A stretch of DNA of 64,000 nucleotides from a virus (lineage: Duplodnaviria; Caudoviricetes), in IMG/VR virus record IMGVR_UViG_3300048672_000970, positions 136,364 to 200,363 of that record. One strand, given 5' to 3'. Both the position numbers and the translations under genes were made by a program. The notes under the pieces were generated by a model that saw nothing but the letters and a program-made list of their open reading frames with translations, made no database searches and was not told the origin of the DNA. This document shows positions 1-64,000 of this stretch, in pieces. Within the stretch, counting starts at the first letter, position 1, and the number at the start of each line of letters is the position of its first letter.

Positions 1-2
1 GC

Positions 3-785
3 AAGTCGGTTGGCATGATTAACTTAGCGTTCAATCTTCTTAAACAAGGTTTGAACGGTATCTATGTTTCTCTGGAAATGGACGATTTGCTTGTTGCCAA
101 TCGTCTAGATTCCATCATCACCCGCATGAAGAAACAGAATCTGTTCGCCGACAAGCAATTGGTCGAAGATAAAGTTTTATCGTTCAAGAGTGAAGGTAGT
201 GGTAAATTCTTCATCAAGCGGATGCGAGAAAATACGACAACTGCCAATGATGTCCATGCGTATGCTCAACGAATTTCAGAATCCCGTGGTATCAAAATTG
301 ATTTCATTGTCGTGGATTACTTGGATATCATGTGTCCAAATTCTCGGCAAAACTCTGATAATCTGTTCATCAAAGAAAAACAAATTGCTGAAGAAGTTCG
401 GGCAATTGGTTTCGACCTAGATTGCATCATGATTTCAGCGGCGCAGCTTGGTCGAGCTTCGCACGAAATTATTGCTGATAACAAATCATTGGGACAGCAG
501 CACATTCAGGGCGGTATCAGTAAAATTAACACCAGTGACTTAGCAATCGCGCTAGTCAAACGTGAAGAAGCTGGCGAATACCAGATAGAATTTCTCAAGT
601 CTCGCAACTCAAGTGCAGTCGGCAAGAAGACGGTCTTAGCATGGCACAGTGACTGCCTGCTGATGACGGACATTGATGCGAAAGTACAAATTTTTACACA
701 ATCGGTGCTTGAGAAAAAGCTGACAACCTATGCTAAAATTCCCGGCGCAAGTTCATCAACTTCAATCGATTCTTTGTTCAACTAA
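3..785 (+). CDS. 41: Replicative DNA helicase, T4 gp41/DnaB-like (5' part outside window)
   Basis: Frame is open to the window edge (K-S-V-G-M = end of Walker A GKS). SF4 motifs: YVSLEM, FIVVDYLDIM, SAAQLGR, KSRN. Confidence 0.9.
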   Translation, partial: KSVGMINLAFNLLKQGLNGIYVSLEMDDLLVANRLDSIITRMKKQNLFADKQLVEDKVLSFKSEGSGKFFIKRMRENTTTANDVHAYAQRISESRGIKIDFIVVDYLDIMCPNSRQNSDNLFIKEKQIAEEVRAIGFDLDCIMISAAQLGRASHEIIADNKSLGQQHIQGGISKINTSDLAIALVKREEAGEYQIEFLKSRNSSAVGKKTVLAWHSDCLLMTDIDAKVQIFTQSVLEKKLTTYAKIPGASSSTSIDSLFN

Positions 786-801
786 CACCCGAAAGGCACA
801 C

Positions 802-1485
802 ATGACGCATATCATTTCAGACGAAGCTCGGCAAGCGATGACCGACGTTATCAACACCATTGGGGCGCAGCAAATGGTTCTATTTCTTTCCTCGGCCGGC
901 GGTGGTAAGACCACTGGACTGATTAATCTGTCCTCCAAATTCATGCAAAAGGGAATGAACGGCCTTTTCATTTCGTTTGAAGAAGATGCTGCATCTGTAG
1001 CGAATCGCTTCACTACCAGCGGGGATGAGAACTTCATTGCTGAATCAATGATTACCGTACAGGTGCAAAACGGTAGCAAGATTTGTGTTAAGCATCTGCC
1101 TCTCGAAGAAGCTTCCACTGAAACCATTAAACAGCATGCAGTTGATATTACTACAGCAACTGGTGTTAAATTTGATTTCATCGCAGTGGATTCACTGGAC
1201 ATGATTCGGCCCAATGTATCTTATACGAGTGATACTTATACCTCGGCTACGGCTCGCATTGCTAAGGAGATGTGCGCAATCGGTTTTGAACTAGATTGCC
1301 GCATCCTTACTGCAAAAACTACATCCCGGAATGCGCCACTTGGTCGCACGTTCTCGGAAATCGGCGCAGCAGACGTAGTAATGAAAATTGAAAATACCCG
1401 TGATGGGGTATGCTCCATGCATCTACTTAAGTGCCGTTCGGCCACGCCGTTGCGTGATAACATCCTGCTGCTCGATAATCAATAA
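802..1485 (+). CDS. Truncated gp41/DnaB-like ATPase paralog (RecA-fold domain only)
   Basis: Walker A SSAGGGKT, FISFEE, FIAVDSLDMI, AIGFELDC, KCRS; colinear with the upstream helicase. ATG 802 has an AAAGG RBS, so the ORF-track start at 730 is too early. Confidence 0.75.
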   Translation: MTHIISDEARQAMTDVINTIGAQQMVLFLSSAGGGKTTGLINLSSKFMQKGMNGLFISFEEDAASVANRFTTSGDENFIAESMITVQVQNGSKICVKHLPLEEASTETIKQHAVDITTATGVKFDFIAVDSLDMIRPNVSYTSDTYTSATARIAKEMCAIGFELDCRILTAKTTSRNAPLGRTFSEIGAADVVMKIENTRDGVCSMHLLKCRSATPLRDNILLLDNQ

Positions 1486-1512
1486 CTCTAACACACCAAC
1501 TAAAAGGAAACT

Positions 1513-1953
1513 ATGACTCAAACCCTCAAGCTCAAAAAGATTTACCCGGACGTTATTGAACCAAAGTATGCCACTGCCGGCTCCAACTGCTTTGACATCC
1601 ATGCATATATCAAAGAGCCAGTAATTATTCAGCCGGGTCAATCTGTCATGATTGAATCTGGCCTCGCAATGGGTATCCCGCCCAATTATGTAGTCCTCAT
1701 TTTCAGCCGGTCTGGACATGGGCACAAGCATCGTATCCGCCTGTCAAATACAACCGGCGTCATTGACTCTGATTATGTCAATCAAGTTTATATCCCGGTA
1801 TGCAATGATTCTGCAGACACGGCCTACACTATCAGACCGGGTGATCGAATTGCGCAGGCGATGCTGATTTACGCCCCTCAAGCCAGTTTTGAATGGGTGG
1901 AGCAACTGGAAGTGACTACTCGTGCCGGTGGATTTGGGTCAACTGGTAAATAA
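1513..1953 (+). CDS. dut: Trimeric dUTPase
   Basis: Motifs AGSNCFDI, FSRSG, GVIDSDY, GDRIAQ, RAGGFGSTG. Confidence 0.95.
   Translation: MTQTLKLKKIYPDVIEPKYATAGSNCFDIHAYIKEPVIIQPGQSVMIESGLAMGIPPNYVVLIFSRSGHGHKHRIRLSNTTGVIDSDYVNQVYIPVCNDSADTAYTIRPGDRIAQAMLIYAPQASFEWVEQLEVTTRAGGFGSTGK
1947..1952 (+). promoter_or_regulatory. T4-type late promoter (TAAATA)
   Basis: TAAATA overlaps the dut stop, 20 nt upstream of ATG 1972. Confidence 0.5.
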
Positions 1954-1971
1954 CGGAAACCTGCATAATTC

Positions 1972-2322
1972 ATGCTCCTTGATAAAATCATTTCCGACCA
2001 GCCAACCGAAGTTTTAGAAGAAAGCTCGAACCAAATGTCAATTAGTTCGCTGTGCAAAATCGGCATCAATATGAGTGATGCTGATTTCTGGCTCACCCGT
2101 AAAGGGTCTGAAAAAGTGGTTGGCAAACCTGTAAAGGAATTTAACGCGGAGAACATTGGTATCAAAGTGACTGCCACTGACAAAATCTATCCGGATTATT
2201 TGTTCTATGTGTTCATGCATTTGCACACGACCGGCTATTGGCAAGCTAACTCACGTGGCACGCTCGCTCTTAAAAATATTTCGGTGTCAGATGTGAAAGC
2301 ACTGTCTTTCGGGTTACAATAA
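1972..2322 (+). CDS. Small protein resembling one HsdS target-recognition half-domain, with an acidic N-terminal leader ending VLEES
   Basis: PDYLFYVF...SRGTLALKNISVSDVKAL resembles the Methylase_S conserved segment (recognised by eye). Confidence 0.55.
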   Translation: MLLDKIISDQPTEVLEESSNQMSISSLCKIGINMSDADFWLTRKGSEKVVGKPVKEFNAENIGIKVTATDKIYPDYLFYVFMHLHTTGYWQANSRGTLALKNISVSDVKALSFGLQ

Positions 2323-2381
2323 CATTTGTTAGGCTTTCCCCGCTTGCCTGTAAAAGCGGGACTCATTAGGAGAAAAACACA

Positions 2382-2621
2382 ATGAATGAAACTTTCACTT
2401 TTGAAGGTGTTGAATACACTGTCAGCCAATTTTCACAAGATGTTCAAAATTCCATCGCGCTCATGAAGCTGATTCAGCAAGATCGGGCGAAGGCGGAAGT
2501 TGAACTGGTCAAGTGTAATGGTGCGCTTGAAACCCTCAATCAACGGGTTTCCGGTATGGTTAAAACCGAACTTGAGGCGAAGAAGACTCCGAAGGTTGAA
2601 GCGGAAGTGGTCGGCGAGTAA
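2382..2621 (+). CDS. Small coiled-coil phage protein (DUF6447-like)
   Basis: TFEGVEY start followed by a heptad helix; AGGAG RBS. Confidence 0.6.
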   Translation: MNETFTFEGVEYTVSQFSQDVQNSIALMKLIQQDRAKAEVELVKCNGALETLNQRVSGMVKTELEAKKTPKVEAEVVGE

Positions 2622-2623
2622 AG

Positions 2624-2647
2624 TAAGGGGAGTTAAAACTCCCCTTA
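2624..2647. terminator. Intergenic hairpin
   Basis: taaggggagt-taaa-actcccctta, 10-bp stem with no clear U-tract. Confidence 0.5.
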
Positions 2648-2654
2648 AAACATT

Positions 2655-4049
2655 ATGGACAATAACCTTTTCATTCCAAAAACCATTCGAGTTGGGTTTC
2701 AAAAGCGCGATGATACATTTACCGGAAAACTGGCGTATGTGATTTATTTTGATGCTCAAGGAAATCTGCGTCAAGAAAAGTCGTGGCATCAGCGGCGTGA
2801 CCGAGAAATTAATTTCATCGATTTTGAAAACACACCAAAGCCCAATTTCGTTTTGAACAAGGGTGTTCATCGGCAAGGATATTTTGGCTCAGGAAGAAAT
2901 GTCATTCGAGTGTATGACCAGAGAGATTTCGAGTTTGAAATCACTGTCGATAATTTGCTAGGTATCCTAATGCATTCAGACGTTTCTAAACGAGACATCA
3001 TGGAAGAATGCGTTTATGCTTGGAGTGGCAAAAATCTTGTTCTGTTACCAGTTAATTCGGTTGAGTATCAAAATTCAGTGAAGCATACTGAAAAACAGGC
3101 AGTTAAAATGTCCACGAAGGATTTTGTCAAGGGTTATACGTACATCAAAAAGAAAAGTGAGCAACACTGTGTCTATCTAGGATATTACCATTTTTACGAA
3201 CCTCAACCCGACTACGTGTATGGAAAAGACGGGAAGCAATATTTTACGGCTTATGGATGGCAAAAAGAAAAGGGCAAGAAGCATGTTTTCGCTATTCAAC
3301 TTCCGGAAACATCCAGCATCCGATTTGAGTACCTTTCGCCTGCACAACTAGGGGGCGTAGTTGATGCAAACGTCCATGACGAATATGCTTCAATCCTTGA
3401 TGAGTTTCTAACCAGTTTCAGTGGTGCGCAAGTTGCCAAGTATGAGGTGTTCATGCCTGATAACGAAACGATTAAGAAGAAACTAGAAGGTAAAATCCGA
3501 CTGCATATCCAGCAAATGAGAAGCAACCATGGCGGAAACATTACAGGTTACCTCAACAATGGTAGCTATGTGAGGTATTTTTTCAGCGAGCACAATGGGA
3601 TGGAGATTGTGTATGGTAGATTTGACGAGAATAATCAGGAAGGGTTGATTCCGGTACGAAGCGAATATTCAGACCTGTTTTATAATTACGGCACATACTT
3701 TGTAAAAGAGGGTTCGGCCGGAGATTTCCTGACCCGAATTGCTGAAGGGCAACCGTGGAGTCTTGATGAGATTGAATTGTCATTTATCCATTCGCGGAGT
3801 ATGAACCGTGACCAGGCGAAAATCATCCAAGAGTTTTTGAACAAGCGCGGTCGTAACATTTCGGTGATTGATAAACAATATGAAAAATATGGTTCGGTCA
3901 AATATAATGTCCTTACCAACACCGACGGTTCAGAGAACATTACTTTCTCTTATACTGAAATGCTAGATTTGCTTAGAGAGCAGAACGTTGGCCGGGGTCT
4001 TCGGGCCTATTTTGAAGGGTGTGAAACCCCTGTAACTTTGAAGGAATAA
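2655..4049 (+). CDS. Conserved phage hypothetical protein (464 aa)
   Basis: Long ORF. The N-terminus (IPKTIRVGFQKR..TGKLAYVIY..EKSW) resembles a widespread phage family of unknown function. Confidence 0.85.
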   Translation: MDNNLFIPKTIRVGFQKRDDTFTGKLAYVIYFDAQGNLRQEKSWHQRRDREINFIDFENTPKPNFVLNKGVHRQGYFGSGRNVIRVYDQRDFEFEITVDNLLGILMHSDVSKRDIMEECVYAWSGKNLVLLPVNSVEYQNSVKHTEKQAVKMSTKDFVKGYTYIKKKSEQHCVYLGYYHFYEPQPDYVYGKDGKQYFTAYGWQKEKGKKHVFAIQLPETSSIRFEYLSPAQLGGVVDANVHDEYASILDEFLTSFSGAQVAKYEVFMPDNETIKKKLEGKIRLHIQQMRSNHGGNITGYLNNGSYVRYFFSEHNGMEIVYGRFDENNQEGLIPVRSEYSDLFYNYGTYFVKEGSAGDFLTRIAEGQPWSLDEIELSFIHSRSMNRDQAKIIQEFLNKRGRNISVIDKQYEKYGSVKYNVLTNTDGSENITFSYTEMLDLLREQNVGRGLRAYFEGCETPVTLKE

Positions 4050-4052
4050 CAA

Positions 4053-4457
4053 ATGGAATTTAAGATTACCCTTGAAATGACAGGAGAGCAATTGCGTGAA
4101 CATGCACTTCAAACCATCTTTGCGGAACAGATGGAAAAGAATACTCCCTGTGATGGAATTTATCCAACATCGTTTTCAGAGTTCAAATCGAATTTTGATG
4201 CGATGATTGACATACTCAATCCGAGTAAAGCTAAATCAATTGAAGAAATTCAGTCGCTGTATAACGGGAAAGTTAAGCAATGGGCCGAGCATAAAGGAGC
4301 AACCCTGCTTTTCTACATGCTGACAACCAATGAACCTAAAGCCATTTCAACCAGTGTTTATAAGATTTGGTCTGACGAAATCACCCGTGAAACTTTCAAA
4401 GATAAAATGTTCACCGAAATGGCATCTGAAATCATGCCACGCTTTGTAAAGGAATAA
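4053..4457 (+). CDS. Hypothetical protein
   Basis: Tightly packed ORF with an AAGGA RBS. Confidence 0.8.
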   Translation: MEFKITLEMTGEQLREHALQTIFAEQMEKNTPCDGIYPTSFSEFKSNFDAMIDILNPSKAKSIEEIQSLYNGKVKQWAEHKGATLLFYMLTTNEPKAISTSVYKIWSDEITRETFKDKMFTEMASEIMPRFVKE

Positions 4458-4460
4458 AAC

Positions 4461-4907
4461 ATGACTGATACCATTGACTCGAAAATTGGTACGTTGCTTG
4501 AAGAACTTCGCAAGCGTCAACAAGACGTTAAACAGGCTGAGAGGGAATCACAGCAGAAATGGCAAACCAATTGCTCGTTTACGGGAATTTTCCCCAAGCC
4601 GCGCCCGATCAATCTTCAAACGGCTACCCCTGAAGGGCTTAAAGCGGTCGTGCGGGAACTCATCGTTATCCGAAACGCCGAACTAGAATCCTCAGCTATT
4701 CTTGAGCAGCCGGCCGATTATTCAGTGGATGGCTATTCGATTGATGCTTGGCTGGCTGATTGTAAGAAGCGTGCAGCTATTCAGAACCTGCGAGAAAAAC
4801 AGAACAAGCTGGAACAACTGCAAACTCGGCTAGACGCCATTGTGTCACCTGAACAAAAACGACAGATGGAACTGGATGCCATCTCGAAAGAGTTTGATGG
4901 AATGTAA
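4461..4907 (+). CDS. Hypothetical coiled-coil protein
   Basis: Tightly packed ORF with an AAGGA RBS; ends at a bidirectional terminator. Confidence 0.8.
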   Translation: MTDTIDSKIGTLLEELRKRQQDVKQAERESQQKWQTNCSFTGIFPKPRPINLQTATPEGLKAVVRELIVIRNAELESSAILEQPADYSVDGYSIDAWLADCKKRAAIQNLREKQNKLEQLQTRLDAIVSPEQKRQMELDAISKEFDGM

Positions 4908-4932
4908 AAGAGGGGGCAATGGCCCCTCTTTT
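4906..4932. terminator. Bidirectional intrinsic terminator
   Basis: aaaagagggg...cccctctttt between convergent genes. Confidence 0.85.
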
Positions 4933-5677
4933 ATTGTGGGTGAATGACCCAGCAATCGGCCACTAACGAACTTGCCGAATCAATTCCATCGAACCATTGG
5001 TAATCCATTTGGAAATCGCCGTTCAGTCCCCAATCCTTACCCCATGAATTACGCACCCAGATAATTTGCTTGGTATCATCGTAACCTACAGCCACGACAG
5101 CATGGCCGCCAATAATCGAATCTAATGCAGTAGGAAATCTAACATAGCCAGTATTTGCCACTTCAGCAGATTCAAAATAATCAGGTACTGAGAATCCAAA
5201 AATAACTGGCAAACCGGCTGCTAACGCAATTTTGAATTGAGTTAAACTGGTGACACGTTCATACGATTTGATTTTAGCTTGAATGGCTAAAGCCTTCTTG
5301 TAAGCAGATTTAGTCGGCTTCGTCTTGAATTTCTTGATGATGTACGGCCAATTAATTTCCTCACAAACACCATAGGTTTGAAATCCTTTAATGACATCTC
5401 GCAGTTCTGCCCCGGCATCTTGGCGAGTAGTTCCTTCAAAAATTCTCGCATTGTAATAAGCCATCAGCCGGGAAAGTGGATTAGACTTCGTAACAATTTC
5501 TAAAGCGGTGGTAGATGAATTGCCTGTACAAGAACCAAGTTGACCTTGGTCTTCTACCGGATTGTTCCCGTCAAAGGGAGGCACGATGGATGGTAAAACT
5601 GCAGGTGCTTGGAGGCTGAAAGCGTAGTCTCGGTGGTCGGGTGTGCTGGCTTTCCATGTGTAACGAACGGTCATCAA
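4931..5677 (-). CDS. Papain-like cysteine peptidase (family C1A)
   Basis: DQGQLGSCT (oxyanion Q, catalytic C), GGHAV (H), NSWGKDWG (N). Confidence 0.92.
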   Translation of the reverse strand: MMTVRYTWKASTPDHRDYAFSLQAPAVLPSIVPPFDGNNPVEDQGQLGSCTGNSSTTALEIVTKSNPLSRLMAYYNARIFEGTTRQDAGAELRDVIKGFQTYGVCEEINWPYIIKKFKTKPTKSAYKKALAIQAKIKSYERVTSLTQFKIALAAGLPVIFGFSVPDYFESAEVANTGYVRFPTALDSIIGGHAVVAVGYDDTKQIIWVRNSWGKDWGLNGDFQMDYQWFDGIDSASSLVADCWVIHPQ

Positions 5678-5693
5678 ATTTTTCCTTTTCTTT

Positions 5694-5699
5694 TATTTA
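5694..5699 (-). promoter_or_regulatory. T4-type late promoter (TAAATA) for the C1A peptidase
   Basis: TATTTA on + strand, 17 nt upstream of the minus-strand start, with an AAGGA RBS between. Confidence 0.6.
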
Positions 5700-5818
5700 A
5701 GGGAGTTTAAGATGTGGTGAATGGAATGGGTGCAATTTGTTAAGGTGTAACAGAATGCAACGGCTCTTGACCACTTTGATGAATCAGATAGAATAGCGTC
5801 ATCAACAAGGAGAACACG

Positions 5819-6037
5819 ATGACTGCAGAAATTTTCGACCCGAAGCGTTACGTTGTTATCGGTTTTAATGCCACCCGGCGTCAAGTGAATTCCGGCCGAG
5901 TGCTGCCGGTCGAGAGGGCAGCTACGGAAAACATTCAATCGGCAACCCTGTACGTGAAGCAGTTTCAGAAGGATCACAAATTTGTTATCCTCGTTGATAA
6001 CCAAACCGGCGACCGTCAATATTTCCAAGGAGAGTGA
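5819..6037 (+). CDS. Hypothetical protein
   Basis: 72-aa ORF with an AAGGAG RBS. Confidence 0.7.
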   Translation: MTAEIFDPKRYVVIGFNATRRQVNSGRVLPVERAATENIQSATLYVKQFQKDHKFVILVDNQTGDRQYFQGE

Positions 6038-6040
6038 ATC

Positions 6041-6211
6041 ATGCGACCGAACCTGAAGGCTTTCATCATTACTCGCAACGGACGTTGCGGCATCGTCACC
6101 AACCATGACCGACTGGACATGAATGGTTTCATTGTCGATATCGTTGACTTCGTGGCGCCGGACGGAAAGGTCTGGTGGACGAGTCTGGAACAAATTGAAT
6201 TTGCGTCTTGA
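6041..6211 (+). CDS. Small hypothetical protein (56 aa, MRPNLKAFIITRNG...; not in ORF track)
   Basis: ATG 3 nt after the previous stop, AAGGAG upstream, followed by a terminator. Confidence 0.65.
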   Translation: MRPNLKAFIITRNGRCGIVTNHDRLDMNGFIVDIVDFVAPDGKVWWTSLEQIEFAS

Positions 6212-6221
6212 CTCATTAAAG

Positions 6222-6248
6222 AAATGCCGCCCCATAACGCGGCATTTT
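6222..6248 (+). terminator. Intrinsic terminator
   Basis: aaatgccgc...gcggcatttt. Confidence 0.6.
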
Positions 6249-6274
6249 GCTAGAAACTTACTTAAGGATGAATT

Positions 6275-6454
6275 ATGATTGATGAAAATGTTGAAGATGC
6301 TTTTGTAGAGGCATTTCTAATTGAGCACATTGCTAGCCGAGGTGAAGAAATCAATCAAGAGTGTTTTGACAAAGCTATTGCTGCATGTAAAAGTAATGTG
6401 GCTGATGCATGTATTCTTTATGATATTTTTAAACTTGCAAAGGAAAAATCGTGA
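6275..6454 (+). CDS. Small hypothetical protein (59 aa, MIDENVEDAF...; not in ORF track)
   Basis: AAGGA RBS; the stop overlaps the next start (GTGA). Confidence 0.65.
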   Translation: MIDENVEDAFVEAFLIEHIASRGEEINQECFDKAIAACKSNVADACILYDIFKLAKEKS

Positions 6455-6957
6455 AAGTGTTTATTGGGGAATACCCAACGTACATTACGCCATTCACCAT
6501 CGCTGAATGGATTCTCTTTTGGAAGCATCCTGACCACGATGCGGTATTTGAACTCGGGCTGAAGCTTTGCGGTTCTGATGAAAATCGCTCATGGCTGGCC
6601 CGACTTTGTAACTGGTATAACAACCGCCAGCAGCGGAAAATCAAGGTTAGTGTTGACCGCTCGGATTCTTATTCCGCATATCACACCCTGGCGCTCATTA
6701 TTGCGCCCACGCTTATTCGACTGAAACAGGATAAATTCGGAAGCCCAGTCACTGATGATGCCGATGCTCCCGAAAATCTCGCTGGTGAAGAACTGATGCA
6801 CGAGCGGTGGAATTGGATTCTTGACGAAATGATTTGGGCGTTCACGCAAATTGCAGAACAAGCTGACCCAGAACTTGATGAAATTGAAGCATGGGATGCT
6901 CGTGTCAAAAACGGGCAACGTCTATTTGGTAAGTATTACCAAAACCTTTGGTGGTAA
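6451..6957 (+). CDS. Conserved T4-like phage hypothetical protein; paralog of 50047..50625
   Basis: IKVSVDRSD..AYHTLALII..L..LK, WNWILDEMIWAF, NGQRLFGKYYQNLW. Confidence 0.8.
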   Translation: MKVFIGEYPTYITPFTIAEWILFWKHPDHDAVFELGLKLCGSDENRSWLARLCNWYNNRQQRKIKVSVDRSDSYSAYHTLALIIAPTLIRLKQDKFGSPVTDDADAPENLAGEELMHERWNWILDEMIWAFTQIAEQADPELDEIEAWDARVKNGQRLFGKYYQNLWW

Positions 6958-6972
6958 ATGAAAGGAAGAAAA

Positions 6973-7209
6973 ATGAATGAAAATAACCCGATGACCAACT
7001 ATCTCCGGTTCAAGTCGCAAATTGTCAAGCGACTCGCCGCCGAATGTGGGCTGCATGTTGATGAACATAACTTGGAAGTGGCTGTTAAGGAACTGGAATT
7101 CCTGCTAGACCAACTAGATGACGAACTCTACCATATGGAGCTGGATGTTTACGAACTCTACCATATGGAGCTGGATGTTGAGCTGGACGCTAGAGCAAAC
7201 GTCCGTTAA
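6973..7209 (+). CDS. Hypothetical protein with a C-terminal 10-aa tandem duplication
   Basis: ELYHMELDVY/ELYHMELDVE encoded by a 30-bp tandem repeat. Confidence 0.65.
   Translation: MNENNPMTNYLRFKSQIVKRLAAECGLHVDEHNLEVAVKELEFLLDQLDDELYHMELDVYELYHMELDVELDARANVR
7121..7179 (+). repeat. 30-bp-period tandem duplication
   Basis: acgaactctaccatatggagctggatgtt twice (7121 and 7151). Confidence 0.95.
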
Positions 7210-7215
7210 CACATT

Positions 7216-7281
7216 TTTACACTCCTGATACACGGCTCACTTGATGAGCCTAATAAATACAAGATGAATCAGGAGTGTAAA
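7216..7281 (+). promoter_or_regulatory. RBS-sequestering hairpin with an internal late promoter (TAAATA 7254-7259)
   Basis: tttacactcctgat (7216-7229) is the exact reverse complement of atcaggagtgtaaa (7268-7281), which holds the SD and the A of ATG. Confidence 0.8.
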
Positions 7282-7712
7282 TGAAGCGTTTGATTGCAGG
7301 TCTAGCCATTTTTTGCGGGACAGTGTTCGCCACTGTCCCTATTGTCATTAAACCCGCTGGAGGGCCGATGCAGCCCTCTGACGTGGTTGTTTCTGCGATG
7401 CTCAATCGAACACTGGATTACCGGGTGTGTGGCGAGCCTACGAGAGACAAATTCGGAAACATCCTTCGCAGCCAAGCGGTCTTGAATGCTTTCAAACGAA
7501 TTCATCCGTGTCCTATTACTGGATTGAGCACGGGTGCTTGTCCTGGCTGGCAAATCAATCATACCATTCCGTTAGCAAAGGGTGGATGTGATGCAGTCTA
7601 CAATTTAGACTGGATGCCTGAACAAATCAAAACATGCACCGACCCGTGGTGTCGAGATAGGTGGGAACGACTTTATAACGGAGATCCGCACGGTGTCATC
7701 AAATTTCAGTGA
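7281..7712 (+). CDS. HNH-motif protein with a predicted N-terminal signal peptide
   Basis: MKRLIAGLAIFCGTVFA leader; RS...FKRIHPCPITG...GACPGWQINHTIPLAKGGCDAVYNLDW. Confidence 0.75.
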   Translation: MKRLIAGLAIFCGTVFATVPIVIKPAGGPMQPSDVVVSAMLNRTLDYRVCGEPTRDKFGNILRSQAVLNAFKRIHPCPITGLSTGACPGWQINHTIPLAKGGCDAVYNLDWMPEQIKTCTDPWCRDRWERLYNGDPHGVIKFQ

Positions 7713-7755
7713 ATACTGTGGTAGAATTGCTCCATCATAACTTTTTGGAGTTCTA

Positions 7756-7965
7756 ATGTACTCAAACGATTTTGAAGACCTAATCGAACATGCTTATTGG
7801 GTATTTGATGCCCGACGAAATGGATATCCACCCTATAAAAATGATACGGCTTATTCTGAACGAGATGATTTCAAAATGGCTTTACGAGAAGCTTTGTCGA
7901 AGTTGATGGGTCACCCCGGTGATGATGACCCATCTGTGAAACAATCATCACCATCCACTAACTGA
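7756..7965 (+). CDS. Hypothetical protein
   Basis: GGAG RBS; extended -10 TGgTAGAAT at 7719-7727. Confidence 0.7.
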   Translation: MYSNDFEDLIEHAYWVFDARRNGYPPYKNDTAYSERDDFKMALREALSKLMGHPGDDDPSVKQSSPSTN

Positions 7966-7976
7966 AAAGGTAAAAT

Positions 7977-8273
7977 ATGCTTTTTGAAACTCAACTTGCG
8001 GCTATTAATAGCGCTCCTATTTTCATGCTCAAATTTTATGTGATGCATCCATATGAACCGCAAACAATTGCTTTGCAAAGCCCCACTGTAACTTCTGACG
8101 AGCTATATCAATACATTGATGTTCTCAAATCTAAATTTGAAACCGTTAATGATTCAGTGCGAATTCCAATTCTGAAGGTGAAGCCCGAAATGGATGAGAA
8201 CTGGCCGAAAATGTTCGATTTTTTCCAGACCTTTGAGCCACTGGTAGACCCTAAGACGGTGGAAGGGCTATAA
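7977..8273 (+). CDS. Hypothetical protein
   Basis: AAAGG RBS; followed by a terminator. Confidence 0.7.
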   Translation: MLFETQLAAINSAPIFMLKFYVMHPYEPQTIALQSPTVTSDELYQYIDVLKSKFETVNDSVRIPILKVKPEMDENWPKMFDFFQTFEPLVDPKTVEGL

Positions 8274-8280
8274 TAAAGTA

Positions 8281-8301
8281 AAAGCGGGCTTGGCCCGCTT
8301 T
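8281..8301 (+). terminator. Intrinsic terminator-like hairpin
   Basis: aaagcgggc-ttg-gcccgcttt. Confidence 0.65.
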
Positions 8302-8319
8302 ACGCTTTGAAAGCAGAAC

Positions 8320-8943
8320 ATGAAATACCCTCGCACATTTCACCACCCTGAAAGTCCAGGGGTTTCGTCGGATGATAAAGTCATCAAAACCCTGGATGCG
8401 TTCATTGGGCAGCAAATTATCATTTCTCTGAAATACGATGGCGAAAACACCACTGGTACTAACTCCGTTTGTCATGCTCGCAGTCTAGATTCGGCCAACC
8501 ATCCATCACGTAATTGGGTTAAGAACTTTCATGGTTCATTCAAGCACCTGATTCCTGATGGGTGGCGTATTTGTGGAGAGAACCTTTATGCGACTCATTC
8601 CATTCATTACCAAGACCTTGAATCCTATTTCTTTGGGTTTTCTGTTTGGGATGATAGGAATGTTGCACTAGATTGGGACTCTACACTTTTATGGTTTGAG
8701 GAATTTGGTATCACCCCGGTGAAAGAACTTTACCGAGGCGAGTATAATGATGCAGTGATTACGAACCTCATCAAAAACTTTGACACTAAGCTACATGAAG
8801 GTTTTGTCTGTCGAGTTATTGGGGAAATCCCATATGAGGACTTTAACAAATTGGTCTTCAAGTGGGTCAGGCCAAATCATGTGCAAACGGAAACTCACTG
8901 GATGCATTCTGAAATGAAAGTTAACAAACTGAAAGGAATATGA
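8320..8943 (+). CDS. ATP-dependent RNA ligase family protein (adenylation domain only)
   Basis: Motif I LKYDGEN, ICGENL, FFGFSVWD, HEGFV, FKWVR. Confidence 0.85.
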   Translation: MKYPRTFHHPESPGVSSDDKVIKTLDAFIGQQIIISLKYDGENTTGTNSVCHARSLDSANHPSRNWVKNFHGSFKHLIPDGWRICGENLYATHSIHYQDLESYFFGFSVWDDRNVALDWDSTLLWFEEFGITPVKELYRGEYNDAVITNLIKNFDTKLHEGFVCRVIGEIPYEDFNKLVFKWVRPNHVQTETHWMHSEMKVNKLKGI

Positions 8944-9959
8944 TGGAACCAGCCAAGTATATCGAACGGGTGGCCGCGACACAATTTTTAACATCATTGT
9001 TTAAGTTTATTGCGACGAACAAAAACGCAAAAACGGATAAACAGATTGCTGCTGAAACCGCAGTTGATATTAATTTCGTCCAGGCTTTTTTAGAATGTGT
9101 TGCTGCCACCGACTATCTGTTACCTGAGTATTCGCCGTCAGGTAGATTCAAAAGTGTCAAATTTAACATATGGTCTAAAGGTATTTGTTATCTCGGGGCA
9201 CGGCAAATCATAGTCATGGGAAAAGAGACGTACAGGGTTCACCCACGTGAGATGATTTATGATTATGAAGGAAAACGGCTCGCCAGTGAACTTCCGGATG
9301 TGGCTCGACGTAATGAAGTATTTCTTATCGAATATACATTTACACAAGAAAATTTCATCGATATTTTCACCAAAGAAATGGGGCTGATATTCCCTAACGT
9401 TCCTGAAGAAAATGGTTCGATAATTGACGATTTCCGTGATTACCCATTGGTGAAGGCCGAGTTGAATAAAGTTGAATCACAAATCGAAACACTGAAAAAA
9501 GAACTGGAAGATGAGATTAGAGTAAATGTAGAAAACGAAGAATGGTTTAAGAGAGAAACTAAACTCGCCGAAACTGGTAAACGAACAAAAACTCATTTTG
9601 AACTTGTCCAGAATGGGACAAAGAAAGTGGTCACACCATATACATCAAAATATTGGTTTGATGATGAGCCATCAACAAGTTATGATGTGACATATGTACC
9701 CGATTACAGACGGGAAGCACGGCAAATTCCAGACTTCCCAACCAAACGCGAACCCATTTTCAAGTGCCAACGCTCGCACCCTAATAAAATCAGCGGTTTG
9801 GAGTGTTATGCTAAAGAGCTGCGAGAAAAACGAATGATGCATGAACAGCGACTGGTGCAGGATGCTGAATTGAAAACTCAGCTTGAACTGCTGGAAAAAC
9901 AGAAAATGCAGCTTGATACCAAAATTACCAATTTGAAATTGAAACTAAAGGGAAACTAA
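8940..9959 (+). CDS. Hypothetical protein with coiled coils
   Basis: 339-aa ORF overlapping the previous stop (ATGA). Confidence 0.8.
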   Translation: MMEPAKYIERVAATQFLTSLFKFIATNKNAKTDKQIAAETAVDINFVQAFLECVAATDYLLPEYSPSGRFKSVKFNIWSKGICYLGARQIIVMGKETYRVHPREMIYDYEGKRLASELPDVARRNEVFLIEYTFTQENFIDIFTKEMGLIFPNVPEENGSIIDDFRDYPLVKAELNKVESQIETLKKELEDEIRVNVENEEWFKRETKLAETGKRTKTHFELVQNGTKKVVTPYTSKYWFDDEPSTSYDVTYVPDYRREARQIPDFPTKREPIFKCQRSHPNKISGLECYAKELREKRMMHEQRLVQDAELKTQLELLEKQKMQLDTKITNLKLKLKGN

Positions 9960-9960
9960 A

Positions 9961-10305
9961 ATGGAATTTGAAGTGCGTGTAAAAACTAAACCGACAGAGT
10001 TTAACAGTAATGAACTAGCGGGGCATCCTATTGCAATTGACAACCCATCCCTTGAACTAGATTTTCCGTGTGACGAACATAACCGTATTTCCAAGAAACT
10101 ACTTCAGGATTGGGTTGATGCCCGAACTAAGGGTTTCATTAAAAGCATTGAACATGGCAAAGCAGTGATAAAGATTACTGATGAAAAATTTGCTGAAGTG
10201 TTTTCACAACTTAGATACTTTCATGGCGAAAATGTAATGTCACTAACGGTGCAGCATTTTCATTTTGAGGGTGAAGACCCGTTGACCGTTTGTTTTCTTT
10301 TCTGA
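9961..10305 (+). CDS. Hypothetical protein
   Basis: Tightly packed ORF with an AAGGGA RBS. Confidence 0.75.
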   Translation: MEFEVRVKTKPTEFNSNELAGHPIAIDNPSLELDFPCDEHNRISKKLLQDWVDARTKGFIKSIEHGKAVIKITDEKFAEVFSQLRYFHGENVMSLTVQHFHFEGEDPLTVCFLF

Positions 10306-10414
10306 AAGGATAAAAATGGATGTCTACTATAGTGTAAAAGTTATTTGGCGATAGGCACCTGACATGAATTTTTGGCAACTGTTACACTTTTGTTAACACA
10401 CATGACCCGCCATG

Positions 10415-10423
10415 TGTTAAAAT
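10415..10423 (+). promoter_or_regulatory. sigma70 extended -10 promoter (TGtTAAAAT)
   Basis: Intergenic, 6 nt upstream of ATG 10430; overlaps the inverted repeat acacatg...catgtgt. Confidence 0.45.
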
Positions 10424-10429
10424 TCACCC

Positions 10430-10621
10430 ATGAACAAACATCTCAAGATTGAACGCCGTATCCGTGAACACACTGACCACTATGGGAAAGCCGGAGAAGT
10501 GGAGTGGTTCGTTGTGGACTTAAGTGTCCCTGATTGTCCGCAGGTCGTTGATGTGTTCAGAAAACGATATCTTGCAAAAGAGCTGATTGACTATCTCAAC
10601 CGGAGCCTTCCATGCACTTGA
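10430..10621 (+). CDS. Hypothetical protein
   Basis: 63-aa ORF after the putative promoter. Confidence 0.65.
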   Translation: MNKHLKIERRIREHTDHYGKAGEVEWFVVDLSVPDCPQVVDVFRKRYLAKELIDYLNRSLPCT

Positions 10622-10878
10622 ACCTTCAAACCTTTATTGACGAATACGGTCTTCCCAATCTGCGAGTGCAGTATTGGGAGAAGTACGTTCAGCGGGGCTA
10701 CTTCAATGAGAAGGTTCCGGTTCAATTCTTCACCGAAGGTGGGTCGGCATCTGAACTGCGCATGTTCAATTCCACGGCCATTCCGAGTATTCAGGCAGAT
10801 ATCGATGCTGCCATCGCTCGCATCGTGGTGGTTTCGGGAGTTGGTGAGGAAATCTGGTTTACTGTTCTGAAAGGGTGA
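10612..10878 (+). CDS. Hypothetical protein
   Basis: GGAG RBS; overlaps the previous gene. Confidence 0.7.
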   Translation: MHLNLQTFIDEYGLPNLRVQYWEKYVQRGYFNEKVPVQFFTEGGSASELRMFNSTAIPSIQADIDAAIARIVVVSGVGEEIWFTVLKG

Positions 10879-10881
10879 AAA

Positions 10882-11700
10882 ATGAAATTCCAATTTGATT
10901 ATGATGAAATTTTTGCGTTGAACGCGGGGCTACTGAAACTACCGCAAAATCCTGTCAGTGAAAAGCTGCTCAATACACATCCGTTTGTCAAGCAGTTCTA
11001 TCAGCAAATTCTTGGCAGCAAAAACCCTCAATTGATGCTTGATCGGCTCGAATCGGCTTACGCACTGTTTGAACCCAGGCAAGAAGAAATCTTGGCAAAA
11101 ATCAATGCGGTTGATTTTCGACAAGTGCTAGATGATATTCTTTCCATGCCGTGTCAGCTAGATGTTGACATCATCGAAGAATGCATCACCAGGGAAATCA
11201 AAAAAGGGAAAATTGAACGGGTGCTGGTTGATTATCAGCAGTTGATGTTTGCCATCTATTACGGATACTCCATTAATTACAATGGAGACGTTTTGGGAAA
11301 TGCGTATGAGCGAGCGAACATTAACCTTGATACCATCGTCAGTGAAATTTTTGGCATTTCGGCAGATGAATTTTACCTGCAGTCACGGCGCGTGGGTGTT
11401 TATAACTATCTTCGCCAATTCATTCTTGAGTTCGTCAAACAGCATAAACAATCAGCATTCTTCGATGATTACATTAACGACGAACTTGAAGTAAGTTATG
11501 ATGGCGGTGCGTCATTGTTGCTTATCACTACGTTAGAAGAACTGGATTACGAATCTCCAGACGATGTAATTGAATGTCTTGGCATTGGTAATGCTATCTG
11601 CTTGGCTCTGTCCTTGGCAGTTGCTAAAGAACTGAAACAGCATCCTGATTTTCAACATGCGGAAGAAGTAAAGTTTCTTCTTTGTAACCAGAGGGTATGA
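10882..11700 (+). CDS. Hypothetical acidic protein
   Basis: 272-aa tightly packed ORF. Confidence 0.8.
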   Translation: MKFQFDYDEIFALNAGLLKLPQNPVSEKLLNTHPFVKQFYQQILGSKNPQLMLDRLESAYALFEPRQEEILAKINAVDFRQVLDDILSMPCQLDVDIIEECITREIKKGKIERVLVDYQQLMFAIYYGYSINYNGDVLGNAYERANINLDTIVSEIFGISADEFYLQSRRVGVYNYLRQFILEFVKQHKQSAFFDDYINDELEVSYDGGASLLLITTLEELDYESPDDVIECLGIGNAICLALSLAVAKELKQHPDFQHAEEVKFLLCNQRV

Positions 11701-11921
11701 TGTCCAATCAAGCTTGCGAAAATTGTAAATCGAACACCGTCCGTTATTGTGACGGGTTTGTCTACCGAAACTGGTCTGGGAAGTATGCTGGTGACCCGGC
11801 GTTACTTCCTAACCCTCCTGATAAAGTAGCTTTCTGGACTTACAGTGAATGTAAGAAGAATGCTAAAGGGCTGAAATTTATTAACCTGCACGACAAATGC
11901 CAAGGATTTGAGAAAGCTTGA
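11697..11921 (+). CDS. Small Cys-containing hypothetical protein
   Basis: ATGA overlap; CxxC plus three more Cys. Confidence 0.65.
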   Translation: MMSNQACENCKSNTVRYCDGFVYRNWSGKYAGDPALLPNPPDKVAFWTYSECKKNAKGLKFINLHDKCQGFEKA

Positions 11922-12357
11922 TTACACTTCCAATATCCGTGGTAGAATTGGTATCATCCAAAGGAGTATCCAAATGACATTAGAAATCCATTTCGGGCAA
12001 CAAACATATATCCCATCAGCAAAACCCTGTAAAAATTTCTCGGCCGACAGTGGCAAACATTTGACGTTCAGCCAGTTCAAAAAGGCTTTTAATCCTGGAA
12101 CAATAAATGTTGTAACATTTGAAAATATTCCGCCAATGGCGGCTGATGAGTATCGCCGTTATTATGAAAATTCAGTTTACAGCGTCCGGCTCCACCTAAA
12201 TGAACGCTACTTGTCATACATCATCCGGAACAACGGTAAAGACCAAATGAATTTTGCATGGGAATCATCGATTACAGCAGAGTTCTATGATAGGTTTGAT
12301 TTCATTGATATGGAAAATCACATACCTAGATTTAGTGAAGCGCGGCGTGAAAAGTGA
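11908..12357 (+). CDS. Hypothetical protein (start may be ATG 11974)
   Basis: AAGGAG precedes the internal ATG. Confidence 0.7.
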   Translation: MRKLDYTSNIRGRIGIIQRSIQMTLEIHFGQQTYIPSAKPCKNFSADSGKHLTFSQFKKAFNPGTINVVTFENIPPMAADEYRRYYENSVYSVRLHLNERYLSYIIRNNGKDQMNFAWESSITAEFYDRFDFIDMENHIPRFSEARREK

Positions 12358-12617
12358 CTGACTGCTTCTTTTCACAGAAACAAACTGCACACCTTCATGA
12401 TGGGAATTGCTCGCTTTCTCGTTCTGAGCATGCTAGATTTTTCCCAAATGTCAATTATAATGAAGCTTATCAACGAGCCAAATCGTTAGTGGGATGCCAA
12501 TTGCTTTACGCAATGATTGATGGCGTCTTAGTAAAAATTGTCTCATCTTCGGTAGACTCTGTTCTCAAGGGTTTACATTTTCAAACCATGCGCGGCGATG
12601 TACCCCGAATTTACTAA
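12354..12617 (+). CDS. Hypothetical protein
   Basis: GTGA overlap with the previous stop. Confidence 0.7.
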   Translation: MTDCFFSQKQTAHLHDGNCSLSRSEHARFFPNVNYNEAYQRAKSLVGCQLLYAMIDGVLVKIVSSSVDSVLKGLHFQTMRGDVPRIY

Positions 12618-12629
12618 AGGAAACTAAAC

Positions 12630-12836
12630 ATGGAATTTTCACCAAACCTCAAAATCGTTCAAATGCGCGGGCCGGTAGACGTTATTACTGTAAACGGTAA
12701 AGACCATGCAATTGCCGCTATGGCCTACCCATACAGTTCTTTTAAGGAAATGGAACCTGAGATTGAAACGTTCTATCTGTGGCAAAACCTACCTGAACGA
12801 GAATTGGTTCGGGGTTACATTGTGAAGAAAACGTAA
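12630..12836 (+). CDS. Hypothetical protein
   Basis: AAGGA RBS. Confidence 0.7.
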   Translation: MEFSPNLKIVQMRGPVDVITVNGKDHAIAAMAYPYSSFKEMEPEIETFYLWQNLPERELVRGYIVKKT

Positions 12837-12870
12837 ATTCTATTCCCCATTCTCTCAAAATGAACGGCGG

Positions 12871-12876
12871 TAAATA
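12871..12876 (+). promoter_or_regulatory. T4-type late promoter (TAAATA)
   Basis: 19 nt upstream of ATG 12896. Confidence 0.7.
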
Positions 12877-12895
12877 ATCAAAACGAAAGACATTC

Positions 12896-13522
12896 ATGAG
12901 ACTTTCATCAATCATTCCCCTTTACGAAATGCCGCAAATCGTTGGAGATGTTGATTGGTTTTTGAGCACGGACGAATCCAATGAAAAGCATGCGTTAGGA
13001 TTAATGAAGAATGCCGATATTGAATTTTTGGAAGACTATAACCAATTAAAATTATACCGTCTTAGGAACCAGTTCTTTGCCGTCAATCGAGCCGGCGACC
13101 GCATGGCGTACTGGATTAACACCGTTCACAAATATCAGTCAATGATTAAAGAAACCTGTGTTACTCAAGTTGCCCTTTGGCGAGATTCTGATAACCCACA
13201 TGCAAAAGATTTGCCGGCGCATGTGTTTTTCAACTACCTTCTACCAGAAAATCATAACATCATGATTGATGGGCAACAGACCACCGATGGTAAACGGTTC
13301 TGGGTCAATCGGATTGCCGATGCATTTGATAAAGGGTTACACGTCTATTATGCGAACGTGATGGCACCGAGAGAGTTGATTAAATTAGTGGATAAAGACG
13401 ATTTCATGAAAAACGCCAAGTCTATTCCAATCTGGGGAGACAACTATCATTTTCGAGATAAGAAAATCATCATCAGTGACCATTTACTAACGCCCAAACC
13501 AGACGTTAAATTTGAAGACTGA
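12896..13522 (+). CDS. Putative internal head/virion protein
   Basis: Late promoter; N-terminus MRLSSIIPLYE-M resembles a prohead-protease-cleaved leader. Confidence 0.65.
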   Translation: MRLSSIIPLYEMPQIVGDVDWFLSTDESNEKHALGLMKNADIEFLEDYNQLKLYRLRNQFFAVNRAGDRMAYWINTVHKYQSMIKETCVTQVALWRDSDNPHAKDLPAHVFFNYLLPENHNIMIDGQQTTDGKRFWVNRIADAFDKGLHVYYANVMAPRELIKLVDKDDFMKNAKSIPIWGDNYHFRDKKIIISDHLLTPKPDVKFED

Positions 13523-13524
13523 CC

Positions 13525-13546
13525 AAAGCTCCTTCGGGAGCTTTTT
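13525..13546 (+). terminator. Intrinsic terminator with a cUUCGg tetraloop
   Basis: aaagctcc-ttcg-ggagcttttt. Confidence 0.9.
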
Positions 13547-13558
13547 CTTTTTGTCCGG

Positions 13559-13564
13559 TAAATA
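13559..13564 (+). promoter_or_regulatory. T4-type late promoter (TAAATA)
   Basis: Directly after a terminator, upstream of ATG 13590. Confidence 0.7.
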
Positions 13565-13589
13565 ACTCCATACTCAATAATTTTCCTAC

Positions 13590-15758
13590 ATGTCAATCAA
13601 GCACATTGAAGATTTACCGATTACTGACCTAATCCATGTTCTAGAAAACATGAAGGATTATGACATCCGTGAAAAGATGGATGGGGCTAACTTAGGATTC
13701 GGTATCGATGATTCTAAAAAACTATTCACCAGTCGTGAGCTGAAAAACAGTCGAGCGAACCGAATTTACAAGGCGACCGACTGGCCGAATACCAATGCTT
13801 CCACTCAATTTCAAGCTGCCCATCTAGCCCTTGAACAGCAATTACCTATCATTCAAGCGGTTTTAGAACCGAACGACCTCATTCAAATCGAGGTGATGTT
13901 TTCTAATCAGCCAAATACTGTCAACTATAACAAAGATGATAACTCATATATCGTCCTTATCAATACTCTCTTACCTGAAAAAGTTTCTGAGCTGGTTTCA
14001 AAACTGAAAACAACTGAGAGTAAAGTGGAGGTATTGGTTCCAGCATCCTCGGACGGTAAAACCATCACATCCTCTAAAGAAACTTTCACGTTCAAATTCA
14101 TCGAACCAGTCAAGATTGATAACGGAAAAATCCCTCAATCGGTAGTTCAAAAAACTGTAAAGGACTTGAAAGAATTTTTGTCCAAAACAACCGACTCCAT
14201 TTCTAACGAAACGATTCTGTGCACGCCACTCAACAAAATTGATGCTGCCCAGCGAGAGAAAGTGAAACAGATACGCGCTCAAGTTCAGAAGGAAGTTGAT
14301 GACTCTATCATCCTGCCGTTCAAGAAAGAGCTGTTAGAGCAATTCATCCATAAGTTACCTTCCGAATTATCAAATGACCAGTTCGGCATTGAAGGGGTGG
14401 TTTTAACTAATGGAGATTCAGTTGTCAAAATTGTTGACAAGGACTTGTTCACGAAGCGAAACGAATTCAATCAATCGTTCAGAAAGCAGATTTCATCTAC
14501 TATCAAATCCACTGACCCGAATGCTGAGTTAGAACTGAAAGGTGGCCTGATTGGTGATTTGAAACTGAAAATGGCTGATTTACTCGGTAACATTGAGTGG
14601 GCGCATATATCAAAAGTTGCTGCTGCTATTGAAGATGTGAAAGGCGAGACGACTGTCAACACTATCAAAAACTTTGCCGAAGAACTAGCTAAACACAATC
14701 CTGATTATCAGGGGGTGAGAATCAAAATGTTATCTCTCATCAAAGCCACTAAAGAAGCTTTGGAAAAGTCATTAGAAGAATTTTCCGGGCAAGAGCATCA
14801 GCTCGATGAGTACAAGATGACGGACACGGTGAAGGGTAGAACGTTGTTAAGCTATGCAGAAGCCGTTAATCGGCTCTCAGAGCTGTACAAACAGGTCGAT
14901 GCCAGTCACACCTACCAAGACTTCGTAAAAATCCAATACGGGCCGATTGTGAGCCTTCTGCACGGTGTTGAACCTGTTGAAGAAATGAAGGGTTCCAATC
15001 AGACGTTAAGTTGGTTCAATCACAAATCCGCTTTTTATGTCGTGTCAAGTTATTTGTCCACCTGCCTCATTTCCTGGCTCATCTTCGAGATGAAAGATGG
15101 AAATGGATTAGCGATTCTGGACGACAGGCGTTTTCTCGGTCTGAAGAAATTTAACAGATTGATGTCTCCGTTAAATTTTGCAGGGTATGTTACCACTCAG
15201 TATAAAAACAAAGATGTATTCTCGGTGATTGGTAAAGATACTGCCAATGATTTGAACAAGATTTTCAAGCGCATTCCGAAACAGTATGTTACTGATTTCC
15301 ATTTTGATTTTTCTAATCAGATGCGAACGAAAATCAAGTGGAAGCAGCACGAAACTTACCTGAAAAAGATAATGAAGTTTTCCCATCTCAATCTGGATAG
15401 AATTGAAAACTTATTCGAGAGGGTGAAAACGTATAACGAACTGTCGGCCGATGAGCAGAAAAAATGTCTACATGATTTGATTTTCTATTCAGCGCAATTT
15501 ATAAATAAGAGCATTCTGTATAGAAAACTGTTACGAATGGAAGGGACTCAGATGAAAAAAGAGGTAGTAGAGGAAAATTTCTCGCTTAAGAAGTTACTCG
15601 AAGACGAAGGTGCTGCTAATTCAGTGACAAGCACGATGGCAACTTCTGCTGATGTAGCGAAGATTGAACAACCCATCTTCAAAGATGGCAAGAAGATTGT
15701 TCGCCGGAGACGAAATCCATCCCTGAAGTTTTACCAATTCAAAAAGGACACTAAATGA
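13590..15758 (+). CDS. Late protein with an N-terminal RNA-ligase-like nucleotidyltransferase domain
   Basis: Motif I REKMDGAN, III IQIEVM, IV IEGVVL, V VVKIVDK; long helical C-terminal region; LKKLLE motif near the C-terminus. Confidence 0.7.
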   Translation: MSIKHIEDLPITDLIHVLENMKDYDIREKMDGANLGFGIDDSKKLFTSRELKNSRANRIYKATDWPNTNASTQFQAAHLALEQQLPIIQAVLEPNDLIQIEVMFSNQPNTVNYNKDDNSYIVLINTLLPEKVSELVSKLKTTESKVEVLVPASSDGKTITSSKETFTFKFIEPVKIDNGKIPQSVVQKTVKDLKEFLSKTTDSISNETILCTPLNKIDAAQREKVKQIRAQVQKEVDDSIILPFKKELLEQFIHKLPSELSNDQFGIEGVVLTNGDSVVKIVDKDLFTKRNEFNQSFRKQISSTIKSTDPNAELELKGGLIGDLKLKMADLLGNIEWAHISKVAAAIEDVKGETTVNTIKNFAEELAKHNPDYQGVRIKMLSLIKATKEALEKSLEEFSGQEHQLDEYKMTDTVKGRTLLSYAEAVNRLSELYKQVDASHTYQDFVKIQYGPIVSLLHGVEPVEEMKGSNQTLSWFNHKSAFYVVSSYLSTCLISWLIFEMKDGNGLAILDDRRFLGLKKFNRLMSPLNFAGYVTTQYKNKDVFSVIGKDTANDLNKIFKRIPKQYVTDFHFDFSNQMRTKIKWKQHETYLKKIMKFSHLNLDRIENLFERVKTYNELSADEQKKCLHDLIFYSAQFINKSILYRKLLRMEGTQMKKEVVEENFSLKKLLEDEGAANSVTSTMATSADVAKIEQPIFKDGKKIVRRRRNPSLKFYQFKKDTK

Positions 15759-17137
15759 AGTTTTTACAACAACTAGAAGAATCGGTGGCAAAGAACACCA
15801 TTCTCATCAATGGGAAACGGCATGCCGTTCATAACTCGAAAGGATTGAAGATTGCTGAATCGGAAGCCGGGCTGAAAAAGTTTTACAAGTGGTTTGGCAA
15901 TTCAGTAGTTCTTGACTCGAAGCAGCGGCCAATGATTGTCTATCCGGCTGTCTATGCTGGGGAGAAAAGAAATAAAATCTTCACGACGAAAGAACCATCT
16001 TCAGCGACGTTAGTGCATGATACGGACATTACGCTGGATGATGCGCACATTTCCGGTAAGACGCCGTTCTATCTGAAAATTGAAAAACTGTTCGATACTC
16101 GGCATCCTGAATGCAAGAAGATTTTCGACAAGCATATTTTCAAGAAGGTTGATTCGGTAAAAACCCTTGAACATGATTTGCCACGGGCTGAAGATGCAGA
16201 AGAAATTGAACAGTTTCTGAATGAGACTTATCCTGAATATGACGGAGTAGTTGTTCATGATACGGGTCGATTCGTCAAGTACATTTCGTTCAAGGATAGG
16301 AAATCTTCCATTGCCCATGCTGAAAAATGGGATGGGGAAAAACCTGTCCATGAGGGAACGACTGTTCAAGCCGGATTCAAAACTTATCTGAAAGAAGAAG
16401 AACAGAAGAAAGTTGATTCAACCAGTGCGGGGGCAAAGGATGTTAAAGGTACTTCTGACGTGTCATTCAATCTGATGCGTAATTATATCAATACTTCTGG
16501 CCTGTCCGGCGCCTCTATCAAAGATTATCTGGAAAAGGCCCATGACATCAATGATGAAATTGACACCGTTTGTTATGGTCTGGAAACAGATGATGGACAA
16601 GTCGTTAAAGTATATGTCAATGCAGCACAAGCAGACGATTTTGAAACGAAGATGGCGGCGATGCTTGGCACGGAAGATAACGTCGAAGACGCCATCAATA
16701 ACCTTGCGCAAGAGTTTGATATCGTGGATGTCGTCTGGCCCCGAGATGAAGAAGGAAAAACCGGCTCAACCGACACTACTGATAACGAAGGTGAACCCGA
16801 TTCAACAGCTCCTACAACTACTCCCGAAACTGACATGACGATTGATTCTTCAGCCAGTTTATTCGCCGATGATGAAATTCCACCGGAAGATGCACCAGAG
16901 CATGTCGAACCATCATCTACCGAAAATGAACCTGAGAAATCTGAAAAGACTGAGAAACCGGAAGATGAAAGTTCTACTGAAGACGAACCTGAGCACGAAG
17001 ACAGTGAAGAACCTGATGGCGAATCAACTGAGAAATCTGATGATGAAAAAACTGACGATGAAAATGATGAAAGTGAAGATGATGAAAAATCTGATAAAAC
17101 TAAAAAAGGTGGGAAGACCGCTAAAGTGAAATCTTAA
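15755..17137 (+). CDS. Putative virion protein: degenerate ADP-ribosyltransferase (ART-PolyVal-like) domain, second domain and a very acidic tail
   Basis: MKFLQQLEES leader; FYKWFGNSVVLDSKQRPMIVYPA, PFYLKIEK, YDGVVVHD; D/E-rich C-terminal ~140 aa. Confidence 0.65.
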   Translation: MKFLQQLEESVAKNTILINGKRHAVHNSKGLKIAESEAGLKKFYKWFGNSVVLDSKQRPMIVYPAVYAGEKRNKIFTTKEPSSATLVHDTDITLDDAHISGKTPFYLKIEKLFDTRHPECKKIFDKHIFKKVDSVKTLEHDLPRAEDAEEIEQFLNETYPEYDGVVVHDTGRFVKYISFKDRKSSIAHAEKWDGEKPVHEGTTVQAGFKTYLKEEEQKKVDSTSAGAKDVKGTSDVSFNLMRNYINTSGLSGASIKDYLEKAHDINDEIDTVCYGLETDDGQVVKVYVNAAQADDFETKMAAMLGTEDNVEDAINNLAQEFDIVDVVWPRDEEGKTGSTDTTDNEGEPDSTAPTTTPETDMTIDSSASLFADDEIPPEDAPEHVEPSSTENEPEKSEKTEKPEDESSTEDEPEHEDSEEPDGESTEKSDDEKTDDENDESEDDEKSDKTKKGGKTAKVKS

Positions 17138-17150
17138 TGTAACCATCCTC

Positions 17151-17177
17151 AAAAAGCCGGGCATTGCCCGGCTTTTT
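17151..17177 (+). terminator. Intrinsic terminator
   Basis: aaaaagccggg-cattg-cccggcttttt. Confidence 0.9.
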
Positions 17178-17179
17178 CT

Positions 17180-18300
17180 TTGGGTGTCCAAACGAGCTAA
17201 AACGGCCTAGGAGCGATTTGATAGTGGAAGGTGGGCACAGGTAGCTTGACGGATGAAATCGGCTCTAAAGCCCGTTAACCGCGTCCTGGCTGCATGTTCT
17301 TATTTGCCACCTAAAGGAATTTACTGAATGGATGGAAAAGCCGGTAGGTCAGTCGGTTGTCGGTTGGTTCCGTTCAGAGAAAGGTTCGTAGCCGGTTCTT
17401 AGTTGGTTAGCTCAAGTTTCAGGTTGGCTTCCGGAATTGATTTAACGGCTGTTAGCGCGTTCTTAAGCTGCATAGACTACCTAGGTAGCTCATTGAAAGA
17501 AAACGGCTCTAACGTCCGTTTAAGCCCCTTCCTAGTCAATTCCTTATTTGTCACCTAAAGCAATTTCTCAGAATTGGTTAGAAAAGCCGGTAGGTCAGTC
17601 AGTCAGGCAGTCAGTCAGTCAGTTCACTTGAGTTAGTTCACTTGAGTTAGTTCAGTTCAGATGTGTGCAAACAGATTGACTAAACGGACGTTAGAGCTTC
17701 TGATTAGGTAGATAGCTACCCATGTAGCCAGATGAACAAAAATGGCTCTGAAGCCCGTTAAACGCGTTCTAGAGGTACTTCCTTATTTGTCACCTATAGG
17801 TATTTCTCAAAAGAAGTGAGGAAGGGGCTGGTAGGTCTGTTAGGTTGATTGGTTCAGAGAAAGACTCAGTTGACTGAATGCAGGGCTGGCTTGACTGCTT
17901 GTTAGAGCAGCAAACAGCGAATGTGGTCGGTCAACTGCTGAAGCCCGTTAGGGCTGAGGTTATGAGTACAGAAGTAGTTGACTAACGCGCTGTTAGACAT
18001 CTGTTAAACGGGCCATAGCGCGATTAGAAAGGGTGGTAGCTACGTGGGTAGCCTAGCGGATGAAATCGGCTCTATGACCCGTTTAAGCCCCTTACAAGTC
18101 AATTCCTTATTTGTCACCTAAGGGTATTTTACAAATGAGTGGAGAAAAGCTGGGTAGGTGGCTTGGTTGGTTAGCTCACAGAAAAGCTTAGTTGAGTAGT
18201 GGCTTGAGACAGCTTGCTGCCGGTAGGCTCAAGATGCGAAAGGACTACTCAACTACTGAAGCCCTGTAAGGGCTGAGGTTAGGTAATGAGATGGATTAGG
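17180..18300 (+). repeat. Non-coding repeat array A (4 units, spacing ~240-325 bp)
   Basis: Core cttatttg(t/c)caccta at 17299, 17543, 17782 and 18106, each preceded by ggctct..(cc)cgtt(t)aa; no ORF of 60 aa or more in 1.2 kb. Confidence 0.9.
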
Positions 18301-18322
18301 TATTGGTTCAAAAAATGCTGAG

Positions 18323-18328
18323 TAAATA
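18323..18328 (+). promoter_or_regulatory. T4-type late promoter (TAAATA)
   Basis: Upstream of the giant ORF; overlaps the 6-bp hairpin tgagta/tactca. Confidence 0.7.
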
Positions 18329-18343
18329 ACTACTCATGAAGGA

Positions 18344-21300
18344 ATGACACAAATGACCAAAAAAGATTACACATTGCCTTATCAGGAACTAGCCAAGTTC
18401 ATTTCCCCTAACTTACGTAATTCAGTTAACGTCTCTATTACCAAGAACTTGTTCGACCGATTCCTCACTCAAAATGAATCAGCTCCTTTTTACGGGTATG
18501 TGGGTAACAATCCTGGCACGGTCACGCAACGTTTGGCAACTGATGTAGAACAAGATATCAATCACATCGTTCCCCTGTTTTCGTTCAATCAAGGGAAAGA
18601 GGAATTTATTTTCACTGAACAGGATTTGGTCAACAAAGCGAAAGCGATTGGTCTGACGGCCAATTTAGAAGATTGGCTAGCTGCCCAAGGGAACAACTTC
18701 TGTCCGCCAATCTCACTGGACAAATTTACCAATTTCTTCAATTACTACTACACGGCAAATGCGCTTGATTACAAACCAGTGATGGGATGGAATCAGACGA
18801 ACGCGCCTGAATACTACTGCATTGAAAAGCCGGCTAATGGAAGTTTAACCAAACTGAACGTTGATGTGGCGACAACCGAATTTATTGTCCCTACTGGTAC
18901 TGGTTTTGCCAATCAACTTTTCACGGTCACTTGTGTCAATAACACCGTATCTGAGTTACAATTCAGTGTAGCCAATGTGGGTGCCCTCGGGGGATGGGTT
19001 CCTGTCAGTGGTGCCAATTCGTTCACTATGCCTAAAATTAACTCAGGGTTAGTGAATACATATACTCATTCATTTGCCGTCTCAAAAAACGGCGTGACTA
19101 AAACTCTTATCACGTTCGACATCGTATGCGACCCGTTATTTGATACTGAATCCAATCTCATTGGTTATGAATCCTTTAACGTCGGTGACACTTTATCGAT
19201 TGATGCGAAATTTATCTCATCAGTCTATTCTGTTTCATTTACCGGCTCAACGGGCATCAAGGGTAAAGTGAAAAATGTCAAGACCCTCGCTGCTTATCAA
19301 GTCATCAATAATGTCCAGTTGCAAAAGGGTATGCGAGTTCTTGTCAAGAATAACGCCGGTTCAGAAAATGGAATTTATACGGTGTCTGAACAGAGCTGGT
19401 CATTTGCGGAAGATTTTACTGCCGGTTCTAATGTCAATGCGGAAGTATTTGACATTCACGGGCAAAGCCGGTATCGAGCTGTTTCGGTTACCGGGGGCTA
19501 TTCATTTGTCCAATCCGGTTCAACTTCATTGACAAATGATTGGCAAGAGCATAATTACTGGATGCATATTTCAGAAGTGAATGCACGTGGGTTAGACTTG
19601 GCTAAAATCCAACAGGCAGTTCGACCGATTATCGAGTACAAGAATTCAGTTCAACTGAATTCATTTGTGGCTAACGGCCGCCCAGCTTCTTCCGGAACGG
19701 CTTACCAGCAAACTAAGCAAAAGTTCAATCAGTTTCCGCTGTTCGATTTATTCAATCATGATGGCACTCATTCCGGATTCGTATCACCAATTTTCTTCTA
19801 TGAAGAATCAGTGAATGGACAACTGGACGTTAAGTTACAGAAGCGAGTTGCCAAGTCAGATTTCCTGTCCGCTGATTTCCTTTTCAATCACGGCCTAATG
19901 GATGGCGATAAGGCATTATTCTTCAAAGAAGCTGGTCAGATGAAATCCATTTGGACGGATGGCTATTCCAGTTCAACTATCATTTCTTCCTCTTTCACCG
20001 GAACTGGTAACGGAACTATTTCTGTTCAGCTAACAGGTAAAAATATCCCTGAACAAATTTGGACGTTGAATGCATTGAATGCATCTTCGTTCAAACTGAC
20101 TGGTAATTCATTTTCAGGTAATGAATTGGTGTCAATTGGGCAACTGTACTCGAATGAATATTTCACCATTCAAATTGTTAATGGAAGCATTCCGTTTCAA
20201 GTGAATGATTCGTACACGTTCGTTACTGCCGGCAAAAATATTCCGGAATGGGTTGTTAAGCAGAACGACAAAACGAACATGGTGTTACTGAGCGAAAATG
20301 GCACTTATACCGTGCCAATGTCTTTTGTTCATAATGTTAAAAATGAACATCAGGCGACTTTGCAGGAAGGGGCGTTATATTCTCACTTCAGAGATATTCT
20401 TAATAAGGGAGTATCGAACAAGTTTGGCGGCGCCATCAAATCATGGAATGACCCGGTGAATATTTTCATCGGATTGATGATGCAAAAAGACATTAACCCA
20501 TTGTCATTGATTGATTATGCGCAGCGTAGTTATGAATCGGCTTCTAACTCAGTTATCGATTTATACGTGTCAAAAATTCTGCAATATGTCGCTGATGTCA
20601 AAATTCCTTCCGCGAAAGAATTTGCCGACTATGCGTTAAGTGAACTGCTGAAAAGTCGAGATGTCAAGCAAGTGTTTTATGATACGACCAGTCTGGCAGG
20701 GTTTCCGATTACGTTGCCAATGATGGGATTTACTGCGCCAGTGATGCCGCAAATCGTCCATGTGAACGAACTGGACGGGCAATTTATCCAGCATCACGAT
20801 GGACACAAGAGTCCGTTATTTGCCGACACCTATCAATTATTCGAGCGGATGTTTTCTAACAAGACGACTGTCAATAAAAACGGTGCTGAAGTTGAAATCC
20901 TGTTGTCAACGACTGTCGAGCCAACCACCCCGTTCAAGGGCGCGATGTGGATTAATAACACCAGTTCCGCGTCTTCTATCAAACTGTTTGATGTAACGTC
21001 AGATGCGAATAATGCGCCGAGCAATCCATCAGCCGGAACGACTTGGCTGAATACTCAGACTAATCAAGCATTTGAGTATGATGGCACTGGTTGGATTTAC
21101 AAAAACAAATCTGACCTATGGAAAGAAATGAAGTTTGGTGAATTACTCAACTCAATCATCATCGAAATTGAATCGAGACTGTATGACAGGTGTTATGCCA
21201 GTCCGATAAATCTTTCCATTCCGAATATGGAACAGGAATACATTTCGTGGGCGACCGCTAACAAATATAAGCCATACGCTTCCATCGCCAGTGAAGACCC

Positions 21301-24300
21301 GTTCTCTTGGAATTATTCATCAATTGGTCAAGCTCGCTGGTTCGATGTTATCACGGCTTATCAATCAACTCATGGTATCAGTTATCCAACGGCTCGACCC
21401 GATCTGGCGCCGTGGCAACTACTCAACCATGCTTCTAAGCCGGCCAATTGGGATATTCAGTATAAGGCGAAGTTGACAGACTTAACTGGTTATACCAATT
21501 CAATTACTGTGTCAGCAGTTTCGTTCAGTGAAACGCCGACGAACGTTACCCGATTTGGATTACCAGTGATGGACGGAGTTCAATTGAGTAATGGCGACTA
21601 TATTCTGTTAGCGTCCGAAGCACTACCTTCCAATAATGGCATCTGGCAAGTATCTACCGGAAGTTGGACTCAAGTATCATTTGATTTCAATACCAAGCTA
21701 CTTTTCACTGTTCGATATGGCTCAGTATTTGCTAACACCATTTGGGGCAATATCACCAATCAAGAATTTGCCCAATACAGAAAGTGGTCTAACAAAATGT
21801 GGGCGGACATTAAAGCCGTTACTTCGGTCAAGTTATTTGTCAATACGGTCACTGATGAAAATTTACCTCCTTATCTGCCAGCTTCTGACCGATGGGCGAA
21901 TGAAGTTTTGACGAACGTCATTCCGACCAGTTGGCAAGATGAGTATCAATTTGGGGATAATTCGTTACTTGAATCCGTGTGGAAAAATTCTATTGATTAC
22001 AAGTATAACGAAGTAAAAGCCTATTGCAAAGTCAATCCGTTAGGATTTATTGAAAACCTGTGGGGAATCAATTACTTAATTATCGACGGCATTCGATATG
22101 ACTATAACGCACAGTCGCTGGTCAGTCTGTCCAATCTGAAAATGCACGGTGATGCTATCGATTCAACTCGCACTCATCAAGTAGTCGGCACTGTTAACAA
22201 GGATGTTAAATTAGTTAATCACACTCGGTCAGTTGGTTATCCAGAATTCTGCGTATTCGACGGAGATGTATTTGTCGGCAAACTGATTGCCAATCAAATC
22301 ACTAACGGGACAATGAATGGCGTCACGTTCACTAACTTTGGCATCAAAGATAACGGGTCTGCCTTCCAACAGGGCGACATGTTCATCATTGCTAATTCAG
22401 TTGTTTCATTTGTCCCAGCGACGACGAAACAATATATTGGTTTTGGTCAATTGTTCGCTAATGCGTTAAGAAGTATGAGCGTGGACACTAACAGAAGTTA
22501 TGCCGTATCCGCTTTCAAAAATTGGCAGACAACTATTGGCTATCGAACTGGCCGAATGATTGCGGAAAATTGCGTAGTTGAAACAGGGACGACCGTCATC
22601 CCGGAATCTGCCTACTCGCTAAAGCTGAAAAAGAATAGGGTCAGTAACTCACTCTGGATGCAAGCACTGAACGTGTCCGTCCTCTCTAACTCAGGCCCGA
22701 AAGAAAACTGGACGTATCAAATTGATGGCTTTAACCCCAATCAAACTGAATTCCAATATTATCATCTTGACCCTTCTTCAGAAGAAATTACGTTTAACGT
22801 CCTTGACACTGAATTAGTCCTCTCCCACTATTCAGAAATTGCCAATTTGGTAAAAACGACGTTTCCAACCACAATCCAAGGGCTATTACCCTTGGTTAAC
22901 GTATTGTTCGGATATTCGATGTTTTTAGAAGCAAATGGCTTCACGATGGACGACAATGACAACAAGATAGAAGCAGATAGCGGAAGATTCCGTAATTGGC
23001 AGTTAGAGATTGAAAAAATGGTATCTAATTTGGATACGGTTGGATTGAATGACCCTATTCAGATGAATCCGTTCATGGATGGATTTACGATTGAGCATGG
23101 TGATGGATTGACTGCTGAATTTGTTGACACGGACATTTTTGATGTGAAGTCGCATCCGGCCATTTTTGATTTGGTTGGGGCGAAAATCAGTGTGAGAGAT
23201 TTGTTCGTGGTCAGAACGGCGGACAAGACTGTTATCAAGTCGGAAGTACCTATCTATTCAGCTCATGTTCAGTTTGACGAGTATGAGAACATTTTCAAGT
23301 TTGAAAAGCAGATTGGCACTGATAAATTACTGTTTGATGAGTTTTCAGGTGCGCGGATTTCAACTCTAACGTTCAATGGGCGAGGTTCTGCCAATGAAAC
23401 GATGCGCCCTGAATTTGGTGGCCATTTCATCTCGGACAATGCATCGAAACTTAATTTACAGGCGTCGATTGATGCGATAGCTAACGCGTACAATCCTGAT
23501 AAGCAATTTGACCCGACCATTTCAAAACATGCTTTGGCATTACTTGGATTTTCTCAGAAAGACTACCTGAGTAACATCGGTGTCGATATGAATACGCAAC
23601 TGGCTTTCTGGCGTGGAATGATTCAGATGAAGGGAACTACTTCGTCTGTTAATGCGTTACTCAATCACAAGAATTATTCCGGCGCGAAAATTGACGAGTA
23701 TTGGGCGGTGAAGATTGCCGAGTATGGTGACGCCCGCGAAAAAACTTATCCAGAGCTGAAAGTATTTGCGGCAGATACTTATCAGCATTTTACCAAGTAT
23801 CAATTTGGTGATAATTCGTTATCAGGATTCACGTTCATCGACCCGATTGATGACAATCGATGGTTTGCTCTCCCCGATTTGAACAAAGATATGACTTTTT
23901 CATCGAAGACAACTTACTACTCGAATAACTCAGCTTCCGGATTGATTACCATTCCTTCTGGTGATTCATTCATCAATGGAACAGCTACTTATCAAAAGCT
24001 GAACGATACCACATTGAAAATTACTGGAACGGGGACAGTTAATGTCTCATCACTCAATCCAGATGTGGACAAGTATAATCCGATTAAACTGTTCAACTAT
24101 CAAGCTAATGAGCATGTCACCGATATTTGTTATTGGCATCCGAAGGCGGGTTATCATTCAGCAGCTATTTCGGCAGTGGACATTATTTCAAATACTGACC
24201 CGGCGAAATATTCTAACTTAGTGACAACGGACGTTAATGAATATTTTTCATGGAGTGATAAGGAAATTGGACGTATCTGGTTTGATACTGATAAGGTAGC

Positions 24301-26560
24301 TTATCAGCCGTATGATGATTCATCCATCTATCCGGACATTGACCAGCGGTTGATTAGATGGGGTGGACTGGCTGATTATGCGTCAGTCAGTATCAATGAA
24401 TGGGTTGAATCGGATGTCATTCCGTCCGCTTACACCACTTACTACCCGGCGGAATATGGTCAGCCGAGTAACGAAGCTGTCTATCAGCGTGAGAAAGCTT
24501 GGCAAGTTCGTCCGATTGCGTGGAGTCAGGCGGGCGTGGCTATTGCAGCCGCTCATCCAGCCTTTAACGCCGCTTTCTTCCCTTCAATCACGTTCGACAA
24601 CCAATCAGGGACTGCATGGCTGGAAAGCGGCTCTTTCGCCGATTTGGGCATCAAGGCTAATATGCATGTCGGCACTTGGACAAATACGCCGGTTGAAAAA
24701 CCGTTGTCTGAGTACAAAATTATTGCTAATGATTCTAAGACGGTGTTACTCGATAACATCCTGCCCAATCAGCAAACTATCACGAAGAATGGATTGACAG
24801 TTAATGTTTCTATCAAAGCAATTGGCTCTACCAAGAAATTAGGCCAACTGCTTTTCGTCGGGCCAAATTCTAACGCCAGTTTGATTCAATCTGTTCAACG
24901 AATCGCCATCGAAGGGACGTTAGTCAACCAATGGGAAGTGACAGCAAGTATTCGGGTCATTGAAATTGATACGGGTGATTTTGTCGATGTACCAATTAAC
25001 ACAGCTATCGGGTCAGTTAATTCCGCTCCTTATTATGGCACGTCCGATTCAATGGTGCAAAATGACACGGTAGTTGGCACTATCGAAAATTTCAATCTGC
25101 AAATTACGTTAACGGCTCTTAACTCAGTTAATAACATGCCGATTGATACTTTAGCCAATATCATTGAAGAAGCGTTTTCGAGCAGAGTGACTTTACATGA
25201 TACCATTTCCATTCAGCAAATTGTGCCGAATACTGTCAACGGCGTTATTTGCAATGACCCGCAATCTCCGGATTACACAGGTATCGAATGGCGTTCTTGG
25301 TCAATGCCCGCGCAAGCTGATTTGGATGATGATTCACCGGCTCCCAACTCAAAGTGGAAACCTTATATTGGTGATTATGTCTCCGTGCAACCAGTGACTT
25401 TTGCGATGATTGCCGATGCCACTAACCCTGATTTGGTTCTGTCTGATTCAACTATTATTCCTCGGTATAAGACCAGTTGGAATGATTGGGTGGAATTGAC
25501 GCCGACTCATTATGATTTTGTCGCACAAACAACGGTGTCAACTATTCAAGTAATGGATGTTGATTCAGCCCGTATCGCGGTTTATTTCAATGGCATTGCG
25601 CAATCGAATACTTACTCAAAGATTGGCACGACGATGACGATTAATTGCCCGATTGGCACGTTTGTCAAAGTTATCATTTCCGTCTATCAACCAACTCAGA
25701 AAGAACTGGCATTCAATCCGGACGTGGCAGATGACGTAAAAGTTCAAACACAGTTTAAGAGAGATTTCAAGTATGTGACGAAGATGGTCAGAGATAACAC
25801 CGGCCTCGTCAGTGGAAACAAGTATTATTTCTGGGTAACTAATCGCAACCTGGGTTCGGGTCAATTGTCTGTCAATCAAATCAAGCAGCAATTGACGACT
25901 GCGCCAAGTGCTTATTTCATCATTCACCATCTGGTCAATGGTAAATATGATTCGGTCATCATTTCCGGTCTTAACTATCTTGTCCCCAATTCGGATGAGT
26001 ATAAGTTACGTTTCACCCGTGATTACACCCTTCGTACAGATTCTAATGATTTGGACTTGAAAGATGTGCACACGGAATGGACGTTAATTCGTCCCGGTCA
26101 ACGGACTAAAATCCCTGAGCAACTGTGGAACAAGTTGGTCGATAGTGTTTGTGGACAAGATAGCGCCGGCAACTCAGTGCCATACGAAAAGTTTGTTTCA
26201 TACGATGCGAAGTATGGCAAGAATTCAAAGTATGGATTTGGTGTTGGACAAGTGTTAGCTGACAAAAACATTCTCATTGAAACCATCAAGTACGTGGTGC
26301 AAAATACGTCCTTGGTCGTGGAAGGTGATTATCCAATTCCCGACTATATCTCTTTCATTGATTTCGCTGAGTTAGATTCGCTGTTCAGTGGGGCAAATAT
26401 TCGGGAGACGATGAACAGAATTTGGAACCTTGCGTCAGTGGCGCAAATCAACGAAGTGTTTTTCGCCTGTTTGGAAGATGTCATCGCCAGTAATTATGAG
26501 TTGACGGACGTGTTCAAAACCAGTAGACTTTCTGCCTACGGAATTAGGGTGGTTTCTTAA
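18344..26560 (+). CDS. Giant virion structural protein (baseplate wedge/tail-like, 2738 aa)
   Basis: Size, late promoter, beta-rich composition, and two copies of the tail motif (N/D)xVQLxxG...(V/I)L...NGI(Y/W)xV. Confidence 0.8.
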   Translation: MTQMTKKDYTLPYQELAKFISPNLRNSVNVSITKNLFDRFLTQNESAPFYGYVGNNPGTVTQRLATDVEQDINHIVPLFSFNQGKEEFIFTEQDLVNKAKAIGLTANLEDWLAAQGNNFCPPISLDKFTNFFNYYYTANALDYKPVMGWNQTNAPEYYCIEKPANGSLTKLNVDVATTEFIVPTGTGFANQLFTVTCVNNTVSELQFSVANVGALGGWVPVSGANSFTMPKINSGLVNTYTHSFAVSKNGVTKTLITFDIVCDPLFDTESNLIGYESFNVGDTLSIDAKFISSVYSVSFTGSTGIKGKVKNVKTLAAYQVINNVQLQKGMRVLVKNNAGSENGIYTVSEQSWSFAEDFTAGSNVNAEVFDIHGQSRYRAVSVTGGYSFVQSGSTSLTNDWQEHNYWMHISEVNARGLDLAKIQQAVRPIIEYKNSVQLNSFVANGRPASSGTAYQQTKQKFNQFPLFDLFNHDGTHSGFVSPIFFYEESVNGQLDVKLQKRVAKSDFLSADFLFNHGLMDGDKALFFKEAGQMKSIWTDGYSSSTIISSSFTGTGNGTISVQLTGKNIPEQIWTLNALNASSFKLTGNSFSGNELVSIGQLYSNEYFTIQIVNGSIPFQVNDSYTFVTAGKNIPEWVVKQNDKTNMVLLSENGTYTVPMSFVHNVKNEHQATLQEGALYSHFRDILNKGVSNKFGGAIKSWNDPVNIFIGLMMQKDINPLSLIDYAQRSYESASNSVIDLYVSKILQYVADVKIPSAKEFADYALSELLKSRDVKQVFYDTTSLAGFPITLPMMGFTAPVMPQIVHVNELDGQFIQHHDGHKSPLFADTYQLFERMFSNKTTVNKNGAEVEILLSTTVEPTTPFKGAMWINNTSSASSIKLFDVTSDANNAPSNPSAGTTWLNTQTNQAFEYDGTGWIYKNKSDLWKEMKFGELLNSIIIEIESRLYDRCYASPINLSIPNMEQEYISWATANKYKPYASIASEDPFSWNYSSIGQARWFDVITAYQSTHGISYPTARPDLAPWQLLNHASKPANWDIQYKAKLTDLTGYTNSITVSAVSFSETPTNVTRFGLPVMDGVQLSNGDYILLASEALPSNNGIWQVSTGSWTQVSFDFNTKLLFTVRYGSVFANTIWGNITNQEFAQYRKWSNKMWADIKAVTSVKLFVNTVTDENLPPYLPASDRWANEVLTNVIPTSWQDEYQFGDNSLLESVWKNSIDYKYNEVKAYCKVNPLGFIENLWGINYLIIDGIRYDYNAQSLVSLSNLKMHGDAIDSTRTHQVVGTVNKDVKLVNHTRSVGYPEFCVFDGDVFVGKLIANQITNGTMNGVTFTNFGIKDNGSAFQQGDMFIIANSVVSFVPATTKQYIGFGQLFANALRSMSVDTNRSYAVSAFKNWQTTIGYRTGRMIAENCVVETGTTVIPESAYSLKLKKNRVSNSLWMQALNVSVLSNSGPKENWTYQIDGFNPNQTEFQYYHLDPSSEEITFNVLDTELVLSHYSEIANLVKTTFPTTIQGLLPLVNVLFGYSMFLEANGFTMDDNDNKIEADSGRFRNWQLEIEKMVSNLDTVGLNDPIQMNPFMDGFTIEHGDGLTAEFVDTDIFDVKSHPAIFDLVGAKISVRDLFVVRTADKTVIKSEVPIYSAHVQFDEYENIFKFEKQIGTDKLLFDEFSGARISTLTFNGRGSANETMRPEFGGHFISDNASKLNLQASIDAIANAYNPDKQFDPTISKHALALLGFSQKDYLSNIGVDMNTQLAFWRGMIQMKGTTSSVNALLNHKNYSGAKIDEYWAVKIAEYGDAREKTYPELKVFAADTYQHFTKYQFGDNSLSGFTFIDPIDDNRWFALPDLNKDMTFSSKTTYYSNNSASGLITIPSGDSFINGTATYQKLNDTTLKITGTGTVNVSSLNPDVDKYNPIKLFNYQANEHVTDICYWHPKAGYHSAAISAVDIISNTDPAKYSNLVTTDVNEYFSWSDKEIGRIWFDTDKVAYQPYDDSSIYPDIDQRLIRWGGLADYASVSINEWVESDVIPSAYTTYYPAEYGQPSNEAVYQREKAWQVRPIAWSQAGVAIAAAHPAFNAAFFPSITFDNQSGTAWLESGSFADLGIKANMHVGTWTNTPVEKPLSEYKIIANDSKTVLLDNILPNQQTITKNGLTVNVSIKAIGSTKKLGQLLFVGPNSNASLIQSVQRIAIEGTLVNQWEVTASIRVIEIDTGDFVDVPINTAIGSVNSAPYYGTSDSMVQNDTVVGTIENFNLQITLTALNSVNNMPIDTLANIIEEAFSSRVTLHDTISIQQIVPNTVNGVICNDPQSPDYTGIEWRSWSMPAQADLDDDSPAPNSKWKPYIGDYVSVQPVTFAMIADATNPDLVLSDSTIIPRYKTSWNDWVELTPTHYDFVAQTTVSTIQVMDVDSARIAVYFNGIAQSNTYSKIGTTMTINCPIGTFVKVIISVYQPTQKELAFNPDVADDVKVQTQFKRDFKYVTKMVRDNTGLVSGNKYYFWVTNRNLGSGQLSVNQIKQQLTTAPSAYFIIHHLVNGKYDSVIISGLNYLVPNSDEYKLRFTRDYTLRTDSNDLDLKDVHTEWTLIRPGQRTKIPEQLWNKLVDSVCGQDSAGNSVPYEKFVSYDAKYGKNSKYGFGVGQVLADKNILIETIKYVVQNTSLVVEGDYPIPDYISFIDFAELDSLFSGANIRETMNRIWNLASVAQINEVFFACLEDVIASNYELTDVFKTSRLSAYGIRVVS

Positions 26561-26563
26561 AAA

Positions 26564-26609
26564 TCGACATGTAAATATGGGTTTCAAAGGCTGAAACCCA
26601 TAATGTCGA
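26564..26609 (+). promoter_or_regulatory. Late promoter (TAAATA 26572-26577) within a start-codon-sequestering hairpin
   Basis: tatgggtttca/tgaaacccata 11-bp stem plus tcgacat/atgtcga 7-bp outer stem containing ATG 26603. Confidence 0.75.
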
Positions 26610-29600
26610 ATAACACCTATATTCAAAGTCTGATTGACTACATTAATGATACCAAGCCCTTCAGGTCTAAACTATCTGAAGTGGTCGAAGAATATCATTT
26701 CACTGATGTGGTCAATGCGGCCATCACAGACAAACTTGTCCTGAAAGAAATATCTAGACCAGTATCAAAGTTCGACTATTATTCAAATGGTGTGCCTATC
26801 AGCATGCAATTACATCCTTTGAATTTGGTTGGTGATACTGGTTGGTTTTACGGCCCCGGACAAAATTCAGCCTATACTGTCGGGGTCAGTGAATCAACCG
26901 AACTGGCTAACATCCCTTTCCAATATGGCAAGAAACATTATACGTATTCGTCCGATGCGTCAATTTTTAGGCAGGGGACGTTAGCGGAAGAAGAACTGTT
27001 AGAAAATCATGATTTCCTGAACGTCAGAGGAAGCATGCAGTTTCAAATCAATCAGACGCACAATCCGGATGGGTCAGCAAACCCTCTTTATACGTTGACC
27101 GACGAAGTGAATTTGATTTCTGATGCAGCCAGTCAAAAAGCTGGTTGTATCAATTTTCTCATCGCTCTTTTTACCTATGTGCTCAATTACACACAGAACG
27201 TTTCGGTTTATTCAGCCGTCAATGCTGAACTGCATCTGCTTCTCATCGATTTAGATAACAACGTTTTGCCGACTGATTTTACCGCGTTGCAATATGCTTT
27301 CTCGTTAATTTCCGCACCTGATTTAGCTCTCATCCCCGATTTCACGTTGACTTGGTTTAACAGCCAGTTGCAAAAATCCAGCTCTGGATTATTCACGGGT
27401 ATGTATTCAAATGAAGCAGTCAAACATGCAGCTTCATACTCGTTCAATAACTATGCTGATTCAGTGATTGGTATCAGTTCAATTACTGTCCCAGCTAACA
27501 CTTTGTTAGAAGAATTTTCCCTTGTCGCTGTTTCACCCACTCAATTTCAAGTGTATGGTTCTGATTCAGGATTCCTCGGTTCATTTATAGCTGGGGCTTC
27601 TTTCACGTCCGCGAAAGTGTCATTCAATACCTCGATGGTCGGTAGTCCGACCATCGGTTATACGGTCAAATTGACGGCCAAGAATACCATCTCCATTCAC
27701 CCTGATGCCAATTTGGAAACGTGGAACATTGTCAAAATCAATCCTAAGAATTATACTCGTCCAGTGGTTGACTCGGATTCGTATGGCTATTTCACCTCTG
27801 CTAACGGAAAAAATACCATTCAGTTTTTAACTGAGACTATCAGCGGAATGATGATTTTTGAGGCGCAGTCTGCTTCCACCTTCAAAATTGAATGTGGTTC
27901 TTATCAATCAACCTTTTCTTGCAATACTCCTTTCAATGACGGTGTACTCAGTTTCACGTTCGTCAAGGGAAGTTATGATTACCAAGTAGGTGACAGGTTT
28001 TATATCGAAGTAGTCAATCCGGCTCCAGTCATTCGAGATTTCGGACTGTATTTTGGCTATGATGCATTTGGTTATGATGGCTTTGATGCCAATTCACCGG
28101 CTTGGCTCAAAAACTTGAACGTGACGAATGATTCACGATTTCCGGCCGTGTCATCAATAGATGTTAGTTTATCAGTTGTTCCAACCGCTCTATCAAAATC
28201 ATACCGGCTCGTTGCCTTACCTGACGAAACCAATCCGTATAACATCTTGCAAAAAGATGGGACGACTAATAACAAATTTGACATCACTTCCCCAGACCCT
28301 TCAATCAGTCAAGCTGTTTATGATGCAGTTGCTTTCCAAGTTAATTCACATGTCAGTTCCACCCATTCACCGGCCACTGGAACAGACATTACTTTATGGC
28401 ATGTCGCTCAATTCAGTGTGCAAGCGTTTGAAAATAATGGATGGGTTGAAAAGCAAATTGCCAATATCGGTGATACAGTTTCTATCGATGGTGTCACACT
28501 AACTATTCCCGCCAAACCCTACTTGGCGACGAAAGTTTTCTATTCACAATATTTGACCGATGATGTCAATTCATTATTCACTGAGACAGTTACTAATGGT
28601 GACATGTATTTTTTCACGGTGGACAATCAGCCAACATCCATTAAAGAATGGTACAAGAGTAGTGTCAATTTCCCTCATGTCATCATTCATGCTAAAAACA
28701 TGGGAGCAGCTATTGATGCGAAATGGACGATTACTAAGCAAAGTTCAGGATTCTTGCTCGCCGGCCTTTACACGTCTGGCAATAACGCCGGCTCACAAAT
28801 CTATGCGAAGAATTTAACCGAACTGAGTTATCAAGATTCTTATCTACATTTCACCATTGATGCCGGTAAAATTGGCATGCAAAATGGAGATAAGCTTGAG
28901 TTTGAAACGCATGCTTCACCTTTTGAGTATGCCGTTTATGGTAGTTATTCAGGATTTACCGGCTATGCCAAATTCAATGAATGGTTCTCTAACGGAAAAA
29001 TTGGATTCAAGTTAGTTCCGCCAACTATCAATCTATTCGAGAATAACACTTTGATAACCAATGGTATTTCAGCTGCTGGTCAAATTGGTGTTCAGGGAAA
29101 TAAAGTGGGGACGTATGTATTGAAAGGAATGGGGTCGAAATGGGCGCTATACCTTGGTACTCAGTTGCTGGGCATTGGTGTTAATTCCATTCAAACGACT
29201 GATATTTCAGTGACGATGCCCAATCCAACGATGGCAACCGTCATCATTCAAATTCTTTCCCCGTTTGATTTTCCTTTCGGGCACAACTCAAGTATTGTCA
29301 TTAACAAACTGCCGCAAACTGGTAATGTAGTCAATCTGAAAAAGACATCGTTTGATTATATGCAACTGGCATTTTCTGCGCCGATTACAGCCGTTACTCC
29401 ACTGATTCCTGAATCGATTGACCTTCGATTCATTGACCAAGTGCTTGTGTCAGATTTGACGAAGTATAACGTTACTAGCCCAGAATTATACTTGAACAGA
29501 AATTTCATTCCGCTAGATGTCAAACGACCCACTTATGCCAATAACCAAGTATCAACCGAAATTAACGCATTGACTGGAGAACGAATTGGTAATATCAACT

Positions 29601-30505
29601 CGAACGGGTTGTTTAGCTGGGATACTTCTTTCCACGATAGTTACCTGCCGGTCAATACGCAAATTTCTTTCCTGTACGGAAATACGGGGACGAATGAGAT
29701 GGTGAAAGTTAACATGACTGAACGCATTCATTTCTTTGTCGATGCAGGTAATTTGATTACTGATTCATTCAAAGAAGAAACTGTATCAGTCACGATGGTT
29801 GAATCGGTAGTGACGAAAGTTAAATCAACGTATGATGATGCTTTTTCGGGTATCGTCTTGGATGGTGATTTTAACGGATTCTTGCCCGGCTATTCAAATT
29901 TACCATACGATGCTGAACTATTGTCCGGTGTTGGTTATTATGACTATGGCTATGCCTTGTCAGAAAATTTCCAGAAGGCGAAAGAGCTGTTAGCAAAGCC
30001 GTCCTTGACTCAGGATGAAGAACAGCTTTTACGGGCGTTAGAAGGGGCTGTGGGCGCGTTTGTTAACGGGACGGTAGCTAACACCACCTTCGCCCAATTC
30101 GTCACCAATTTGGACATCATGCTGCCCGCCAGTCAAACGCCAAATTTCGGTATTCCGGCGTTAGGTGTTGCGATGGATTTGCAAGACAATCCGGCAGAAA
30201 CTTCGGCAACTGGTATCAATGAAGCGTTAGTGCTAGTTGATGGAACGGTGGGCATCATTTACTTGTCGAGTAAAAACGTGACTGGAAATCCATTAGGAAT
30301 AGCTTATGCGGCAATTGACAGTAACATCGTCATGCCGATAGGTGTTACGTCTGTAGAAATAAATTTCACTCAAGACATTGCTTCGCCAGTTTTTTACAAG
30401 TGTGAAGTGGGAGGGGTGGTTTCTATTTTGGTTGCGACACAGTTAAATTCACGTAAATACTCTTTGAGTGGTGTTGGCTCGAATTGTAAATTATTTGTGG
30501 GCTGA
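26603..30505 (+). CDS. Large virion structural protein (baseplate-like, 1300 aa)
   Basis: Late promoter; YINDTKPF N-terminal motif; GYDxxGYD motif; beta-rich. Confidence 0.8.
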   Translation: MSNNTYIQSLIDYINDTKPFRSKLSEVVEEYHFTDVVNAAITDKLVLKEISRPVSKFDYYSNGVPISMQLHPLNLVGDTGWFYGPGQNSAYTVGVSESTELANIPFQYGKKHYTYSSDASIFRQGTLAEEELLENHDFLNVRGSMQFQINQTHNPDGSANPLYTLTDEVNLISDAASQKAGCINFLIALFTYVLNYTQNVSVYSAVNAELHLLLIDLDNNVLPTDFTALQYAFSLISAPDLALIPDFTLTWFNSQLQKSSSGLFTGMYSNEAVKHAASYSFNNYADSVIGISSITVPANTLLEEFSLVAVSPTQFQVYGSDSGFLGSFIAGASFTSAKVSFNTSMVGSPTIGYTVKLTAKNTISIHPDANLETWNIVKINPKNYTRPVVDSDSYGYFTSANGKNTIQFLTETISGMMIFEAQSASTFKIECGSYQSTFSCNTPFNDGVLSFTFVKGSYDYQVGDRFYIEVVNPAPVIRDFGLYFGYDAFGYDGFDANSPAWLKNLNVTNDSRFPAVSSIDVSLSVVPTALSKSYRLVALPDETNPYNILQKDGTTNNKFDITSPDPSISQAVYDAVAFQVNSHVSSTHSPATGTDITLWHVAQFSVQAFENNGWVEKQIANIGDTVSIDGVTLTIPAKPYLATKVFYSQYLTDDVNSLFTETVTNGDMYFFTVDNQPTSIKEWYKSSVNFPHVIIHAKNMGAAIDAKWTITKQSSGFLLAGLYTSGNNAGSQIYAKNLTELSYQDSYLHFTIDAGKIGMQNGDKLEFETHASPFEYAVYGSYSGFTGYAKFNEWFSNGKIGFKLVPPTINLFENNTLITNGISAAGQIGVQGNKVGTYVLKGMGSKWALYLGTQLLGIGVNSIQTTDISVTMPNPTMATVIIQILSPFDFPFGHNSSIVINKLPQTGNVVNLKKTSFDYMQLAFSAPITAVTPLIPESIDLRFIDQVLVSDLTKYNVTSPELYLNRNFIPLDVKRPTYANNQVSTEINALTGERIGNINSNGLFSWDTSFHDSYLPVNTQISFLYGNTGTNEMVKVNMTERIHFFVDAGNLITDSFKEETVSVTMVESVVTKVKSTYDDAFSGIVLDGDFNGFLPGYSNLPYDAELLSGVGYYDYGYALSENFQKAKELLAKPSLTQDEEQLLRALEGAVGAFVNGTVANTTFAQFVTNLDIMLPASQTPNFGIPALGVAMDLQDNPAETSATGINEALVLVDGTVGIIYLSSKNVTGNPLGIAYAAIDSNIVMPIGVTSVEINFTQDIASPVFYKCEVGGVVSILVATQLNSRKYSLSGVGSNCKLFVG

Positions 30506-30528
30506 CCCTAAGTTAAAGGAGTGATGAA

Positions 30529-30924
30529 ATGGCTGATCGTAAAGAACTTATCCGTGCAATGATTAATGCACTAATTTTTGACAAGACTGATGAGGCGAAG
30601 CCGAATCTGGCGGCGGCGATGACTGAGCATGCCAAGGAGTTTTATGGCATGGCGCAAGCGGACGTGAAGGAAGCCGTTAATGAAGCTAAAGATCCAGTGG
30701 CTGACGTAACTGTATCAGTAGCAAAGCCGTTCGGTTTTCAAGATGAAACGTCTGAAGAAGTGGCGGAAGAATATGGTGTTGAAGTGAAGGTGATGAAAAG
30801 CAAGCTGAAGGTGTCAGGTTCTGCCAAGTCGGTGAAGAAGTTTCTGAAGGCGGTGGTTTTCGCTGATCTGAAGTCGAAGGAATTTGCCGTGAAGTGCGAG
30901 GAAGAATTCCCCGAACTGTGCTAA
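30529..30924 (+). CDS. Hypothetical late protein (N-terminus loosely like gp67 prohead core)
   Basis: AAGGAG RBS; E/K/A/V-rich; followed by a terminator. Confidence 0.7.
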   Translation: MADRKELIRAMINALIFDKTDEAKPNLAAAMTEHAKEFYGMAQADVKEAVNEAKDPVADVTVSVAKPFGFQDETSEEVAEEYGVEVKVMKSKLKVSGSAKSVKKFLKAVVFADLKSKEFAVKCEEEFPELC

Positions 30925-30941
30925 TCTGAAGTCGATGGAAT

Positions 30942-30974
30942 AAAAGGGTTGGGATGAAAGTCTCAACCCTTTTT
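30942..30974 (+). terminator. Intrinsic terminator
   Basis: aaaagggttgggat-gaaa-gtctcaaccctttttg. Confidence 0.85.
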
Positions 30975-30989
30975 GTTTTGTGAATCAAG

Positions 30990-30995
30990 TAAATA
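30990..30995 (+). promoter_or_regulatory. T4-type late promoter (TAAATA) heading the paralog array
   Basis: Directly after a terminator. Confidence 0.7.
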
Positions 30996-31019
30996 ATGGA
31001 AATGAACTTAGTGAAATCT

Positions 31020-31547
31020 ATGCCCACTCCCTTACTGAAAAAATTAGCGCATCAATCCGGCCTGTCACTGAAAGAAGTGGAAGACAAATGGGCTGAAGCT
31101 AAACACACCATTCCGATGAATAAGTATTACTGGCCGGAAGTCGTTTCATTGACAAAAAAGTTGATTGGTCTGAAAGAGAGTATGGAAAATACCTCTTACG
31201 AAGAACTACTCGGATTTCTGTTATACGCCAGAAATGTTGCTCATATTCAGCATTGGAAGACGACCAGTTTTTCTGAACACATGGCACTAAATGATTTATA
31301 CGATTTGCTGTCAGAAATGACTGATTCACTGGCCGAGATGTATATGGGCGTTTATGAGCTTGGCAACATCCCCCAAGCCAGTGCAGATTTTGACACCAAG
31401 ACTCCTGTTGCATTTGTTACACAATTGATGGTTGACTTGAAAGAATTTAAGAGTAAACTACCGGATGATGGCTTCATCGTGAACAAGTTTGAAGAACTGC
31501 AGGGCGAGATTAGTCAAGTCCTTTACAAGCTGAAGAACCTGAAATGA
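31020..31547 (+). CDS. Ferritin/Dps-like four-helix protein (DUF5856-like) with an N-terminal helical leader ending LKES
   Basis: AHIQHWKTTSFSEHMALNDLYDLLSEMTDSLAEMYMG; start likely ATG 31020 given the late promoter position. Confidence 0.7.
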   Translation: MPTPLLKKLAHQSGLSLKEVEDKWAEAKHTIPMNKYYWPEVVSLTKKLIGLKESMENTSYEELLGFLLYARNVAHIQHWKTTSFSEHMALNDLYDLLSEMTDSLAEMYMGVYELGNIPQASADFDTKTPVAFVTQLMVDLKEFKSKLPDDGFIVNKFEELQGEISQVLYKLKNLK

Positions 31548-32233
31548 AACTGGTAAATTTATTTGAATCCTCTCAGAAGGTTATCTCATGCACCCTTGAT
31601 GGCGGGTCAATTGATTCCACAAGTATTGAAAATTTCTTTTCCGTCTGGCATCCGGAATTTGCTAGTAATACATCTTTTCCCCTAGTGTGCAATCAGCAAA
31701 AGGCGCCATCTATCTTGACCGGGCAAATTGCGTGCTTGATTGATACTTTGTGGTTTTGTAGCGGAAAATTAGTCAAATATTATCCACCTTCAGAATGTTC
31801 TTTCAAAGATATTGTGTATATTGAAATTGATGGCTTGGCTGAGGCACTTGATTATATGCGGGTTCATACTGCCATGAACTCGGATGCATTTACTATCAAC
31901 AGCGGTGCGCCACGCAGCCCCTTGCGCAATTTTGTCGTTGAGGGTATCAAAGAGGTGGGATATGTCGATCAGGAATATTTGGCAACTTTACTAGCCGCCG
32001 AAAAATACGTGAAAGAACATTTCAATGATTCTGATGCATATGATGCACTAGAAGATGGTTTCAGTCACGCTGTCAAACTGTTCCCATCCCTTCGAGAACA
32101 CGGCATGACCCCGCAGGAATTTTATGGCTCGGTCAGTGTTGGGGGCTGGCGGAAGAATTTTTTAGACCGTATCAAAACTTTCATTCCATATGCTATAACG
32201 ACCACCATTATTAACGACCAGTCACAGAAGTAA
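31544..32233 (+). CDS. Paralog array member 1 (tag MKLVNLFES)
   Basis: N-terminal tag; C-terminal NDSDAYDALED...FYGSVSVGGWRK. Confidence 0.8.
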   Translation: MKLVNLFESSQKVISCTLDGGSIDSTSIENFFSVWHPEFASNTSFPLVCNQQKAPSILTGQIACLIDTLWFCSGKLVKYYPPSECSFKDIVYIEIDGLAEALDYMRVHTAMNSDAFTINSGAPRSPLRNFVVEGIKEVGYVDQEYLATLLAAEKYVKEHFNDSDAYDALEDGFSHAVKLFPSLREHGMTPQEFYGSVSVGGWRKNFLDRIKTFIPYAITTTIINDQSQK

Positions 32234-32245
32234 AAGGAAATATAT

Positions 32246-32887
32246 ATGAAACTGGAATCTTTATTTGAATCGGCTGCATCTTCTATCGACTTGCTCGATT
32301 ACTGTTATCGGACAGAAGCAGGTACTCTTGCTTGGCTGGGTAAGGATGGAAATCCGGAAGGCGACATTGACACTTATAGTCAAGGGTACAGGTTCCTTGA
32401 TAGCAGTAATCCGATTACGGATATGTCAATGTGGGTGCATATTTTTTATAACAACCCGACAGAACGGATTGGCGGTCAAATAGTGAAGCTTTTTTCCGCA
32501 CCAACCGTAGGCAAAGGCATTCTGATTTTTGATGATTCTGCCAAAACCATTAAATCGGTTGAAATGGGTAGATTGGACTCACCGGCTAGCAAAGAGTATG
32601 ACGCAAAATGGAAAATCGCCAGGGCGGCGCCGCACTTGAATAACCCGCGTGATGCGAGTCATGTAAAAGAAATGGCTAATTTGCTCGAAGAAGATGATGA
32701 ATACCGTGACGCGATTGATGCATATTTTGTTGAAATGCTGCGCGTAGTTGAAGGGTTGGAACTACCGCGATTTGTCATGTATGGAAATAAAAGCGTGAGT
32801 GCTATCCGCAAAATATATGAACAGCGGAAGCTTGGTGATACTGTACCGTCGATGGTGGCGTACAACAAAGTAATGCAAGGGAAATGA
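32246..32887 (+). CDS. Paralog array member 2 (tag MKLESLFES)
   Basis: IDLLDY; LEEDDEYRDAIDAYF...LPRFVMYGNKSVSAIRK. Confidence 0.85.
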   Translation: MKLESLFESAASSIDLLDYCYRTEAGTLAWLGKDGNPEGDIDTYSQGYRFLDSSNPITDMSMWVHIFYNNPTERIGGQIVKLFSAPTVGKGILIFDDSAKTIKSVEMGRLDSPASKEYDAKWKIARAAPHLNNPRDASHVKEMANLLEEDDEYRDAIDAYFVEMLRVVEGLELPRFVMYGNKSVSAIRKIYEQRKLGDTVPSMVAYNKVMQGK

Positions 32888-32888
32888 T

Positions 32889-33542
32889 ATGAAACTGGAA
32901 TCTTTATTTGAATCGGTGGCAGTGGATTTGCTCGATTACCTTCTACCCGATGCGGACGGTCATGGTGGGTATGGATGTATTGTTTCAAAACTTTCAAATG
33001 TGGTTACTCGCGTCAAGCGGGGATGGTATTCTAATGGATGGCAATCTTACAATTATATGCAACCGAAACTATATGGCGAACCTTTTCTTGTCCCATCTTC
33101 TCAAGGAATTGCAGGTCAAATGGCATTACTGCTGGTTTTAGACTGCCATGCTGTTATAGACGTTGTTGATGAAAAACAGCATGAGCTGACGGTTATTAAA
33201 ACGGAAAAACTGGCAGATATTTTTGAAAAGATGCTAGCACGAGTTGAGGTGTTAGCACATGAATATATACAAACATCACCTTCCCAGCAATTTCCCGAAA
33301 GCACATTCAAACAAATCCTTGAAGATGATGAAGTATTCAACGATTTCATAGATGCGTTTTTTGCAGAAGCCACTAGACTGATTAATACTACCACACTTTC
33401 ATATGGGATGAAGTACGGGAAAAATACACCAGCTTCCACCAAGAAATTATTCAAAAAGTATTGCATTGAAACCCACACTGCGATCGCTTTTGCTGCCGCG
33501 AACCAATCTCAAGAAGTATCAGACGAGGATTACGAGGAATAA
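32889..33542 (+). CDS. Paralog array member 3 (tag MKLESLFES)
   Basis: VDLLDY; LEDDEVFNDFIDAFF...MKYGKNTPASTKK. Confidence 0.85.
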   Translation: MKLESLFESVAVDLLDYLLPDADGHGGYGCIVSKLSNVVTRVKRGWYSNGWQSYNYMQPKLYGEPFLVPSSQGIAGQMALLLVLDCHAVIDVVDEKQHELTVIKTEKLADIFEKMLARVEVLAHEYIQTSPSQQFPESTFKQILEDDEVFNDFIDAFFAEATRLINTTTLSYGMKYGKNTPASTKKLFKKYCIETHTAIAFAAANQSQEVSDEDYEE

Positions 33543-33543
33543 T

Positions 33544-34191
33544 ATGAAACTTAATACTATTTTAGAATCTTCAAGCAAGATTGACCTGCTTGATTATACA
33601 GACCGTAAATATGCTAACGGGCCGGTTAAATGGATAGACGCTTTGCGTCCTTTGCACGACCAAATTAGCCGGGACGTTACCAACGGATTATACGATGGAA
33701 TAGACGCAGTTCGTTCCATTGCGGGTGGGTTTATAGCATATAACCCAGACAGTTTATCAGTTGGTGGGTTTGTTGCGATTTTGTTCAGTTTCGGATTCCG
33801 GGACATCCAAGTATTTAACATGGGTGATAAAACCGCCACAGTACGAAACATGCCACATCTTGCGAAAACACTTTCGCATTTAGGTGAAGTAAGTCGTAAA
33901 ATCGGTGAAAATCATTCAGAATTAACAGACGAGAACGATACCACCCAATATAAAAAGATGGTAGAGTATCTGAAAAATGATGATGAGTATCAAGATGCGC
34001 TTGATGCGAGTTTCGCCGCCATCATGGATTTCGCCAGAAGTTTAGAACTACCACATTTCGTCATGTTTGGAAATAAATCGGTGGGGGCCATTAGAAAACT
34101 ATTTGACAGGTACGGGATTGAAGACCGGGCCAAACATCTGATTGGGAATAATAAATTTTACCAGCAGACTGTTGTTGAATGGGATAGCTGA
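33544..34191 (+). CDS. Paralog array member 4 (tag MKLNTILES)
   Basis: IDLLDY; LKNDDEYQDALDASF...LPHFVMFGNKSVGAIRK; true start ATG 33544. Confidence 0.85.
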   Translation: MKLNTILESSSKIDLLDYTDRKYANGPVKWIDALRPLHDQISRDVTNGLYDGIDAVRSIAGGFIAYNPDSLSVGGFVAILFSFGFRDIQVFNMGDKTATVRNMPHLAKTLSHLGEVSRKIGENHSELTDENDTTQYKKMVEYLKNDDEYQDALDASFAAIMDFARSLELPHFVMFGNKSVGAIRKLFDRYGIEDRAKHLIGNNKFYQQTVVEWDS

Positions 34192-34263
34192 GTTGAAGCA
34201 GCCCCTTCAAAAACCCGCTGAACAAATGGAAGCTTAATTTTGTAACAAAGTGTAAAAGGTTTC

Positions 34264-34292
34264 TTGACTGGCTTGCTACCAGTCGTTATACT
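34264..34292 (+). promoter_or_regulatory. sigma70 promoter TTGACT-17-TATACT
   Basis: Near-consensus -35 and -10 with a 17-nt spacer; the inverted repeat gactgg/ccagtc spans the spacer. Confidence 0.75.
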
Positions 34293-34322
34293 CTACCCAT
34301 ACCAATTTACTGAGAGAAAAAC

Positions 34323-34931
34323 ATGGCTGTTCATCTGTTTCGCACTTTCGCTGCTGACCTTGACAAAGAGACTGGTAATCCGTTCGGCGAGTTTCATAAT
34401 TTTGTCCGCGCGCAAACCGCCACACCCGAATATGATCACCGTAATATATACACGCTGTATCCCAGCGCGATGGTGGCCGAACCGTTGTATGGGCAAGTGT
34501 TCGCGCTCGTGAATGGATACGGTTCGCCGATTTTGCGCATTGGTACGTCATTTGAAGAAGCAACTCAGTTGTTTCCCGGACTGAGTGACGCTGTTAAGAA
34601 AGTGTGCGATCTGAAGTCTGCTCTCACAGCCCAACTGACGGTGGAACAAGAAAATGTACCCGAGTTCAAGGAATGGAAACACCTCAGTGCTTGGGATTAT
34701 AACGAGCCGCGCCCTGCTAATTTGATCACTATTGTCCAAGCCCATATGGCTGACGATGAGGAATACCTCGACACGATTGATGCATTTTGTACTGCCGCCA
34801 TTCGTCTCACACAGGTATCTGACGTGCTGACGTTCCAAGAATGGTTTGATAACGCATCTGTTGGTCAGGCGCGCAAAACTCTTGAAAAATATTTCATGGG
34901 TAAATTCTTCTTCAATTCGTGGGTGATTTAA
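34323..34931 (+). CDS. Paralog array member 5 (untagged)
   Basis: MADDEEYLDTIDAFC...EWFDNASVGQARK. Confidence 0.8.
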   Translation: MAVHLFRTFAADLDKETGNPFGEFHNFVRAQTATPEYDHRNIYTLYPSAMVAEPLYGQVFALVNGYGSPILRIGTSFEEATQLFPGLSDAVKKVCDLKSALTAQLTVEQENVPEFKEWKHLSAWDYNEPRPANLITIVQAHMADDEEYLDTIDAFCTAAIRLTQVSDVLTFQEWFDNASVGQARKTLEKYFMGKFFFNSWVI

Positions 34932-34933
34932 TC

Positions 34934-35518
34934 ATGCTCATCGAATTGTTTGAGCGCCTTGCTACCAATACGGCTTCAGCAGAAGATTGGGCAGCATTTG
35001 AAGTAGAGAAATGCCTAAGAGTTGTTTTTGATGCAGATAATCTATCGCAAGGGATTATTTTTTATTTCAACACTTCAAAACACTTCACGCATTCTGGGCA
35101 GGTGGTATTTTTCCCATTAGTATCACCACTAATAGCTGTTCACGATGCAGACGCAGGATTTGGAAACATGCCGAAATTTTCAGCCGGAGCTATTTCGGGC
35201 ATCATCCAATGCAGGGGAACGATGGATGAAATATGCAAGAACGAAATAGCTAAACTAGATAACCGAGATGAATCTACCCAACCTAACTATACCCGTCTCG
35301 CCAGTGAGTTAAAATCGTGTGAACAGTATGAAGAACTGGTTGAATCAATGTGCGCTAAAATCATTGCGTTTACCAGACAGCCACACGTTCCATTAACCCA
35401 TGATGAATGGTTTGGCGGCGCGAGTATTGCCCACATCCGCACTCTCCTTCATAAATTTCTTTTCAGTGAATACTACCTGAGAAATCGGGTACAAAAGTTC
35501 CACACCAAATCATTGTGA
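34934..35518 (+). CDS. Paralog array member 6 (short tag MLIELFE)
   Basis: LKSCEQYEELVESMC...EWFGGASIAHIRT. Confidence 0.8.
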   Translation: MLIELFERLATNTASAEDWAAFEVEKCLRVVFDADNLSQGIIFYFNTSKHFTHSGQVVFFPLVSPLIAVHDADAGFGNMPKFSAGAISGIIQCRGTMDEICKNEIAKLDNRDESTQPNYTRLASELKSCEQYEELVESMCAKIIAFTRQPHVPLTHDEWFGGASIAHIRTLLHKFLFSEYYLRNRVQKFHTKSL

Positions 35519-35549
35519 TACAATGAGCTTTCTTGTATCTTTTTGAAAG
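35516..35549 (+). promoter_or_regulatory. 34-bp repeated extended -10 promoter element, copy 1
   Basis: tgatacaatgagctttcttgtatctttttgaaag; 32/34 identical to 36200-36233. Confidence 0.7.
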
Positions 35550-35556
35550 AGGTAAT

Positions 35557-36186
35557 ATGCACCAACGTAAATTAAATTTACTTGATATGGTTAAACTACC
35601 CTCAACCCCTTTTATTAAGCCGCCGTGGTATGATTCGCTGAAAGCGGTGAGCGCGCGAATTGAAGCCGCGCTGCCACCCCCATTAAAATATGATGCATGG
35701 GTTGAGTGCAATTGGTTCATCCCAATCAACGATAGGGATGCATCTGTAACTGGATTTATAGTTTTATTTTTCCTTAACGTCTATCACCTCCCCGACGACC
35801 CGGCGACGAAGATCGCGGTGTATGACATGGATACTTTATCGCGTCGGGTCATCAAATTGACTCCATTAGAAGCAGCGATAAACGCTATACAATTATCTAC
35901 GCAGAAAATAGTAGATGATTGTATATCAGATGCGTCAAACTACAAAGAACGTGCTGAAGCCATTGAAAATGTAAAGAATGTTTTGCAAGAAAACGATGCA
36001 TATAATGATGCCATTGACACTTACTTTCGTGAAATACTTTATTTGTGTAGAGTTAATGACCTCCCGTATAACGTGATGTATGGAGATAAAAACATCGCGG
36101 ACGTTAGAAAAGCATTCTTTTTCCATATGTTTGAAACGTTCGCTGCAGATTTGGTTGATATTCATGGTCTTTACCAAGCAGCCTAA
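35557..36186 (+). CDS. Paralog array member 7 (untagged)
   Basis: GAGGT RBS before ATG 35557; LNLLDM; LQENDAYNDAIDTYF...LPYNVMYGDKNIADVRK. Confidence 0.85.
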   Translation: MHQRKLNLLDMVKLPSTPFIKPPWYDSLKAVSARIEAALPPPLKYDAWVECNWFIPINDRDASVTGFIVLFFLNVYHLPDDPATKIAVYDMDTLSRRVIKLTPLEAAINAIQLSTQKIVDDCISDASNYKERAEAIENVKNVLQENDAYNDAIDTYFREILYLCRVNDLPYNVMYGDKNIADVRKAFFFHMFETFAADLVDIHGLYQAA

Positions 36187-36199
36187 CGCGACCTTAACA

Positions 36200-36233
36200 T
36201 GATACAATGAGCTTTCTCGTAACTTTTTGAAAG
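36200..36233 (+). promoter_or_regulatory. 34-bp repeated extended -10 promoter element, copy 2
   Basis: tgatacaatgagctttctcgtaactttttgaaag upstream of the M16 peptidase. Confidence 0.7.
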
Positions 36234-36241
36234 GACTACAC

Positions 36242-37564
36242 ATGGCAACTCTATCCATTATTCATCCGCGCTACCATAACATCGAATACTCTGTTATGGA
36301 TTTGCCCGGAACAAACTTCTTCAAGTTTGAAATCCATTCTGAAATGGGTGCTCATATTGAACGGTCTTATCCAAAGACGTTACCGGAACATGAAACCAAG
36401 AACATTTATGGCATTTCTCATTTGATTGAGCATATGTCGTTCAAGAGTCCGGCTGATTACACGACCGACGGGCTGATGGCTAATCTGAAACGGTATGGCA
36501 CTTATAACGCCTGGACAAACTTTGAAGAAGTGGCTTATTACTTTGAAACACTCGCCGACCGAGAAAATGTCATGTGGGCGATTAGTATGGTGTTTAACAT
36601 CGCTTTCAATGATTTGAGCAAAGTTACTCAAGAAGAATTTGAAACTGAACGAAATGTCGTCTATAACGAAATCAAACGTTATCATGATGATGCCCAAACT
36701 ATGTTCAGTTTCAGGTTTTCACCTAATATCTATGGCAACAATGAATTTGACGACATTCTCGGCGACCCGGAAACCCTCATCAAATTCGACCTTGAAACTT
36801 TGCAAGAAGTGAAGCGCATCTTTATTAACGAAGCGCCGCTGACGATGACCATCACCTATGATTCTACACGTATGAATCTGGATGATATTTTCAGCATGAT
36901 TGACGCTGAACGGGAAAAACTGAACCCAATGCATCCGAAGCTGGAGTACACGTATGACATGTACCTAGAAGGCATCAAATCGGTCGAATGGGACTACCGG
37001 ATTAAGCAGGTGGCTTCAGATGCTTCCCAGCACCTTTACATGGCTGCTATCCGCGTTCCTGTGCCTGAGATGTCAGTTCTAGCCCGCGCATGCGCTTCTT
37101 ACATCGGACAATCTGCCCATAACGAAAGTTTGAACGAAATCATTCGTGAACAGCATGGCCTCACCTATGGCATTTCATTCAGTGTTGAAGAAATGACAAA
37201 TAAAGAACTGGCGATGGTTTTCTCATGCGATGTCGAACCTCAGAATGCTGATTTACTCGACACTCTGTTTGTTGATACTCTCCGGGCAGTAGTTGAAAAT
37301 CTGACTGAAGAAAAATTCAACAACTATAAAGAAACTTTGCTGCTGAAAGATACGATGGCTCTTTTGAACCAACGTGCGCTGATGAATCTACACAACTGGC
37401 CTAATAATTGCACTGATTTTGGCAAGTATGAAGAACTGTTCAAGGAAGATGGCATGAAGGGGCGGGAGAAGGTTTTTGCCGAAGTGTTGACTTATCCTAA
37501 ATTCCTGAGTTACTGCCAACGAGTAGTTGCGGGGATGGATAGTATGATTCGCATTCACACTTAA
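36242..37564 (+). CDS. M16 (insulinase/pitrilysin-like) zinc metallopeptidase
   Basis: Inverted zinc motif HLIEH, YNAWT, ETERNVVYNEI; C-terminal IREQHGLTYG; AAGGA RBS before ATG 36242. Confidence 0.9.
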   Translation: MATLSIIHPRYHNIEYSVMDLPGTNFFKFEIHSEMGAHIERSYPKTLPEHETKNIYGISHLIEHMSFKSPADYTTDGLMANLKRYGTYNAWTNFEEVAYYFETLADRENVMWAISMVFNIAFNDLSKVTQEEFETERNVVYNEIKRYHDDAQTMFSFRFSPNIYGNNEFDDILGDPETLIKFDLETLQEVKRIFINEAPLTMTITYDSTRMNLDDIFSMIDAEREKLNPMHPKLEYTYDMYLEGIKSVEWDYRIKQVASDASQHLYMAAIRVPVPEMSVLARACASYIGQSAHNESLNEIIREQHGLTYGISFSVEEMTNKELAMVFSCDVEPQNADLLDTLFVDTLRAVVENLTEEKFNNYKETLLLKDTMALLNQRALMNLHNWPNNCTDFGKYEELFKEDGMKGREKVFAEVLTYPKFLSYCQRVVAGMDSMIRIHT

Positions 37565-37565
37565 C

Positions 37566-37590
37566 AAAGGGGCTTCGGCCCTTTACTTTT
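37566..37590 (+). terminator. Intrinsic terminator (cUUCGg loop)
   Basis: aaagggg-cttcgg-ccctttacttttt. Confidence 0.75.
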
Positions 37591-37592
37591 TG

Positions 37593-37598
37593 TAAATA
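37593..37598 (+). promoter_or_regulatory. T4-type late promoter (TAAATA)
   Basis: After a terminator, upstream of ATG 37616. Confidence 0.7.
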
Positions 37599-37615
37599 CT
37601 GATTTGGACAAGTCT

Positions 37616-38860
37616 ATGAAACTATCACATTTATTTGAATCTACATCCGGGGGAACTGATTGGTCAGAATGCTGGAAAAATCCGACTGGAAATGATGTTT
37701 CATCGTTGATATCGAGCGAATTTGTATTATCAAAAGATGAAGGGTTCCTAGGTCTGCTGTTTGCGCATGTGCAAGATTTGGTGATTAAATTCGATTCGCA
37801 GCGAACCATCAACGGCTGGTCTACGGATACAGTATCACTGAATTCTATTTGCTATGATGGCTCGGATATGGGGCACTTTCTATTCACTCAAACGGAAACA
37901 CTTAAAGGGCTCTACCAACAAAATAAAGAAATTACGGATGAAGAATCGGCAGAAGATTTCCAAGACAAAGTGGAAGACTTTGCCGGCAAAATTATCAAGC
38001 ATCGAATTGAAATTGCCGCAAAGTTATTTGGTATGACGCAGAAACAGTTGTTCGGTAGTTTACCTTCCACCACGGGTGGTCTGTCAAGGAAACTGATGGA
38101 AATGTTCCTGATGCTCCGTGAGCATAAACAGGTGTTAGTTCATGAGTCAGATGAACTGAAAGTGTATAAAATCATGCCAGGACACGCTAAAATCGTAACA
38201 AATATCGTTGAAAAGAAATTTGGCGATAACGTATCTTTCTCTTGGTACGATTTCCGGTCAGAGTTTGGATTTGGCATCTGCATCAATCAGGGTGACGCTG
38301 TTCATACTTATGATTTGAGTAAATCTGAATACATCACTTACACTAAATTCTATACCGTACAGATAAATCACAAACCCAAAATCATGCGTGGTCAATATCA
38401 ATTCAAAACGGTGGCTGATTTGAAAAAGTTCGATAGTGTCCATTGTGAACATGTTGTTGACTTTGCCAAATCTATCAAATCCGATTTCAAGCTGACTGAA
38501 TTTGGTCATCCACGCGGACCAAGTGTATTTCTAGGTCTTGTACCGGACAGTGCCTTCAGCGACTATATCAAACGAATTAGTATTAAGATGGAATCTTACA
38601 CGCTTTCCAGACTTGAAGAACTTGAAGAAAGCCAAGGGTTCAAATTTGATGACATTAACAAAATTGCTGAGTTCTTCGCCGACCGATCACGTAAAACTAA
38701 ATTACTGACCGCCATCAAATCGGTCATCAAATCGGGTAATACTGGAATGTTTGAAAAGGGGCTGAAATCCTTTATGACAGAGCTTGCAGCAAAGCAAGGT
38801 TTTTCTGCGCATGACCTATCATCCGTCAACCACTATATCAATACGTGTTTCGGCTATTAA
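37616..38860 (+). CDS. Paralog array member 8 (tag MKLSHLFES) with an extra C-terminal domain
   Basis: AEDFQDKVEDF...MTQKQLFGSLP...SRK in the first half. Confidence 0.8.
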   Translation: MKLSHLFESTSGGTDWSECWKNPTGNDVSSLISSEFVLSKDEGFLGLLFAHVQDLVIKFDSQRTINGWSTDTVSLNSICYDGSDMGHFLFTQTETLKGLYQQNKEITDEESAEDFQDKVEDFAGKIIKHRIEIAAKLFGMTQKQLFGSLPSTTGGLSRKLMEMFLMLREHKQVLVHESDELKVYKIMPGHAKIVTNIVEKKFGDNVSFSWYDFRSEFGFGICINQGDAVHTYDLSKSEYITYTKFYTVQINHKPKIMRGQYQFKTVADLKKFDSVHCEHVVDFAKSIKSDFKLTEFGHPRGPSVFLGLVPDSAFSDYIKRISIKMESYTLSRLEELEESQGFKFDDINKIAEFFADRSRKTKLLTAIKSVIKSGNTGMFEKGLKSFMTELAAKQGFSAHDLSSVNHYINTCFGY

Positions 38861-38867
38861 GGAATAT

Positions 38868-39563
38868 ATGAAACTGACCAACATATTTGAATCTTCCACC
38901 CCTTCTGCAATCGATTTTATTGAAAAGTTCAATAGCGTCTACAAAGGGAAATCGGTACCAGGGCTGCATACCATGTTCTACGGACTATCTCATAATCCAT
39001 TACAGTGGGGGAATATGCGAATTGATAGATATACCATCCTGTACGATAGTTCATCCCGTGACCAACGACTTTCGCCAGTGCTTAAAGAGCATCTTCCATC
39101 GGGGCATCATATTATCACTGGACATCTGTATGGATTGTTTGAGGCGGTATGTTTCGGCAGCGCGCAGCTTAATAATGCTGCTGCATTCATCGATTTAAGT
39201 AAATCAAATCACATTACAGATATTCCACTTTCAAAATTACATAATGTCTTGTCGGCGCTAGCCCGCCAAATGATAGTCACCCTGGATGAAATGCGAAATG
39301 AAGGCATGCACCCGGATATGGATGATTTGCTTGCTGATGAAGAAGTGAGTGACTGCCTTGATGAAGTGATTGACGTATCAGAGCAAATCTGCCACAATGC
39401 CATTGTGAAACTTGGCATTCCGATGCAAGTAATGTTAGGTGAATACCGACCAATGCAAATTGGCAAATTAGTCAGAGATTATTTCAAATATTGCGGGATG
39501 ATTGATTTGGAAGAAGACGCTGATGCCGCCGATGATAGCGGCGAGTGGGAACCGGAGGATTAA
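38868..39563 (+). CDS. Paralog array member 9 (tag MKLTNIFES)
   Basis: AIDFIE; LLADEEVSDCLDEVI...IPMQVMLGEY; AAGGA RBS before ATG 38868. Confidence 0.8.
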   Translation: MKLTNIFESSTPSAIDFIEKFNSVYKGKSVPGLHTMFYGLSHNPLQWGNMRIDRYTILYDSSSRDQRLSPVLKEHLPSGHHIITGHLYGLFEAVCFGSAQLNNAAAFIDLSKSNHITDIPLSKLHNVLSALARQMIVTLDEMRNEGMHPDMDDLLADEEVSDCLDEVIDVSEQICHNAIVKLGIPMQVMLGEYRPMQIGKLVRDYFKYCGMIDLEEDADAADDSGEWEPED

Positions 39564-39959
39564 ATGAATGTGCATACCATTGCTGATAACTTACCTTGCA
39601 ATTTGATTGACATTGCCAATCAATGTAAAAGTTCGGCTGAGTTTTCGGCAGTGAATGAGCATTTCAATTTGTTATCATCTGGAGGCGACATTAAAGTCCT
39701 TCCAGATGATTTCAGATTCTCAGGTATTCTGGCTCTGATGTCTACTCGCAAATTTCAGAATAGTAACCCTTCGTTAAGTATCAGTCGGCAATTGGATAAA
39801 GATACTGAAGAAGCGGTTGATACATGGCGAGAAAATTTGACCGAGTATTTTATGCGAATGAAGCGGCTCGGGTTCACTCATACTCAGTTGTTCGGAAATC
39901 TGTCGGCAGTTGATTTCAAATACTGGCTGAAAAAACAACAAACGCGCAGCATGCCATAA
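39564..39959 (+). CDS. Paralog array member 10 (short, untagged)
   Basis: NLIDI; DKDTEEAVDTW...FTHTQLFGNLSAVDFK. Confidence 0.7.
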   Translation: MNVHTIADNLPCNLIDIANQCKSSAEFSAVNEHFNLLSSGGDIKVLPDDFRFSGILALMSTRKFQNSNPSLSISRQLDKDTEEAVDTWRENLTEYFMRMKRLGFTHTQLFGNLSAVDFKYWLKKQQTRSMP

Positions 39960-39981
39960 AAACTGATTTACTGGATACACA

Positions 39982-41001
39982 ATGAAACTTACTTCACTAT
40001 TTGAATCGGCAGGTAAAAATTGGGCGGATGCTCATCTTGAACCTGTATTGGCGGATGGCATCAAGCAAGGCGATAAAATAACTTTCGATACTGCCACCGA
40101 CACTGGTTTGATTTATCTGATTGTCAAGTCTTTTGGCGATTTTCAAGCTGTTTACATTGATGACGCCCTGCTGATGGACATTCCAGAGTATGAAAACTTC
40201 TTAACAGAACATAACGAGTTTGATGAATTCTTCACGTTCAGGCATTTCTCTGGTTCAGATGAGGATGATGAACTGATTGAAAATGCTGCTACCGATTTGC
40301 TCAAACTGGCGCGGCGATTGCAAGATGCTATAAACCTTCCACGAGGAAAATATTTTGGTAATTTAGCTCAAACTGTTGGCGCGATTGAGAAATTACTCCG
40401 GGCTGCAATCGTGCAGTATCAGAAAGGTGTCACACTGAAAGTGCAGCATGCCGAAGATGAAAAAATGCATGTTGAACTGTTCAAAGACGGCGACGGGCAG
40501 TTACGACCTAGACTGATGTCCCTCTGTGGATTCTCGGAGGAACAAGCATCAACGGCAGTTAGATTGCTTCGCACTAGATATTTCGTTTCAGCCCGGTCGT
40601 GCAACCTGCTAGTGATTAAGGAAAATATCCCTTACTTTATTATGCTGGGTGGAGTAGCAGCGACTATAGATGTTGTCAGATTGGATGCATCATCTGAGCA
40701 AACTACTTTTGAGTTCTCTGCGGAGAACTATCCCGGTCTTGATAAAATGTTCCCAGGTATCACCACTACTATCAAGAATCTGACTAAAAATGGAGAGTAC
40801 ATAAATAATTACCTGTATTTTGAACATACTACCTTTAATCATTTCCCGATGGTGTTCCTACATGGCGATGTTCTCTCCAGACTGATTATAAATCGTAGCA
40901 TTGATTTGGAAAAACTTAAAGTTGCCATTCCAAAAGCGTATACGCAGGGTGATAAAATCTTCCCGCTGCAAAGGGTGATAAAATCTTCCCGCTGCTGCTA
41001 A
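39982..41001 (+). CDS. Paralog array member 11 (tag MKLTSLFES) with an extra C-terminal domain
   Basis: DEDDELIENAA...LPRGKYFGNLAQTVGAIEK. Confidence 0.8.
   Translation: MKLTSLFESAGKNWADAHLEPVLADGIKQGDKITFDTATDTGLIYLIVKSFGDFQAVYIDDALLMDIPEYENFLTEHNEFDEFFTFRHFSGSDEDDELIENAATDLLKLARRLQDAINLPRGKYFGNLAQTVGAIEKLLRAAIVQYQKGVTLKVQHAEDEKMHVELFKDGDGQLRPRLMSLCGFSEEQASTAVRLLRTRYFVSARSCNLLVIKENIPYFIMLGGVAATIDVVRLDASSEQTTFEFSAENYPGLDKMFPGITTTIKNLTKNGEYINNYLYFEHTTFNHFPMVFLHGDVLSRLIINRSIDLEKLKVAIPKAYTQGDKIFPLQRVIKSSRCC
40946..40995 (+). repeat. 24-bp direct duplication (period 26) at a gene 3' end
   Basis: agggtgataaaatcttcccgctgc at 40946 and 40972. Confidence 0.95.
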
Positions 41002-41079
41002 AACTTGAGTGGCGGACGGAATATAAGTAGAATGGGTAAATCATTCTCGCACCTGCGTTATTAGAATTTGACAGAAACT

Positions 41080-41113
41080 AATGGAGGTTGATAAATACTT
41101 GTCAACCTCCATT
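41080..41113 (+). promoter_or_regulatory. 12-bp hairpin with a late promoter TAAATA (41092-41097) in its loop
   Basis: aatggaggttga / tcaacctccatt followed by ttttt. Confidence 0.75.
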
Positions 41114-41120
41114 TTTCCAT

Positions 41121-43076
41121 TTGGCTCGAAACGAACAAATCAAGCGCGCAGGTACTGAATGTGAATATACACCTGAGCAAGTGCAAGAGTTGCGCAAGTG
41201 TATTACAGACCCTATCTATTTCATTACCAACTATGTCAAGGTATCACACCCCACTAAAGGGCTAGTACCTTTCGCCCTATACGAATACCAAGAGCGACTG
41301 ATTAGGCATTTGCACTCAAGTAGATTCTCGATTCTAAATCTACCTAGACAACAAGGTAAAACAATCACATCAGCCATTTATCTATTCTGGAAGTCACAGT
41401 TTACCAGTAATGGCACATTTCTCATCGCATCAAAAAACGAATCTCACGCGAAAGAGATTGCAGCCAGAATTCGAGTCGCATATGAAAATTTACCAAATTG
41501 GCTGAAAGCGGGTGTCAAACTGTATAACATGCACATGATGGAATTTGACAATGGTTCAAAAATTATCTGTGAAGCAACTACCGATAAAACCGGGCGCGGG
41601 CTTGCTATCACTTGTGTAAGTGGTGATACTGAAATCACCACTCGGCCAAAAGACTGCCCAGAATATCTGCAAGCTGGAACTACCATTCAAATCTCGCAAC
41701 TGGCGTTAGGTAACTTTCCAGATACAGACCAGCTAAAAATTGACATAGCTGAATTAGAAATTCTAACACCATCTGGTTTTGAATCTTTTGATGGCATCGT
41801 CATCACGCCTGACAAGCCGTTACTTGAAATACAATTCAATGATGGGTCACATCTGAAATGCACCCCTAATCATTTACTTTTAGTTGATGGTGTATTCAAA
41901 TCGGCTGACCTGCTAACGCCCGAAGAAAATGTTAACGGATTATATGTAATCAGCATTACTCAACTACCTGGACTACATCCGGTCTACGATTTGATAAACG
42001 TTGCTGACCACCATACTTACAAAACAAATAACGTCTATAGCCATAATTGCATCTATCTTGATGAGCTTGCATTCATCAGTAAAACCATTCAGCAAGAGAT
42101 GTGGACTTCGTTACAACCGGCTATCTCGACTGGTGGGTCAATCATTATTTCTTCTACACCTAACGGAGATACCGACCTTTTCGCTAATCTGTGGCGTGGC
42201 GCTCCAGAAAATGATTTCATGCCATTTTCTACTCATTGGAGTGACCATCCAGATAGAGGGCCAGAGTATTATGATCTGATGCTCAAACAGCTCGGCCCGG
42301 TTAAAGTCCGTCAAGAAGTTGATTGCGAATTTCTATCATCAGACGCATTGCTTATCAATTCAATCGCACTCAATAACATCCGTTCAGTAAAACCTACTTT
42401 CACTTCGTTAGGGTTCGATTTCTGGATTCCTGACAATTCAGTGAAGGGTGAAGGGACGACTTACCTTATCACTCTCGACCCGTCTACCGGTTCATTACAA
42501 GATTCATCAGTTATTGAAGTATTTGAATTCCCTTCGTTGAATCAGGTGGCTGAACTACACCTAGATGATGTTAACATCCCTTTAATCTATTCTAAACTGA
42601 AATGGATTATCAAGTATTTTGCTGTCAATGGGGCAAATGTGTTATGGACGTTTGAACGTAATGGAATTGGCGAAGCAGTTGGCGCATTACATTTCAATGA
42701 CGAGAACTTTGAGTTCCCTGGCTCTGATAACGTCTCAATCGTCTCAGATTTGGACAAGATTGGTTTATTCACTACCCCGGCTAAAAAAATTACGTTCTGT
42801 TTGCAATTGAAACAGTTGGTCGAACAAATGAACGGATTGAACATCCGTTCAGATTATCTGTTGAAAGAACTGAAAAACTTTGTCGCTGCTGGTGGAACCT
42901 ATAAAGGAAAATCTGGATATCATGATGATGCCGTGATGGCAACTGTCCTGACGATGCGATTGCTAAAATATTTGGCAGAGTACGATGAAGCTGCATTCAA
43001 CCAAGTGAACACTTACATTGATGAGGAAGCAAGTATTGACGATTCGGATGCGTGCGTTCCATTCATGATTAGTTAA
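41121..43076 (+). CDS. 17: Terminase large subunit (T4 gp17-like) containing a mini-intein
   Basis: CITDPIYF, Walker A LPRQQGKT, YLDELAF, SSTPNG, nuclease D residues (LDPS, HDDAV). TTG 41121 gives MARNEQIKRAG; TTG 41088 is the alternative start. Confidence 0.95.
   Translation: MARNEQIKRAGTECEYTPEQVQELRKCITDPIYFITNYVKVSHPTKGLVPFALYEYQERLIRHLHSSRFSILNLPRQQGKTITSAIYLFWKSQFTSNGTFLIASKNESHAKEIAARIRVAYENLPNWLKAGVKLYNMHMMEFDNGSKIICEATTDKTGRGLAITCVSGDTEITTRPKDCPEYLQAGTTIQISQLALGNFPDTDQLKIDIAELEILTPSGFESFDGIVITPDKPLLEIQFNDGSHLKCTPNHLLLVDGVFKSADLLTPEENVNGLYVISITQLPGLHPVYDLINVADHHTYKTNNVYSHNCIYLDELAFISKTIQQEMWTSLQPAISTGGSIIISSTPNGDTDLFANLWRGAPENDFMPFSTHWSDHPDRGPEYYDLMLKQLGPVKVRQEVDCEFLSSDALLINSIALNNIRSVKPTFTSLGFDFWIPDNSVKGEGTTYLITLDPSTGSLQDSSVIEVFEFPSLNQVAELHLDDVNIPLIYSKLKWIIKYFAVNGANVLWTFERNGIGEAVGALHFNDENFEFPGSDNVSIVSDLDKIGLFTTPAKKITFCLQLKQLVEQMNGLNIRSDYLLKELKNFVAAGGTYKGKSGYHDDAVMATVLTMRLLKYLAEYDEAAFNQVNTYIDEEASIDDSDACVPFMIS
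41613..42047 (+). mobile_element. Mini-intein (145 aa, no homing endonuclease) in the terminase
   Basis: Starts CVSGDT, block B CTPNHLLLV, block F VYDLINV, ends SHN followed by extein C. Removal restores GRGLAIT-CIYLDE. Confidence 0.92.
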
Positions 43077-43079
43077 ATA
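43074..43079 (+). promoter_or_regulatory. T4-type late promoter (TAAATA)
   Basis: Overlaps the terminase stop, upstream of ATG 43097. Confidence 0.65.
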
Positions 43080-43096
43080 AGTTTTTGGGGTAGGGT

Positions 43097-43585
43097 ATGA
43101 TAGCAAGTCAGAGTATTAAAAACATGATGTGGCGAAGGGGATTTATTCAATCACTTGGTGGGCAAAGTTTATCTCCAGTGGAAACAAAAACCGTTACCAT
43201 TATGATTTTGGGAGGAACCCCTCCAGCTAATCTGGCTACCGCTAAAGCCAATTGGTCGATGTATAACGCCACTACCCCAAATTTATTAGGATTTGTCCAA
43301 GTGACTTTATCTGAAGTTCAATTGGGGAAATATATGGTGGCAACTGATTGGGCGAGAACAGGTATTAACGCCATGAATAATGGTATCGCATCATGGGCAG
43401 TATGTTTTGGTGATTATGGCGATGCGAGTGCAGCATGGAGTGCTGCAACTATCCCTGATACAGTGGCGTTAGCAATGATTTCAGTTTCTGACATCACCGG
43501 CACTGCACCCTTAAGATTACTGACCACCACTTTGCAAAGTGGTGAACCCTTTTTTATCACTGACATGGGATTCATGAACGTATGA
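43097..43585 (+). CDS. Putative virion/tail-fibre-associated protein
   Basis: IMILGGTPP...NGIASW pattern shared with the next gene. Confidence 0.7.
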   Translation: MIASQSIKNMMWRRGFIQSLGGQSLSPVETKTVTIMILGGTPPANLATAKANWSMYNATTPNLLGFVQVTLSEVQLGKYMVATDWARTGINAMNNGIASWAVCFGDYGDASAAWSAATIPDTVALAMISVSDITGTAPLRLLTTTLQSGEPFFITDMGFMNV

Positions 43586-44103
43586 ACAAAGTAGAAATTT
43601 ATTCACCTGAATACAGTTCGTCCATCACCCATTTTAACGGTATCTCCATTGCCATTCCTGGTTTAGAAGAATTACAAGGGCTGTTATCCGGTAATGCAGC
43701 GTCATCGACCAACTACACCTACATCAAAATAATGAAGGGAACGGTGCCAACGTCGTTAGCCGGCTTCAACCTTGATTATCGCGCATCAGATGAGTTGATG
43801 CGGTTTTCAACTGGTCAAGGGCGCATTCCTAGTGGTTCGCAAGATTTCTCGGTATCATTTCCGTCCTGGCATGAAGTTAACATTTCTTCCAATGTCTTAC
43901 CGGCCGTTAACGGAGGGACTGCCACTTGGTTCTTGCTTGAATCGATAAGCAGTGTGGGCAATATTTGCCATCAGTTGATTGGGACGGTTGGCTTGCCAAA
44001 CTCGGGTGCAGACCTTGAGTTATCAAATACTACACTCATTCAAGGGTCTTCATATCACATCGTCAAGTTTTATATCAATTTCAACTATTTTTGGAGCGTG
44101 TAA
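43582..44103 (+). CDS. Putative virion/tail-fibre-associated protein (related to the previous gene)
   Basis: IKIMKGTVP...GGTATWF...GTVGLPNSGADLELSNT. Confidence 0.75.
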   Translation: MNKVEIYSPEYSSSITHFNGISIAIPGLEELQGLLSGNAASSTNYTYIKIMKGTVPTSLAGFNLDYRASDELMRFSTGQGRIPSGSQDFSVSFPSWHEVNISSNVLPAVNGGTATWFLLESISSVGNICHQLIGTVGLPNSGADLELSNTTLIQGSSYHIVKFYINFNYFWSV

Positions 44104-46166
44104 TGTACAGCGCAGGCATCGGCATTTACGCCGCATTAAAAAAGTATAACGTTGTTTCGTTCAATGTTCAGTATTCGGTCAGCAACTTCAATCAACCATA
44201 TAGGAATATATTCACGGTTAAGTCTGGTAACATCGTTTTCGATGTCGATGCCAGACTGAGTTATAGAGGGTTGAATTTCCAAACTACCGACATGCCGTTT
44301 GTCAAAAACCGCACCTACATTCCGGCTGATGGACAGTATTACAAAAACTACTATTTCTATCGAGGGACAAATTCCACGTTTGAAAATGATGCTTCGGAAG
44401 GAGGCATTGCCGATTTCTATTCGACGTACAATTATGGTGCGATGAGATTTTCGGGCGCATCAATGGTCACGGCCAATAAGAAAACTCCGTTTCTGAATAG
44501 CATGCATTCTTCCACTGGCAAATACACCATTATCATGTGGGTTAGATTAGGCGATAGAACGGTATCTAACGGCGGTGTGTTGTTTGATAGCGGAACGAAC
44601 AACGGATTCAACGGCATTCAAATAGGCGAGATTGGTAATGCATCTGGCCTCAATTTGAATAACTTATCATTCACTATCAAAAACTCTGACACTATCTTTG
44701 ATTTGAGTTCCATTAGTAACGTCAACTTGGGTACACATCGGGTGCAAGGTATTGCGTTAAGTATCGATTGCACCGGTGCATCCAATTCATTTGTCAGAAC
44801 TTTTAGAGGTGGTAATGAATATCCAGTTTTCAATCTAGCTTCATATTTTGCTTCAGCTACTGGTTCTTATTCCGCATGCCCAAATTTCGCTCGGATTGGT
44901 GCTGATGCAAATGGAACTAGAATTGTTCCTGATGGCACGACTGTTTTCAGTGTGAGAACCTATAACACCAATTTGACGGCTTCAGAAGTCTATGATGAAT
45001 TTTTGCAGCAAGCACATCAGTTTGACCCGTTACTCATTTTAGATGCGTCCAATTCGCCAACCATCACTAACAATTTCATCACTGATAATTCAAACTATGC
45101 GGTGGAATCATTACTCCAAAATACTGCTCCTGAAACTGCCCCTGCTGAGTTATTTTGTGCAACATCAATTCCAGTGGGAAGTAGTGCGAAATCAATCAGG
45201 TTGCGTCTCGGCTTGATGGCTAATGAATTGATGTCGAATGACTACACGATGAAATTTGTGTTCAGTATGCCGTCTGCTTCATCAACCTCCGTTTTTTATG
45301 CGAGTGATGATGGCAGTATGGAAATTTATTATCGCACTTTTTCAAACGAGATAGTTATCAATCATTCAAACGGAACAGCAACATTTCCAGTGACGTTATC
45401 CGCCAATACGAAATACATGCTGACTATCACGTATCGGCATTCATATTTCTATGTTCATCTGAACGGTGTTGCCATCTCTGGCACAGTAGCTGTCAATAGA
45501 CCCGCACTCAGACTGGCTACGGCCGCATATGCATACATCGGTTCATCACCAAACCGAAACTCATCTTCACAAATCAATTTGAAGTATGTCGTCTTTTACC
45601 CATATGCCAAATTTGATTCATACGATTACAATGCGACGTTACATGAAGATGATAACGCCCCTTTCCAAATTTCTGCACCCGCTTATCCAGTTGGCATGAA
45701 ACGTTATCTGAAGTTATCCAATTTCATTTTCGCCACTGGAACTTCAATGCAATTGGTCGGCATCGAACTCATTAGCATCTATGGGTCAAATATGGAACAA
45801 GAAGCAGGATTGATGGCTACTGAACTGCCGGACAACTATGATTTCAATATCTTACAAGATTCCATGCCATTTTCAAAACTAGAAACTCTATATGGTGCTA
45901 CCACCTATTATGTCTCCAAGACAGTATCCACCAATACAGTCCTTGTATATGATTTTGGGTTATCTCGAACCACACTTGAACCTTTAGCCGGAATTCGCAT
46001 ATCTTGCAAGAACGACAACTATCCCACTTCGTACACTGTATGGCGAAGTGATGACGGAATTGTTTGGGATTCTCAAATTGTCGTAACTGGTCAAACCAAC
46101 CCCGGAAACCAATGGAACAACGTAGCCATCGGTTCATTAATGTCCGACCCATTACTCAGTGCTTGA
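44103..46166 (+). CDS. LamG/concanavalin A-like domain fibre or receptor-binding protein
   Basis: YTIIMWVR, SVRTYNTNLTASEV, second LamG-like unit (YMLTITY...VHLNGV); TAATG overlap gives start 44103. Confidence 0.75.
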   Translation: MYSAGIGIYAALKKYNVVSFNVQYSVSNFNQPYRNIFTVKSGNIVFDVDARLSYRGLNFQTTDMPFVKNRTYIPADGQYYKNYYFYRGTNSTFENDASEGGIADFYSTYNYGAMRFSGASMVTANKKTPFLNSMHSSTGKYTIIMWVRLGDRTVSNGGVLFDSGTNNGFNGIQIGEIGNASGLNLNNLSFTIKNSDTIFDLSSISNVNLGTHRVQGIALSIDCTGASNSFVRTFRGGNEYPVFNLASYFASATGSYSACPNFARIGADANGTRIVPDGTTVFSVRTYNTNLTASEVYDEFLQQAHQFDPLLILDASNSPTITNNFITDNSNYAVESLLQNTAPETAPAELFCATSIPVGSSAKSIRLRLGLMANELMSNDYTMKFVFSMPSASSTSVFYASDDGSMEIYYRTFSNEIVINHSNGTATFPVTLSANTKYMLTITYRHSYFYVHLNGVAISGTVAVNRPALRLATAAYAYIGSSPNRNSSSQINLKYVVFYPYAKFDSYDYNATLHEDDNAPFQISAPAYPVGMKRYLKLSNFIFATGTSMQLVGIELISIYGSNMEQEAGLMATELPDNYDFNILQDSMPFSKLETLYGATTYYVSKTVSTNTVLVYDFGLSRTTLEPLAGIRISCKNDNYPTSYTVWRSDDGIVWDSQIVVTGQTNPGNQWNNVAIGSLMSDPLLSA

Positions 46167-46199
46167 GTAGTGATTATACATCAACCTTCTCTGAACCCA

Positions 46200-47075
46200 C
46201 CAACCCAACCAGCCCCTTCCCTCACTTCTTTTGTGAAATACCCATAGGTGACAAATAAGGAATTGACTAGGAAGGGGCTTAAACGGACGTTAGAGCTGTT
46301 TTTGTTCATCAGGGCAACACGGGTAGCTAACTGAGCTAACACCTGTTCTAAAGCCCGTTAAACGCAACCGAACCAACCGACTGACCTGCTGGCTTTTCTA
46401 TCCATTCATAGAAACTGCTTTAGGTGACAAATAAGGAACTACCTCTAGAACGTGGTTAACGGGCTTTACAGCCATTTTTCTCTTTCAGGCTACCCTGGTA
46501 GCCATCCGTTATCCAATTCGTCTTAGAGCCTGTTTTTAGCCATTACCTAACCCAACCCTCAGCCCTTACAGGGCTTCAGCAGCCAAGCAGTTCTTTCGCA
46601 TCTTGAGCCTACCGGCCACAAGCTGACTCACGCCACTGCTTGACTGAGTTTTTCTGTGAGCTAACCAATCAAGCCACCCACTAAGCTCTTTCCGCTCAAT
46701 TCTTCAGTTCATTTGAGAAATACCTATAGGTGACAAATAAGAACATAGGTCTAAAACGCGTTTAACGGGCTTTAGAGCCGTTTTATCTCATCAGTCTACC
46801 TGGGTAGCCAACAGGTCTTCAAACGCGCTAACAGCCGTTAAATCAATCAAGAACTAATGAACAAGCAACCATTCAATGAACCTTTTTCTGAATGGAACCA
46901 ACCGACTGACCTACCGGCTTTTCTAACCAATTCAGTGAAACTGCTTTAGGTGACAAATAAGGGAATGCCTCTAAAACGCGTTTAACGGCCCGCTACAGCC
47001 GATTTCATCCAACAGGCTACCTATGCCTACCCTCCACCTACAAAACGCTCCTAGCGCGTTTTAGCTGGTTTGCTT
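46200..47075 (-). repeat. Non-coding repeat array B, inverted counterpart of array A
   Basis: Core taggtgacaaataag at 46245, 46421, 46727 and 46947; 46822-46847 is the exact reverse complement of 17436-17461. Confidence 0.9.
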
Positions 47076-47307
47076 CTACCTTCTATCCGTCCACCCATCA
47101 CCCTCCTTCTCACGAAACAAAGTTACAAAAAAGTTGGTGGAAGATGAAGCAAATGCTGAAACGATGATACAGTGGAGTCCTTCGCAACAGAACAAGGACA
47201 GGTATGACTGAATTTGTACACATCGCCCATAGCAACCCTTCAACTTTTTGTTTCACCACCATGCAAGAAATTGAGGATTTCATGATTACAATGATGGCTC
47301 TGCAGCA

Positions 47308-47544
47308 ATGGATCGCGCCAAAGCAATAAAAACAGTAACGCGCCAATTCGCCACCATCTCAGTCCAGTATCAAGAAGGAAAAACAAAACTGGAATCTGCT
47401 CACAATGAATACAATGCCATTCTGGCAATTTTGTTCAAAATGGAAGCAGCGAGATTGACCAGCGCCGGTGTGAAATTTACACCAACCTCTGTTACAATTA
47501 CACAAATGGTAAACAGACTTACAGAGCTGAAATGTACTAAATAA
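47308..47544 (+). CDS. Small hypothetical helical protein
   Basis: 78-aa ORF ending at the gp32 promoter; weak RBS. Confidence 0.5.
   Translation: MDRAKAIKTVTRQFATISVQYQEGKTKLESAHNEYNAILAILFKMEAARLTSAGVKFTPTSVTITQMVNRLTELKCTK
47538..47543 (+). promoter_or_regulatory. T4-type late promoter (TAAATA) upstream of the SSB gene
   Basis: About 100 nt upstream of ATG 47640. Confidence 0.55.
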
Positions 47545-47639
47545 TTTTGCCTAACGGCTCAATCTGGAGACGATTCCGCGCCAGTGAAAAGACGGGACAT
47601 TAAACTTTAACTGCCTACTAATTGAAAAAGGAAATTGAA

Positions 47640-48533
47640 ATGACTGCACAAAAACAAACCCTCGCCGAACTGACCGCCCGTTGGAAGCGCGAAACCGAAA
47701 AGCAAGAAACTGACTCAAATAACACGAATGCGCTCTGGAAGCGTAAGTTTGACTTCTGGAAGGCAGACTTTGACACCACGACCGTTTTCCGTTTCCTGCC
47801 AGACAAGAACACTGACAATCTCGACCAATTCTTTGTCCGCTCTTATTACCATGAACTCTGGGTTGGTGGTAAGAAGAAGGTTTTTGCTTGTAACAAGCAT
47901 ATGAACGGTGGAAAGGGTCATTGCCCGCTCTGCGAACTGTCAGCCAAGTATTATGACCAAAAGAATCCTGAGCATAATCCGGTTCTTGGCAAGAAGTATT
48001 ATCGCAAGCTTGATTACGTCTCGCAAGGTCTGATTCTTGAAACTCCACTTGAGCATGATGCCAATCTGCTTGTCAAGTACATCACTTATTCGCAAGCGAT
48101 GCATGCTCGCATTCTTGCCAATCTTGGCACGGGTGATCTGGATGACATTCCGTGGAACATGAAGGATGGATACAACTACCGTATCACGAAGACTGTCAAG
48201 AAGACTGATAAGGGTGATGTTGGTGATTATTCAACGTCATCTTTCCGTCCGAAGATGCATTCTCTTGACGATGAACTAATTGAACAAGTGACGACCGAGC
48301 TGCGCGACCTGCGTGACTATCTGCCGCAAACTCTGTCTAATGAAGAAATTGAAGGGCTGCTGCTGGCTTCGATGAACAATGATTCGATGCCAAGTTCAAA
48401 GGCGCCGACTGAACATACTGGTGACGAAAGTCATGAACCTGTTCCTCAAGCTCCTGCTCAACCGGCTTCATCCAGTGCAGATCGCTTCGCCAATCTGCGC
48501 AATCGTCTAAACGGCGCTCGGGCTACCGAGTAA
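47640..48533 (+). CDS. 32: Single-stranded DNA-binding protein, T4 gp32-like
   Basis: TVFRFLPD, zinc ligands C-x2-H...CPLC, GYNYRITK, low-complexity C-tail; AAGGA RBS before ATG 47640. Confidence 0.9.
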   Translation: MTAQKQTLAELTARWKRETEKQETDSNNTNALWKRKFDFWKADFDTTTVFRFLPDKNTDNLDQFFVRSYYHELWVGGKKKVFACNKHMNGGKGHCPLCELSAKYYDQKNPEHNPVLGKKYYRKLDYVSQGLILETPLEHDANLLVKYITYSQAMHARILANLGTGDLDDIPWNMKDGYNYRITKTVKKTDKGDVGDYSTSSFRPKMHSLDDELIEQVTTELRDLRDYLPQTLSNEEIEGLLLASMNNDSMPSSKAPTEHTGDESHEPVPQAPAQPASSSADRFANLRNRLNGARATE

Positions 48534-48538
48534 TTAAC

Positions 48539-48566
48539 AAAACGGGGAATTAACTTCCCCGTTTTT
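48539..48566 (+). terminator. Intrinsic terminator
   Basis: aaaacggggaa-ttaac-ttccccgttttt. Confidence 0.85.
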
Positions 48567-48585
48567 ATTCCAACGGAACAAAAAT

Positions 48586-49641
48586 ATGGCATTAGGATTT
48601 CTTAAAGATTTTCGTAAGAACGTGGAAAAGCTTTCTAAAAGCATTTCACTTGGTCTTCGCCCACCGCGCGGTTGGTGGTCTACTGGTAATTACGCGCTGA
48701 ACAAAGCGTTTTCAGGGAGTTTTACTCGCGCAATTCCAATCGGTCGAATGGTGCTGCTTGCAGGCCCATCTGCATCCGGTAAATCATTTATGGCAAATAG
48801 CATTGCTAAACATGCACAGGTGGCCGGCGCTCACGTTCTTTACATGGATTCTGAAAATGCAGTTGATACTGACTACATGACAAAAATCGGTATGAAGGTA
48901 GATGAAGAAAATCTGACTTATGTGCAAGTTGATACGGTAGAAGACGTTAACCGAGTTATCTCAGAATTCTTCGATGGATACATCAAAACTTATGGTGTTG
49001 ATAACGACAATCAGCCACCCGTCCTAGTAATCCTTGATTCAATCGCAATGCTTTCGACAGAAACTGAGCAAGAAAATTTCGACAAGAAGGGTGAAATCAA
49101 GGCTGACCAAGGTATTCGGGCGAAGCGCATTAAAGCAATGCTGCGTATGATGGTTAAGAAGCTGGCTCGTGTCAATGGTGCTGGCATCGCCACCGACCAC
49201 GTTTATCCGCAAGATGTCATGGCGGGTGATGGAGCATGGGCTATCACTAATTCGATTAAGTTTGCGATGAGTATCATTGGTATTGTGACCAAACTGAATC
49301 TCAAGGAAGATACGGATATTGTGGGTGTTAGAATGCGTTTCATGACTTACAAGTCACGATTCGCAAAAAATGGTACTAAAGTTGAACTTGAAGTGCCTTA
49401 TGACCGTGGCATGTCACCTTTCACTGGATTGGAAGAAATGTTAACAGACATGGGCGTTATTGTCAAGGAAGGCCATAGTTATGTCAGCAACCTGCCCACT
49501 GGACAAATCAAATTCAAGTGGAAGGATATTGACCAGACTATTTTTGATAAGCTGCTCACCCATCCACTAATTCAGAAATCCGAATCTGACGGGACGGAAA
49601 CGTTTGACGAGTCGGACAAGGATGATGAATCAGAAGAATAA
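48586..49641 (+). CDS. uvsX: RecA-like recombinase UvsX
   Basis: STGNYALN, Walker A GPSASGKS, YMDSENA, ILDSIAML. Confidence 0.95.
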   Translation: MALGFLKDFRKNVEKLSKSISLGLRPPRGWWSTGNYALNKAFSGSFTRAIPIGRMVLLAGPSASGKSFMANSIAKHAQVAGAHVLYMDSENAVDTDYMTKIGMKVDEENLTYVQVDTVEDVNRVISEFFDGYIKTYGVDNDNQPPVLVILDSIAMLSTETEQENFDKKGEIKADQGIRAKRIKAMLRMMVKKLARVNGAGIATDHVYPQDVMAGDGAWAITNSIKFAMSIIGIVTKLNLKEDTDIVGVRMRFMTYKSRFAKNGTKVELEVPYDRGMSPFTGLEEMLTDMGVIVKEGHSYVSNLPTGQIKFKWKDIDQTIFDKLLTHPLIQKSESDGTETFDESDKDDESEE

Positions 49642-49644
49642 TTG

Positions 49645-49664
49645 AAAGGGCTTCGGCCCTTTTC
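49645..49664 (+). terminator. Intrinsic terminator (cUUCGg loop)
   Basis: aaaggg-cttcgg-cccttttc. Confidence 0.8.
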
Positions 49665-49677
49665 TTAAGGAGATTAT

Positions 49678-50046
49678 ATGAACTGTTCTAATTGCCTAAA
49701 CGAAGATTGCACTAAAGAAACATGCATGAATACGGTGTGTAATAATTGCGCCAATTGTGAGAATGGAAGCATTCAACCATCCATTATCGAGCCGTTGATG
49801 GCTTCATCAACCGTCGCGTCTTTCAGGCTACCAAAGTATGAGCACATCACTCTTGATTTGGAGAAAATCAAAACCGTCGCCGATTGTGTTAAGTTGTTCA
49901 AGCTGTTTGTCGGCACTGCTGGAATGCAGTCTCGGTACGTGAATTGCTCCGTGCTGGAATCATCTGTCCCCGAATACGTCGATTTGATGAAGGATGAAGA
50001 AGTTGATTCAAGTAAAATTAGTGTGGTGGATAATCCATTCAACTGA
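49678..50046 (+). CDS. Hypothetical protein with a Cys-rich N-terminus
   Basis: CSNC..EDC....C....CNNCANC; AAGGAG RBS. Confidence 0.7.
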   Translation: MNCSNCLNEDCTKETCMNTVCNNCANCENGSIQPSIIEPLMASSTVASFRLPKYEHITLDLEKIKTVADCVKLFKLFVGTAGMQSRYVNCSVLESSVPEYVDLMKDEEVDSSKISVVDNPFN

Positions 50047-50625
50047 ATGAGATTTCGCCTAGATTGGCCGGAAAAGTCGGTTACACCCTATGATGTGTTT
50101 TCTATCAGATGGTGTGACCGATTTTACAGATGGTGCCCTAATTTTCTAACATTCTGTTTTCGCTGGTATAACCAATGGACAAAATCTAAACAAGAAATTT
50201 CCATTTCAGTTGAAGACAAAGATTGGCAGAATGCTAATGCATGTCTAGCACCTATTGCCATCACGTTACTTACTGAACTGAAATTGAATCATAGACATGT
50301 GCCATTTTCCTTTTCAGCAAAGTATGGAAAACAAGCTGATGTCGAATATCGGCACATGCTTGATAAAATCATTTTTTCAATGCAGATGACCACTAAAGAT
50401 TATCGGGCTGAATGTAAGTTAAGATATTTTGAGCCGGTATTGAAAGGTGATGATGAAACGGGTGTATGGACTGAATACGTTCCTAAAAACGGTTTGACAA
50501 CTGCGCAAGCACATCAAATGGAAAATGCTGCTGTAACGGACGTTACCCATCGAATTAACGAAGGGTTAGAACTGTTCGCAAAGCACTTTAACGAACTAGC
50601 AGATGGGGATTTTGACCATGATTAA
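50047..50625 (+). CDS. Hypothetical protein; paralog of 6451..6957
   Basis: ISISVEDKD..NANACLAPIA..LL.ELK, MLDKIIFS, EGLELFAKHFNEL. Confidence 0.75.
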   Translation: MRFRLDWPEKSVTPYDVFSIRWCDRFYRWCPNFLTFCFRWYNQWTKSKQEISISVEDKDWQNANACLAPIAITLLTELKLNHRHVPFSFSAKYGKQADVEYRHMLDKIIFSMQMTTKDYRAECKLRYFEPVLKGDDETGVWTEYVPKNGLTTAQAHQMENAAVTDVTHRINEGLELFAKHFNELADGDFDHD

Positions 50626-50902
50626 TGCGGATGATTATACTTTCAGTGAGTTTTGGGAAAGTCAGTTCAAGCAGTATTCGCTGAATGAATCTGATTATTC
50701 TGACTATGTTTCGTTCCGATGTGCGTTCGATTCGGTCATGCTGGCGTATGATAGATATATTGACGCTTATTTTGACAAGCCATTTTCCACGTGGCTCAGG
50801 AAAAATTTTGCCGATGCGAATTATGGCGTATCGGTTGAGTTGTATGACGAGCTATCTAAGCAAATGATTGAGGAAGCATGGGAACGAAAGTTCGATGACT
50901 AA
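50618..50902 (+). CDS. Hypothetical acidic protein
   Basis: Overlapping start; ends at a terminator. Confidence 0.7.
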   Translation: MINADDYTFSEFWESQFKQYSLNESDYSDYVSFRCAFDSVMLAYDRYIDAYFDKPFSTWLRKNFADANYGVSVELYDELSKQMIEEAWERKFDD

Positions 50903-50928
50903 AAAAGCCGGGCCAAGCCCGGCTTTTT
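50901..50928 (+). terminator. Intrinsic terminator
   Basis: aaaaaagccggg-ccaag-cccggcttttt. Confidence 0.9.
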
Positions 50929-50939
50929 CACAAGGCCAA

Positions 50940-50948
50940 TGGTAAAAT
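50940..50948 (+). promoter_or_regulatory. sigma70 extended -10 promoter (TGgTAAAAT)
   Basis: Between the terminator and the uvsY RBS. Confidence 0.5.
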
Positions 50949-50972
50949 GTAACATTCTAAGGAGAGAATTTT

Positions 50973-51440
50973 ATGGACATCTTTGACTTGAAAGATACGA
51001 CTGATGAGTTGTTCGACCAACTACCAGACTACTTTATCAAGTGGTCGAAAGCAATTGCTGAAGCAGAACCCATATTCAAAATGGAGGGTAAAACTCTGTT
51101 AGCGGTATTGCGCGAAGTATCATACCATCAATATCAGTACGGGCTGAAATGCTCGGATGCGGATATGGTGGCCGACTGGCTGACGGTGCTTAAACAAAAA
51201 TCGGAAGCCAGATATCTGAAAAACTATCAGCAGCATAATCCACGGGCATTATCTATCTCTGAATCAAGAGCTTTACTGGCCGGCGAGAAAGAAGTTGTCG
51301 AACTTAGCCAACTCATCGTACAAGTGCAAAAATATAAACGGGAACTGAAAGAGATTCGTGACGCCATTCTGCAAATGAATTATGTCCTCACTAATCTGAC
51401 GCGACTGAAAGTTGCAGAAATGGAAGACTACATTCTATGA
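50973..51440 (+). CDS. uvsY: Recombination mediator UvsY-like
   Basis: Helical 155-aa protein (YLKNYQ..NPRALS..E...GEKEV) directly upstream of uvsW. Confidence 0.75.
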   Translation: MDIFDLKDTTDELFDQLPDYFIKWSKAIAEAEPIFKMEGKTLLAVLREVSYHQYQYGLKCSDADMVADWLTVLKQKSEARYLKNYQQHNPRALSISESRALLAGEKEVVELSQLIVQVQKYKRELKEIRDAILQMNYVLTNLTRLKVAEMEDYIL

Positions 51441-52849
51441 AGTGCAAAATTTATATCAGCGATGAAGTATTCATGCGTTTTGAAGGGCTGTCCGATGCTC
51501 ACCACCGAGTTTTGTATGATAAGTTAGGATTGCCAGTAGACGGCGCATTTTTTACCAAACAGTATAAGCTAGGTATCTGGGATGGTAAGCAACGGTTTTT
51601 TGACAAACAAGGAAGAATGCCCATCCGGTTATTTTCATTGGTTGAACAGCAGTTAGCTGCATGGCCGTATAAATATGAATTTGTCGATACCAGGCCGCCT
51701 CTTAACGTCATTTCGGAACGTGTCTCTGAAAATTATTTCGCCCACACTGCACCTCATATGCAGCTACGTCCGTATCAAATTAACATCGTTAACTCCTGTT
51801 TGGAACATGGCTCAGGATTGATTGATGCGTGTACAGGGGCTGGAAAGACATTAATTTGTGCCGCCCTTTCGTCAGTATTGGCGGCCAATCATCAGCGGGT
51901 GTTACTGATTGTACCGTCAGATGATTTAGTTCAGCAAACAGCGGAAACGTTTACTGAAGTGGGTCTAGAGCATGGCATCTATTCAGGGTCGCATAAAAAC
52001 CTTCGGCCGATGATTGTCATTGCGACGTGGCAAGCGTTGCAATATAATCCAGTTATCATTGAACAATTTCAAGCGGTCATTAATGACGAAACGCACGGTT
52101 TGAAAGAAAATGTGCTAGGGAACATGATGAAGACGCATGGCGTCAAGATTCCTTATCGATTCGGATTCACCGGTTCAATTCCTAAAAACGAAGTTAACAA
52201 ATTACACCTGCAAAGTGTGTTCGGAGACATACTGCATTCTGTCACTACTGACGAGCTAATTAAAGCTGGCTATCTATCTAAACTTGAAATCGAACCTATT
52301 GAAATTCAAGAAGACGTTAATGAAAACTTTCCGGATTACACGTCCGAGAAAGCCTTTCTTGGTAAGAGTAGTAAGAGAATTAGTTTCATAGCTGACTTGA
52401 TTATTAATAGGCAGCAAATGTACGGAAACACGCTCGTCCTCGTCAACTCGAAAGACATGGGGAAAAAGTTACAAAAACTTATCAAGGGAAGCGTCTTCCT
52501 TCATGGTGAAAACAACACTGATGAGCGCAAGGAGTGGTATGATCAGTTTGCTAACCGAGATGATTTGATTGTCATCGCCACTTACGGTATCGCCTCGACC
52601 GGCATTTCAATCAATCGGATTTTTAATTTAGTATGTGTTGACATCGGGAAAAGTTTCACGCGTGTCATCCAGAGCATCGGTCGATCATTAAGAAAAGCGC
52701 CAGACAAAGAGTATGCCCATGTTGTTGACTTGCATTCGAGTTTGACATGGGGCAAAAAACATTATAAGCTACGAGTGAAGTATTACAAAGACGCGAGGTA
52801 TCCGCTGCTCAAACTTGTTAAACCCAACCTTAAGGAATATGAACTATGA
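51437..52849 (+). CDS. uvsW: SF2 DNA helicase UvsW
   Basis: WDGK, LRPYQ, CTGAGKT, DETH, GFTGS, QSIGRSLR. Confidence 0.93.
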   Translation: MKCKIYISDEVFMRFEGLSDAHHRVLYDKLGLPVDGAFFTKQYKLGIWDGKQRFFDKQGRMPIRLFSLVEQQLAAWPYKYEFVDTRPPLNVISERVSENYFAHTAPHMQLRPYQINIVNSCLEHGSGLIDACTGAGKTLICAALSSVLAANHQRVLLIVPSDDLVQQTAETFTEVGLEHGIYSGSHKNLRPMIVIATWQALQYNPVIIEQFQAVINDETHGLKENVLGNMMKTHGVKIPYRFGFTGSIPKNEVNKLHLQSVFGDILHSVTTDELIKAGYLSKLEIEPIEIQEDVNENFPDYTSEKAFLGKSSKRISFIADLIINRQQMYGNTLVLVNSKDMGKKLQKLIKGSVFLHGENNTDERKEWYDQFANRDDLIVIATYGIASTGISINRIFNLVCVDIGKSFTRVIQSIGRSLRKAPDKEYAHVVDLHSSLTWGKKHYKLRVKYYKDARYPLLKLVKPNLKEYEL

Positions 52850-53331
52850 ACATTTTGAGTGATAACGAAATCGTCAATGTGACAGATTTTTCATCCCAAT
52901 TTCCCGCCGCCCATTACTGGACTTTCAACGGAATCGAAGTTGATTTCATGTACGGTAAAATCACCCATGTGGAAGAATATACCGGAGCATCAGTAACTAT
53001 CAAGTGCGATAACCATCCTGAACCCATTATCATTCCTGCCAATTGGTTTATTCTCGCCCTCGACCGAGAATCATATCGAATTGACATGGTGCCGATTCTT
53101 GCTTGTTCAACCTATGAACATGATGCGTATGTTTTTTGTTCTACTCACCAACGAGTAGAAACCGTCAAAATTCGTATCCTTGAATTTAATAATGACAGTG
53201 TGGTGTATGCGCCGAACATCCCGAAGGCGAGTGCTATCGTTTGCCCGTTCAGCGATACGAAGGGAATTATCGTCGGGCCAGTTGACCTGCACCGATATCT
53301 GAAAGAAAAAGTGGTCGGTGACCTAGTGTGA
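52846..53331 (+). CDS. Hypothetical protein
   Basis: ATGA overlap with uvsW; AAGGA RBS. Confidence 0.75.
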   Translation: MNILSDNEIVNVTDFSSQFPAAHYWTFNGIEVDFMYGKITHVEEYTGASVTIKCDNHPEPIIIPANWFILALDRESYRIDMVPILACSTYEHDAYVFCSTHQRVETVKIRILEFNNDSVVYAPNIPKASAIVCPFSDTKGIIVGPVDLHRYLKEKVVGDLV

Positions 53332-53359
53332 AAAAGGGGGGGCGTATGACCCCCTTTTT
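53331..53359 (+). terminator. Intrinsic terminator
   Basis: aaaaagggg...ccccttttt. Confidence 0.8.
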
Positions 53360-53361
53360 CT

Positions 53362-53367
53362 TAAATA
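53362..53367 (+). promoter_or_regulatory. T4-type late promoter (TAAATA)
   Basis: Directly after a terminator, upstream of the endolysin. Confidence 0.7.
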
Positions 53368-53388
53368 CTGCTAAACTAAAATGAAAAC

Positions 53389-53946
53389 ATGACTGAAGCA
53401 GTATTTGACAAAGCATATGGATTCACCTTAGGGGCGGAAGGCGGGTATAGTAACGTCGCTGGGGATAAGGGTGGAGAGACAATTTATGGCATTGCACGAA
53501 ATGCCAATCCTGAATGGGCCGGATGGACGTTAGTCGATTCGTACAAGCATGAAAATGGAATGGATGTTAAAGGGTTAGTTACTGACCAAATATTGAAATC
53601 GGCCGCGAAAGTATTTTACAAACAGAAGTATTGGGCAGCAGTCAATGGTGATGCATATCAGGCAGATGTCGCCTGCGTGCTTTTTGATTGTGCAGTCAAT
53701 CATGGCGTTACCAGAGCGAATAAGATTCTTCAAGAAGCGGCGGGTGTAACAGTGGATGGGGTAATTGGCCCTATCACCATGTCTCAAGTGAATTTGTATA
53801 ACGGAAAAGCATTAGCTGGATTGATGTTGAACGTCAGAACCCGACTTTACAAAAACATCGTTGTGGCAAATCCTACTCAGACTAAGTTTCTCAAAGGATG
53901 GCTGAATAGAGTGGCAAATCTGAAGCGATTTTTGAACATCGCTTAA
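53389..53946 (+). CDS. Endolysin, glycoside hydrolase family 108 with a peptidoglycan-binding C-terminus
   Basis: EGGYSNVAGDKGGETIYGI, FDCAVNHG, DGVIGPIT, FLKGWLNRV. Confidence 0.92.
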   Translation: MTEAVFDKAYGFTLGAEGGYSNVAGDKGGETIYGIARNANPEWAGWTLVDSYKHENGMDVKGLVTDQILKSAAKVFYKQKYWAAVNGDAYQADVACVLFDCAVNHGVTRANKILQEAAGVTVDGVIGPITMSQVNLYNGKALAGLMLNVRTRLYKNIVVANPTQTKFLKGWLNRVANLKRFLNIA

Positions 53947-53956
53947 TTAGATTGTG

Positions 53957-53962
53957 TAAATA
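53957..53962 (+). promoter_or_regulatory. T4-type late promoter (TAAATA) heading the AAA/VWA operon
   Basis: Intergenic, upstream of ATG 53990. Confidence 0.65.
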
Positions 53963-53989
53963 ATAAACCAACCACTCTAGGAGAAAGAA

Positions 53990-54259
53990 ATGTCCTTTAA
54001 GGAACATCTGAAAAACACCAAGAGTAACACGCCGGCTCCAGCACCAGTCAAGAAGACGGATGTTGCAACTGCTGTTACAAAAATTACTGAGGCAAAGAAG
54101 CACCGGGATGCCAAAAAAGCTGAAGCTGATGATACACTCCCTGTCGTTCCTCACATGCATGAGGGTGCAGAAGGGTTTTCTGACCTTCACCGTCGTCATC
54201 TAGCGGTCATTGCTAAGAATGACCCAGACCGTATCAAGTCAATGCAAAATTGGGATTAA
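53990..54259 (+). CDS. Small low-complexity late protein
   Basis: AGGAG RBS; MSFKEHL N-terminus; K/A/P/T-rich. Confidence 0.75.
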   Translation: MSFKEHLKNTKSNTPAPAPVKKTDVATAVTKITEAKKHRDAKKAEADDTLPVVPHMHEGAEGFSDLHRRHLAVIAKNDPDRIKSMQNWD

Positions 54260-54261
54260 AC

Positions 54262-57126
54262 ATGGATCAAAATAACACTACTCCAGACAACAGCCAGGAC
54301 GAACAGGACGTTAAGCACGAAATCAAGCATTTTGATGCTAAGACCGTTGATCCGATGAGTTCGCAGCGTGTACGCATTTATAAAGCCGTTTTCGGCAACA
54401 TGCGCACTCATATGTCAGACCAAGCTTCTATCACGGGCGTTATGCTCAAGGGTAACGCCGGTACGGGTAAGACTTCGTTCGCCCGTGACCTGCAAGCGAT
54501 GCTTGGTATCGCGCTCGTCGTGATTGAAGCGCCGCACGTCACTGAAGAACACCTGCTGAACATTCCGTTCATCGTTTTCCCCGATGCAGAAGCAAAGGGT
54601 AAGACCCTGCACGACCAGCATGAGAAGGAATTGGATTATGAACTGACCCTTGCTAATTCAGTGTTGTACACGCAACTGATGCGCGGCAAGAAGCAATCTG
54701 ATGCACAACTGCTGGAAAACATTTACGAAAATCCGAAGCATGCTTCGCTGATTCCGGTGTGGGAAGCTTTTGGCGGTAAACCGAACGTTATTCCGGCACT
54801 GTTCAAGAGCATTCGGTCTAAGTTCTCTTGCCTACTTTTCATTGACGAATATTATCGCCAGCCGAAGAAGCGTATTCGCAACATTCTTCGTGGTCTGCTG
54901 AATAAGCAACTTGGTATGCATGACATGCCAGCTCACGTTTATACCCTGTATGCAACGAACGTTGATGATGAAGGCGTGACGACTGGTGATACCAACGAAA
55001 CGTTCAATTGGCACACGGTTGAAGTTCCTGAGAAGGATGAATGGTTCGCCCACATGGTTAACAAGTATGCCCATACGGGTGAACTGAAAGATGAAGTGGT
55101 GCAAAAGTTCTACAATGCGATTGAGCAAGAGCACCTATCGCATAACGACATGGACAACCTGCAAGAATCGGTTCGCTCATCTCCCCGTCGCTGGGAACAG
55201 ATTTTGGCGTATGTCAGTGCTGCCCTGCCAGTGAAGGATGCTCATGAAGCCGAGCAACTGATTAAAAACGTCCGTATTCAATTCCGGCATTATAAGACTG
55301 GTCAGTTTGGTAAGCTTGAAAGTATTGTTGCTGATGCGGTGCGTGAGCTGATTAACGAAACGTCCGGTGTTACTGCGTCGAGTGGTGGACTATCCGATGA
55401 TGACTGGCGTGAAACGCTTGACCATCAGATTAAGATGAAAATGCGCATGGGTGTAACCCGTAAGAACATTCCGGTTATTGCTGGTCTGCCGGGTGTTGGT
55501 AAGACTTCTGAACTGCAAAAGGTCGCCGATAGCAACCATATGGTACTGGTGATGATTAACTCATCTAATCTGTCCGCAGAAGAAATTATCGGTTCACCTG
55601 TCACTGAAAAGGATAAGTCGCAAGGTCTGAATGTTTCGTTCACTAAGCCACCTCTGCTCGCTTATATTGAACAGCAGATTAAGAAGAACACGGCAACTCT
55701 GATGGCTGCGATGACGCCGGAAGAACAGAAGAAATTCAAGACCCAACCTTATAACATTCTGGTATTCTTTGACGAATTTAACCGGATGAAGGACGTGAAT
55801 GCATTCAATGCACTGCGCCGAGTCGTGCTGGAAAAGTCTTTCTCGGATGAATTTGCTCTGCCAGAAAAGGCGATGATTGTCGCAGCGATTAACCCGACTG
55901 GTAAATCAGTGAACAATCTGACCAGTCATATGCAGGACGTAATTGACGTTATTCCTGTTAATGCGAATTGGCAAAAGACGACTGCGTATCTGGACAAGAT
56001 GAGCATTCCGACTGTTGACGATGACATCAAGAAGACCACGGTTGATGCTGTAAAACAACTGCTGGAAAATTTTGAGTCGAATGAAAAGCCGCGCAGTCAA
56101 CGGCCGTTTTATCCAATGCTTGCGACGGGTGTTGACCTGTTCGTTTCACCGCGCCATGTCACCACGATGGTGATGAATGCTGCTAATGCGCTTCAATTAG
56201 TTAAGGAAATGCATGCTGATGATATCGAGTCGGGTGACAAGGCTCGGCTTGAAAAAGTCAAGAACATGATGTATGATGATTTCTGCCAGCAAGTTGATGC
56301 CGTGATGACGGACGTGTACACACAGGCCGGTCTGACCAGCTCGTATGATGCGCGTAAGGGTGAACTGCATTCGTGGATTCATGCGAAGGTTAATCTTGGT
56401 GAAGACCTGTTCTATCGCAAGCCTGAAGGCGCTGATTTCAAGTCAACGTTTGAACAGTATTGGGATAACCTGTCTGATAACAAGATTGTTGAAGACGCTG
56501 ATGTTGGCAACTATTGGAACATTACCGACCCTGTGACGGCGAAGGAACAACTGTCAGCTTTCCTGCACGACAAAGTGTATGGCATGAAGGATTATCATGA
56601 TTTTGATGATATCATTGGTAAAGAAGACGTTGATGAAAATGGCGATTCACAAGAAGGTAACATCGTAGGCCCGCACGATCTGGCAATGCAAGACAAAGAA
56701 GGCGCACTGCGGAAAATGCATCATGGCAGTGTTCCTGCCGGTGCTACGCTGCGTACTAAGCCCGGTGTTGGTCGCCTGCTGAAGTTCATGCAACTGGTTC
56801 TGCTGTCAATTCATGCGCACGACATTGGTGGTGCAATGCCGCAAACTATCACTGAAACTCTGAATGGTTTCTTGGATGGTATTACTGAACAGTTTGAAAG
56901 CAAGTCTCCAGAAATGGAAGCTCTGATGGAGCGGATGAAAGATGCGCCGAATAACAACGCTGGTCAGAAAAAGTGGTTTAGAACCAAGTATGCGTCTGTT
57001 CTGAAGCAATTTGCATCTAACCATTCTGACATGATTGTTTCGTATCTTAACACCAACAAAACACTGACCGCGCACCAGCATGATGATGTTGGCGGCGCTG
57101 ACATTGGGGATGAACACCATGACTGA
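54262..57126 (+). CDS. Tandem double AAA+ ATPase (MoxR/dynein-related)
   Basis: Module 1 GNAGTGKT and LFIDEYYR; module 2 GLPGVGKT and FFDEFNR, AAINP; SPR motifs. Confidence 0.88.
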   Translation: MDQNNTTPDNSQDEQDVKHEIKHFDAKTVDPMSSQRVRIYKAVFGNMRTHMSDQASITGVMLKGNAGTGKTSFARDLQAMLGIALVVIEAPHVTEEHLLNIPFIVFPDAEAKGKTLHDQHEKELDYELTLANSVLYTQLMRGKKQSDAQLLENIYENPKHASLIPVWEAFGGKPNVIPALFKSIRSKFSCLLFIDEYYRQPKKRIRNILRGLLNKQLGMHDMPAHVYTLYATNVDDEGVTTGDTNETFNWHTVEVPEKDEWFAHMVNKYAHTGELKDEVVQKFYNAIEQEHLSHNDMDNLQESVRSSPRRWEQILAYVSAALPVKDAHEAEQLIKNVRIQFRHYKTGQFGKLESIVADAVRELINETSGVTASSGGLSDDDWRETLDHQIKMKMRMGVTRKNIPVIAGLPGVGKTSELQKVADSNHMVLVMINSSNLSAEEIIGSPVTEKDKSQGLNVSFTKPPLLAYIEQQIKKNTATLMAAMTPEEQKKFKTQPYNILVFFDEFNRMKDVNAFNALRRVVLEKSFSDEFALPEKAMIVAAINPTGKSVNNLTSHMQDVIDVIPVNANWQKTTAYLDKMSIPTVDDDIKKTTVDAVKQLLENFESNEKPRSQRPFYPMLATGVDLFVSPRHVTTMVMNAANALQLVKEMHADDIESGDKARLEKVKNMMYDDFCQQVDAVMTDVYTQAGLTSSYDARKGELHSWIHAKVNLGEDLFYRKPEGADFKSTFEQYWDNLSDNKIVEDADVGNYWNITDPVTAKEQLSAFLHDKVYGMKDYHDFDDIIGKEDVDENGDSQEGNIVGPHDLAMQDKEGALRKMHHGSVPAGATLRTKPGVGRLLKFMQLVLLSIHAHDIGGAMPQTITETLNGFLDGITEQFESKSPEMEALMERMKDAPNNNAGQKKWFRTKYASVLKQFASNHSDMIVSYLNTNKTLTAHQHDDVGGADIGDEHHD

Positions 57127-59116
57127 TGAAATCCATAAGACTTTTCGCCTGAAACAGCGGATTGTCGAGGATCTTGGAATTGCGAACAAGCGTAAGGCAA
57201 AGGGGGAAACCCCTTTCCTTGACACCAAATTCCATGACCCTCACATTCAAAAAATTGTCAATTTCCTGGTGGGGTATTACAATACCCATCCAGATGCTAC
57301 CGTTCCGGAAGATGTATTCGGTAAGATGATTCGTGCCATGCAAAATGGTGCGCCGCCGTCGATTGTTGAGACTAAGCATGTTGCCGGACAGCAAATTACG
57401 GCTAAGGATTTTGAAGACGACATTAATAACGAACTGATGGCCTTACAAGGCCGGGAAACAATTAGCCCTAAGCTGTATTCAACCGCGAAAAAGAATATGG
57501 TTGAATCTTCCCTTTTTGGTTATGTCAAGGCGGTAAAGCATGCACATATCCCGTCTGCTCCTAAATTCAAATACTCTGTATTCAAAAAGCTATGGGATAC
57601 GGTGGTATTGGAACATCCGTCTATGTTCCCTCTTAAAAATTTGGGTGATTCCAAAGTTATTCGGCCTGACAAGGTTAGCCTAATCATCACGCCGTCCACC
57701 GCCAACAAAAAATTTAATAGCATCAAAACAGCGACAGCAACTCCTAATGGTGAATTCATTTTCCATGAACCATTTTGTCAGGAGTTACTGAATTGGGGAA
57801 CACTGAAAGGCGTTCAGCCAAAGGGTAAGAAGTATTCTAATAACGGTGGTCAATTCCCGCCCGAGTATGCGTATATTGAATTTCTTATCATGCACGAAAT
57901 TTACCATTTCATGTATGGAGATTTTTACTTTAAGAACAAATACAAGTTGAAGATGAAGTTGGTTAACTATGCCGGTGATTTTAGAACTAACTATGATTTA
58001 GTTAAAGCCGGATATGAGCAAATTCCGATTGGACTCTTTTCGGACGATTTGAACCTTGACCGATTCAAATCGTATTCTGAATTGGCGGCGGCCGTTAAGG
58101 CGGAACTTGATAAATTCCCGCCCCCTCCGAAAAATAAATCGAAAGGCGCGCAATCTGATGGCGAAGAAGAAGGTGGTGAAGGTGGTGAGGGAGAGGGAGA
58201 AAATGATGACCCATTCCAGCCCCATGATTCGCACGAGCATACTGAGGATAAAACGGCCGATGGCGACAGTAAGCCGGCCGACCCATCAGAGATTGACGCG
58301 CATAATGAAGCAACTCGTGATAAAATTGAGAAGGCTGAAGCTAATCGGGTGGACAAAGAAGGCACCGGCCAAAATGCACCTGAGCGACCAAAAGTTAAAA
58401 TGACTGGTGCCCGGTCATCAAGTCGAGTTGATACAGGTACTGCGGCTTTTGATTGGAGTCAGCAGCGACCGGCATTCTCTTGGAAACAAATTGTAGACAA
58501 GTGTGCCAAGTCAGAAGTTGAAGAAGAAGAAACGATTGCTCGCCCTTCGCGGACAATTATTTCAAGACTTCACCAAGCGCGGGCGTTTGGTTCTGCAGCC
58601 ATCAAGGCCGGTATCGTTGAAGACGAAAGGAATATCAAACTGGCATTTATTGTTGACCGTTCAGGTTCTATGGGGCATGTTATCGACCAAATTACTGCCG
58701 AGATTCATAACGTCATGAAGCAGCATGGTGGTGACACAATGTATTTTGTACCCTTCTCAAATGGGGCGAAAATGTATCAGATTGCTTTCAAGGCTGGTAC
58801 TGGATTTGAAGTTGACATCAAAACTCAGGCTAAAATTGGCCCGCAACGGACGTTGCACGATATTCTGTCAAATGGTGAATTCGGCGGCACGAACTTCGAC
58901 CAAGAACTTGTCGATCTGACTAATCATCTAACAGGACAAGGGTGGAACGTTATTCTGTCTACTGACTCGGATATTCTGTACGGAGGAAATATGACTAACT
59001 TTATGAAGTACGCTCAGATTGACCACGCTTTCACGATTCTTGACAGTCGTGACACGTGGATTTCGGTTTGTAGTAAAACTTCTGCCAAACCAGATTCGGT
59101 AACGTATTTCGGATAA
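57119..59116 (+). CDS. DUF2201-like metallopeptidase domain plus VWA domain protein
   Basis: TATATPNG, FLIMHEIYH (HExxH), acidic linker, MIDAS DRSGS, GGTNF. Confidence 0.85.
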   Translation: MTDEIHKTFRLKQRIVEDLGIANKRKAKGETPFLDTKFHDPHIQKIVNFLVGYYNTHPDATVPEDVFGKMIRAMQNGAPPSIVETKHVAGQQITAKDFEDDINNELMALQGRETISPKLYSTAKKNMVESSLFGYVKAVKHAHIPSAPKFKYSVFKKLWDTVVLEHPSMFPLKNLGDSKVIRPDKVSLIITPSTANKKFNSIKTATATPNGEFIFHEPFCQELLNWGTLKGVQPKGKKYSNNGGQFPPEYAYIEFLIMHEIYHFMYGDFYFKNKYKLKMKLVNYAGDFRTNYDLVKAGYEQIPIGLFSDDLNLDRFKSYSELAAAVKAELDKFPPPPKNKSKGAQSDGEEEGGEGGEGEGENDDPFQPHDSHEHTEDKTADGDSKPADPSEIDAHNEATRDKIEKAEANRVDKEGTGQNAPERPKVKMTGARSSSRVDTGTAAFDWSQQRPAFSWKQIVDKCAKSEVEEEETIARPSRTIISRLHQARAFGSAAIKAGIVEDERNIKLAFIVDRSGSMGHVIDQITAEIHNVMKQHGGDTMYFVPFSNGAKMYQIAFKAGTGFEVDIKTQAKIGPQRTLHDILSNGEFGGTNFDQELVDLTNHLTGQGWNVILSTDSDILYGGNMTNFMKYAQIDHAFTILDSRDTWISVCSKTSAKPDSVTYFG

Positions 59117-59134
59117 AACAAAACTGCAGGGAGG

Positions 59135-59160
59135 TAAATAAGGGGCTAAAAGCCCCTTAT
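59135..59160 (+). promoter_or_regulatory. Late promoter TAAATA (59135-59140) overlapping the hairpin ataaggggct-aaa-agccccttat
   Basis: Intergenic, upstream of the nrd operon. Confidence 0.55.
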
Positions 59161-59167
59161 TTCATTT

Positions 59168-59407
59168 ATGGAAACAATACCCACTTGTTGCTTTGTCACT
59201 TCTGCCGATGTATCAAATGATATGCCATTCGTTGATAAACTTGTCGCAGATGAGTTAAATAGACGCCGGGCTAATCAGTGCGTTGAACTTTCTTTCGATG
59301 AGGTTCAAGAACTTAGAAAAACCCTGGTAAAATTCATCCTGTTGGGAAAGAACTACACGGCGGCGATGAATTTCAGAACCCAAGAAACAAAACTATTGGA
59401 AGGATAA
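59168..59407 (+). CDS. Hypothetical protein
   Basis: 79-aa ORF abutting nrdA. Confidence 0.6.
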   Translation: METIPTCCFVTSADVSNDMPFVDKLVADELNRRRANQCVELSFDEVQELRKTLVKFILLGKNYTAAMNFRTQETKLLEG

Positions 59408-59408
59408 G

Positions 59409-60869
59409 ATGAAGATTATTAAGCGAAACGGAAAGAAGGAAAAGTTTGAACTTGCCAAGTGGCAAGCACATATTGCCAAAATGTGTGAGGGGATTGAAGA
59501 TGTATCTCCGTCCATGATTGAGATTCATGCTTCCCCGCAATTTTATGATGGAATGACCACTGAAGAACTGGACGCGATTGCGCTGCGCGCCGAAGTCAAT
59601 CTGATTGATGAAACGTCGATGCCAGGAATTGCCAATGTTAATTATCAGAAAGTTGCCGGCCGGCATCTCATCACCATGCTTCGCAAGAAGGTGTACGGAG
59701 AATATGAAGTACCGCATATTCTAGAGATTGTTAAGCGTAATGTCGGCCTGAAACTATATACTGCAGAACTGCTTGATTGGTACTCTGAAGAAGAATGGGA
59801 CAGCATTAATGAAATGCTTGACCATAGCCGTGATGAGAAAATGGATTATGCGGCGGTTGACCAATTGATTGAAAAGTATCTCGTTCAAAATCGGGCGACA
59901 AAGGAAGTGTATGAAAGTCCGCAAATCCGATACATCATTTCGGCAGCGACGTTATTCCATGCTGAAAAGGAAAATCGGCTTCAATGGGTGAAGGATTATT
60001 ATGATTCATCGTCACTCGGCGAAATCACGCAATCAACACCCGTCTGTGCGGGCCTAGGAACGCCTACAAAGCAATTTTCTAGCTGCACCCTCATGAGCAT
60101 TGGCGACAGCAAAGAATCGATTTATAGGGGCGCTGAGTCGATTGCAGAGTACGCATCTAACCGAGCTGGCATCGGCATTGAAATCGGCTCTATCCGCCCG
60201 CTAGGTGCCCCTGTGAGGAACGGTGAAATCAAGCACACTGGCCTAGTTCCTTTCCTGCACAAGTGGTTCCGTGATCTGCGCGCTTTCAGTCAGGGCGGCA
60301 TTCGTAACTCATCTATGACGGTTGCCTATCCAATTTGGCATTATCAGTTTGAAGACCTTATCGTGCTGAAGAATAACCAAGGGACGGAAGAATCACGAGT
60401 TCGACACGTTGATTATGATGTTGTCATGTCTGCTTTCTTTTGGCGGCGTTATAAGAATCAAGGGCAGATTACGTTATTTGACCCGGCTGAAGTACCAGAC
60501 CTTTATAAAGCTTTTTACTCAAATCCTGAACGGTTTGAGCAACTGTATGAACAGTATGAGAAAGATTCTTCTATCAAGCGGAAAAAGACACTGCCGGCTG
60601 CTACAATTATTGACATGTTTGTCAGTGAACGCAGCGACACTGGCCGAATCTATGTCATGAATGTTGATAACGTCATTCGACAAGGTGTTTTCGATTCAGA
60701 AACTCACCCGGTTCTAACTTCTAATCTCTGTATGGAAATTCTTATTCCCGTCGTCGCATTTGCTACCTGGGTCAAGAAGGAATTTAAGGTGAAGAAAGAA
60801 GCCGCTCTCAACTTTGTACTCAACTTGCCAAAACAATACGCTAACCCTCGCATCAAGGAAAATAACTAA
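59409..60869 (+). CDS. nrdA: Ribonucleotide reductase class Ia alpha subunit, N-terminal fragment (NrdA-a)
   Basis: ATP cone (IIKRNGKKE), FSSC, QGGIRNSS, SNLCMEI active-site loop, then a ~40-aa extension and stop. Confidence 0.92.
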   Translation: MKIIKRNGKKEKFELAKWQAHIAKMCEGIEDVSPSMIEIHASPQFYDGMTTEELDAIALRAEVNLIDETSMPGIANVNYQKVAGRHLITMLRKKVYGEYEVPHILEIVKRNVGLKLYTAELLDWYSEEEWDSINEMLDHSRDEKMDYAAVDQLIEKYLVQNRATKEVYESPQIRYIISAATLFHAEKENRLQWVKDYYDSSSLGEITQSTPVCAGLGTPTKQFSSCTLMSIGDSKESIYRGAESIAEYASNRAGIGIEIGSIRPLGAPVRNGEIKHTGLVPFLHKWFRDLRAFSQGGIRNSSMTVAYPIWHYQFEDLIVLKNNQGTEESRVRHVDYDVVMSAFFWRRYKNQGQITLFDPAEVPDLYKAFYSNPERFEQLYEQYEKDSSIKRKKTLPAATIIDMFVSERSDTGRIYVMNVDNVIRQGVFDSETHPVLTSNLCMEILIPVVAFATWVKKEFKVKKEAALNFVLNLPKQYANPRIKENN

Positions 60870-61879
60870 TGGACTATACCCAAGAATACATCACGATTGA
60901 AGTTGACGAAGATACTTCCCGCACGGCTTTATGTACGCTCGCATCAGTGAACATTAGTAAGTTCAAGAATCCTGAAGACCTTCAGCGGCCTATTCGATTG
61001 CTGGTTCGCGGCCTCCATAACATCCTGCAATATCAAGATTTTCTTAACGTCGGTGCAAAACTGGCTACTGAAGAATTTGAGCCGATTGGAATCAGCATTA
61101 CCAATTTTGCTCACTGGATGGCGCAACGTGGTTTCACGTATGGTCAACCTGAAGCCCTTCAAGAGCAAAAACGATGGATGGAATATTTCGCTTATTATGC
61201 CATTCGAGCGTCGTGCGACCTAGCCAAAGAAAAGGGGCCGTGTAAGCTTTCTCACACTACGTTATATGGAAAAGGTATTTTTCCGTGGGAGCGTCGAGCA
61301 AAGGGTGTTAACGAGCTAGCCGACTTTACGCCAAATCCTGATATCCCCTGGGAAGAACTTCGCCAAGACCTGCTAAAATACGGCATTCGCAATGCACTTT
61401 GGGGCTGTCAGCCACCCGTTGAATCAAGTTCAGTGGTTGTCTCGTCTACCAACGGAATTGAGCCAACAAAGCAACTTATCACGCTGAAAGAATCTAAGGC
61501 GGGTATTGTGCCGGTGGTCGTGCCAGACTATAAAACCCTTGCTGATAAGTATCAAAATCTTTGGGATATTGACCCACTTGATTATCTGAAGCATGTGGCG
61601 GTTTTCCAAGTGTATTATGACCAGAGTCTATCTGCCAATACTTGCTACAATCCGGCGCATTATTACACTGATGACCCGGAAACGGATGGCAAGATTCCTA
61701 AGACGAAAGTTATCTCGGATATGATGCAATTTCATATTTGGGGCGGAAAGACGATGTATTACCATCTCATTAACAAATCAGCCATTCGTAAGCGCCTCGA
61801 TTCAAATCCAGAGACGCCCATTCCGGTAGAAAATCTACTACTGGAAGAAGAATCAGACTGCGAAGCCTGCAAACTATAA
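60869..61879 (+). CDS. nrdA: Ribonucleotide reductase class Ia alpha subunit, C-terminal fragment (NrdA-b)
   Basis: ALCTLASVN, YGIRNA, PVESSS..STNGIEP, DQSLSAN, TMYY, terminal CEACKL; own AAGGA RBS; TAATG overlap. Confidence 0.92.
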   Translation: MDYTQEYITIEVDEDTSRTALCTLASVNISKFKNPEDLQRPIRLLVRGLHNILQYQDFLNVGAKLATEEFEPIGISITNFAHWMAQRGFTYGQPEALQEQKRWMEYFAYYAIRASCDLAKEKGPCKLSHTTLYGKGIFPWERRAKGVNELADFTPNPDIPWEELRQDLLKYGIRNALWGCQPPVESSSVVVSSTNGIEPTKQLITLKESKAGIVPVVVPDYKTLADKYQNLWDIDPLDYLKHVAVFQVYYDQSLSANTCYNPAHYYTDDPETDGKIPKTKVISDMMQFHIWGGKTMYYHLINKSAIRKRLDSNPETPIPVENLLLEEESDCEACKL

Positions 61880-61890
61880 GGAACAAGAAC

Positions 61891-62979
61891 ATGTCACTAA
61901 ACTATGATTTTTCAAAGCAACCGAATTATCTGAAGCGTAACATGTTCCTTGATGGAGCAGTTACTGTTCAACGGTATGAGGATTATGCATTCCCTCGTAT
62001 TGCGCAGTTTGACGAAGCCCAGCAAGGAGCATTTTGGCGCCCACAAGAAATCAGTCTGATGAAAGACAAGCATGATTTCAAGGAAGCTAACGAAGCTGAA
62101 CGCCATGCATTCACCAGTAACATCCTTCGCCAAACGGCATTAGATTCCGCACAAGCTAAATCACCTTCCGCTTGTTTTCTGCCTGTTTGCTCGGTTCCTG
62201 AACTAGAATCACTGATGTTCACTTGGAGTTTCTTTGAAACTATCCATTCACGTAGTTATTCTCATATCATCAAAAACATTTACAATGTACCCAAAGCTGA
62301 ATTTAACAAGATTCACGATACTCAAGACATTGTTAGTATGGCGGCAAACATCGGTAAATACTACGATGATTTGTATAGGCTGAACTGTCAAGTTGAGCTT
62401 GGGCAAAGTGTTTCTGAAGAAGCGCACATTAAAGCCATTTGGCTTGCGATGATTGCTTCGTTCGGTCTGGAAGCTATTCGATTTATGATTTCGTTCGCCA
62501 CCTCTTTTGGTATGGTCGAGAATAAAAAGTTTATCGGGAATGGTTCTATCATTTCGCTTATCGCTCAAGATGAAACTTATCACACAGATTGGACAGCATA
62601 CATCATCAACACTTTACGCCGGAAAGATAAGCGATTTACCGAAATCGCTGAATCATGTAAGGAAGAAGCACAATATATCCTAGATGAAGTTGTACGCGAA
62701 GAAAAAGATTGGGCAAAGTATCTATTCAAGAAGGGGCCGGTTGTCGGCCTGAATGAAACCATTATGCAAAATTTTGCTGAAGCAAATGCTGCCACTCAAT
62801 ATGCCCGAATTGGTATGAAGTATCCGACTAAGCATACCATCGCCTCAACTCTCCCTTGGTATCCTAGACACCTGCAAACCGAGCGTAAGCAAACGGCTCT
62901 CCAAGAAAACGAGAGTCAAGTCTACATTATCGGAGCGATGACGACTGATGTAGATTTTTCTAAACTCCCTAACCTATAA
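61891..62979 (+). CDS. nrdB: Ribonucleotide reductase class Ia beta subunit
   Basis: FWRPQEI, ETIHSRSYSH, LEAIRF, QDETYH, ALQENE. Confidence 0.95.
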   Translation: MSLNYDFSKQPNYLKRNMFLDGAVTVQRYEDYAFPRIAQFDEAQQGAFWRPQEISLMKDKHDFKEANEAERHAFTSNILRQTALDSAQAKSPSACFLPVCSVPELESLMFTWSFFETIHSRSYSHIIKNIYNVPKAEFNKIHDTQDIVSMAANIGKYYDDLYRLNCQVELGQSVSEEAHIKAIWLAMIASFGLEAIRFMISFATSFGMVENKKFIGNGSIISLIAQDETYHTDWTAYIINTLRRKDKRFTEIAESCKEEAQYILDEVVREEKDWAKYLFKKGPVVGLNETIMQNFAEANAATQYARIGMKYPTKHTIASTLPWYPRHLQTERKQTALQENESQVYIIGAMTTDVDFSKLPNL

Positions 62980-62988
62980 GGAAAAAAG

Positions 62989-63228
62989 ATGATTACTGTA
63001 TTTGGAAAGGACGGTTGCGTCCAATGTGACCAAGCTGTCAAGCTACTTCAATCAGCCGCCGTTGATTACAAGTATGTGAAGGTGCTGTATCCCGGAAATA
63101 GTTATGCAGGCGATTCTGTCCAACTGGAAGATTTCAAACAGCAATATCCGACAGTTCGGGCAATGCCTTTCATCATGCGGGGGGATTCGGTGATTGGCGG
63201 TCTTGCTGATTTACGGAAGGTGATTTGA
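62989..63228 (+). CDS. Glutaredoxin (NrdC/NrdH-like)
   Basis: CVQC active site, RAMPFI, IGG; follows nrdB. Confidence 0.88.
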   Translation: MITVFGKDGCVQCDQAVKLLQSAAVDYKYVKVLYPGNSYAGDSVQLEDFKQQYPTVRAMPFIMRGDSVIGGLADLRKVI

Positions 63229-63255
63229 CTTGCTGATTTACGGAAGGTGATTTGA
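63202..63255 (+). repeat. Perfect 27-bp tandem duplication including the stop codon
   Basis: cttgctgatttacggaaggtgatttga at 63202 and 63229. Confidence 0.95.
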
Positions 63256-63280
63256 AAAAGAGGGCCATTGGCCCTCTTTT
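63256..63280. terminator. Bidirectional intrinsic terminator
   Basis: aaaagagggc-cattg-gccctctttt between convergent genes. Confidence 0.85.
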
Positions 63281-63999
63281 TATTTGAACTTGATAAAACT
63301 GATGTCTTCCATCCCTCTTTTAAGGATTCGAGTTTCAATGTCGTCGCCATATCGGCTGTTCAGATTAATGTGGTTTTCTTCAGCAAGTGCATGCGTGGCA
63401 AAATATTCAAAACGATTGTTTACCATGACCTCCCTCGCATCATCCACCCCATGTTCAAGGCAAACATCCACGTATGATTTCCTGAAATTTTCCGCACTGG
63501 CAAATGCGCCCTTAGATAGATTCTTAATATCCAGAAAACGGTTGCCATCCCGGTAATCGTTGTTATAATCTTCATATTTTGGGTAGTCACGATGGCTCCA
63601 CACCGCATCCCAATCGATTTCTGCTAAATCATCGTCTTCGTCGTCATCGTCTTTAATAACCAGACCTTCTTTTTTAGCCCAATCTGCAACGTAATCTCGA
63701 TAACCGTCATCATTTAATTCCATGTCATTCAAAAGCTCGGCACCAACTTCTTGCAGTTTTTCCAGATAGTGTTTCATGGCCCGCTCTAATAGTGCATCGT
63801 CACAAAATAGAGTGTGATGGTCTAAATCCGGTGCATATGCAATCATGGCTTTTGAAATCAGCTTACGCAAATCAGCATCGGAATCATCCATTACTCGGGC
63901 CACATTCAGATATAAACCATCGTTAGATGCTTCATCTTCATGTAATGTATTCCCACTATGGTCTAAGATTCCAACTGTATCAATACCATGCTCAAAAAG
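63280..63999 (-). CDS. Acidic hypothetical protein, 5' end outside window
   Basis: Frame stays open from 63903 to the window edge (LFEHGIDT...LNVARVM). Confidence 0.75.
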   Translation of the reverse strand, partial: LFEHGIDTVGILDHSGNTLHEDEASNDGLYLNVARVMDDSDADLRKLISKAMIAYAPDLDHHTLFCDDALLERAMKHYLEKLQEVGAELLNDMELNDDGYRDYVADWAKKEGLVIKDDDDEDDDLAEIDWDAVWSHRDYPKYEDYNNDYRDGNRFLDIKNLSKGAFASAENFRKSYVDVCLEHGVDDAREVMVNNRFEYFATHALAEENHINLNSRYGDDIETRILKRGMEDISFIKFK

Positions 64000-64000
64000 A

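Follow-up and report, generated by a model that had tools for sequence, protein, structure and literature searches.

The window analysed here, a stretch of 64 kb, comes from an IMG/VR phage contig of 200 kb, whose completeness is approximately 56%. The source is an uncultured freshwater jumbo phage with a genome of around 360 kb, of which approximately 35 to 44% is unseen. Two gaps of the window are occupied by repeat arrays, array A (17188..18286, plus strand) and array B (46167..47072, minus strand). As described in the original prediction, no other gap of the window reaches 1 kb; neither of the two contains an ORF of at least 100 amino acids. Array A starts around 10 nt after the terminator of the upstream gene, which encodes a protein of 460 amino acids and whose symmetric hairpin (17148..17178) directly abuts the array. 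At the other locus, the body of the last module of array B abuts the stop codon of a gene encoding a lectin-like fibre protein of 691 amino acids. A TAAATA late-promoter-like box of the gene for a 2738-amino-acid virion protein is located outside array A (18323..18328, plus strand), and the TAAATA box of a gp32-like SSB gene (start at 47622) lies outside array B (47538..47543, plus strand).

Both arrays consist of four modules, which are of type 2, type 2, type 1b and type 1a in array A and of type 2, type 1a, short type 2 and truncated type 1b in array B. Each module contains one copy of a 15-nt core, CTTATTTGYCACCTA. The cores of array A are found on the plus strand at 17299..17313 (A-u1, the sole copy with a C at position 9), 17543..17557 (A-u2), 17782..17796 (A-u3) and 18106..18120 (A-u4), those of array B on the minus strand at 46947..46961 (B-u1), 46727..46741 (B-u2), 46421..46435 (B-u3) and 46245..46259 (B-u4). 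This number is non-random, as eight matches compare with 0.01 expected and none of 100 shuffles reached eight. The reported exact inverted match of 26 nt between 17436-17461 and 46822-46847 is real, and the matching block near 18220-18240 turned out to be part of a longer inverted match of 139 nt and 84% identity (18145-18283 and 46552-46690).

The two arrays were proposed to be a unique pair that brackets the whole block of virion genes; however, searching the parent contig for further copies of the core revealed 17 cores in five ORF-free arrays (A1 to A5, with the orientations + - + + -), of which array A is A4 and array B is A5. A sixth array is located on a related second contig of 32.6 kb (IMGVR_UViG_3300048672_001166, the L031 record), which brings the number of modules to 19. 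One composite non-coding element is thus present in at least five copies in the contig and in six or more in the lineage, and arrays A and B are two of these copies. Baseplate and tail-lysozyme genes lie around 100 kb away beside other arrays, so that arrays A and B do not enclose all virion genes. What stands is the description of ordered, non-random, non-coding arrays with repeats resembling protein-binding sites; all proposals built on it assumed a special pair, and since the arrays are not a pair, this premise was wrong.

The arrays are approximately 0.9 to 1.2 kb in size, have a GC content of around 47% (genome, 44%) and lack an AT-rich unwinding region. Their repeats are spaced 176 to 349 bp apart without helical phasing, and the forward, core-bearing strand is G/T-rich and C-poor. 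In the contig, the core is restricted to the arrays even when up to two mismatches are allowed. The neighbours of the arrays are fibre, baseplate and SSB genes as well as genes of unknown function, and no array lacks an adjacent late-type promoter of a gene for virion structure or replication. The flanking genes carry their own outward-facing TAAATA boxes (43 of the 72 boxes in the contig are located at most 120 nt upstream of an ORF start), and three of the six arrays run antisense to the genes on either side. Arrays and neighbouring genes are independent of one another.

Each module is tripartite and comprises the inverted boxes of a region termed H1, the invariant 15-mer and a G/T-rich body. 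H1 consists of two inverted copies of a box of around 20 bp (consensus TTTAACGGGC-nTTAGAGCCGTT) round a GGTAGC palindrome, and H1 palindromes are present in every module. The box occurs 46 times, in the arrays only, and forms inverted pairs approximately 65 bp apart. The H1 regions, to which no strand is assigned, span 17196..17283, 17440..17527, 17679..17766 and 18003..18090 in A-u1 to A-u4 and 46977..47064, 46757..46844, 46451..46538 and 46275..46362 in B-u1 to B-u4; their distance to the core is constant (22 bp). The H1 arms pair with the 3' arm of their own module (-17.65 kcal/mol) as well as with the arms of other modules (-17.67 kcal/mol), and 17 G·T compared to 15 A·C combinations reveal no strand bias. 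As the arms do not co-vary, H1 looks like a site acting at the DNA level. The 15-mer is kept in all 19 modules, with a T at position 9 in 18 of them and the C in one, despite a divergence of 13 to 45% in the flanking sequence. The palindrome ACCTATAGGT is formed in nine of the 19 modules; the core is not dyad-symmetric in the other ten.

The strongest signal, which the original prediction missed, resides in the module bodies, where base pairing is compensatory and strand-specific. A D1 region pairs weakly. The bodies of type 1 modules additionally contain the D2 domain, whose stem of 11 to 12 bp shows many compensatory changes. Here, 92% of the cells are paired, compared to 25 to 42% with slid partners, and double changes are found in 15 of 28 pairs, which was reached by none of 500 shuffles. 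The D2 helices contain 27 G·U but only 2 A·C combinations, and the forward fold is the more stable one in nine of nine type 1 bodies (-57.4 versus -44.3 kcal/mol). Both the compensatory changes and the excess of G·U over A·C indicate that the core-bearing strand folds. A second strand-specific signature is CCGGTAGG, whose 11 occurrences are confined to the arrays and to the forward sense. Within the window, D2 and the terminal hairpin are located at 17855..17959 in A-u3 (plus strand, variant 1b; -46.6 kcal/mol, z -4.9), where the co-varying 11-bp stem and an inner hairpin are followed by AGCCC-loop-GGGCT, at 18179..18278 in A-u4 (plus strand, variant 1a with the inner hairpin CC-GGTA-GG; -40.2 kcal/mol, z -3.9) and at 46557..46656 in B-u2 (minus strand, variant 1a; -40.5 kcal/mol, z -3.2); the fold z-scores range from -3.2 to -4.9. 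The folded domain is probably RNA; G·T wobbles are, however, also tolerated in folded single-stranded DNA, so that co-variation alone does not prove this. The body of A-u2 carries (GTCA)n and 14-nt tandem microsatellites (17585..17660, plus strand), and (GGTT)n takes the place of (GTCA)n in other arrays. The contigs of run X1 seem to be cut at the A-u2 microsatellite.

No small-protein gene was detected in the modules: a single recurring ORF lacks a start in six of 17 modules, stops after five to eight codons in six of 17 and shows no third-position excess. Covariance models of Rfam release 15 gave no match in the window at the gathering threshold, and at E <=5 only weak terminator-like matches at 17100-17226, outside the modules, were obtained.

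In 16 of 17 cases, the nearest relative of a module is found in another array. The modules thus cluster by position across arrays, which identifies the whole tripartite array as the duplicated unit. The D2 structure was kept after duplication through compensatory changes. Truncated copies exist as well: the end of a gene truncates B-u4, and half of H1 is missing from the second module of the L031 array. A homologue search did not find the element in related cultured phages; as the family is limited to one lineage, the evidence from co-variation comes from paralogues only.

We consider it the best explanation, with a probability of about 0.45, that each array groups several genes for structured non-coding RNAs, all of which have regulatory DNA of their own. 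According to this model, an ancestral element of three modules would have spread in its entirety to a number of intergenic positions, in one orientation or the other, and each module would be a small transcription unit. Its upstream layer would be duplex regulatory DNA, in which the box pair, presumably bound by a DNA-binding protein, and the small palindrome precede the core at 22 bp. The core may serve as a promoter or recognition element deviating from the sigma-70 consensus, and transcription would start a few bases past it. In the downstream layer, selection would favour folding of the single strand that reads from core to body, with a G/U-rich D1 and, in type 1 modules, D2 with its 11-12-bp stem, inner tetraloop hairpin and terminal hairpin. 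The predicted products are structured RNAs of approximately 100 to 190 nt or one precursor of around 1 kb that is cut into them; the terminal hairpins, however, carry no U-tract that would mark the 3' ends. With at least 19 gene copies and no antisense target of the module RNAs in the contig, the RNAs would be likelier to bind or sequester a protein than to pair with mRNA. A precedent is the distantly related jumbo phage PA5oct, in which abundant ncRNAs were defined by RNA-seq at ORF-free loci without known promoters (PMC7318152).

Further findings speak against this model. Promoter searches revealed no sigma-70-like site in 16900-18500 or inside array B, and TTGTCA within the core has no -10 partner at a distance of 16 to 18 nt. 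The core shows what we take to be a likeness to ...TCAC(C)TATAGG / TTTAGGTGACA of T7-type promoters; a T7-type promoter in front of protein-coding operons was rejected, since the core is confined to the arrays. No gene for an RNA polymerase or a sigma-70-family protein that could read an unusual promoter was found in the contig. The single-subunit RNA polymerase family PF00940 was found neither in the 200-kb contig nor in the 32.6-kb L031 contig nor in the Ralstonia phage RsoM2USA, a result to be read with approximately 35 to 44% of the genome unseen and with uninformative control genomes.

A possible but less probable explanation is that the arrays are cis-acting DNA elements similar to the hr regions of baculoviruses, which would be recognised by a viral protein and act as origins of replication, as enhancers of nearby late genes or as both. 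Baculovirus hrs consist of three to eight repeats of around 64 bp with an imperfect palindrome and function as origins and enhancers (PMC4535591). The dispersal of five to six intergenic arrays in both orientations, the partly palindromic box and the late-type promoter beside every array would fit such a role, and several origins are plausible for a genome of this size. Moreover, A1 and A2 coincide with strand switches and with the cumulative GC skew minimum; however, this minimum is confounded with gene orientation, and A3 to A5 show no inflection. Given the box, the iteron-like sites proposed earlier are not unreasonable. The GC content above the genome mean, the unphased wide spacing and the lack of an initiator gene linked to the arrays speak against an hr-like function, and duplex binding sites do not need compensatory, G·U-tolerant pairing of one strand. 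In a variant of this hypothesis, a G-rich transcript starting at the core might form an R-loop that primes DNA synthesis, as in T4 oriF/oriG and ColE1; the G/T-rich, C-poor forward strand would favour such RNA-DNA hybrids. Both views could be combined in a phage counterpart of hrs with an RNA layer, in which each module would be a protein-gated launch site. Its invariant core would fire a structured, G-rich RNA that remains bound to the DNA, where it would prime replication or load the machinery of late transcription for the adjoining structural genes. We regard this as unlikely.

It is also unlikely that the arrays represent repeats of a selfish or decaying family (MITE- or BIME-like) without any function for the phage beyond that of a recombination substrate. 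The presence of the whole element at unrelated sites, the truncated copies, the expansion of microsatellites inside modules and the absence from cultured relatives are in line with this hypothesis. A1, A4 and A5 also coincide with synteny breaks relative to RsoM2USA; as synteny with this phage is broken almost everywhere, however, this is weak evidence. On the other hand, no transposase, recombinase of the serine or tyrosine type or reverse transcriptase gene is present in the contig, the invariance of the 15-mer and the maintenance of D2 would not be expected, and a genome of limited size would probably not retain around 5 kb of useless DNA.

Very improbable is the proposed inversion, in which the arrays would be crossover sites for flipping a segment through a site-specific invertase or UvsX-driven homologous recombination. 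In its favour, A1/A2 (7.8 kb) and A4/A5 (28 kb) form inward-facing inverted pairs, inverted matches of 79 to 139 nt with 74 to 84% identity link the arrays, a UvsX/RecA-like recombinase is encoded by the phage, the segments contain or adjoin fibre and baseplate genes, and the terminase and gp32 genes are oriented differently to each other than in RsoM2USA. However, the longest exact inverted match, with its 26 nt, is a poor substrate for homologous exchange, neither A3 nor the L031 array has a partner, A3 and A4 are arranged as direct repeats, and inversion would switch no evident promoter-gene relation, as the genes carry their own promoters. A Gin/Hin/Cin-type invertible segment was rejected because no serine or tyrosine recombinase (PF00239, PF00589) is encoded in the 200-kb, 56% complete contig and because the core lacks the dyad symmetry of a crossover site in ten of the 19 modules.

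These findings correct the view of the arrays as limits of an invertible virion block. Jumbo phages contain many unexplained non-coding stretches, among which the arrays are unusually tractable owing to the invariant 15-mer shared by 19 paralogous modules, the 46 copies of a candidate protein-binding box and helices with compensatory support. If the modules are RNA genes, they would represent a new structured RNA that is modular, present in multiple copies and equipped with a non-canonical promoter of its own, in a virus apparently without its own polymerase; if they act in cis, they would be a rare hr-like multi-origin or enhancer architecture in a phage, and if both apply, the phage would possess several identical, co-regulated origin or enhancer nodes. 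Either way, the core, the box and D2 are concrete probes for experiments.

Several known systems share individual features with the arrays. CRISPR arrays contain near-identical repeats of around 24 to 48 bp and unique spacers of similar length; the arrays described here were excluded from this class, as their period is 176 to 349 bp and the "spacers" are homologous across modules and arrays. A true CRISPR-like array is present elsewhere in the contig. Iteron origins possess phased direct repeats of 17 to 22 bp beside an AT-rich unwinding element, in most cases together with an initiator gene; this type was dismissed on the grounds of the inverted boxes, the GC content and the neighbouring genes. 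In T4 oriF/oriG and ColE1 RNA II, a promoter is followed by a transcript whose folding or G-richness gives rise to an RNA-DNA hybrid that persists. Several origins are known from T4-type phages, some of them beside fibre and recombination genes; to our knowledge, the T4 origins have no sequence in common and are not arrays. GOLLD and ROOL are long structured ncRNAs of phages and lake metagenomes with unknown function, and both are contained in Rfam. As far as we know, they are single-copy and lack internal repeats, whereas the modules are multi-copy, internally repeated and match no Rfam model or other described RNA family. PeSL cassettes of T4-type phages are likewise repeated composite non-coding motifs of a stem-loop or palindrome and a promoter-like box, are scattered over the genomes of T4-related myoviruses and are associated with rearrangements (PMC2839356; PMC4122927). 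However, they are short, contain near-consensus sigma-70 boxes (TTGACA-N17-TATAAT or variants) and flank small ORFs of hyperplastic regions (PMC2839356; PMC4122927). The arrays have no detectable sigma-70-type early promoter by a stem-loop, flank large structural genes and differ further in their long modules, folded non-coding body and fixed three-module arrays; they were therefore not classified as PeSL cassettes. Baculovirus hrs resemble the arrays in forming several dispersed intergenic arrays per large dsDNA virus with an imperfect palindrome per repeat (PMC4535591), as found here for five arrays plus one. Their repeats of around 64 bp are uniform and act as duplex DNA bound by IE-1 (PMC4535591), whereas the modules are three to five times longer, position-specific, equipped with strand-specific co-varying helices and found in a virus with a bacterial host. 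The ncRNA001-004 of the jumbo myovirus PA5oct, whose baseplate wedge protein is 37% identical to that of this phage, are neither repeated nor modular and share no sequence similarity with the arrays or with one another; like the arrays, they originate from ORF-free loci (236 to 619 nt) without known promoters, and two of them are very highly transcribed (PMC7318152).

The core motif CTTATTTGYCACCTA occurs at positions 17299, 17543, 17782 and 18106 on the forward strand of the window and at 46245, 46421, 46727 and 46947 on the reverse strand, four matches in each set, with 0.01 matches predicted from shuffles. This confirms the coordinates of array A (17188-18286, forward) and array B (46167-47072, reverse). 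The arrays occupy the only gaps of at least 1 kb in the window, and both are devoid of ORFs of at least 100 amino acids. A repeat finder recovered the exact 26-nt inverted match between 17436-17461 and 46822-46847, and a series of further inverted matches (79 to 139 nt, 74 to 84% identity) links the two arrays. While the original prediction was correct in these respects, its view of the arrays as a unique pair does not hold: the window covers bases 136364-200363 of a 200,363-bp IMG/VR phage contig, which contains 17 cores, all of which lie inside five ORF-free gaps of about 1 kb and none elsewhere. Three modules each are found in A1 (contig 51.8-52.8 kb, forward), A2 (60.6-61.5 kb, reverse) and A3 (122.4-123.3 kb, forward), and four each in A4 and A5, which correspond to the forward array A and the reverse array B of the window.

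Each module starts with H1, a region of about 88 bp that forms a long imperfect hairpin when folded on paper, followed by a linker with a constant length of 22 bp, the invariant 15-mer core and a G/T-rich body 3' of the core. All bodies open with the region D1, which contains a GAAAAGCCGGTAGG-like sequence plus variable (GGTT)n or (GTCA)n microsatellites. In type 1 bodies, D1 is followed by D2, a stem of 11 to 12 bp enclosing one of two inner hairpin variants (types 1a and 1b), and by a terminal AGCCC-loop-GGGCT hairpin; D2 is absent from type 2 bodies. The first module is of type 2 in every array. Modules group with those of the same rank in other arrays rather than with their neighbours in the array, and for 16 of 17 modules the closest relative is found in a different array. 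Duplication and dispersal therefore acted on a three-module element. A4 and A5 gained one module each, and in A5 the end of the fibre gene cuts the final module short. Tetranucleotide microsatellites in module bodies are located at window positions 17585-17660 and at contig positions 52,03x (A1u1) and 61,2xx (A2u1), with up to nine copies of (GTCA)n and up to six of (GGTT)n; their lengths vary among arrays, and (GGTT)n could form two-tetrad G-quadruplexes in the single strand.

A scan of IMG/VR with the 15-mer yielded 28 single chance matches and one contig with two matches, 171 bp apart. This contig, IMGVR_UViG_3300048672_001166 (L031, 32.6 kb), carries a sixth, two-module array of the same family at 7400-7900, which lies antisense to both neighbours, a GNAT-like gene of 133 amino acids and a gene of 417 amino acids. 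The 5' half of H1 is missing in its second module, which has kept the core and the full type-1b body. L031 has no similarity to the 200-kb contig at the protein level; both have near-identical terminator hairpins and equal GC, and L031 probably represents an unsampled portion of a related genome. The terminator family AAAAAGCCGGGC...GCCCGGCTTTTT is symmetric and consists of an A-run, a GC-hairpin and a T-run. Copies of this hairpin are located at window positions 17148-17178, 50899-50929 and 63252-63282 and at about 2657 and 22660 (L041/L042 of G001), and they are 96-100% identical between the two contigs, which otherwise have no genes in common. This identity is the best hint that the contigs belong to one lineage.

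The arms of H1 do not co-vary: the 5' arm pairs with its own 3' arm at -17.65 kcal/mol and with the 3' arms of other modules at -17.67 kcal/mol. Mismatches are balanced (17 G·T versus 15 A·C), and RNAalifold predicted almost no structure for the H1 alignment. The arms are more aptly seen as inverted copies of a partly palindromic box of about 20 bp with the consensus TTTAACGGGC-nTTAGAGCCGTT, which is present in 46 copies in the contig, all within the arrays. Judged by these patterns, the signature of H1 is like that of protein-binding sites on duplex DNA and unlike that of a selected RNA helix. The 3' box of A-u2, the second module of array A (17506-17522), is complementary in 17 of 17 positions to the 5' box of A-u3 (17681-17697), thus bracketing the A-u2 body; across all modules, inter-module box pairing was not above chance among boxes.

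D2 behaves in a strand-specific manner. Over ten copies, all of which are paralogues of one lineage, 92% of the D2 cells are in standard pairs, versus 25 to 42% when the partners are slid by one to three columns. Both sides have changed in 15 of 28 pairs, and none of 500 shuffles reached the observed values. Wobbles are one-sided, with 27 G·U versus 2 A·C, an excess far above the approximately 1.8-fold expected from base composition; in principle, folded single-stranded DNA could produce the same bias. The forward fold was more stable than the reverse in all nine type-1 bodies tested, and the three D2 copies of the window reach -40 to -47 kcal/mol (z -3.2 to -4.9). CCGGTAGG, the CC-GGUA-GG hairpin, is present in 11 copies in the contig, all of them within arrays and in the forward sense.

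The best explanation, to which we tentatively assign a probability of about 0.45, is that the arrays are small transcription units giving rise to structured non-coding RNAs. It is preferred because the DNA shows boxes, palindrome and core at fixed distances, a folded domain on the forward strand and independence from neighbouring genes. In each predicted unit, the box-palindrome-box-core region with its fixed spacing would act at the DNA level as the upstream part, and the folded forward-strand domain downstream of the core would be the structured RNA product. A sigma-70-type promoter could be detected neither within nor upstream of the arrays, and multisubunit polymerase and sigma-70 domains are absent from the contig. 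The core resembles what we take to be T7-group promoters (...TCAC(C)TATAGG forward; TTTAGGTGACA reverse); this likeness is weakened by the lack of a PF00940 polymerase gene in both the 200-kb contig, which is 56% complete, and L031, and by the fact that the core is never located 5' of a protein gene. By its sequence, the giant neighbour was ruled out as a virion RNA polymerase of the N4 type. The terminal hairpins differ from canonical terminators. Outside the arrays, 2 complements of conserved 12-mers were found in the contig versus 2.5 expected; since the contig contains no complementary target, modules that are RNAs would be more likely to work through protein binding or sequestration than in antisense.

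A1 and A2 are located in divergent gaps relative to their neighbouring genes, A4 is co-oriented with its flanking genes, and A3 and A5 are, like the L031 array, antisense to both neighbours. TAAATA boxes of the flanking genes lie at the array edges and face outward; in the contig, 43 of 72 occurrences of this motif are found at most 120 nt upstream of an ORF start. Array A starts about 10 nt past the terminator of the upstream gene. A further stretch of about 545 bp (47078-47621), which separates array B from the gp32-like SSB gene, is without a convincing ORF and contains sigma-70-like matches, terminator-like matches and a TAAATA box; it may serve this gene as a long regulatory leader.

The main rival, doubtful in our view, is that the arrays are cis-acting hr-like origins or enhancers, which are possibly transcript-primed. 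Their dispersal and the box of about 20 bp fit such a role, as does the location of A1 and A2 where the strand switches and the skew is lowest; however, the strand-specific co-variation would be left unexplained, and an AT-rich unwinding element is missing. Selfish repeats, an improbable origin, would account for the truncated copies and the restriction to the lineage, but are at odds with the invariant core and the compensatory changes. The invertible segment suggested by the original prediction is very improbable, as the 56% complete contig lacks a serine or tyrosine recombinase gene, the arrays lack long exact homology, and unpaired and directly repeated arrays would be left unexplained. 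Contigs from four DNA sequencing runs covering the arrays revealed only paralogue cross-mapping ('skips', 'goes back') and no strand-changing joint, with short, low-depth, near-identical pieces in runs X2, X3 and X5; they have no bearing on inversion, since assembled contigs cannot show rare isoforms. A diversity-generating (DGR) or retron reading was dropped because the contig lacks a reverse transcriptase gene.

The contig (GC 44%; completeness 56% according to CheckV) encodes a T4-type large terminase, a RecA/UvsX-like protein, a gp32-like SSB, a 2738-aa virion protein, a gp6-like baseplate wedge, an M23/GH108 tail lysozyme and an S74 tail fibre. According to the wedge protein, the closest cultured phages are Ralstonia phage RsoM2USA (44%) and XacN1, followed by Rak2-like phages, PA5oct and Atu_ph07. 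That arrays coincide with breaks in synteny to RsoM2USA carries no significance, since this synteny is interrupted almost throughout. DNA of the contig is contained in a run from a freshwater metagenome, and other aquatic runs have short pieces that are nearly identical; none of the runs listed was an RNA run. The window also harbours about 11 paralogous genes in tandem (31544-41001), each of roughly 200-440 amino acids. They are near-identical at their 5' ends (ATGAAACTG...TTATTTGAATC), have a conserved block inside the gene in common and correspond to the direct-repeat families D4, D5, D7 and D13 of the repeat finder. At residues 213-279, the large terminase (41088-43076, T4-type N-terminal domain) matches Intein_splicing weakly and below threshold, and it may hold an intein or intein remnant. 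Outside the window, a CRISPR-like array (contig 43,530-44,165) contains ten exact copies of the 28-29-nt repeat CTTTTAAGCCGCACGTATGGCGGCGAGG with a 61-nt period and unique spacers.

The apparently conserved peptide MKTALKPVKRVL...YLSPIG, whose frame spans H1 and the core, was rejected as coding: the start codon is lost in 6 of 17 modules, a stop follows after 5-8 codons in 6 of 17, and the frame is without third-position excess. Rfam gave nothing at the gathering threshold, and relaxing E to 5 brought up only terminator-like noise. ARAGORN found no tRNA, and neither array had a blastn match among 50,697 phage records. No syntenic relatives were found in IMG/VR via the 460-aa and 691-aa neighbour proteins; a search anchored on UvsX identified a single contig of 16 kb (59% identity) that lacks the core and shows no array at the corresponding position. 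The D2 covariance model found nothing in RsoM2USA, XacN1 or this UvsX relative. A first metagenome pattern scan returned 0 matches, and a second one for two cores 205-235 nt apart returned 8, all unrelated tandem repeats (GC 26-58%) without HMM or blastn similarity. A pattern scan of genome contigs gave one chance match within a Firmicutes coding region.

None of the known families passes a membership test. In the distant relative PA5oct, which depends on the host polymerase, ORF-free loci 'lacking known promoters' give rise to ncRNAs in abundance (PMC7318152); these RNAs have no sequence relation to the arrays. Dispersed palindrome arrays are shared with the baculovirus hrs (defined in PMC4535591), whereas the RNA-like layer is present only in the phage arrays. 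PeSL cassettes of T4-type phages have the idea of a stem-loop combined with a promoter in common with these modules; they are short, however, contain sigma-70 boxes and lie beside ORFs (PMC4122927).

Follow-up and report, generated by a model that had tools for sequence, protein, structure and literature searches.

Tagged tandem paralogs upstream of the terminase gene in a giant phage: a candidate family of T4-like head-targeted proteins

Eleven consecutive genes upstream of the large terminase gene of a giant phage, many of which begin with nearly the same short peptide, raise the question of whether their products are loaded into the phage head by means of that peptide. The window analysed here, a stretch of 64,000 nucleotides, is part of a 200-kb virus record; the source of the array is an uncultured freshwater giant phage. 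A sequence-only reading had listed eleven ORFs and an inserted M16 peptidase, and all of them were found on the + strand at 31544-41001, with the following elements and neighbours.

30942..30973, + strand: terminator-like hairpin, a 14-bp stem followed by a T run, ending the upstream unit
30990..30995, + strand: TAAATA box, putative T4-late-type promoter of the first unit
30996..31547, + strand: DUF5856/Dps-like protein, first gene of the unit (Pfam PF19174, 1.1e-16; phrog_858)
31544..32233, + strand: m01, tagged (MKLVNLFES), distant member (E 4.7e-5 against a 14-member HMM)
32246..32887, + strand: m02, tagged (MKLESLFES), core member (BLAST 1.9e-27 to m04), predicted to be folded
32889..33542, + strand: m03, tagged (MKLESLFES), core member by BLAST and HMM, absent from one strain variant
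33544..34191, + strand: m04, tagged (MKLNTILES), core member by BLAST and HMM
34264..34292, + strand: sigma-70-like promoter match, TTGACT-17-TATACT (10 of 12 positions, a consensus match only)
34323..34931, + strand: m05, core member by BLAST and HMM, subfamily B, degenerate N-terminus (MAVHLFRTF) without Glu
34934..35518, + strand: m06, core member by BLAST and HMM, subfamily B, begins MLIELFER
35557..36186, + strand: m07, core member (HMM 3.5e-75), untagged, likely start MHQRKLNLLD
36242..37564, + strand: M16 zinc peptidase with intact motifs, a conserved flank inside the array
37567..37584, + strand: terminator-like hairpin, ending the first unit
37593..37598, + strand: TAAATA box of the second unit (m08-m11), 17 nt before the m08 ATG
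37616..38860, + strand: m08, tagged (MKLSHLFES), module at about 112-164 and a 250-aa C-terminal part of no recognised family
38868..39563, + strand: m09, tagged (MKLTNIFES), distant member
39564..39959, + strand: m10, short, untagged, module only, weakest member (hhalign E 0.052 alone)
39982..41001, + strand: m11, tagged (MKLTSLFES), module at about 92-141 and a 200-aa C-terminal part of no recognised family
41088..43076, + strand: large terminase of the T4 type (Pfam Terminase_6N), downstream neighbour

The eleven ORFs belong together with different degrees of support. Six of them, m02 to m07, are clear full-length paralogs by BLAST (1e-5 to 1e-27) and by HMM, and their homology covers the whole protein and not only the C-terminal module, contrary to the earlier description of the sequence between the motifs as almost unalignable. 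The m07 start is most likely at 35557 (MHQRK), where the ribosome-binding site AAGAGG precedes the ATG, and the gene as called in the database encodes 209 aa. Profile searches add m01, which is also recruited by jackhmmer, and m09 (E 0.016 against the same 14-member HMM), which is recruited in jackhmmer searches from m02, m03 and m04. The common ground of m08, m10 and m11 with the family is a C-terminal module of approximately 46 residues only. Searched one by one, these three were not detected, and with hhalign the modules of m08 and m11 alone gave E values of 0.034 and 0.0026. An unsupervised alignment of the three with a10, from the syntenic metagenome contig L006, matched the family profile over the 46-column module only (hhalign E 2.9e-5, probability 74%; best of 30 random controls, E 0.052). 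Thus, the module proposed to be shared by all eleven proteins does align, with graded support, m08, m10 and m11 being included only as a group. The I/V-D-L-L-D motif, which had been attributed to many members, is real in m02, m03, m04 and m07, and it was also found in a01 and a03 of L006.

That the module belongs to no named family was borne out by every search. Pfam gave no hit for m01-m09 at E up to 0.1 or for m10 and m11 at E up to 0.01, no PHROG family was found for any array member, a fold search in PDB, BFVD, AFDB and Atlas returned no match for the array proteins, and m08 had no match in Pfam, PHROG or Atlas. Among 1.8 billion representative proteins, homologs occurred only on L006; the protein family is new, and its closest matches are confined to that contig. 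The AF2 model of m02 was confident (pLDDT 78.7, pTM 0.75) and that of m11 was poor (pLDDT 36.5, with only the module region reaching 56-62). As modelled, the array bodies would consist of a small alpha/beta part and a helical bundle, without a binding-type fold. Comparison with L006 showed flanks that are 69-93% identical, including the DUF5856 protein (93%) and the M16 peptidase (80%), against array members that are only 23-37% identical; for instance, the best partner of m05, a06, shares 29% identity. The number of copies before the M16 gene also differs, seven here versus nine in L006. Furthermore, 30 nt of the m03 start region are identical to that of m02, and in run X3 a contig passes from 32886 directly to 33542 through a shared 10-nt sequence (ATATGAAACT), so that this one strain variant lacks exactly m03. 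The array therefore diverges rapidly and its turnover is fast. In addition, its members are acidic (pI 4.5-6.8), and together these features describe a rapidly evolving family of small acidic proteins that is specific to its lineage and putatively made late in infection.

Seven members (m01, m02, m03, m04, m08, m09 and m11) do begin with MKL-x-x-[LI]-[FL]-E-S, as had been read from the letters, and the MLIELFE start of m06 at 34934 was confirmed as well. The tagged starts are preceded by SD-like motifs. When the 200-kb record was scanned for the strict form M[KR][LIV]xx[LIVM][FLIM]E, 10 occurrences were found where 0.31 were expected over 1149 candidate Met positions, and all 10 are ORF starts. 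Three of the carriers lie outside the array, namely two kinase-like proteins and P0015, which has no recognised identity, so that a minimum of three unrelated types of protein bear the tag. A small residue follows its terminal [LI]-x-E, giving LFE-S or IFE-S in six array members and ILE-S in one, and IIE-S, LLE-T or ILE-A in carriers elsewhere in the genome. The unrelated folds encode it with different synonymous codons, which suggests that selection acts on the peptide. In the kinase-like homologs of XacN1 and an Alishewanella phage, an N-terminal hh-x-E-A-P is kept with an invariant Glu. The density of [LI]xE inside the array members equals the genome average, as expected of proteins that are cut once and not degraded like a scaffold. 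Residues 1-10 of m02 have pLDDT below 50 in a model whose body is confident, suggesting that the tag is free and not packed on the body. The cleavable tag is absent from m05, m07 and m10, with three to four array members in all being without it, and in L006 the Glu is missing, or there is no tag at all, in a01, a04, a06, a07 and a08. Sigma-70-like elements precede m05, m07 and the M16 gene; the match at 34264..34292 sits in the sole sizeable gap of the array, and an element upstream of m07 (TGATACAATGAGCTTTC) is common to the M16 gene. The absence of the Glu or the tag, together with these elements, suggests that expression and handling may differ for some of the array.

Tags closer in form to those of T4 were found on other genes, with the starts MAAFKQFLAE, MKLLQRFLAE, MSFKQFLFE, MGSFKNFLTE and MGRFRAFLIE, the last of which heads a GNAT acetyltransferase (Pfam 27.5 bits). 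Late promoters had been placed at 30990 and 37593, and TAAATA motifs are indeed present there, each just after a terminator hairpin, their late activity being suggested by the motif. No RNA run was found to contain the region. The hairpin at 30942..30973 is kept in L006, the DUF5856 gene of L006 likewise has the first box in front of it, and a10 is preceded by a hairpin and box matching those of the second unit. Of the 72 TAAATA boxes in the genome, 48 are followed after 5-64 nt by the ATG of an ORF that encodes 70 aa or more, so that the box may be regarded as a putative T4-late-type promoter. Both array units have such a box in front of them, as do the two kinase-like genes, P0015 and the two giant upstream genes at 18344 and 26603 (2738 and 1300 aa, possibly structural). 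An N-terminal [LI]xE whose end falls at residues 7-13 was seen in 14 of the 50 genes preceded by a box, compared with 5.4% of interior windows (P 2.5e-7).

The phage is related by its terminase to the PA5oct/Rak2 group, the protein being 38-41% identical to those of RsoM2USA, PA5oct and Xoo-sp13. A search of the 200-kb record, estimated by CheckV to be 56% complete, gave no match to Peptidase_S77, Gp23 or a T4-type portal. Each of the five relatives that were searched does encode Peptidase_S77, the T4 gp21 type, namely PA5oct, RsoM2USA, XacN1 and two T4-like IMG/VR phages that came from those found through DUF5856. In T4-like IMG/VR phages, relatives of the DUF5856 protein adjoin tagged ORFs and TerL, and the interval from the major head protein (phrog_138, 1.8e-84) to TerL contains ORFs starting with MKLKQLFEN, MKLLQLLEN, MITFKQYLAEG or MISFKQFLEEA. 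The earlier suggestion of a capsid-targeting-like tag is strengthened indirectly by the T4-like tags elsewhere, the unrelated folds, the head-module neighbours and the protease in relatives. We give about an even chance to the reading that the array proteins are head-targeted internal proteins cleaved after L-x-E. Since most members start with a T4-like head-loading tag, they would probably be packaged and perhaps injected. From the tag and its context we infer targeting, cleavage, retention and ejection as follows. MKLxxLFE would act like the T4 capsid targeting sequence and bind the prohead core, such that the protein is enclosed as the shell assembles; a gp21-type (Peptidase_S77) prohead protease would cut after L-x-E; and what is left, a mature protein with Ser9 as its first residue, would stay beside the DNA inside the capsid and perhaps enter the next host on ejection. 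Such mature proteins could be effectors directed at the host or structural material of an internal body. The earlier idea of an anti-defence arsenal, in which different specificity regions are carried by a common scaffold, found no direct support: the bodies show no fold or domain that could be recognised, and a cleavable tag is missing from four members. The same type of tag would mark unrelated late proteins, among them the two kinase-like proteins and the GNAT acetyltransferase, which suggests that head loading may be a general system, with the array as one of its client families in expanded form. Recombination within the conserved 5' ends, which encode the tag, could add genes to the array and remove them.

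Alternatively, the array proteins might be absent from the virion and function within the infected cell, where the N-terminal motif would serve as a helix intrinsic to the family, a translation-initiation feature or a signal for degradation or regulation. This is rather unlikely in our judgement, despite the absence of head genes and a prohead protease from the 56% complete record, the sigma-70-like elements before m05, m07 and the M16 gene, and subfamily B, which keeps only a hydrophobic h-LF motif without Glu, as would be the case for a structural or binding helix. The occurrence of the same tag on unrelated folds in different synonymous codons, its strong enrichment behind the late-type box, the tagged ORFs within the head modules of relatives and the predicted free tag of m02 all argue against it. 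It is more doubtful still that the tag stays uncleaved, as a docking peptide which plugs proteins onto an external or tail-associated site of the virion. P0015 has tail-fibre genes immediately downstream of it on its own strand, and the array follows the possibly structural giant genes, which would fit such a role; however, kinase-like proteins and a GNAT enzyme make little sense on a particle surface, the bodies are small, acidic and helical without a binding-type fold as modelled, and the tag is similar to the T4 targeting sequence and has a gp21-type site at its end.

The M16 peptidase could itself remove the tags, in place of a gp21-type protease, in a separate maturation or sorting system. 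M16 enzymes such as the mitochondrial processing peptidase remove N-terminal presequences, and the enzyme here, which most likely starts at 36242 (MATLS), is intact: both domains are above the Pfam cut-offs (PF00675, 51.7 bits, cut-off 22.3; PF05193, 29.6 bits, cut-off 23), and HLIEH (HxxEH) and ERNVVYNE (ERxVVxxE) are present and invariant relative to L006. Its position within the array, its conservation in L006, the rarity of M16 in phages (6 of 50,697 records) and Bacillus phage G, in which the M16-like gp2 adjoins TerL, favour this role. We nevertheless consider it the least probable of the alternatives, because XacN1 and the Alishewanella phage have tagged kinase-like homologs with no M16 match in the phage search, XacN1 does have Peptidase_S77, M16 relatives at 33-38% identity on other metagenome contigs have no array alongside, and the end of the tag is acidic while the presequences of processing peptidases are basic and amphipathic.

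If the head-targeting reading is extended to all of these observations, a general T4-like tag would be an address that loads at least 20 late proteins for injection as a self-diversifying arsenal, an idea that we advance as speculative and unlikely to hold in full. The cargo would comprise the kinases, the acetyltransferase and the 11-member family, the tag-coding DNA would double as a crossover site at which gene cassettes are added, deleted and swapped between strains, and the M16 peptidase within the array could serve the head-loading system as its own accessory.

The array can be compared with two known systems. In T4, the capsid targeting sequence MKTYQEFIAE is cleaved once (PMC8442874; PMC7411985), and the gp21 cleavage sites of Alt are ITE-6 and LTE-619 (PMC5694885). 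As in T4 IPI, IPII, IPIII and Alt, the peptide here stands at the extreme N-terminus and has a small residue after its final [LI]-x-E, but it has 8 residues in the register L-x-x-L-F-E instead of F-I-A-E. T4 has three to a few unrelated small internal proteins, which are highly basic (PMC8442874), whereas here 11 tandem paralogs are acidic, share one scaffold and have no sequence or fold similarity to any T4 internal protein in the Pfam, PHROG and fold searches. In the phiKZ/SPN3US group, head family A corresponds to pfam12699, in which gp53 and gp54 share an identical N-terminal 15 residues with protease motifs, family B has 20 members, mostly in tandem (gp138-154), and an internal or ejection role is assumed for these head paralogs (PMC5694885). 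The array differs from them in its cleavage motif (L-x-E, versus A/S/G-x-E) and in the T4-type TerL lineage of its phage, closest to PA5oct and RsoM2USA, and PF12699 (phiKZ_IP) had no match in any array member within the E-value limits given above for Pfam. T4 internal proteins are packaged and cleaved, and the SPN3US/phiKZ families have been seen in virions by mass spectrometry, whereas the array is known here from its genes alone. The likenesses to giant phages of the phiKZ type are large tandem paralog families, a number of members that varies between relatives, and N-terminal peptides that are conserved on diverged bodies. Those to T4 are a tag on unrelated, rapidly diversifying bodies, as with the internal proteins of the polymorphic ip1 locus, putative late-type promoter boxes before the genes, enzymes among the tagged proteins, as with Alt, a T4-type terminase in the array phage and gp21-type proteases in its relatives.

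The array region is organized as had been described from the sequence alone. Eleven same-strand ORFs (m01-m11) and one M16 peptidase gene are all present and fill 31544-41001. Seven of the ORFs start with the tag MKL-x-x-[LI]-[FL]-E-S and m06 starts with MLIELFE, with SD-like motifs upstream of these starts. The putative late promoters at 30990 and 37593, a motif-based assignment, were also recovered as TAAATA boxes, each following a terminator-like hairpin, and these two pairs mark off two units, one of DUF5856-m01..m07-M16 and one of m08..m11.

18344-26560, giant ORF of 2738 aa directly upstream of the array region, with a TAAATA box and no Pfam match
26603-30505, giant ORF of 1300 aa directly upstream of the array region, with a TAAATA box and no Pfam or PHROG match
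30942-30973, terminator-like hairpin, followed by the TAAATA box at 30990
30996-31547, DUF5856 (Dps/ferritin-like) gene, first of its array unit
31544-41001, + strand, m01-m11, with the M16 gene between m07 and m08
37567-37584, terminator-like hairpin, followed by the TAAATA box at 37593
41088-43076, large terminase (TerL) gene

The likelier starts of m07 and the M16 gene are at 35557 and 36242, respectively, each preceded by a good ribosome-binding site. A 17-nt element, TGATACAATGAGCTTTC, is located upstream of both m07 (35510-35532) and M16 (36200-36226). It has the form of an extended -10 (TGnTAnAAT) and may provide each of the two genes with a host-type promoter. Across the whole record, about 50 gene starts, on either strand, have TAAATA (often GTAAATA) at a distance of 17-27 nt upstream (for example, at window positions 1947, 12871, 13559, 26572, 30990, 37593, and 53957). 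Of the 72 boxes, 48 are followed after 5-64 nt (mostly 17-27) by the ATG of an ORF with 70 aa or more. The genes behind such a box include the two giant genes, two kinase-like genes, the gene for the tagged non-array protein P0015, and both array units, and the box looks like a local version of the T4 late promoter.

The eleven ORFs had been taken as a single paralog family, which holds for all eleven at the level of the C-terminal module, while full-length support was obtained for eight members only. By BLAST and HMM, m02-m07 are full-length paralogs, and m01 (E 4.7e-5) and m09 (E 0.016) were matched by a 14-member HMM that included the sister metagenome contig L006 and were also recruited by jackhmmer. 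Individually, m08, m10, and m11 were each below detection (hhalign E 0.034, 0.052, and 0.0026), with matches always at the module. When m08, m11, m10, and a10, a member from L006, were aligned without supervision and compared with the family profile, a match with E 2.9e-5, a probability of 74%, and 46 columns was obtained (best E for 30 random sets, 0.052), and these 46 columns coincide exactly with the module as first described. The members on both contigs fall into subfamily A (m02, m03, m04, m07, a01, and a03, with LPxFVMYGNKS-type ends), subfamily B (m05, m06, and a04-a09, with LTxxEWFG-type ends), and a looser outer group (m01, m08, m10, m11, a02, and a10). No family was found in Pfam or PHROGs for any array member. 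Furthermore, none of 50,697 phage records was matched by the array in megablast, m04 retrieved nothing but itself in a word-based search of 5.8 billion proteins, and Atlas look-ups with m02, m08, and m11 gave nothing usable.

The AF2 model of m02 (16-sequence alignment; pLDDT 78.7, pTM 0.75) consists of a small strand/helix unit (residues ~60-106) and a helical bundle holding the conserved module (residues 106-213), with low confidence for the tag (residues 1-10) and the variable region (residues 26-58). Comparison with PDB, BFVD, AFDB clusters, ESM Atlas, and VIA-wide yielded generic helical-bundle matches only (best Z 7.3). The family fold is thus predicted with confidence, and is without a specific match in the searched libraries. 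The m11 model (6-sequence alignment, pLDDT 36.5) was too poor to account for the extra C-terminal parts of m08 and m11.

When 1.8 billion representative proteins were searched exhaustively with a profile, the hits were the members from the window itself, a single repeat artefact, and five further proteins. Three of the five were looked up and found to be on L006, and two correspond to ORFs read from that contig. This 11.7-kb contig is the sole external source of homologs, and the array family is therefore known from two genomes only in the searched databases. Its gene order is that of the window: a giant protein, a 131-aa protein, DUF5856, nine paralogs, M16, and a tagged protein of at least 355 aa. 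Short contigs from four further aquatic metagenomes were aligned to the region for comparison of close strains.

Divergence of the array and its flanks (identity to L006; differences in close strains)
1300-aa giant protein: 83% (partial copy on L006)
131-aa protein: 69%
DUF5856: 93%; 0.4-0.8%
M16: 80%; about 2.4%
Array, best pairs: 23-37%
m01, m06, m10, m11: 4-10% in close strains
m03: 0-5% in close strains
m02, m07: about 0.4-2% in close strains

As seen from these identities and differences, the array evolves faster than its flanks. In one strain, a single low-depth contig joins 32886 to 33542, exactly removing m03 across the 10-nt shared ATATGAAACT, which is the start of the tag-coding sequence, and the starts of m02 and m03 have 30 identical nucleotides in common. 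Because of these two observations, whole array genes seem to be gained and lost by recombination in their tag-coding ends.

The tag is not confined to the array. In the 200-kb record, the strict pattern was counted 10 times versus 0.31 expected, in all cases at an ORF start, and synonymous codons vary among the copies, indicating that the peptide and not the DNA is under selection. The three copies outside the array are in P0015 (489 aa), encoded upstream of tail-fibre genes, and in two adjacent kinase-like proteins (genome 98345-99196 and 99193-99999; 38.0 and 37.2 kb before the window), each with a GTAAATA box and an MKLxxhhE start. The latter match phrog_4301 and are called kinase-like from motifs only (G-x-G-S-S-R, VIK, D-x5-N-W-G, and IID-x-G), since a PDB sequence search with their profile gave no match. 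In XacN1 and an Alishewanella phage, their homologs have retained hh-x-E-A-P-L-P-D-D at the N-terminus, with an invariant Glu; the XacN1 homolog, ORF170, is not mentioned among virion proteins in the XacN1 paper. More generally, [LI]-x-E ends at residues 7-13 in 14 of 50 TAAATA-box genes, versus 5.4% of interior windows (P 2.5e-7), and T4-like tags elsewhere in the record include MAAFKQFLAE, MKLLQRFLAE, MSFKQFLFE, MGSFKNFLTE, and MGRFRAFLIE. A second, small cluster of ORFs with a late box or a T4-CTS-like tag adjoins the tail-fibre region at genome 117203-118971 and encodes proteins starting MAKFKDFLAS (110 aa), MGRFRAFLIE (178 aa, a GNAT acetyltransferase by Pfam), and MSFKQFLFE (287 aa).

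The window is the final 64 kb of the record (200,363 bp; CheckV completeness 56%). Its source is probably a jumbo phage, uncultured and with a terminase of the T4 type, because its TerL (Pfam Terminase_6N, T4-type) is 38-41% identical to those of the jumbo phages RsoM2USA, PA5oct, and Xoo-sp13. The stretch is present in freshwater and aquatic metagenomes, and one freshwater run covers 99% of the region. TerL aligns to its relatives in two pieces around a ~150-residue insertion (CVSGDTEI to VYSHN-C), which is probably a mini-intein; a Pfam Intein_splicing match was below threshold (21.5 bits). In T4-like IMG/VR phages found via DUF5856, ORFs adjoining DUF5856 start MKLKQLFEN, MKLLKQLLEN, MKVSELFEG, MITFKQYLAEG, or MISFKQFLEEA, and in one of them (L096) such ORFs are flanked by the major head protein (phrog_138, 1.8e-84) on one side and TerL on the other. 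The DUF5856 protein has a conserved N-terminal extension (MPxxLLKKLAxxxxxSxxxxExxW), which is a separate ORF in some relatives; in this phage as well as in the T4-like phages (loci L094-L097), DUF5856 with this extension has TerL and tagged ORFs in its vicinity.

In the simplest reading, to which we give about an even chance, MKLxxLFE would be a short variant of a T4-type head-targeting and cleavage tag, and the array an expanded client family of this loading system, with fast turnover. Against this, the tag is lost in m05, m07, m10, and several L006 members, the first unit contains sigma-70-like elements, and the array proteins are acidic and not basic. Furthermore, the gp21-type protease (Peptidase_S77), found in PA5oct, RsoM2USA, XacN1, and two of the T4-like IMG/VR phages, was not found in the phage's own 200 kb (56% complete); major capsid and portal genes are also absent from it, which suggests that the head module sits in the missing part.

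It is unlikely that the array proteins have an intracellular, non-virion role, and more doubtful still that the tag is an uncleaved docking peptide. Processing of the tags by the embedded M16 peptidase appears slightly less probable again. In favour of this idea, few phages carry an M16 gene (6 records among 50,697), and the one here is both conserved and intact, with a homolog adjoining TerL in Bacillus phage G. However, tagged homologs of the kinase-like proteins are encoded by phages in which no M16 match was found, and the M16 relatives detected in metagenome contigs, at 33-38% identity, are not accompanied by an array. A search for M16 in viral contigs was negative. In phage G, the M16-like zinc peptidase gp2 is encoded directly after TerL gp1 (NC_023719 1980-3212), giving a second very large phage with an M16 gene next to its packaging gene. 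A scaffold degraded to small peptides was disfavoured, since internal [LI]xE sites are not enriched in the array proteins.

For clients of a head-loading tag, a function as injected anti-defence effectors is possible, with T4 Alt as a parallel for the tagged enzymes and the ip1 locus (PMC3012670) as one for the rapid divergence; a structural role in an internal body fits the evidence equally well. If the tag is a head-loading address, this phage would reveal the extent to which the T4 internal-protein principle is expandable in giant phages, with dozens of late proteins sharing an address, including host-modifying enzymes and a large orphan family that outpaces its own flanks in turnover. In that case, early host takeover or counter-defence would be candidate functions of this family, and the tag a short, testable one for loading cargo into T4-type capsids.

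The two closest published analogs are the T4 internal proteins and Alt with their capsid targeting sequence and the head paralog families A and B of phiKZ/SPN3US. In T4, the targeting sequence MKTYQEFIAE is removed by a single gp21 cut (PMC8442874; PMC7411985), and Alt loses six residues at ITE-6 (PMC5694885). In families A and B, the number of members varies between phages, and identical N-terminal peptides are found on diverged bodies (PMC5694885). By sequence comparison, the array is a new protein family homologous to neither, and it probably works like both. The tagged internal and head-paralog principle is thus already known from T4 and phiKZ/SPN3US, whereas the protein family and its unmatched predicted fold are new.

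Follow-up and report, generated by a model that had tools for sequence, protein, structure and literature searches.

Split ribonucleotide reductase (RNR) genes have been described in phages before. According to Friedrich et al. (2007), as cited in PMC3045599, the nrdA-a/mobE/nrdA-b locus of phage Aeh1 is a 'genes-in-pieces' RNR. Crona et al. (2011, PMC3045599) showed that its two halves need the tails they carry, both to assemble as (ab)2 and to be active. The tails were reported to lack database matches, and the same authors raised a degenerate split intein as their possible origin (PMC3045599). A different kind of fractured gene, in which split inteins are combined with a free-standing endonuclease, is attributed to Dassa et al. 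(2009, PMC2677866) in PMC3045599, where the proposal that charge complementarity drives the association of fractured halves is also discussed. In T4 the topoisomerase gp39/gp60 is split by mobA, and both the split and the extensions were reportedly kept after loss of the endonuclease (bioRxiv 10.1101/2022.08.31.505936).

Here we analyse the large-subunit RNR gene of an uncultured freshwater phage, which is present as two overlapping ORFs. We refer to the whole analysed stretch of 64,000 nucleotides as the window. We consider it probable, though well short of certain, that the window gene represents the endonuclease-free end state of an Aeh1-type cassette, as judged from sequence comparisons with its relatives.

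The split gene and its products

The first ORF, nrdA-a (59409..60869, + strand, 486 aa in the ORF list), encodes the ATP-cone, the all-alpha domain, the first half of the RNR barrel and a C-terminal tail (PF03477, PF00317 and positions 1-218 of PF02867). The second, nrdA-b (60869..61879, + strand, 336 aa in the ORF list), encodes an N-terminal tail, the second half of the barrel and a C-terminal CEAC (PF02867 positions 219-523). All three Pfam domains exceed their cut-offs, and PF02867 is parted at 218/219, so that residues 224-447 of NrdA-a hold positions 1-218 and residues 14-299 of NrdA-b hold positions 219-523. The stop TAA of nrdA-a (60867-60869) and the start ATG of nrdA-b (60869-60871) form a TAATG overlap (60867..60871, + strand), identical in the related locus L005, and nrdA-b is read in the -1 frame. 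This layout is typical of translational coupling and suggests that the two halves are translated in a coupled manner. An AAGGA Shine-Dalgarno motif (60855..60859, + strand) lies inside the last nrdA-a codons, 9 nt before the ATG of nrdA-b, and the same motif also precedes nrdA-a and nrdB. The earlier note had described the two ORFs, their overlap and the separate ribosome-binding site, all of which can be read directly in the sequence; the overlap of 1 nt also bears out its statement that nothing intervenes between the halves. Downstream, nrdB for the RNR small subunit (61891..62979, + strand, PF00268) starts 12 nt 3' of nrdA-b with no endonuclease gene in between, and a glutaredoxin-like reductant gene (62989..63228, + strand, PF00462) closes the nrd cluster. 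The gene order ending in glutaredoxin was also seen in L005, L051 and the phages Moby and X1.

Compared to the closest intact genes (phages Moby, RSP15 and X1) the window gene contains ∼134 additional bases (60768-60901). They encode 33 C-terminal residues of NrdA-a (the A-tail, a454-486, 60768..60866, + strand), which are absent from intact NrdA in the alignment, the stop codon, and 11 N-terminal residues of NrdA-b (the B-tail, 60869..60901, + strand), which are additional in the alignment with intact relatives. The GC content of the insert is 39.6% versus 45.3%. We rejected this as a sign of foreign origin: it is too weak, and it is confounded by lysine codons, which the low value could merely reflect.

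No part of the enzyme was lost in the split. NrdA-a residues 3-448 match residues 7-446 of E. coli R1 (4r1r) with E=1e-115, and NrdA-b residues 11-301 match residues 451-734 with E=1e-52, so that the two halves jointly cover both ranges in the PDB mapping. In NrdA-a, C226 of the FSSC motif corresponds to E. coli C225 and N439/C441/E443 of SNLCMEI correspond to N437/C439/E441. In NrdA-b, C22 of ALCTL corresponds to C462 and Y297/Y298 of MYYH to Y730/Y731, and CEAC stands at the C-terminus. The mapping thus agrees with the previous assignment of the split to the inside of the active site, with SNLCMEI on one ORF and ALCTL, the YY pair and CxxC on the other. The domains, the catalytic residues and the adjoining nrdB are those of a class Ia NrdA; what distinguishes the locus is that a single alpha polypeptide is replaced by two ORFs in different frames, in independent assemblies. 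The locus appears to encode a working class Ia RNR whose alpha subunit would be made as two polypeptides.

The predicted complex of NrdA-a and NrdA-b reached an ipSAE of 0.91 (0.91-0.92 over three runs) compared to 0.00 for the best control, and thus passed a mark that 58 of 80 solved complexes and 2 of 110 mismatched pairs attain, although this pass may reflect likeness to known structures, the halves being parts of a fold whose solved structure is one chain. The runs had at least 85% of their contacts in common, with a partner pLDDT of at least 87. The predicted interface includes a441-452, a454-463, a466 and b5-28, in line with the earlier suggestion that the extensions may dock the halves. 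Reassembly of the two chains across an interface that includes the tails is very likely on this prediction. For the fused relative L051 an AlphaFold2 model had a mean pLDDT of 67 and values below 50 in the insertion, and was uninformative on the fold of the tails.

Origin of the tails and decay of the endonuclease

The A-tail has a net charge of +5 and contains a conserved FKVKK motif. The B-tail is acidic, Tyr-rich and continues into an acidic native loop; together, the 11-residue tail and the start of the native loop (the first 19 residues of NrdA-b) have a net charge of -5. The charges of the A- and B-tails are +5/-5 in the window and +6/-10 in Aeh1. An HMM built from 18 endonuclease-associated A-tails only scored the window A-tail at 15.7 bits, a score reached by none of 20000 shuffles. 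Joining A-tail and B-tail, we found the window to be similar to Aeh1 (p=0.0004), L094 (p=0.0002) and L007 (p=0.0008). The B-tail on its own was similar to that of Aeh1 (p=0.005), and the L051 B-tail was also similar. Alignment to Aeh1 NrdA-a and NrdA-b put the break in the same loop, between residues 446 and 451 of E. coli R1 in the PDB mapping, and within ∼3 residues, where the earlier note had expected it, and the break points of the window and the endonuclease-bearing forms likewise agree to ∼3 residues. [quoted passage not shown] Within this family the window has the tail subtype NLPxxxxxP[RK], which is common to L095, L094 and L051, and its B-tail is short with 11 aa versus 17-30 aa in endonuclease-bearing forms.

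Other searches recovered little. A megablast of the locus against cultured phages gave no match, and the sole match of a word-indexed protein search with the A-tail alone was the window's own protein. A profile of the A-tail region searched against 1.84 billion cluster representatives yielded 14 matches, mostly short fragments, which added tail variants but did not amount to a census; the low yield is probably due to full-length NrdA-a sequences being hidden inside clusters. When the window-type tail motif was written as a degenerate DNA pattern, IMG/VR contained no match to it, and its 7 matches in JGI metagenome contigs were rejected as chance matches, none of them being nrdA.

The tail homologues display all stages of endonuclease loss. 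We examined 40 IMG/VR loci of the related split-nrdA family and found an endonuclease-like ORF of 243-274 aa in 32 of them, remnants in 3 and gaps of 7-45 nt in 5, with a single tail subtype present at all of these stages. The gap of L006 (127 nt) retains coding sequence for the C-terminal end of the endonuclease of L007. L006 and L007 are 84% and 85% identical to intact genes, and in the NrdA tree tail-bearing alleles occur at 5 separate places, nested among intact alleles. The window's own sub-lineage (the window, L005, L095, L094 and L051) has no member with an endonuclease gene or remnant, so a past endonuclease in the window lineage is deduced from the more distant tail homologues. A search of the 200-kb source contig for homologues of Aeh1 MobE and the L007 endonuclease was also negative; as the contig is ∼56% complete, this negative is not evidence of absence. 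Compared feature by feature with an Aeh1-type cassette, the window has the break, the basic A-tail and the acidic B-tail but no endonuclease gene between the halves.

Alternative explanations of the split

The source is a metagenome-assembled contig and an overlap of 1 nt resembles a frameshift, so that the split might be taken for an artefact of sequencing or assembly, or for a decaying pseudogene. Either is extremely improbable. In an independent freshwater run of 2018, which belongs to another study, a contig spans the junction (60636-60936) with 1 mismatch and 0 gaps; the comparison used assembled Logan contigs, beneath which minor variants may exist. L005, from a different run and 86% identical at the nucleotide level, has the same TAATG and no indel, and L095, from an NrdA-b lineage 75% identical at the amino acid level, is also split without an endonuclease gene. 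The independent assemblies concur on the junction, and the difference from intact genes is the 134-nt insert and not an indel, which upholds the earlier argument against a frameshift error. A pseudogene is contradicted by intact catalytic residues throughout and by strong purifying selection on cores, tails and nrdB: between the window and L005 (dS about 0.5-1) dN/dS was 0.087 for the A-tail, 0.018 for the B-tail and 0.02-0.06 for the cores and nrdB, a pattern by which both tails are under purifying selection. The Shine-Dalgarno motif is kept in the window, L005 and L095; in L005 it is still AAGGA although the codon there specifies another amino acid, and in L095 it reads AAGGAG. A single polypeptide could still be produced by -1 frameshifting, ribosomal bypassing, an intron or an intein. 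The -1 frame of nrdA-b would fit such a mechanism, introns and inteins are frequent in phage nrd genes, and bypassing occurs in T4 gene 60. However, we regard this as very unlikely. A TAA stands two codons before the ATG in the nrdA-b frame and there is no slippery heptamer, a group I or II intron would not fit into 134 nt, and an intein is excluded by the stop codon. There is no Rfam match within 59000-62300, and the insert forms no stable RNA fold, folding worse than shuffled sequence (z=+2.2). Furthermore both tails evolve as coding sequence, each in its own frame, and the L095 junction retains a ribosome-binding site with a different frame relation.

If the two chains are real, the question is how the gene came to be divided. 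If an ordinary nrdA had broken in two de novo and gained its extensions on the spot, this would account for the missing intervening element and for the intact genes of the closest cultured relatives. However, the homology of the tails to those of Aeh1 and of the metagenomic family, together with the same break, order and charge pattern, rules out the independent fission that the earlier note had left as an option, or at least makes it highly improbable. The main rival is a history which that note did not consider, namely secondary fission of a fused allele: a scar or an older loop insertion would have been inherited in frame in one ORF and cut later by a nonsense or frameshift mutation in the linker. 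An AAG-GAx codon pair would supply a ready-made ribosome-binding site, and no endonuclease would ever have stood between these particular halves. Such a history has some appeal, given that a fused allele exists. L051 encodes NrdA in one ORF of 826 aa, in which the tails are fused in frame, and its insertion matches the two window tails with p=0.0002. The two NrdA ORFs of L095 share one frame and are parted only by TAA-CAT-TTG, one in-frame TAA away from a fused ORF. A point mutation that divides a fused allele would be expected to leave such states as those of L095 and L051, and the lack of any endonuclease remnant in the sub-lineage points the same way. An in-frame insertion at the same loop was also found in cultured Acinetobacter T4-like phages (57 records) and in Vibrio phage vB_VmeM-32. 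The insertions of ZZ1 and VmeM-32 gave p=0.003-0.02 against L051 or L094 and were not significant against Aeh1 or the window; their homology to the tails is moderately supported, and the Acinetobacter T4-like phages probably carry the fused version. On the other hand, L025, the nearest relative of L051 (71% identity), has no insertion, so that the fused state is itself derived. In the better-sampled sister family the series runs from endonuclease gene to remnant to empty gap. The window break also lies within ∼3 residues of all endonuclease-bearing forms, which is a weak argument since the linker is short. Taken together, we consider secondary fission unlikely but deserving of real weight.

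The loss of an endonuclease remains the best-supported history, as the relatives that share the tails show the full gene, decayed remnants and empty gaps; the earlier proposal of a split that persisted after such a loss is therefore the one we favour. Under this endonuclease-loss history a mobile cassette consisting of the A-tail, a homing endonuclease gene and the B-tail would have invaded the phage nrdA loop between the SNLCxEI and ALCTL motifs, with the 134-nt insert as its footprint. The endonuclease gene was, we infer, formerly present in the window's own lineage, and would have been wholly deleted while nrdA stayed in pieces. The halves would rebuild the ten-stranded barrel with the basic 33-residue NrdA-a tail and the acidic NrdA-b tail at the break, one chain contributing C439 and the other C462, the Y730/Y731 radical path and the C-terminal CxxC. 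Against a loss history stand the missing endonuclease in the sub-lineage, the in-frame stop of L095, the fused L051 and the short B-tail of the window.

Implications and comparison with known systems

The Aeh1 split reductase has so far been treated as a near-unique curiosity. A freshwater phage that is unrelated now proves to carry the same tails, as do dozens of phages from metagenomes, among which every stage of endonuclease decay is represented, and at least one fused single-ORF form. An essential active site can apparently stay split for a long time (dS about 0.5-1) in the absence of the selfish element, the most likely cause of the split. The tails that rescue the enzyme would move together with this element, and once a homing endonuclease is lost, protein architecture could remain permanently altered. 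As a tentative extension, for which we see slightly less than an even chance, the Aeh1 tails may not have arisen on the spot upon insertion of mobE but may be the halves of an ancient mobile module, able to pass between phage nrdA genes that differ widely. The module would have three states that can change into one another: split around an endonuclease gene, split with none (the window), and fused as an in-frame loop insertion (L051, probably also the Acinetobacter T4-like phages). On this extension scar alleles would persist, since they are difficult to reverse precisely and since their altered target site should guard against renewed invasion. If it is true, gene fission and re-fusion form a cycle driven by a homing endonuclease, by which an essential enzyme acquires a new structural element. 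The tails may also be of use as compact natural peptide pairs for assembling split proteins, and the fused alleles of cultured Acinetobacter phages would permit experiments if their weaker homology holds.

Among the described systems, nrdJ-a/nrdJ-b of Thermus phage phiYS40 (as cited in PMC3653736) resembles the window in having two adjacent ORFs, there with a 12-nt spacer, and no mobile element, but it belongs to a class II enzyme and is not known to carry homologous tails. With the fractured RNR of the type attributed to Dassa et al. in PMC3045599 the window shares a phage or metagenomic gene cut in two and short extensions on both halves. However, the catalytic residues of an intein are missing from the window tails, which have neither Cys/Ser at +1 nor a terminal HN, and the Aeh1 halves remain separate polypeptides. 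The T4 gp39/gp60 case is similar in that an endonuclease cassette supplies C- and N-terminal extensions to two halves, though in another enzyme, with another cassette and with ribosomal bypassing in T4. The metagenomic split-nrdA family (L007, L065 and the 32 endonuclease-bearing IMG/VR loci) has the same break and homologous tails, and in some members the endonuclease gene is missing and gaps of 7-45 nt are left; its acidic B-tails are longer (∼25-30 aa), its ORFs are separate and the window has another tail subtype. The differences from Aeh1 are that the window has neither mobE nor another gene between the halves, which overlap by one base, that its B-tail has 11 aa whereas ∼17 were removed in the published NrdA-b tail deletion, and that the NrdA core is only ∼37% identical, the window phage not being T4-like by its nearest NrdA relatives. 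The likeness to Aeh1 lies in a break in the same loop between C439 and C462, a homologous basic NrdA-a C-tail with an identical FKVKK, a homologous acidic Tyr-rich NrdA-b N-tail, and halves that in the window would likewise be translated separately, with nrdB next to them.

Anatomy of the split nrd locus

A 200,363-bp IMG/VR viral contig, judged ∼56% complete, ends with the 64 kb of the window; the sequencing runs containing the window are freshwater metagenomes. As the earlier note had correctly described, nrdA is present as two overlapping genes: nrdA-a (59409-60869) encodes 486 aa and nrdA-b (60869-61879), in the −1 frame, encodes 336 aa. They meet in the motif TAATG, where the last base of the nrdA-a TAA is the first base of the nrdA-b ATG, and AAGGA is found 9 nt upstream of this ATG. 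The nrdB gene follows 12 nt past nrdA-b and a glutaredoxin gene 10 nt further on. The Pfam RNR barrel model is split without loss, with positions 1-218 in NrdA-a and 219-523 in NrdA-b. Mapping to E. coli R1 gave residues 7-446 for NrdA-a 3-448 and residues 451-734 for NrdA-b 11-301: C441 of NrdA-a is equivalent to C439, C22 of NrdA-b to C462 and Y297/Y298 to Y730/Y731. The C-terminal CxxC is found in NrdA-b.

Immediately 5' of the nrd cluster (54250-59116) two genes overlap: one encodes a 958-aa AAA+ ATPase, whose CobS-like or clamp-loader-like matches are weak, and the other a 678-aa protein in which a DUF2201 putative metallopeptidase domain was recognised. Elsewhere in the window two very large ORFs of 2738 aa and then 1300 aa occupy 18344-30505, and the 1300-aa ORF had no PHROG match. 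The large terminase subunit (41088-43076, 662 aa) matches terminase profiles at about residues 14-177 and 311-645; the unmatched ∼130 residues between these stretches may be an insertion.

Integrity of the junction

The view that the split is no frameshift error was borne out by independent sequence. One Logan contig, belonging to a freshwater study of 2018 and not to the probable source sample, spans 60636-60936 with one mismatch and no gaps. The split relative L005 (run SRR32481707), with 86% DNA identity over 3.1 kb, shows the identical TAATG and no indel. L095, the locus of a relative with 75% identical NrdA-b, is likewise split with nothing between the halves; its junction (100-175) reads TAA-CAT-TTG, with both halves in one frame and AAGGAG upstream. 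L095 is a single stop codon short of a fused gene. The ribosome-binding site within the I-K-E/D codons is retained in the window and both relatives. The C-terminal extension of NrdA-a (A-tail) differs between the window and L005 by 10 synonymous and 6 non-synonymous changes, a dN/dS of 0.087; the N-terminal extension of NrdA-b (B-tail) gave 0.018, and the cores and nrdB 0.02-0.06 at a dS of ∼0.5-1. The low tail values indicate that each tail is read in the annotated frame and constrained.

The closest cultured relatives (∼45-55% aa identity) are Stenotrophomonas phage Moby and its kin, Ralstonia phage RSP15 and the Xanthomonas phages X1 and BUDD. In all of them nrdA is uninterrupted, with 14 residues from the EILxP proline to ALCTL. 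Aligned to these intact genes the window has ∼134 more bases (60768-60901), and thus the difference is an insertion and not a one-base frameshift. The extra bases encode 33 C-terminal residues of NrdA-a, with a net charge of +5, as well as the stop/start overlap and the 11 residues of the acidic, Tyr-rich B-tail. We rejected intron, bypass and frameshift readings because an Rfam search near the junction gave no match, shuffled sequence folds more stably than the insert and a stop lies in the nrdA-b frame two codons 5' of its ATG. The window nrdA is a real, conserved two-piece class Ia RNR.

Origin of the tails and of the split

A search with NrdA-b returned many free-standing NrdA-b proteins (∼335-345 aa) encoded on long viral contigs; the NrdA-a proteins at their loci have 487-490 aa and carry related basic tails. 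In Aeromonas phage Aeh1 the NrdA-a tail carries the FKVKK motif of the window at an equal distance from the catalytic loop, and the acidic EY..(I/V)E(I/V)D pattern of the B-tail recurs in its NrdA-b tail. A profile was built solely on 18 A-tails from the endonuclease-associated family; most of these lie beside an endonuclease gene, and the window lineage was left out. Against it the window A-tail scored 15.7 bits, and not one of 20000 composition-preserving shuffles attained this value. When the two tails were joined, the window matched Aeh1 (p=0.0004), L094 and L051, two loci of its own tail subtype (p=0.0002 each), and L007, a metagenomic split locus with a long acidic B-tail (p=0.0008). The break positions agree to within ∼3 residues among the window, Aeh1 and the tail family, and the window shares with Aeh1 the charge pattern of a basic NrdA-a tail and an acidic NrdA-b tail (Crona et al., PMC3045599). 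The extensions had been called novel in the earlier note; they are homologous to the tails of Aeh1 and of the metagenomic split family. For the Aeh1 tails, Crona et al. (PMC3045599) had reported no database matches at their time of writing. This homology, the shared break and the charge pattern exclude the independent fission of an ordinary nrdA that had been offered as an option.

Between the halves of L007 lie a 241-aa endonuclease-like ORF, which matches PHROG 2081 and has a C-terminal part similar to that of MobE, and an 87-aa ORF. The 127-nt gap of L006, a locus of the same family, still codes for the final ∼35 residues of the 241-aa ORF. When IMG/VR was scanned with a pattern for the long acidic B-tail, 49 nrdA-b loci came up, 40 with both halves: the gap holds an ORF of 243-274 aa in 32 of the 40, remnants in three (gaps of 216-597 nt) and just 7-45 nt in five. 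One A-tail subtype is common to all stages (full ORF, remnant, short gap), and the short gaps retain the ends of the longer ones. In the NrdA core tree (tails removed) alleles with tails occupy five separate positions; two of them, L006 and L007, lie nested within well-supported clades of intact genes, with which they share 84-85% identity. Such a decay series and scattered placement are the picture expected of a cassette (tail, endonuclease gene, tail) that would home into the conserved nrdA loop and then decay, the endonuclease gene being lost and the split and tails staying. By its gap of −1 the window appears as the extreme end of this series.

We weighed two histories. That the split persisted after endonuclease loss, as previously suggested, is reasonably probable: the decay series in the related family speaks for it; against it, no endonuclease-bearing member of the window tail subtype (window, L005, L095, L094, L051) was found. 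The fused forms and the L095 in-frame stop would also fit a second history for the window lineage, in which the scar was first fused and later recut by point mutation; we judge this rather unlikely. In its favour, L051 has one 826-aa NrdA ORF (3037-5517) with a 40-residue in-frame loop insertion (about 4400-4555) that matches the window A-tail and then the B-tail. The stop between the L095 halves points the same way, as do in-frame insertions of ∼40-55 residues in the same loop in 57 records of cultured Acinetobacter T4-like phages and in Vibrio phage vB_VmeM-32. These genes, among them those of Acinetobacter phage ZZ1 (L092, 1205-3616) and vB_VmeM-32 (L093, 1214-3592), are annotated as ordinary nrdA. 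Compared with the L051 or L094 tails the insertions gave p=0.003-0.02, and their relationship to the tails is only moderately supported. L025, the closest relative of L051 (71% identity), is without the insertion, which speaks against this history.

A second, different kind of split was encountered in the same loop in L069:1062-4170 (also P0015, P0083 and P0127). Here NrdA-a continues into a Hint-like extension (EFKLTLDNG...), NrdA-b opens with a basic head (MKI[IV]KKECTR.VPK) and the halves lie ∼1.1 kb apart, possibly as a 'fractured gene' whose split intein has degenerated. The NrdA-a fragment P0133 (502 aa) has intein-like sequence ahead of the SQGGIRN motif, an intein at the catalytic Cys and a cassette-type basic tail at its C-terminus: this single gene carries a stack of several mobile elements. 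Besides the in-nrdA element, L007 (7053-7727), L065 (3119-3814) and L069 (4222-4989) have a gene for an HNH homing endonuclease (PHROG 655, N-terminus resembling MobE) where T4 mobE is usually found, between nrdA-b and nrdB.

Function and comparison with known systems

The catalytic residues are all present, purifying selection acts on cores and tails, and the two-piece enzyme is very probably functional. The modelled NrdA-a/NrdA-b complex reached an ipSAE of 0.91 (three runs, 0.91-0.92; best control 0.00); 58 of 80 solved complexes attained this mark, as did 2 of 110 mismatched pairs. At least 85% of the contacts were common to the runs and partner pLDDT was at least 87. The confident interface takes in NrdA-a residues 454-463 and 466 and NrdA-b residues 5-28, the proximal part of both tails. 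As the halves belong to a fold solved as one chain, this pass shows likeness and is no proof of binding. Homology with Aeh1 (PMC3045599) predicts that the tails would stabilise both the (ab)2 form and the binding of this form to NrdB.

In the T4 mobA/topoisomerase cassette the extensions are reported to be kept likewise after endonuclease loss, and the same preprint mentions unpublished additional MobE-split nrdA genes (bioRxiv 10.1101/2022.08.31.505936). The window system shares its descent with the Aeh1 genes-in-pieces; it differs from Aeh1 in having no intervening gene of any kind. What it mainly contributes is comparative: homologous tails that are widespread, a series of decay stages and a fused form.
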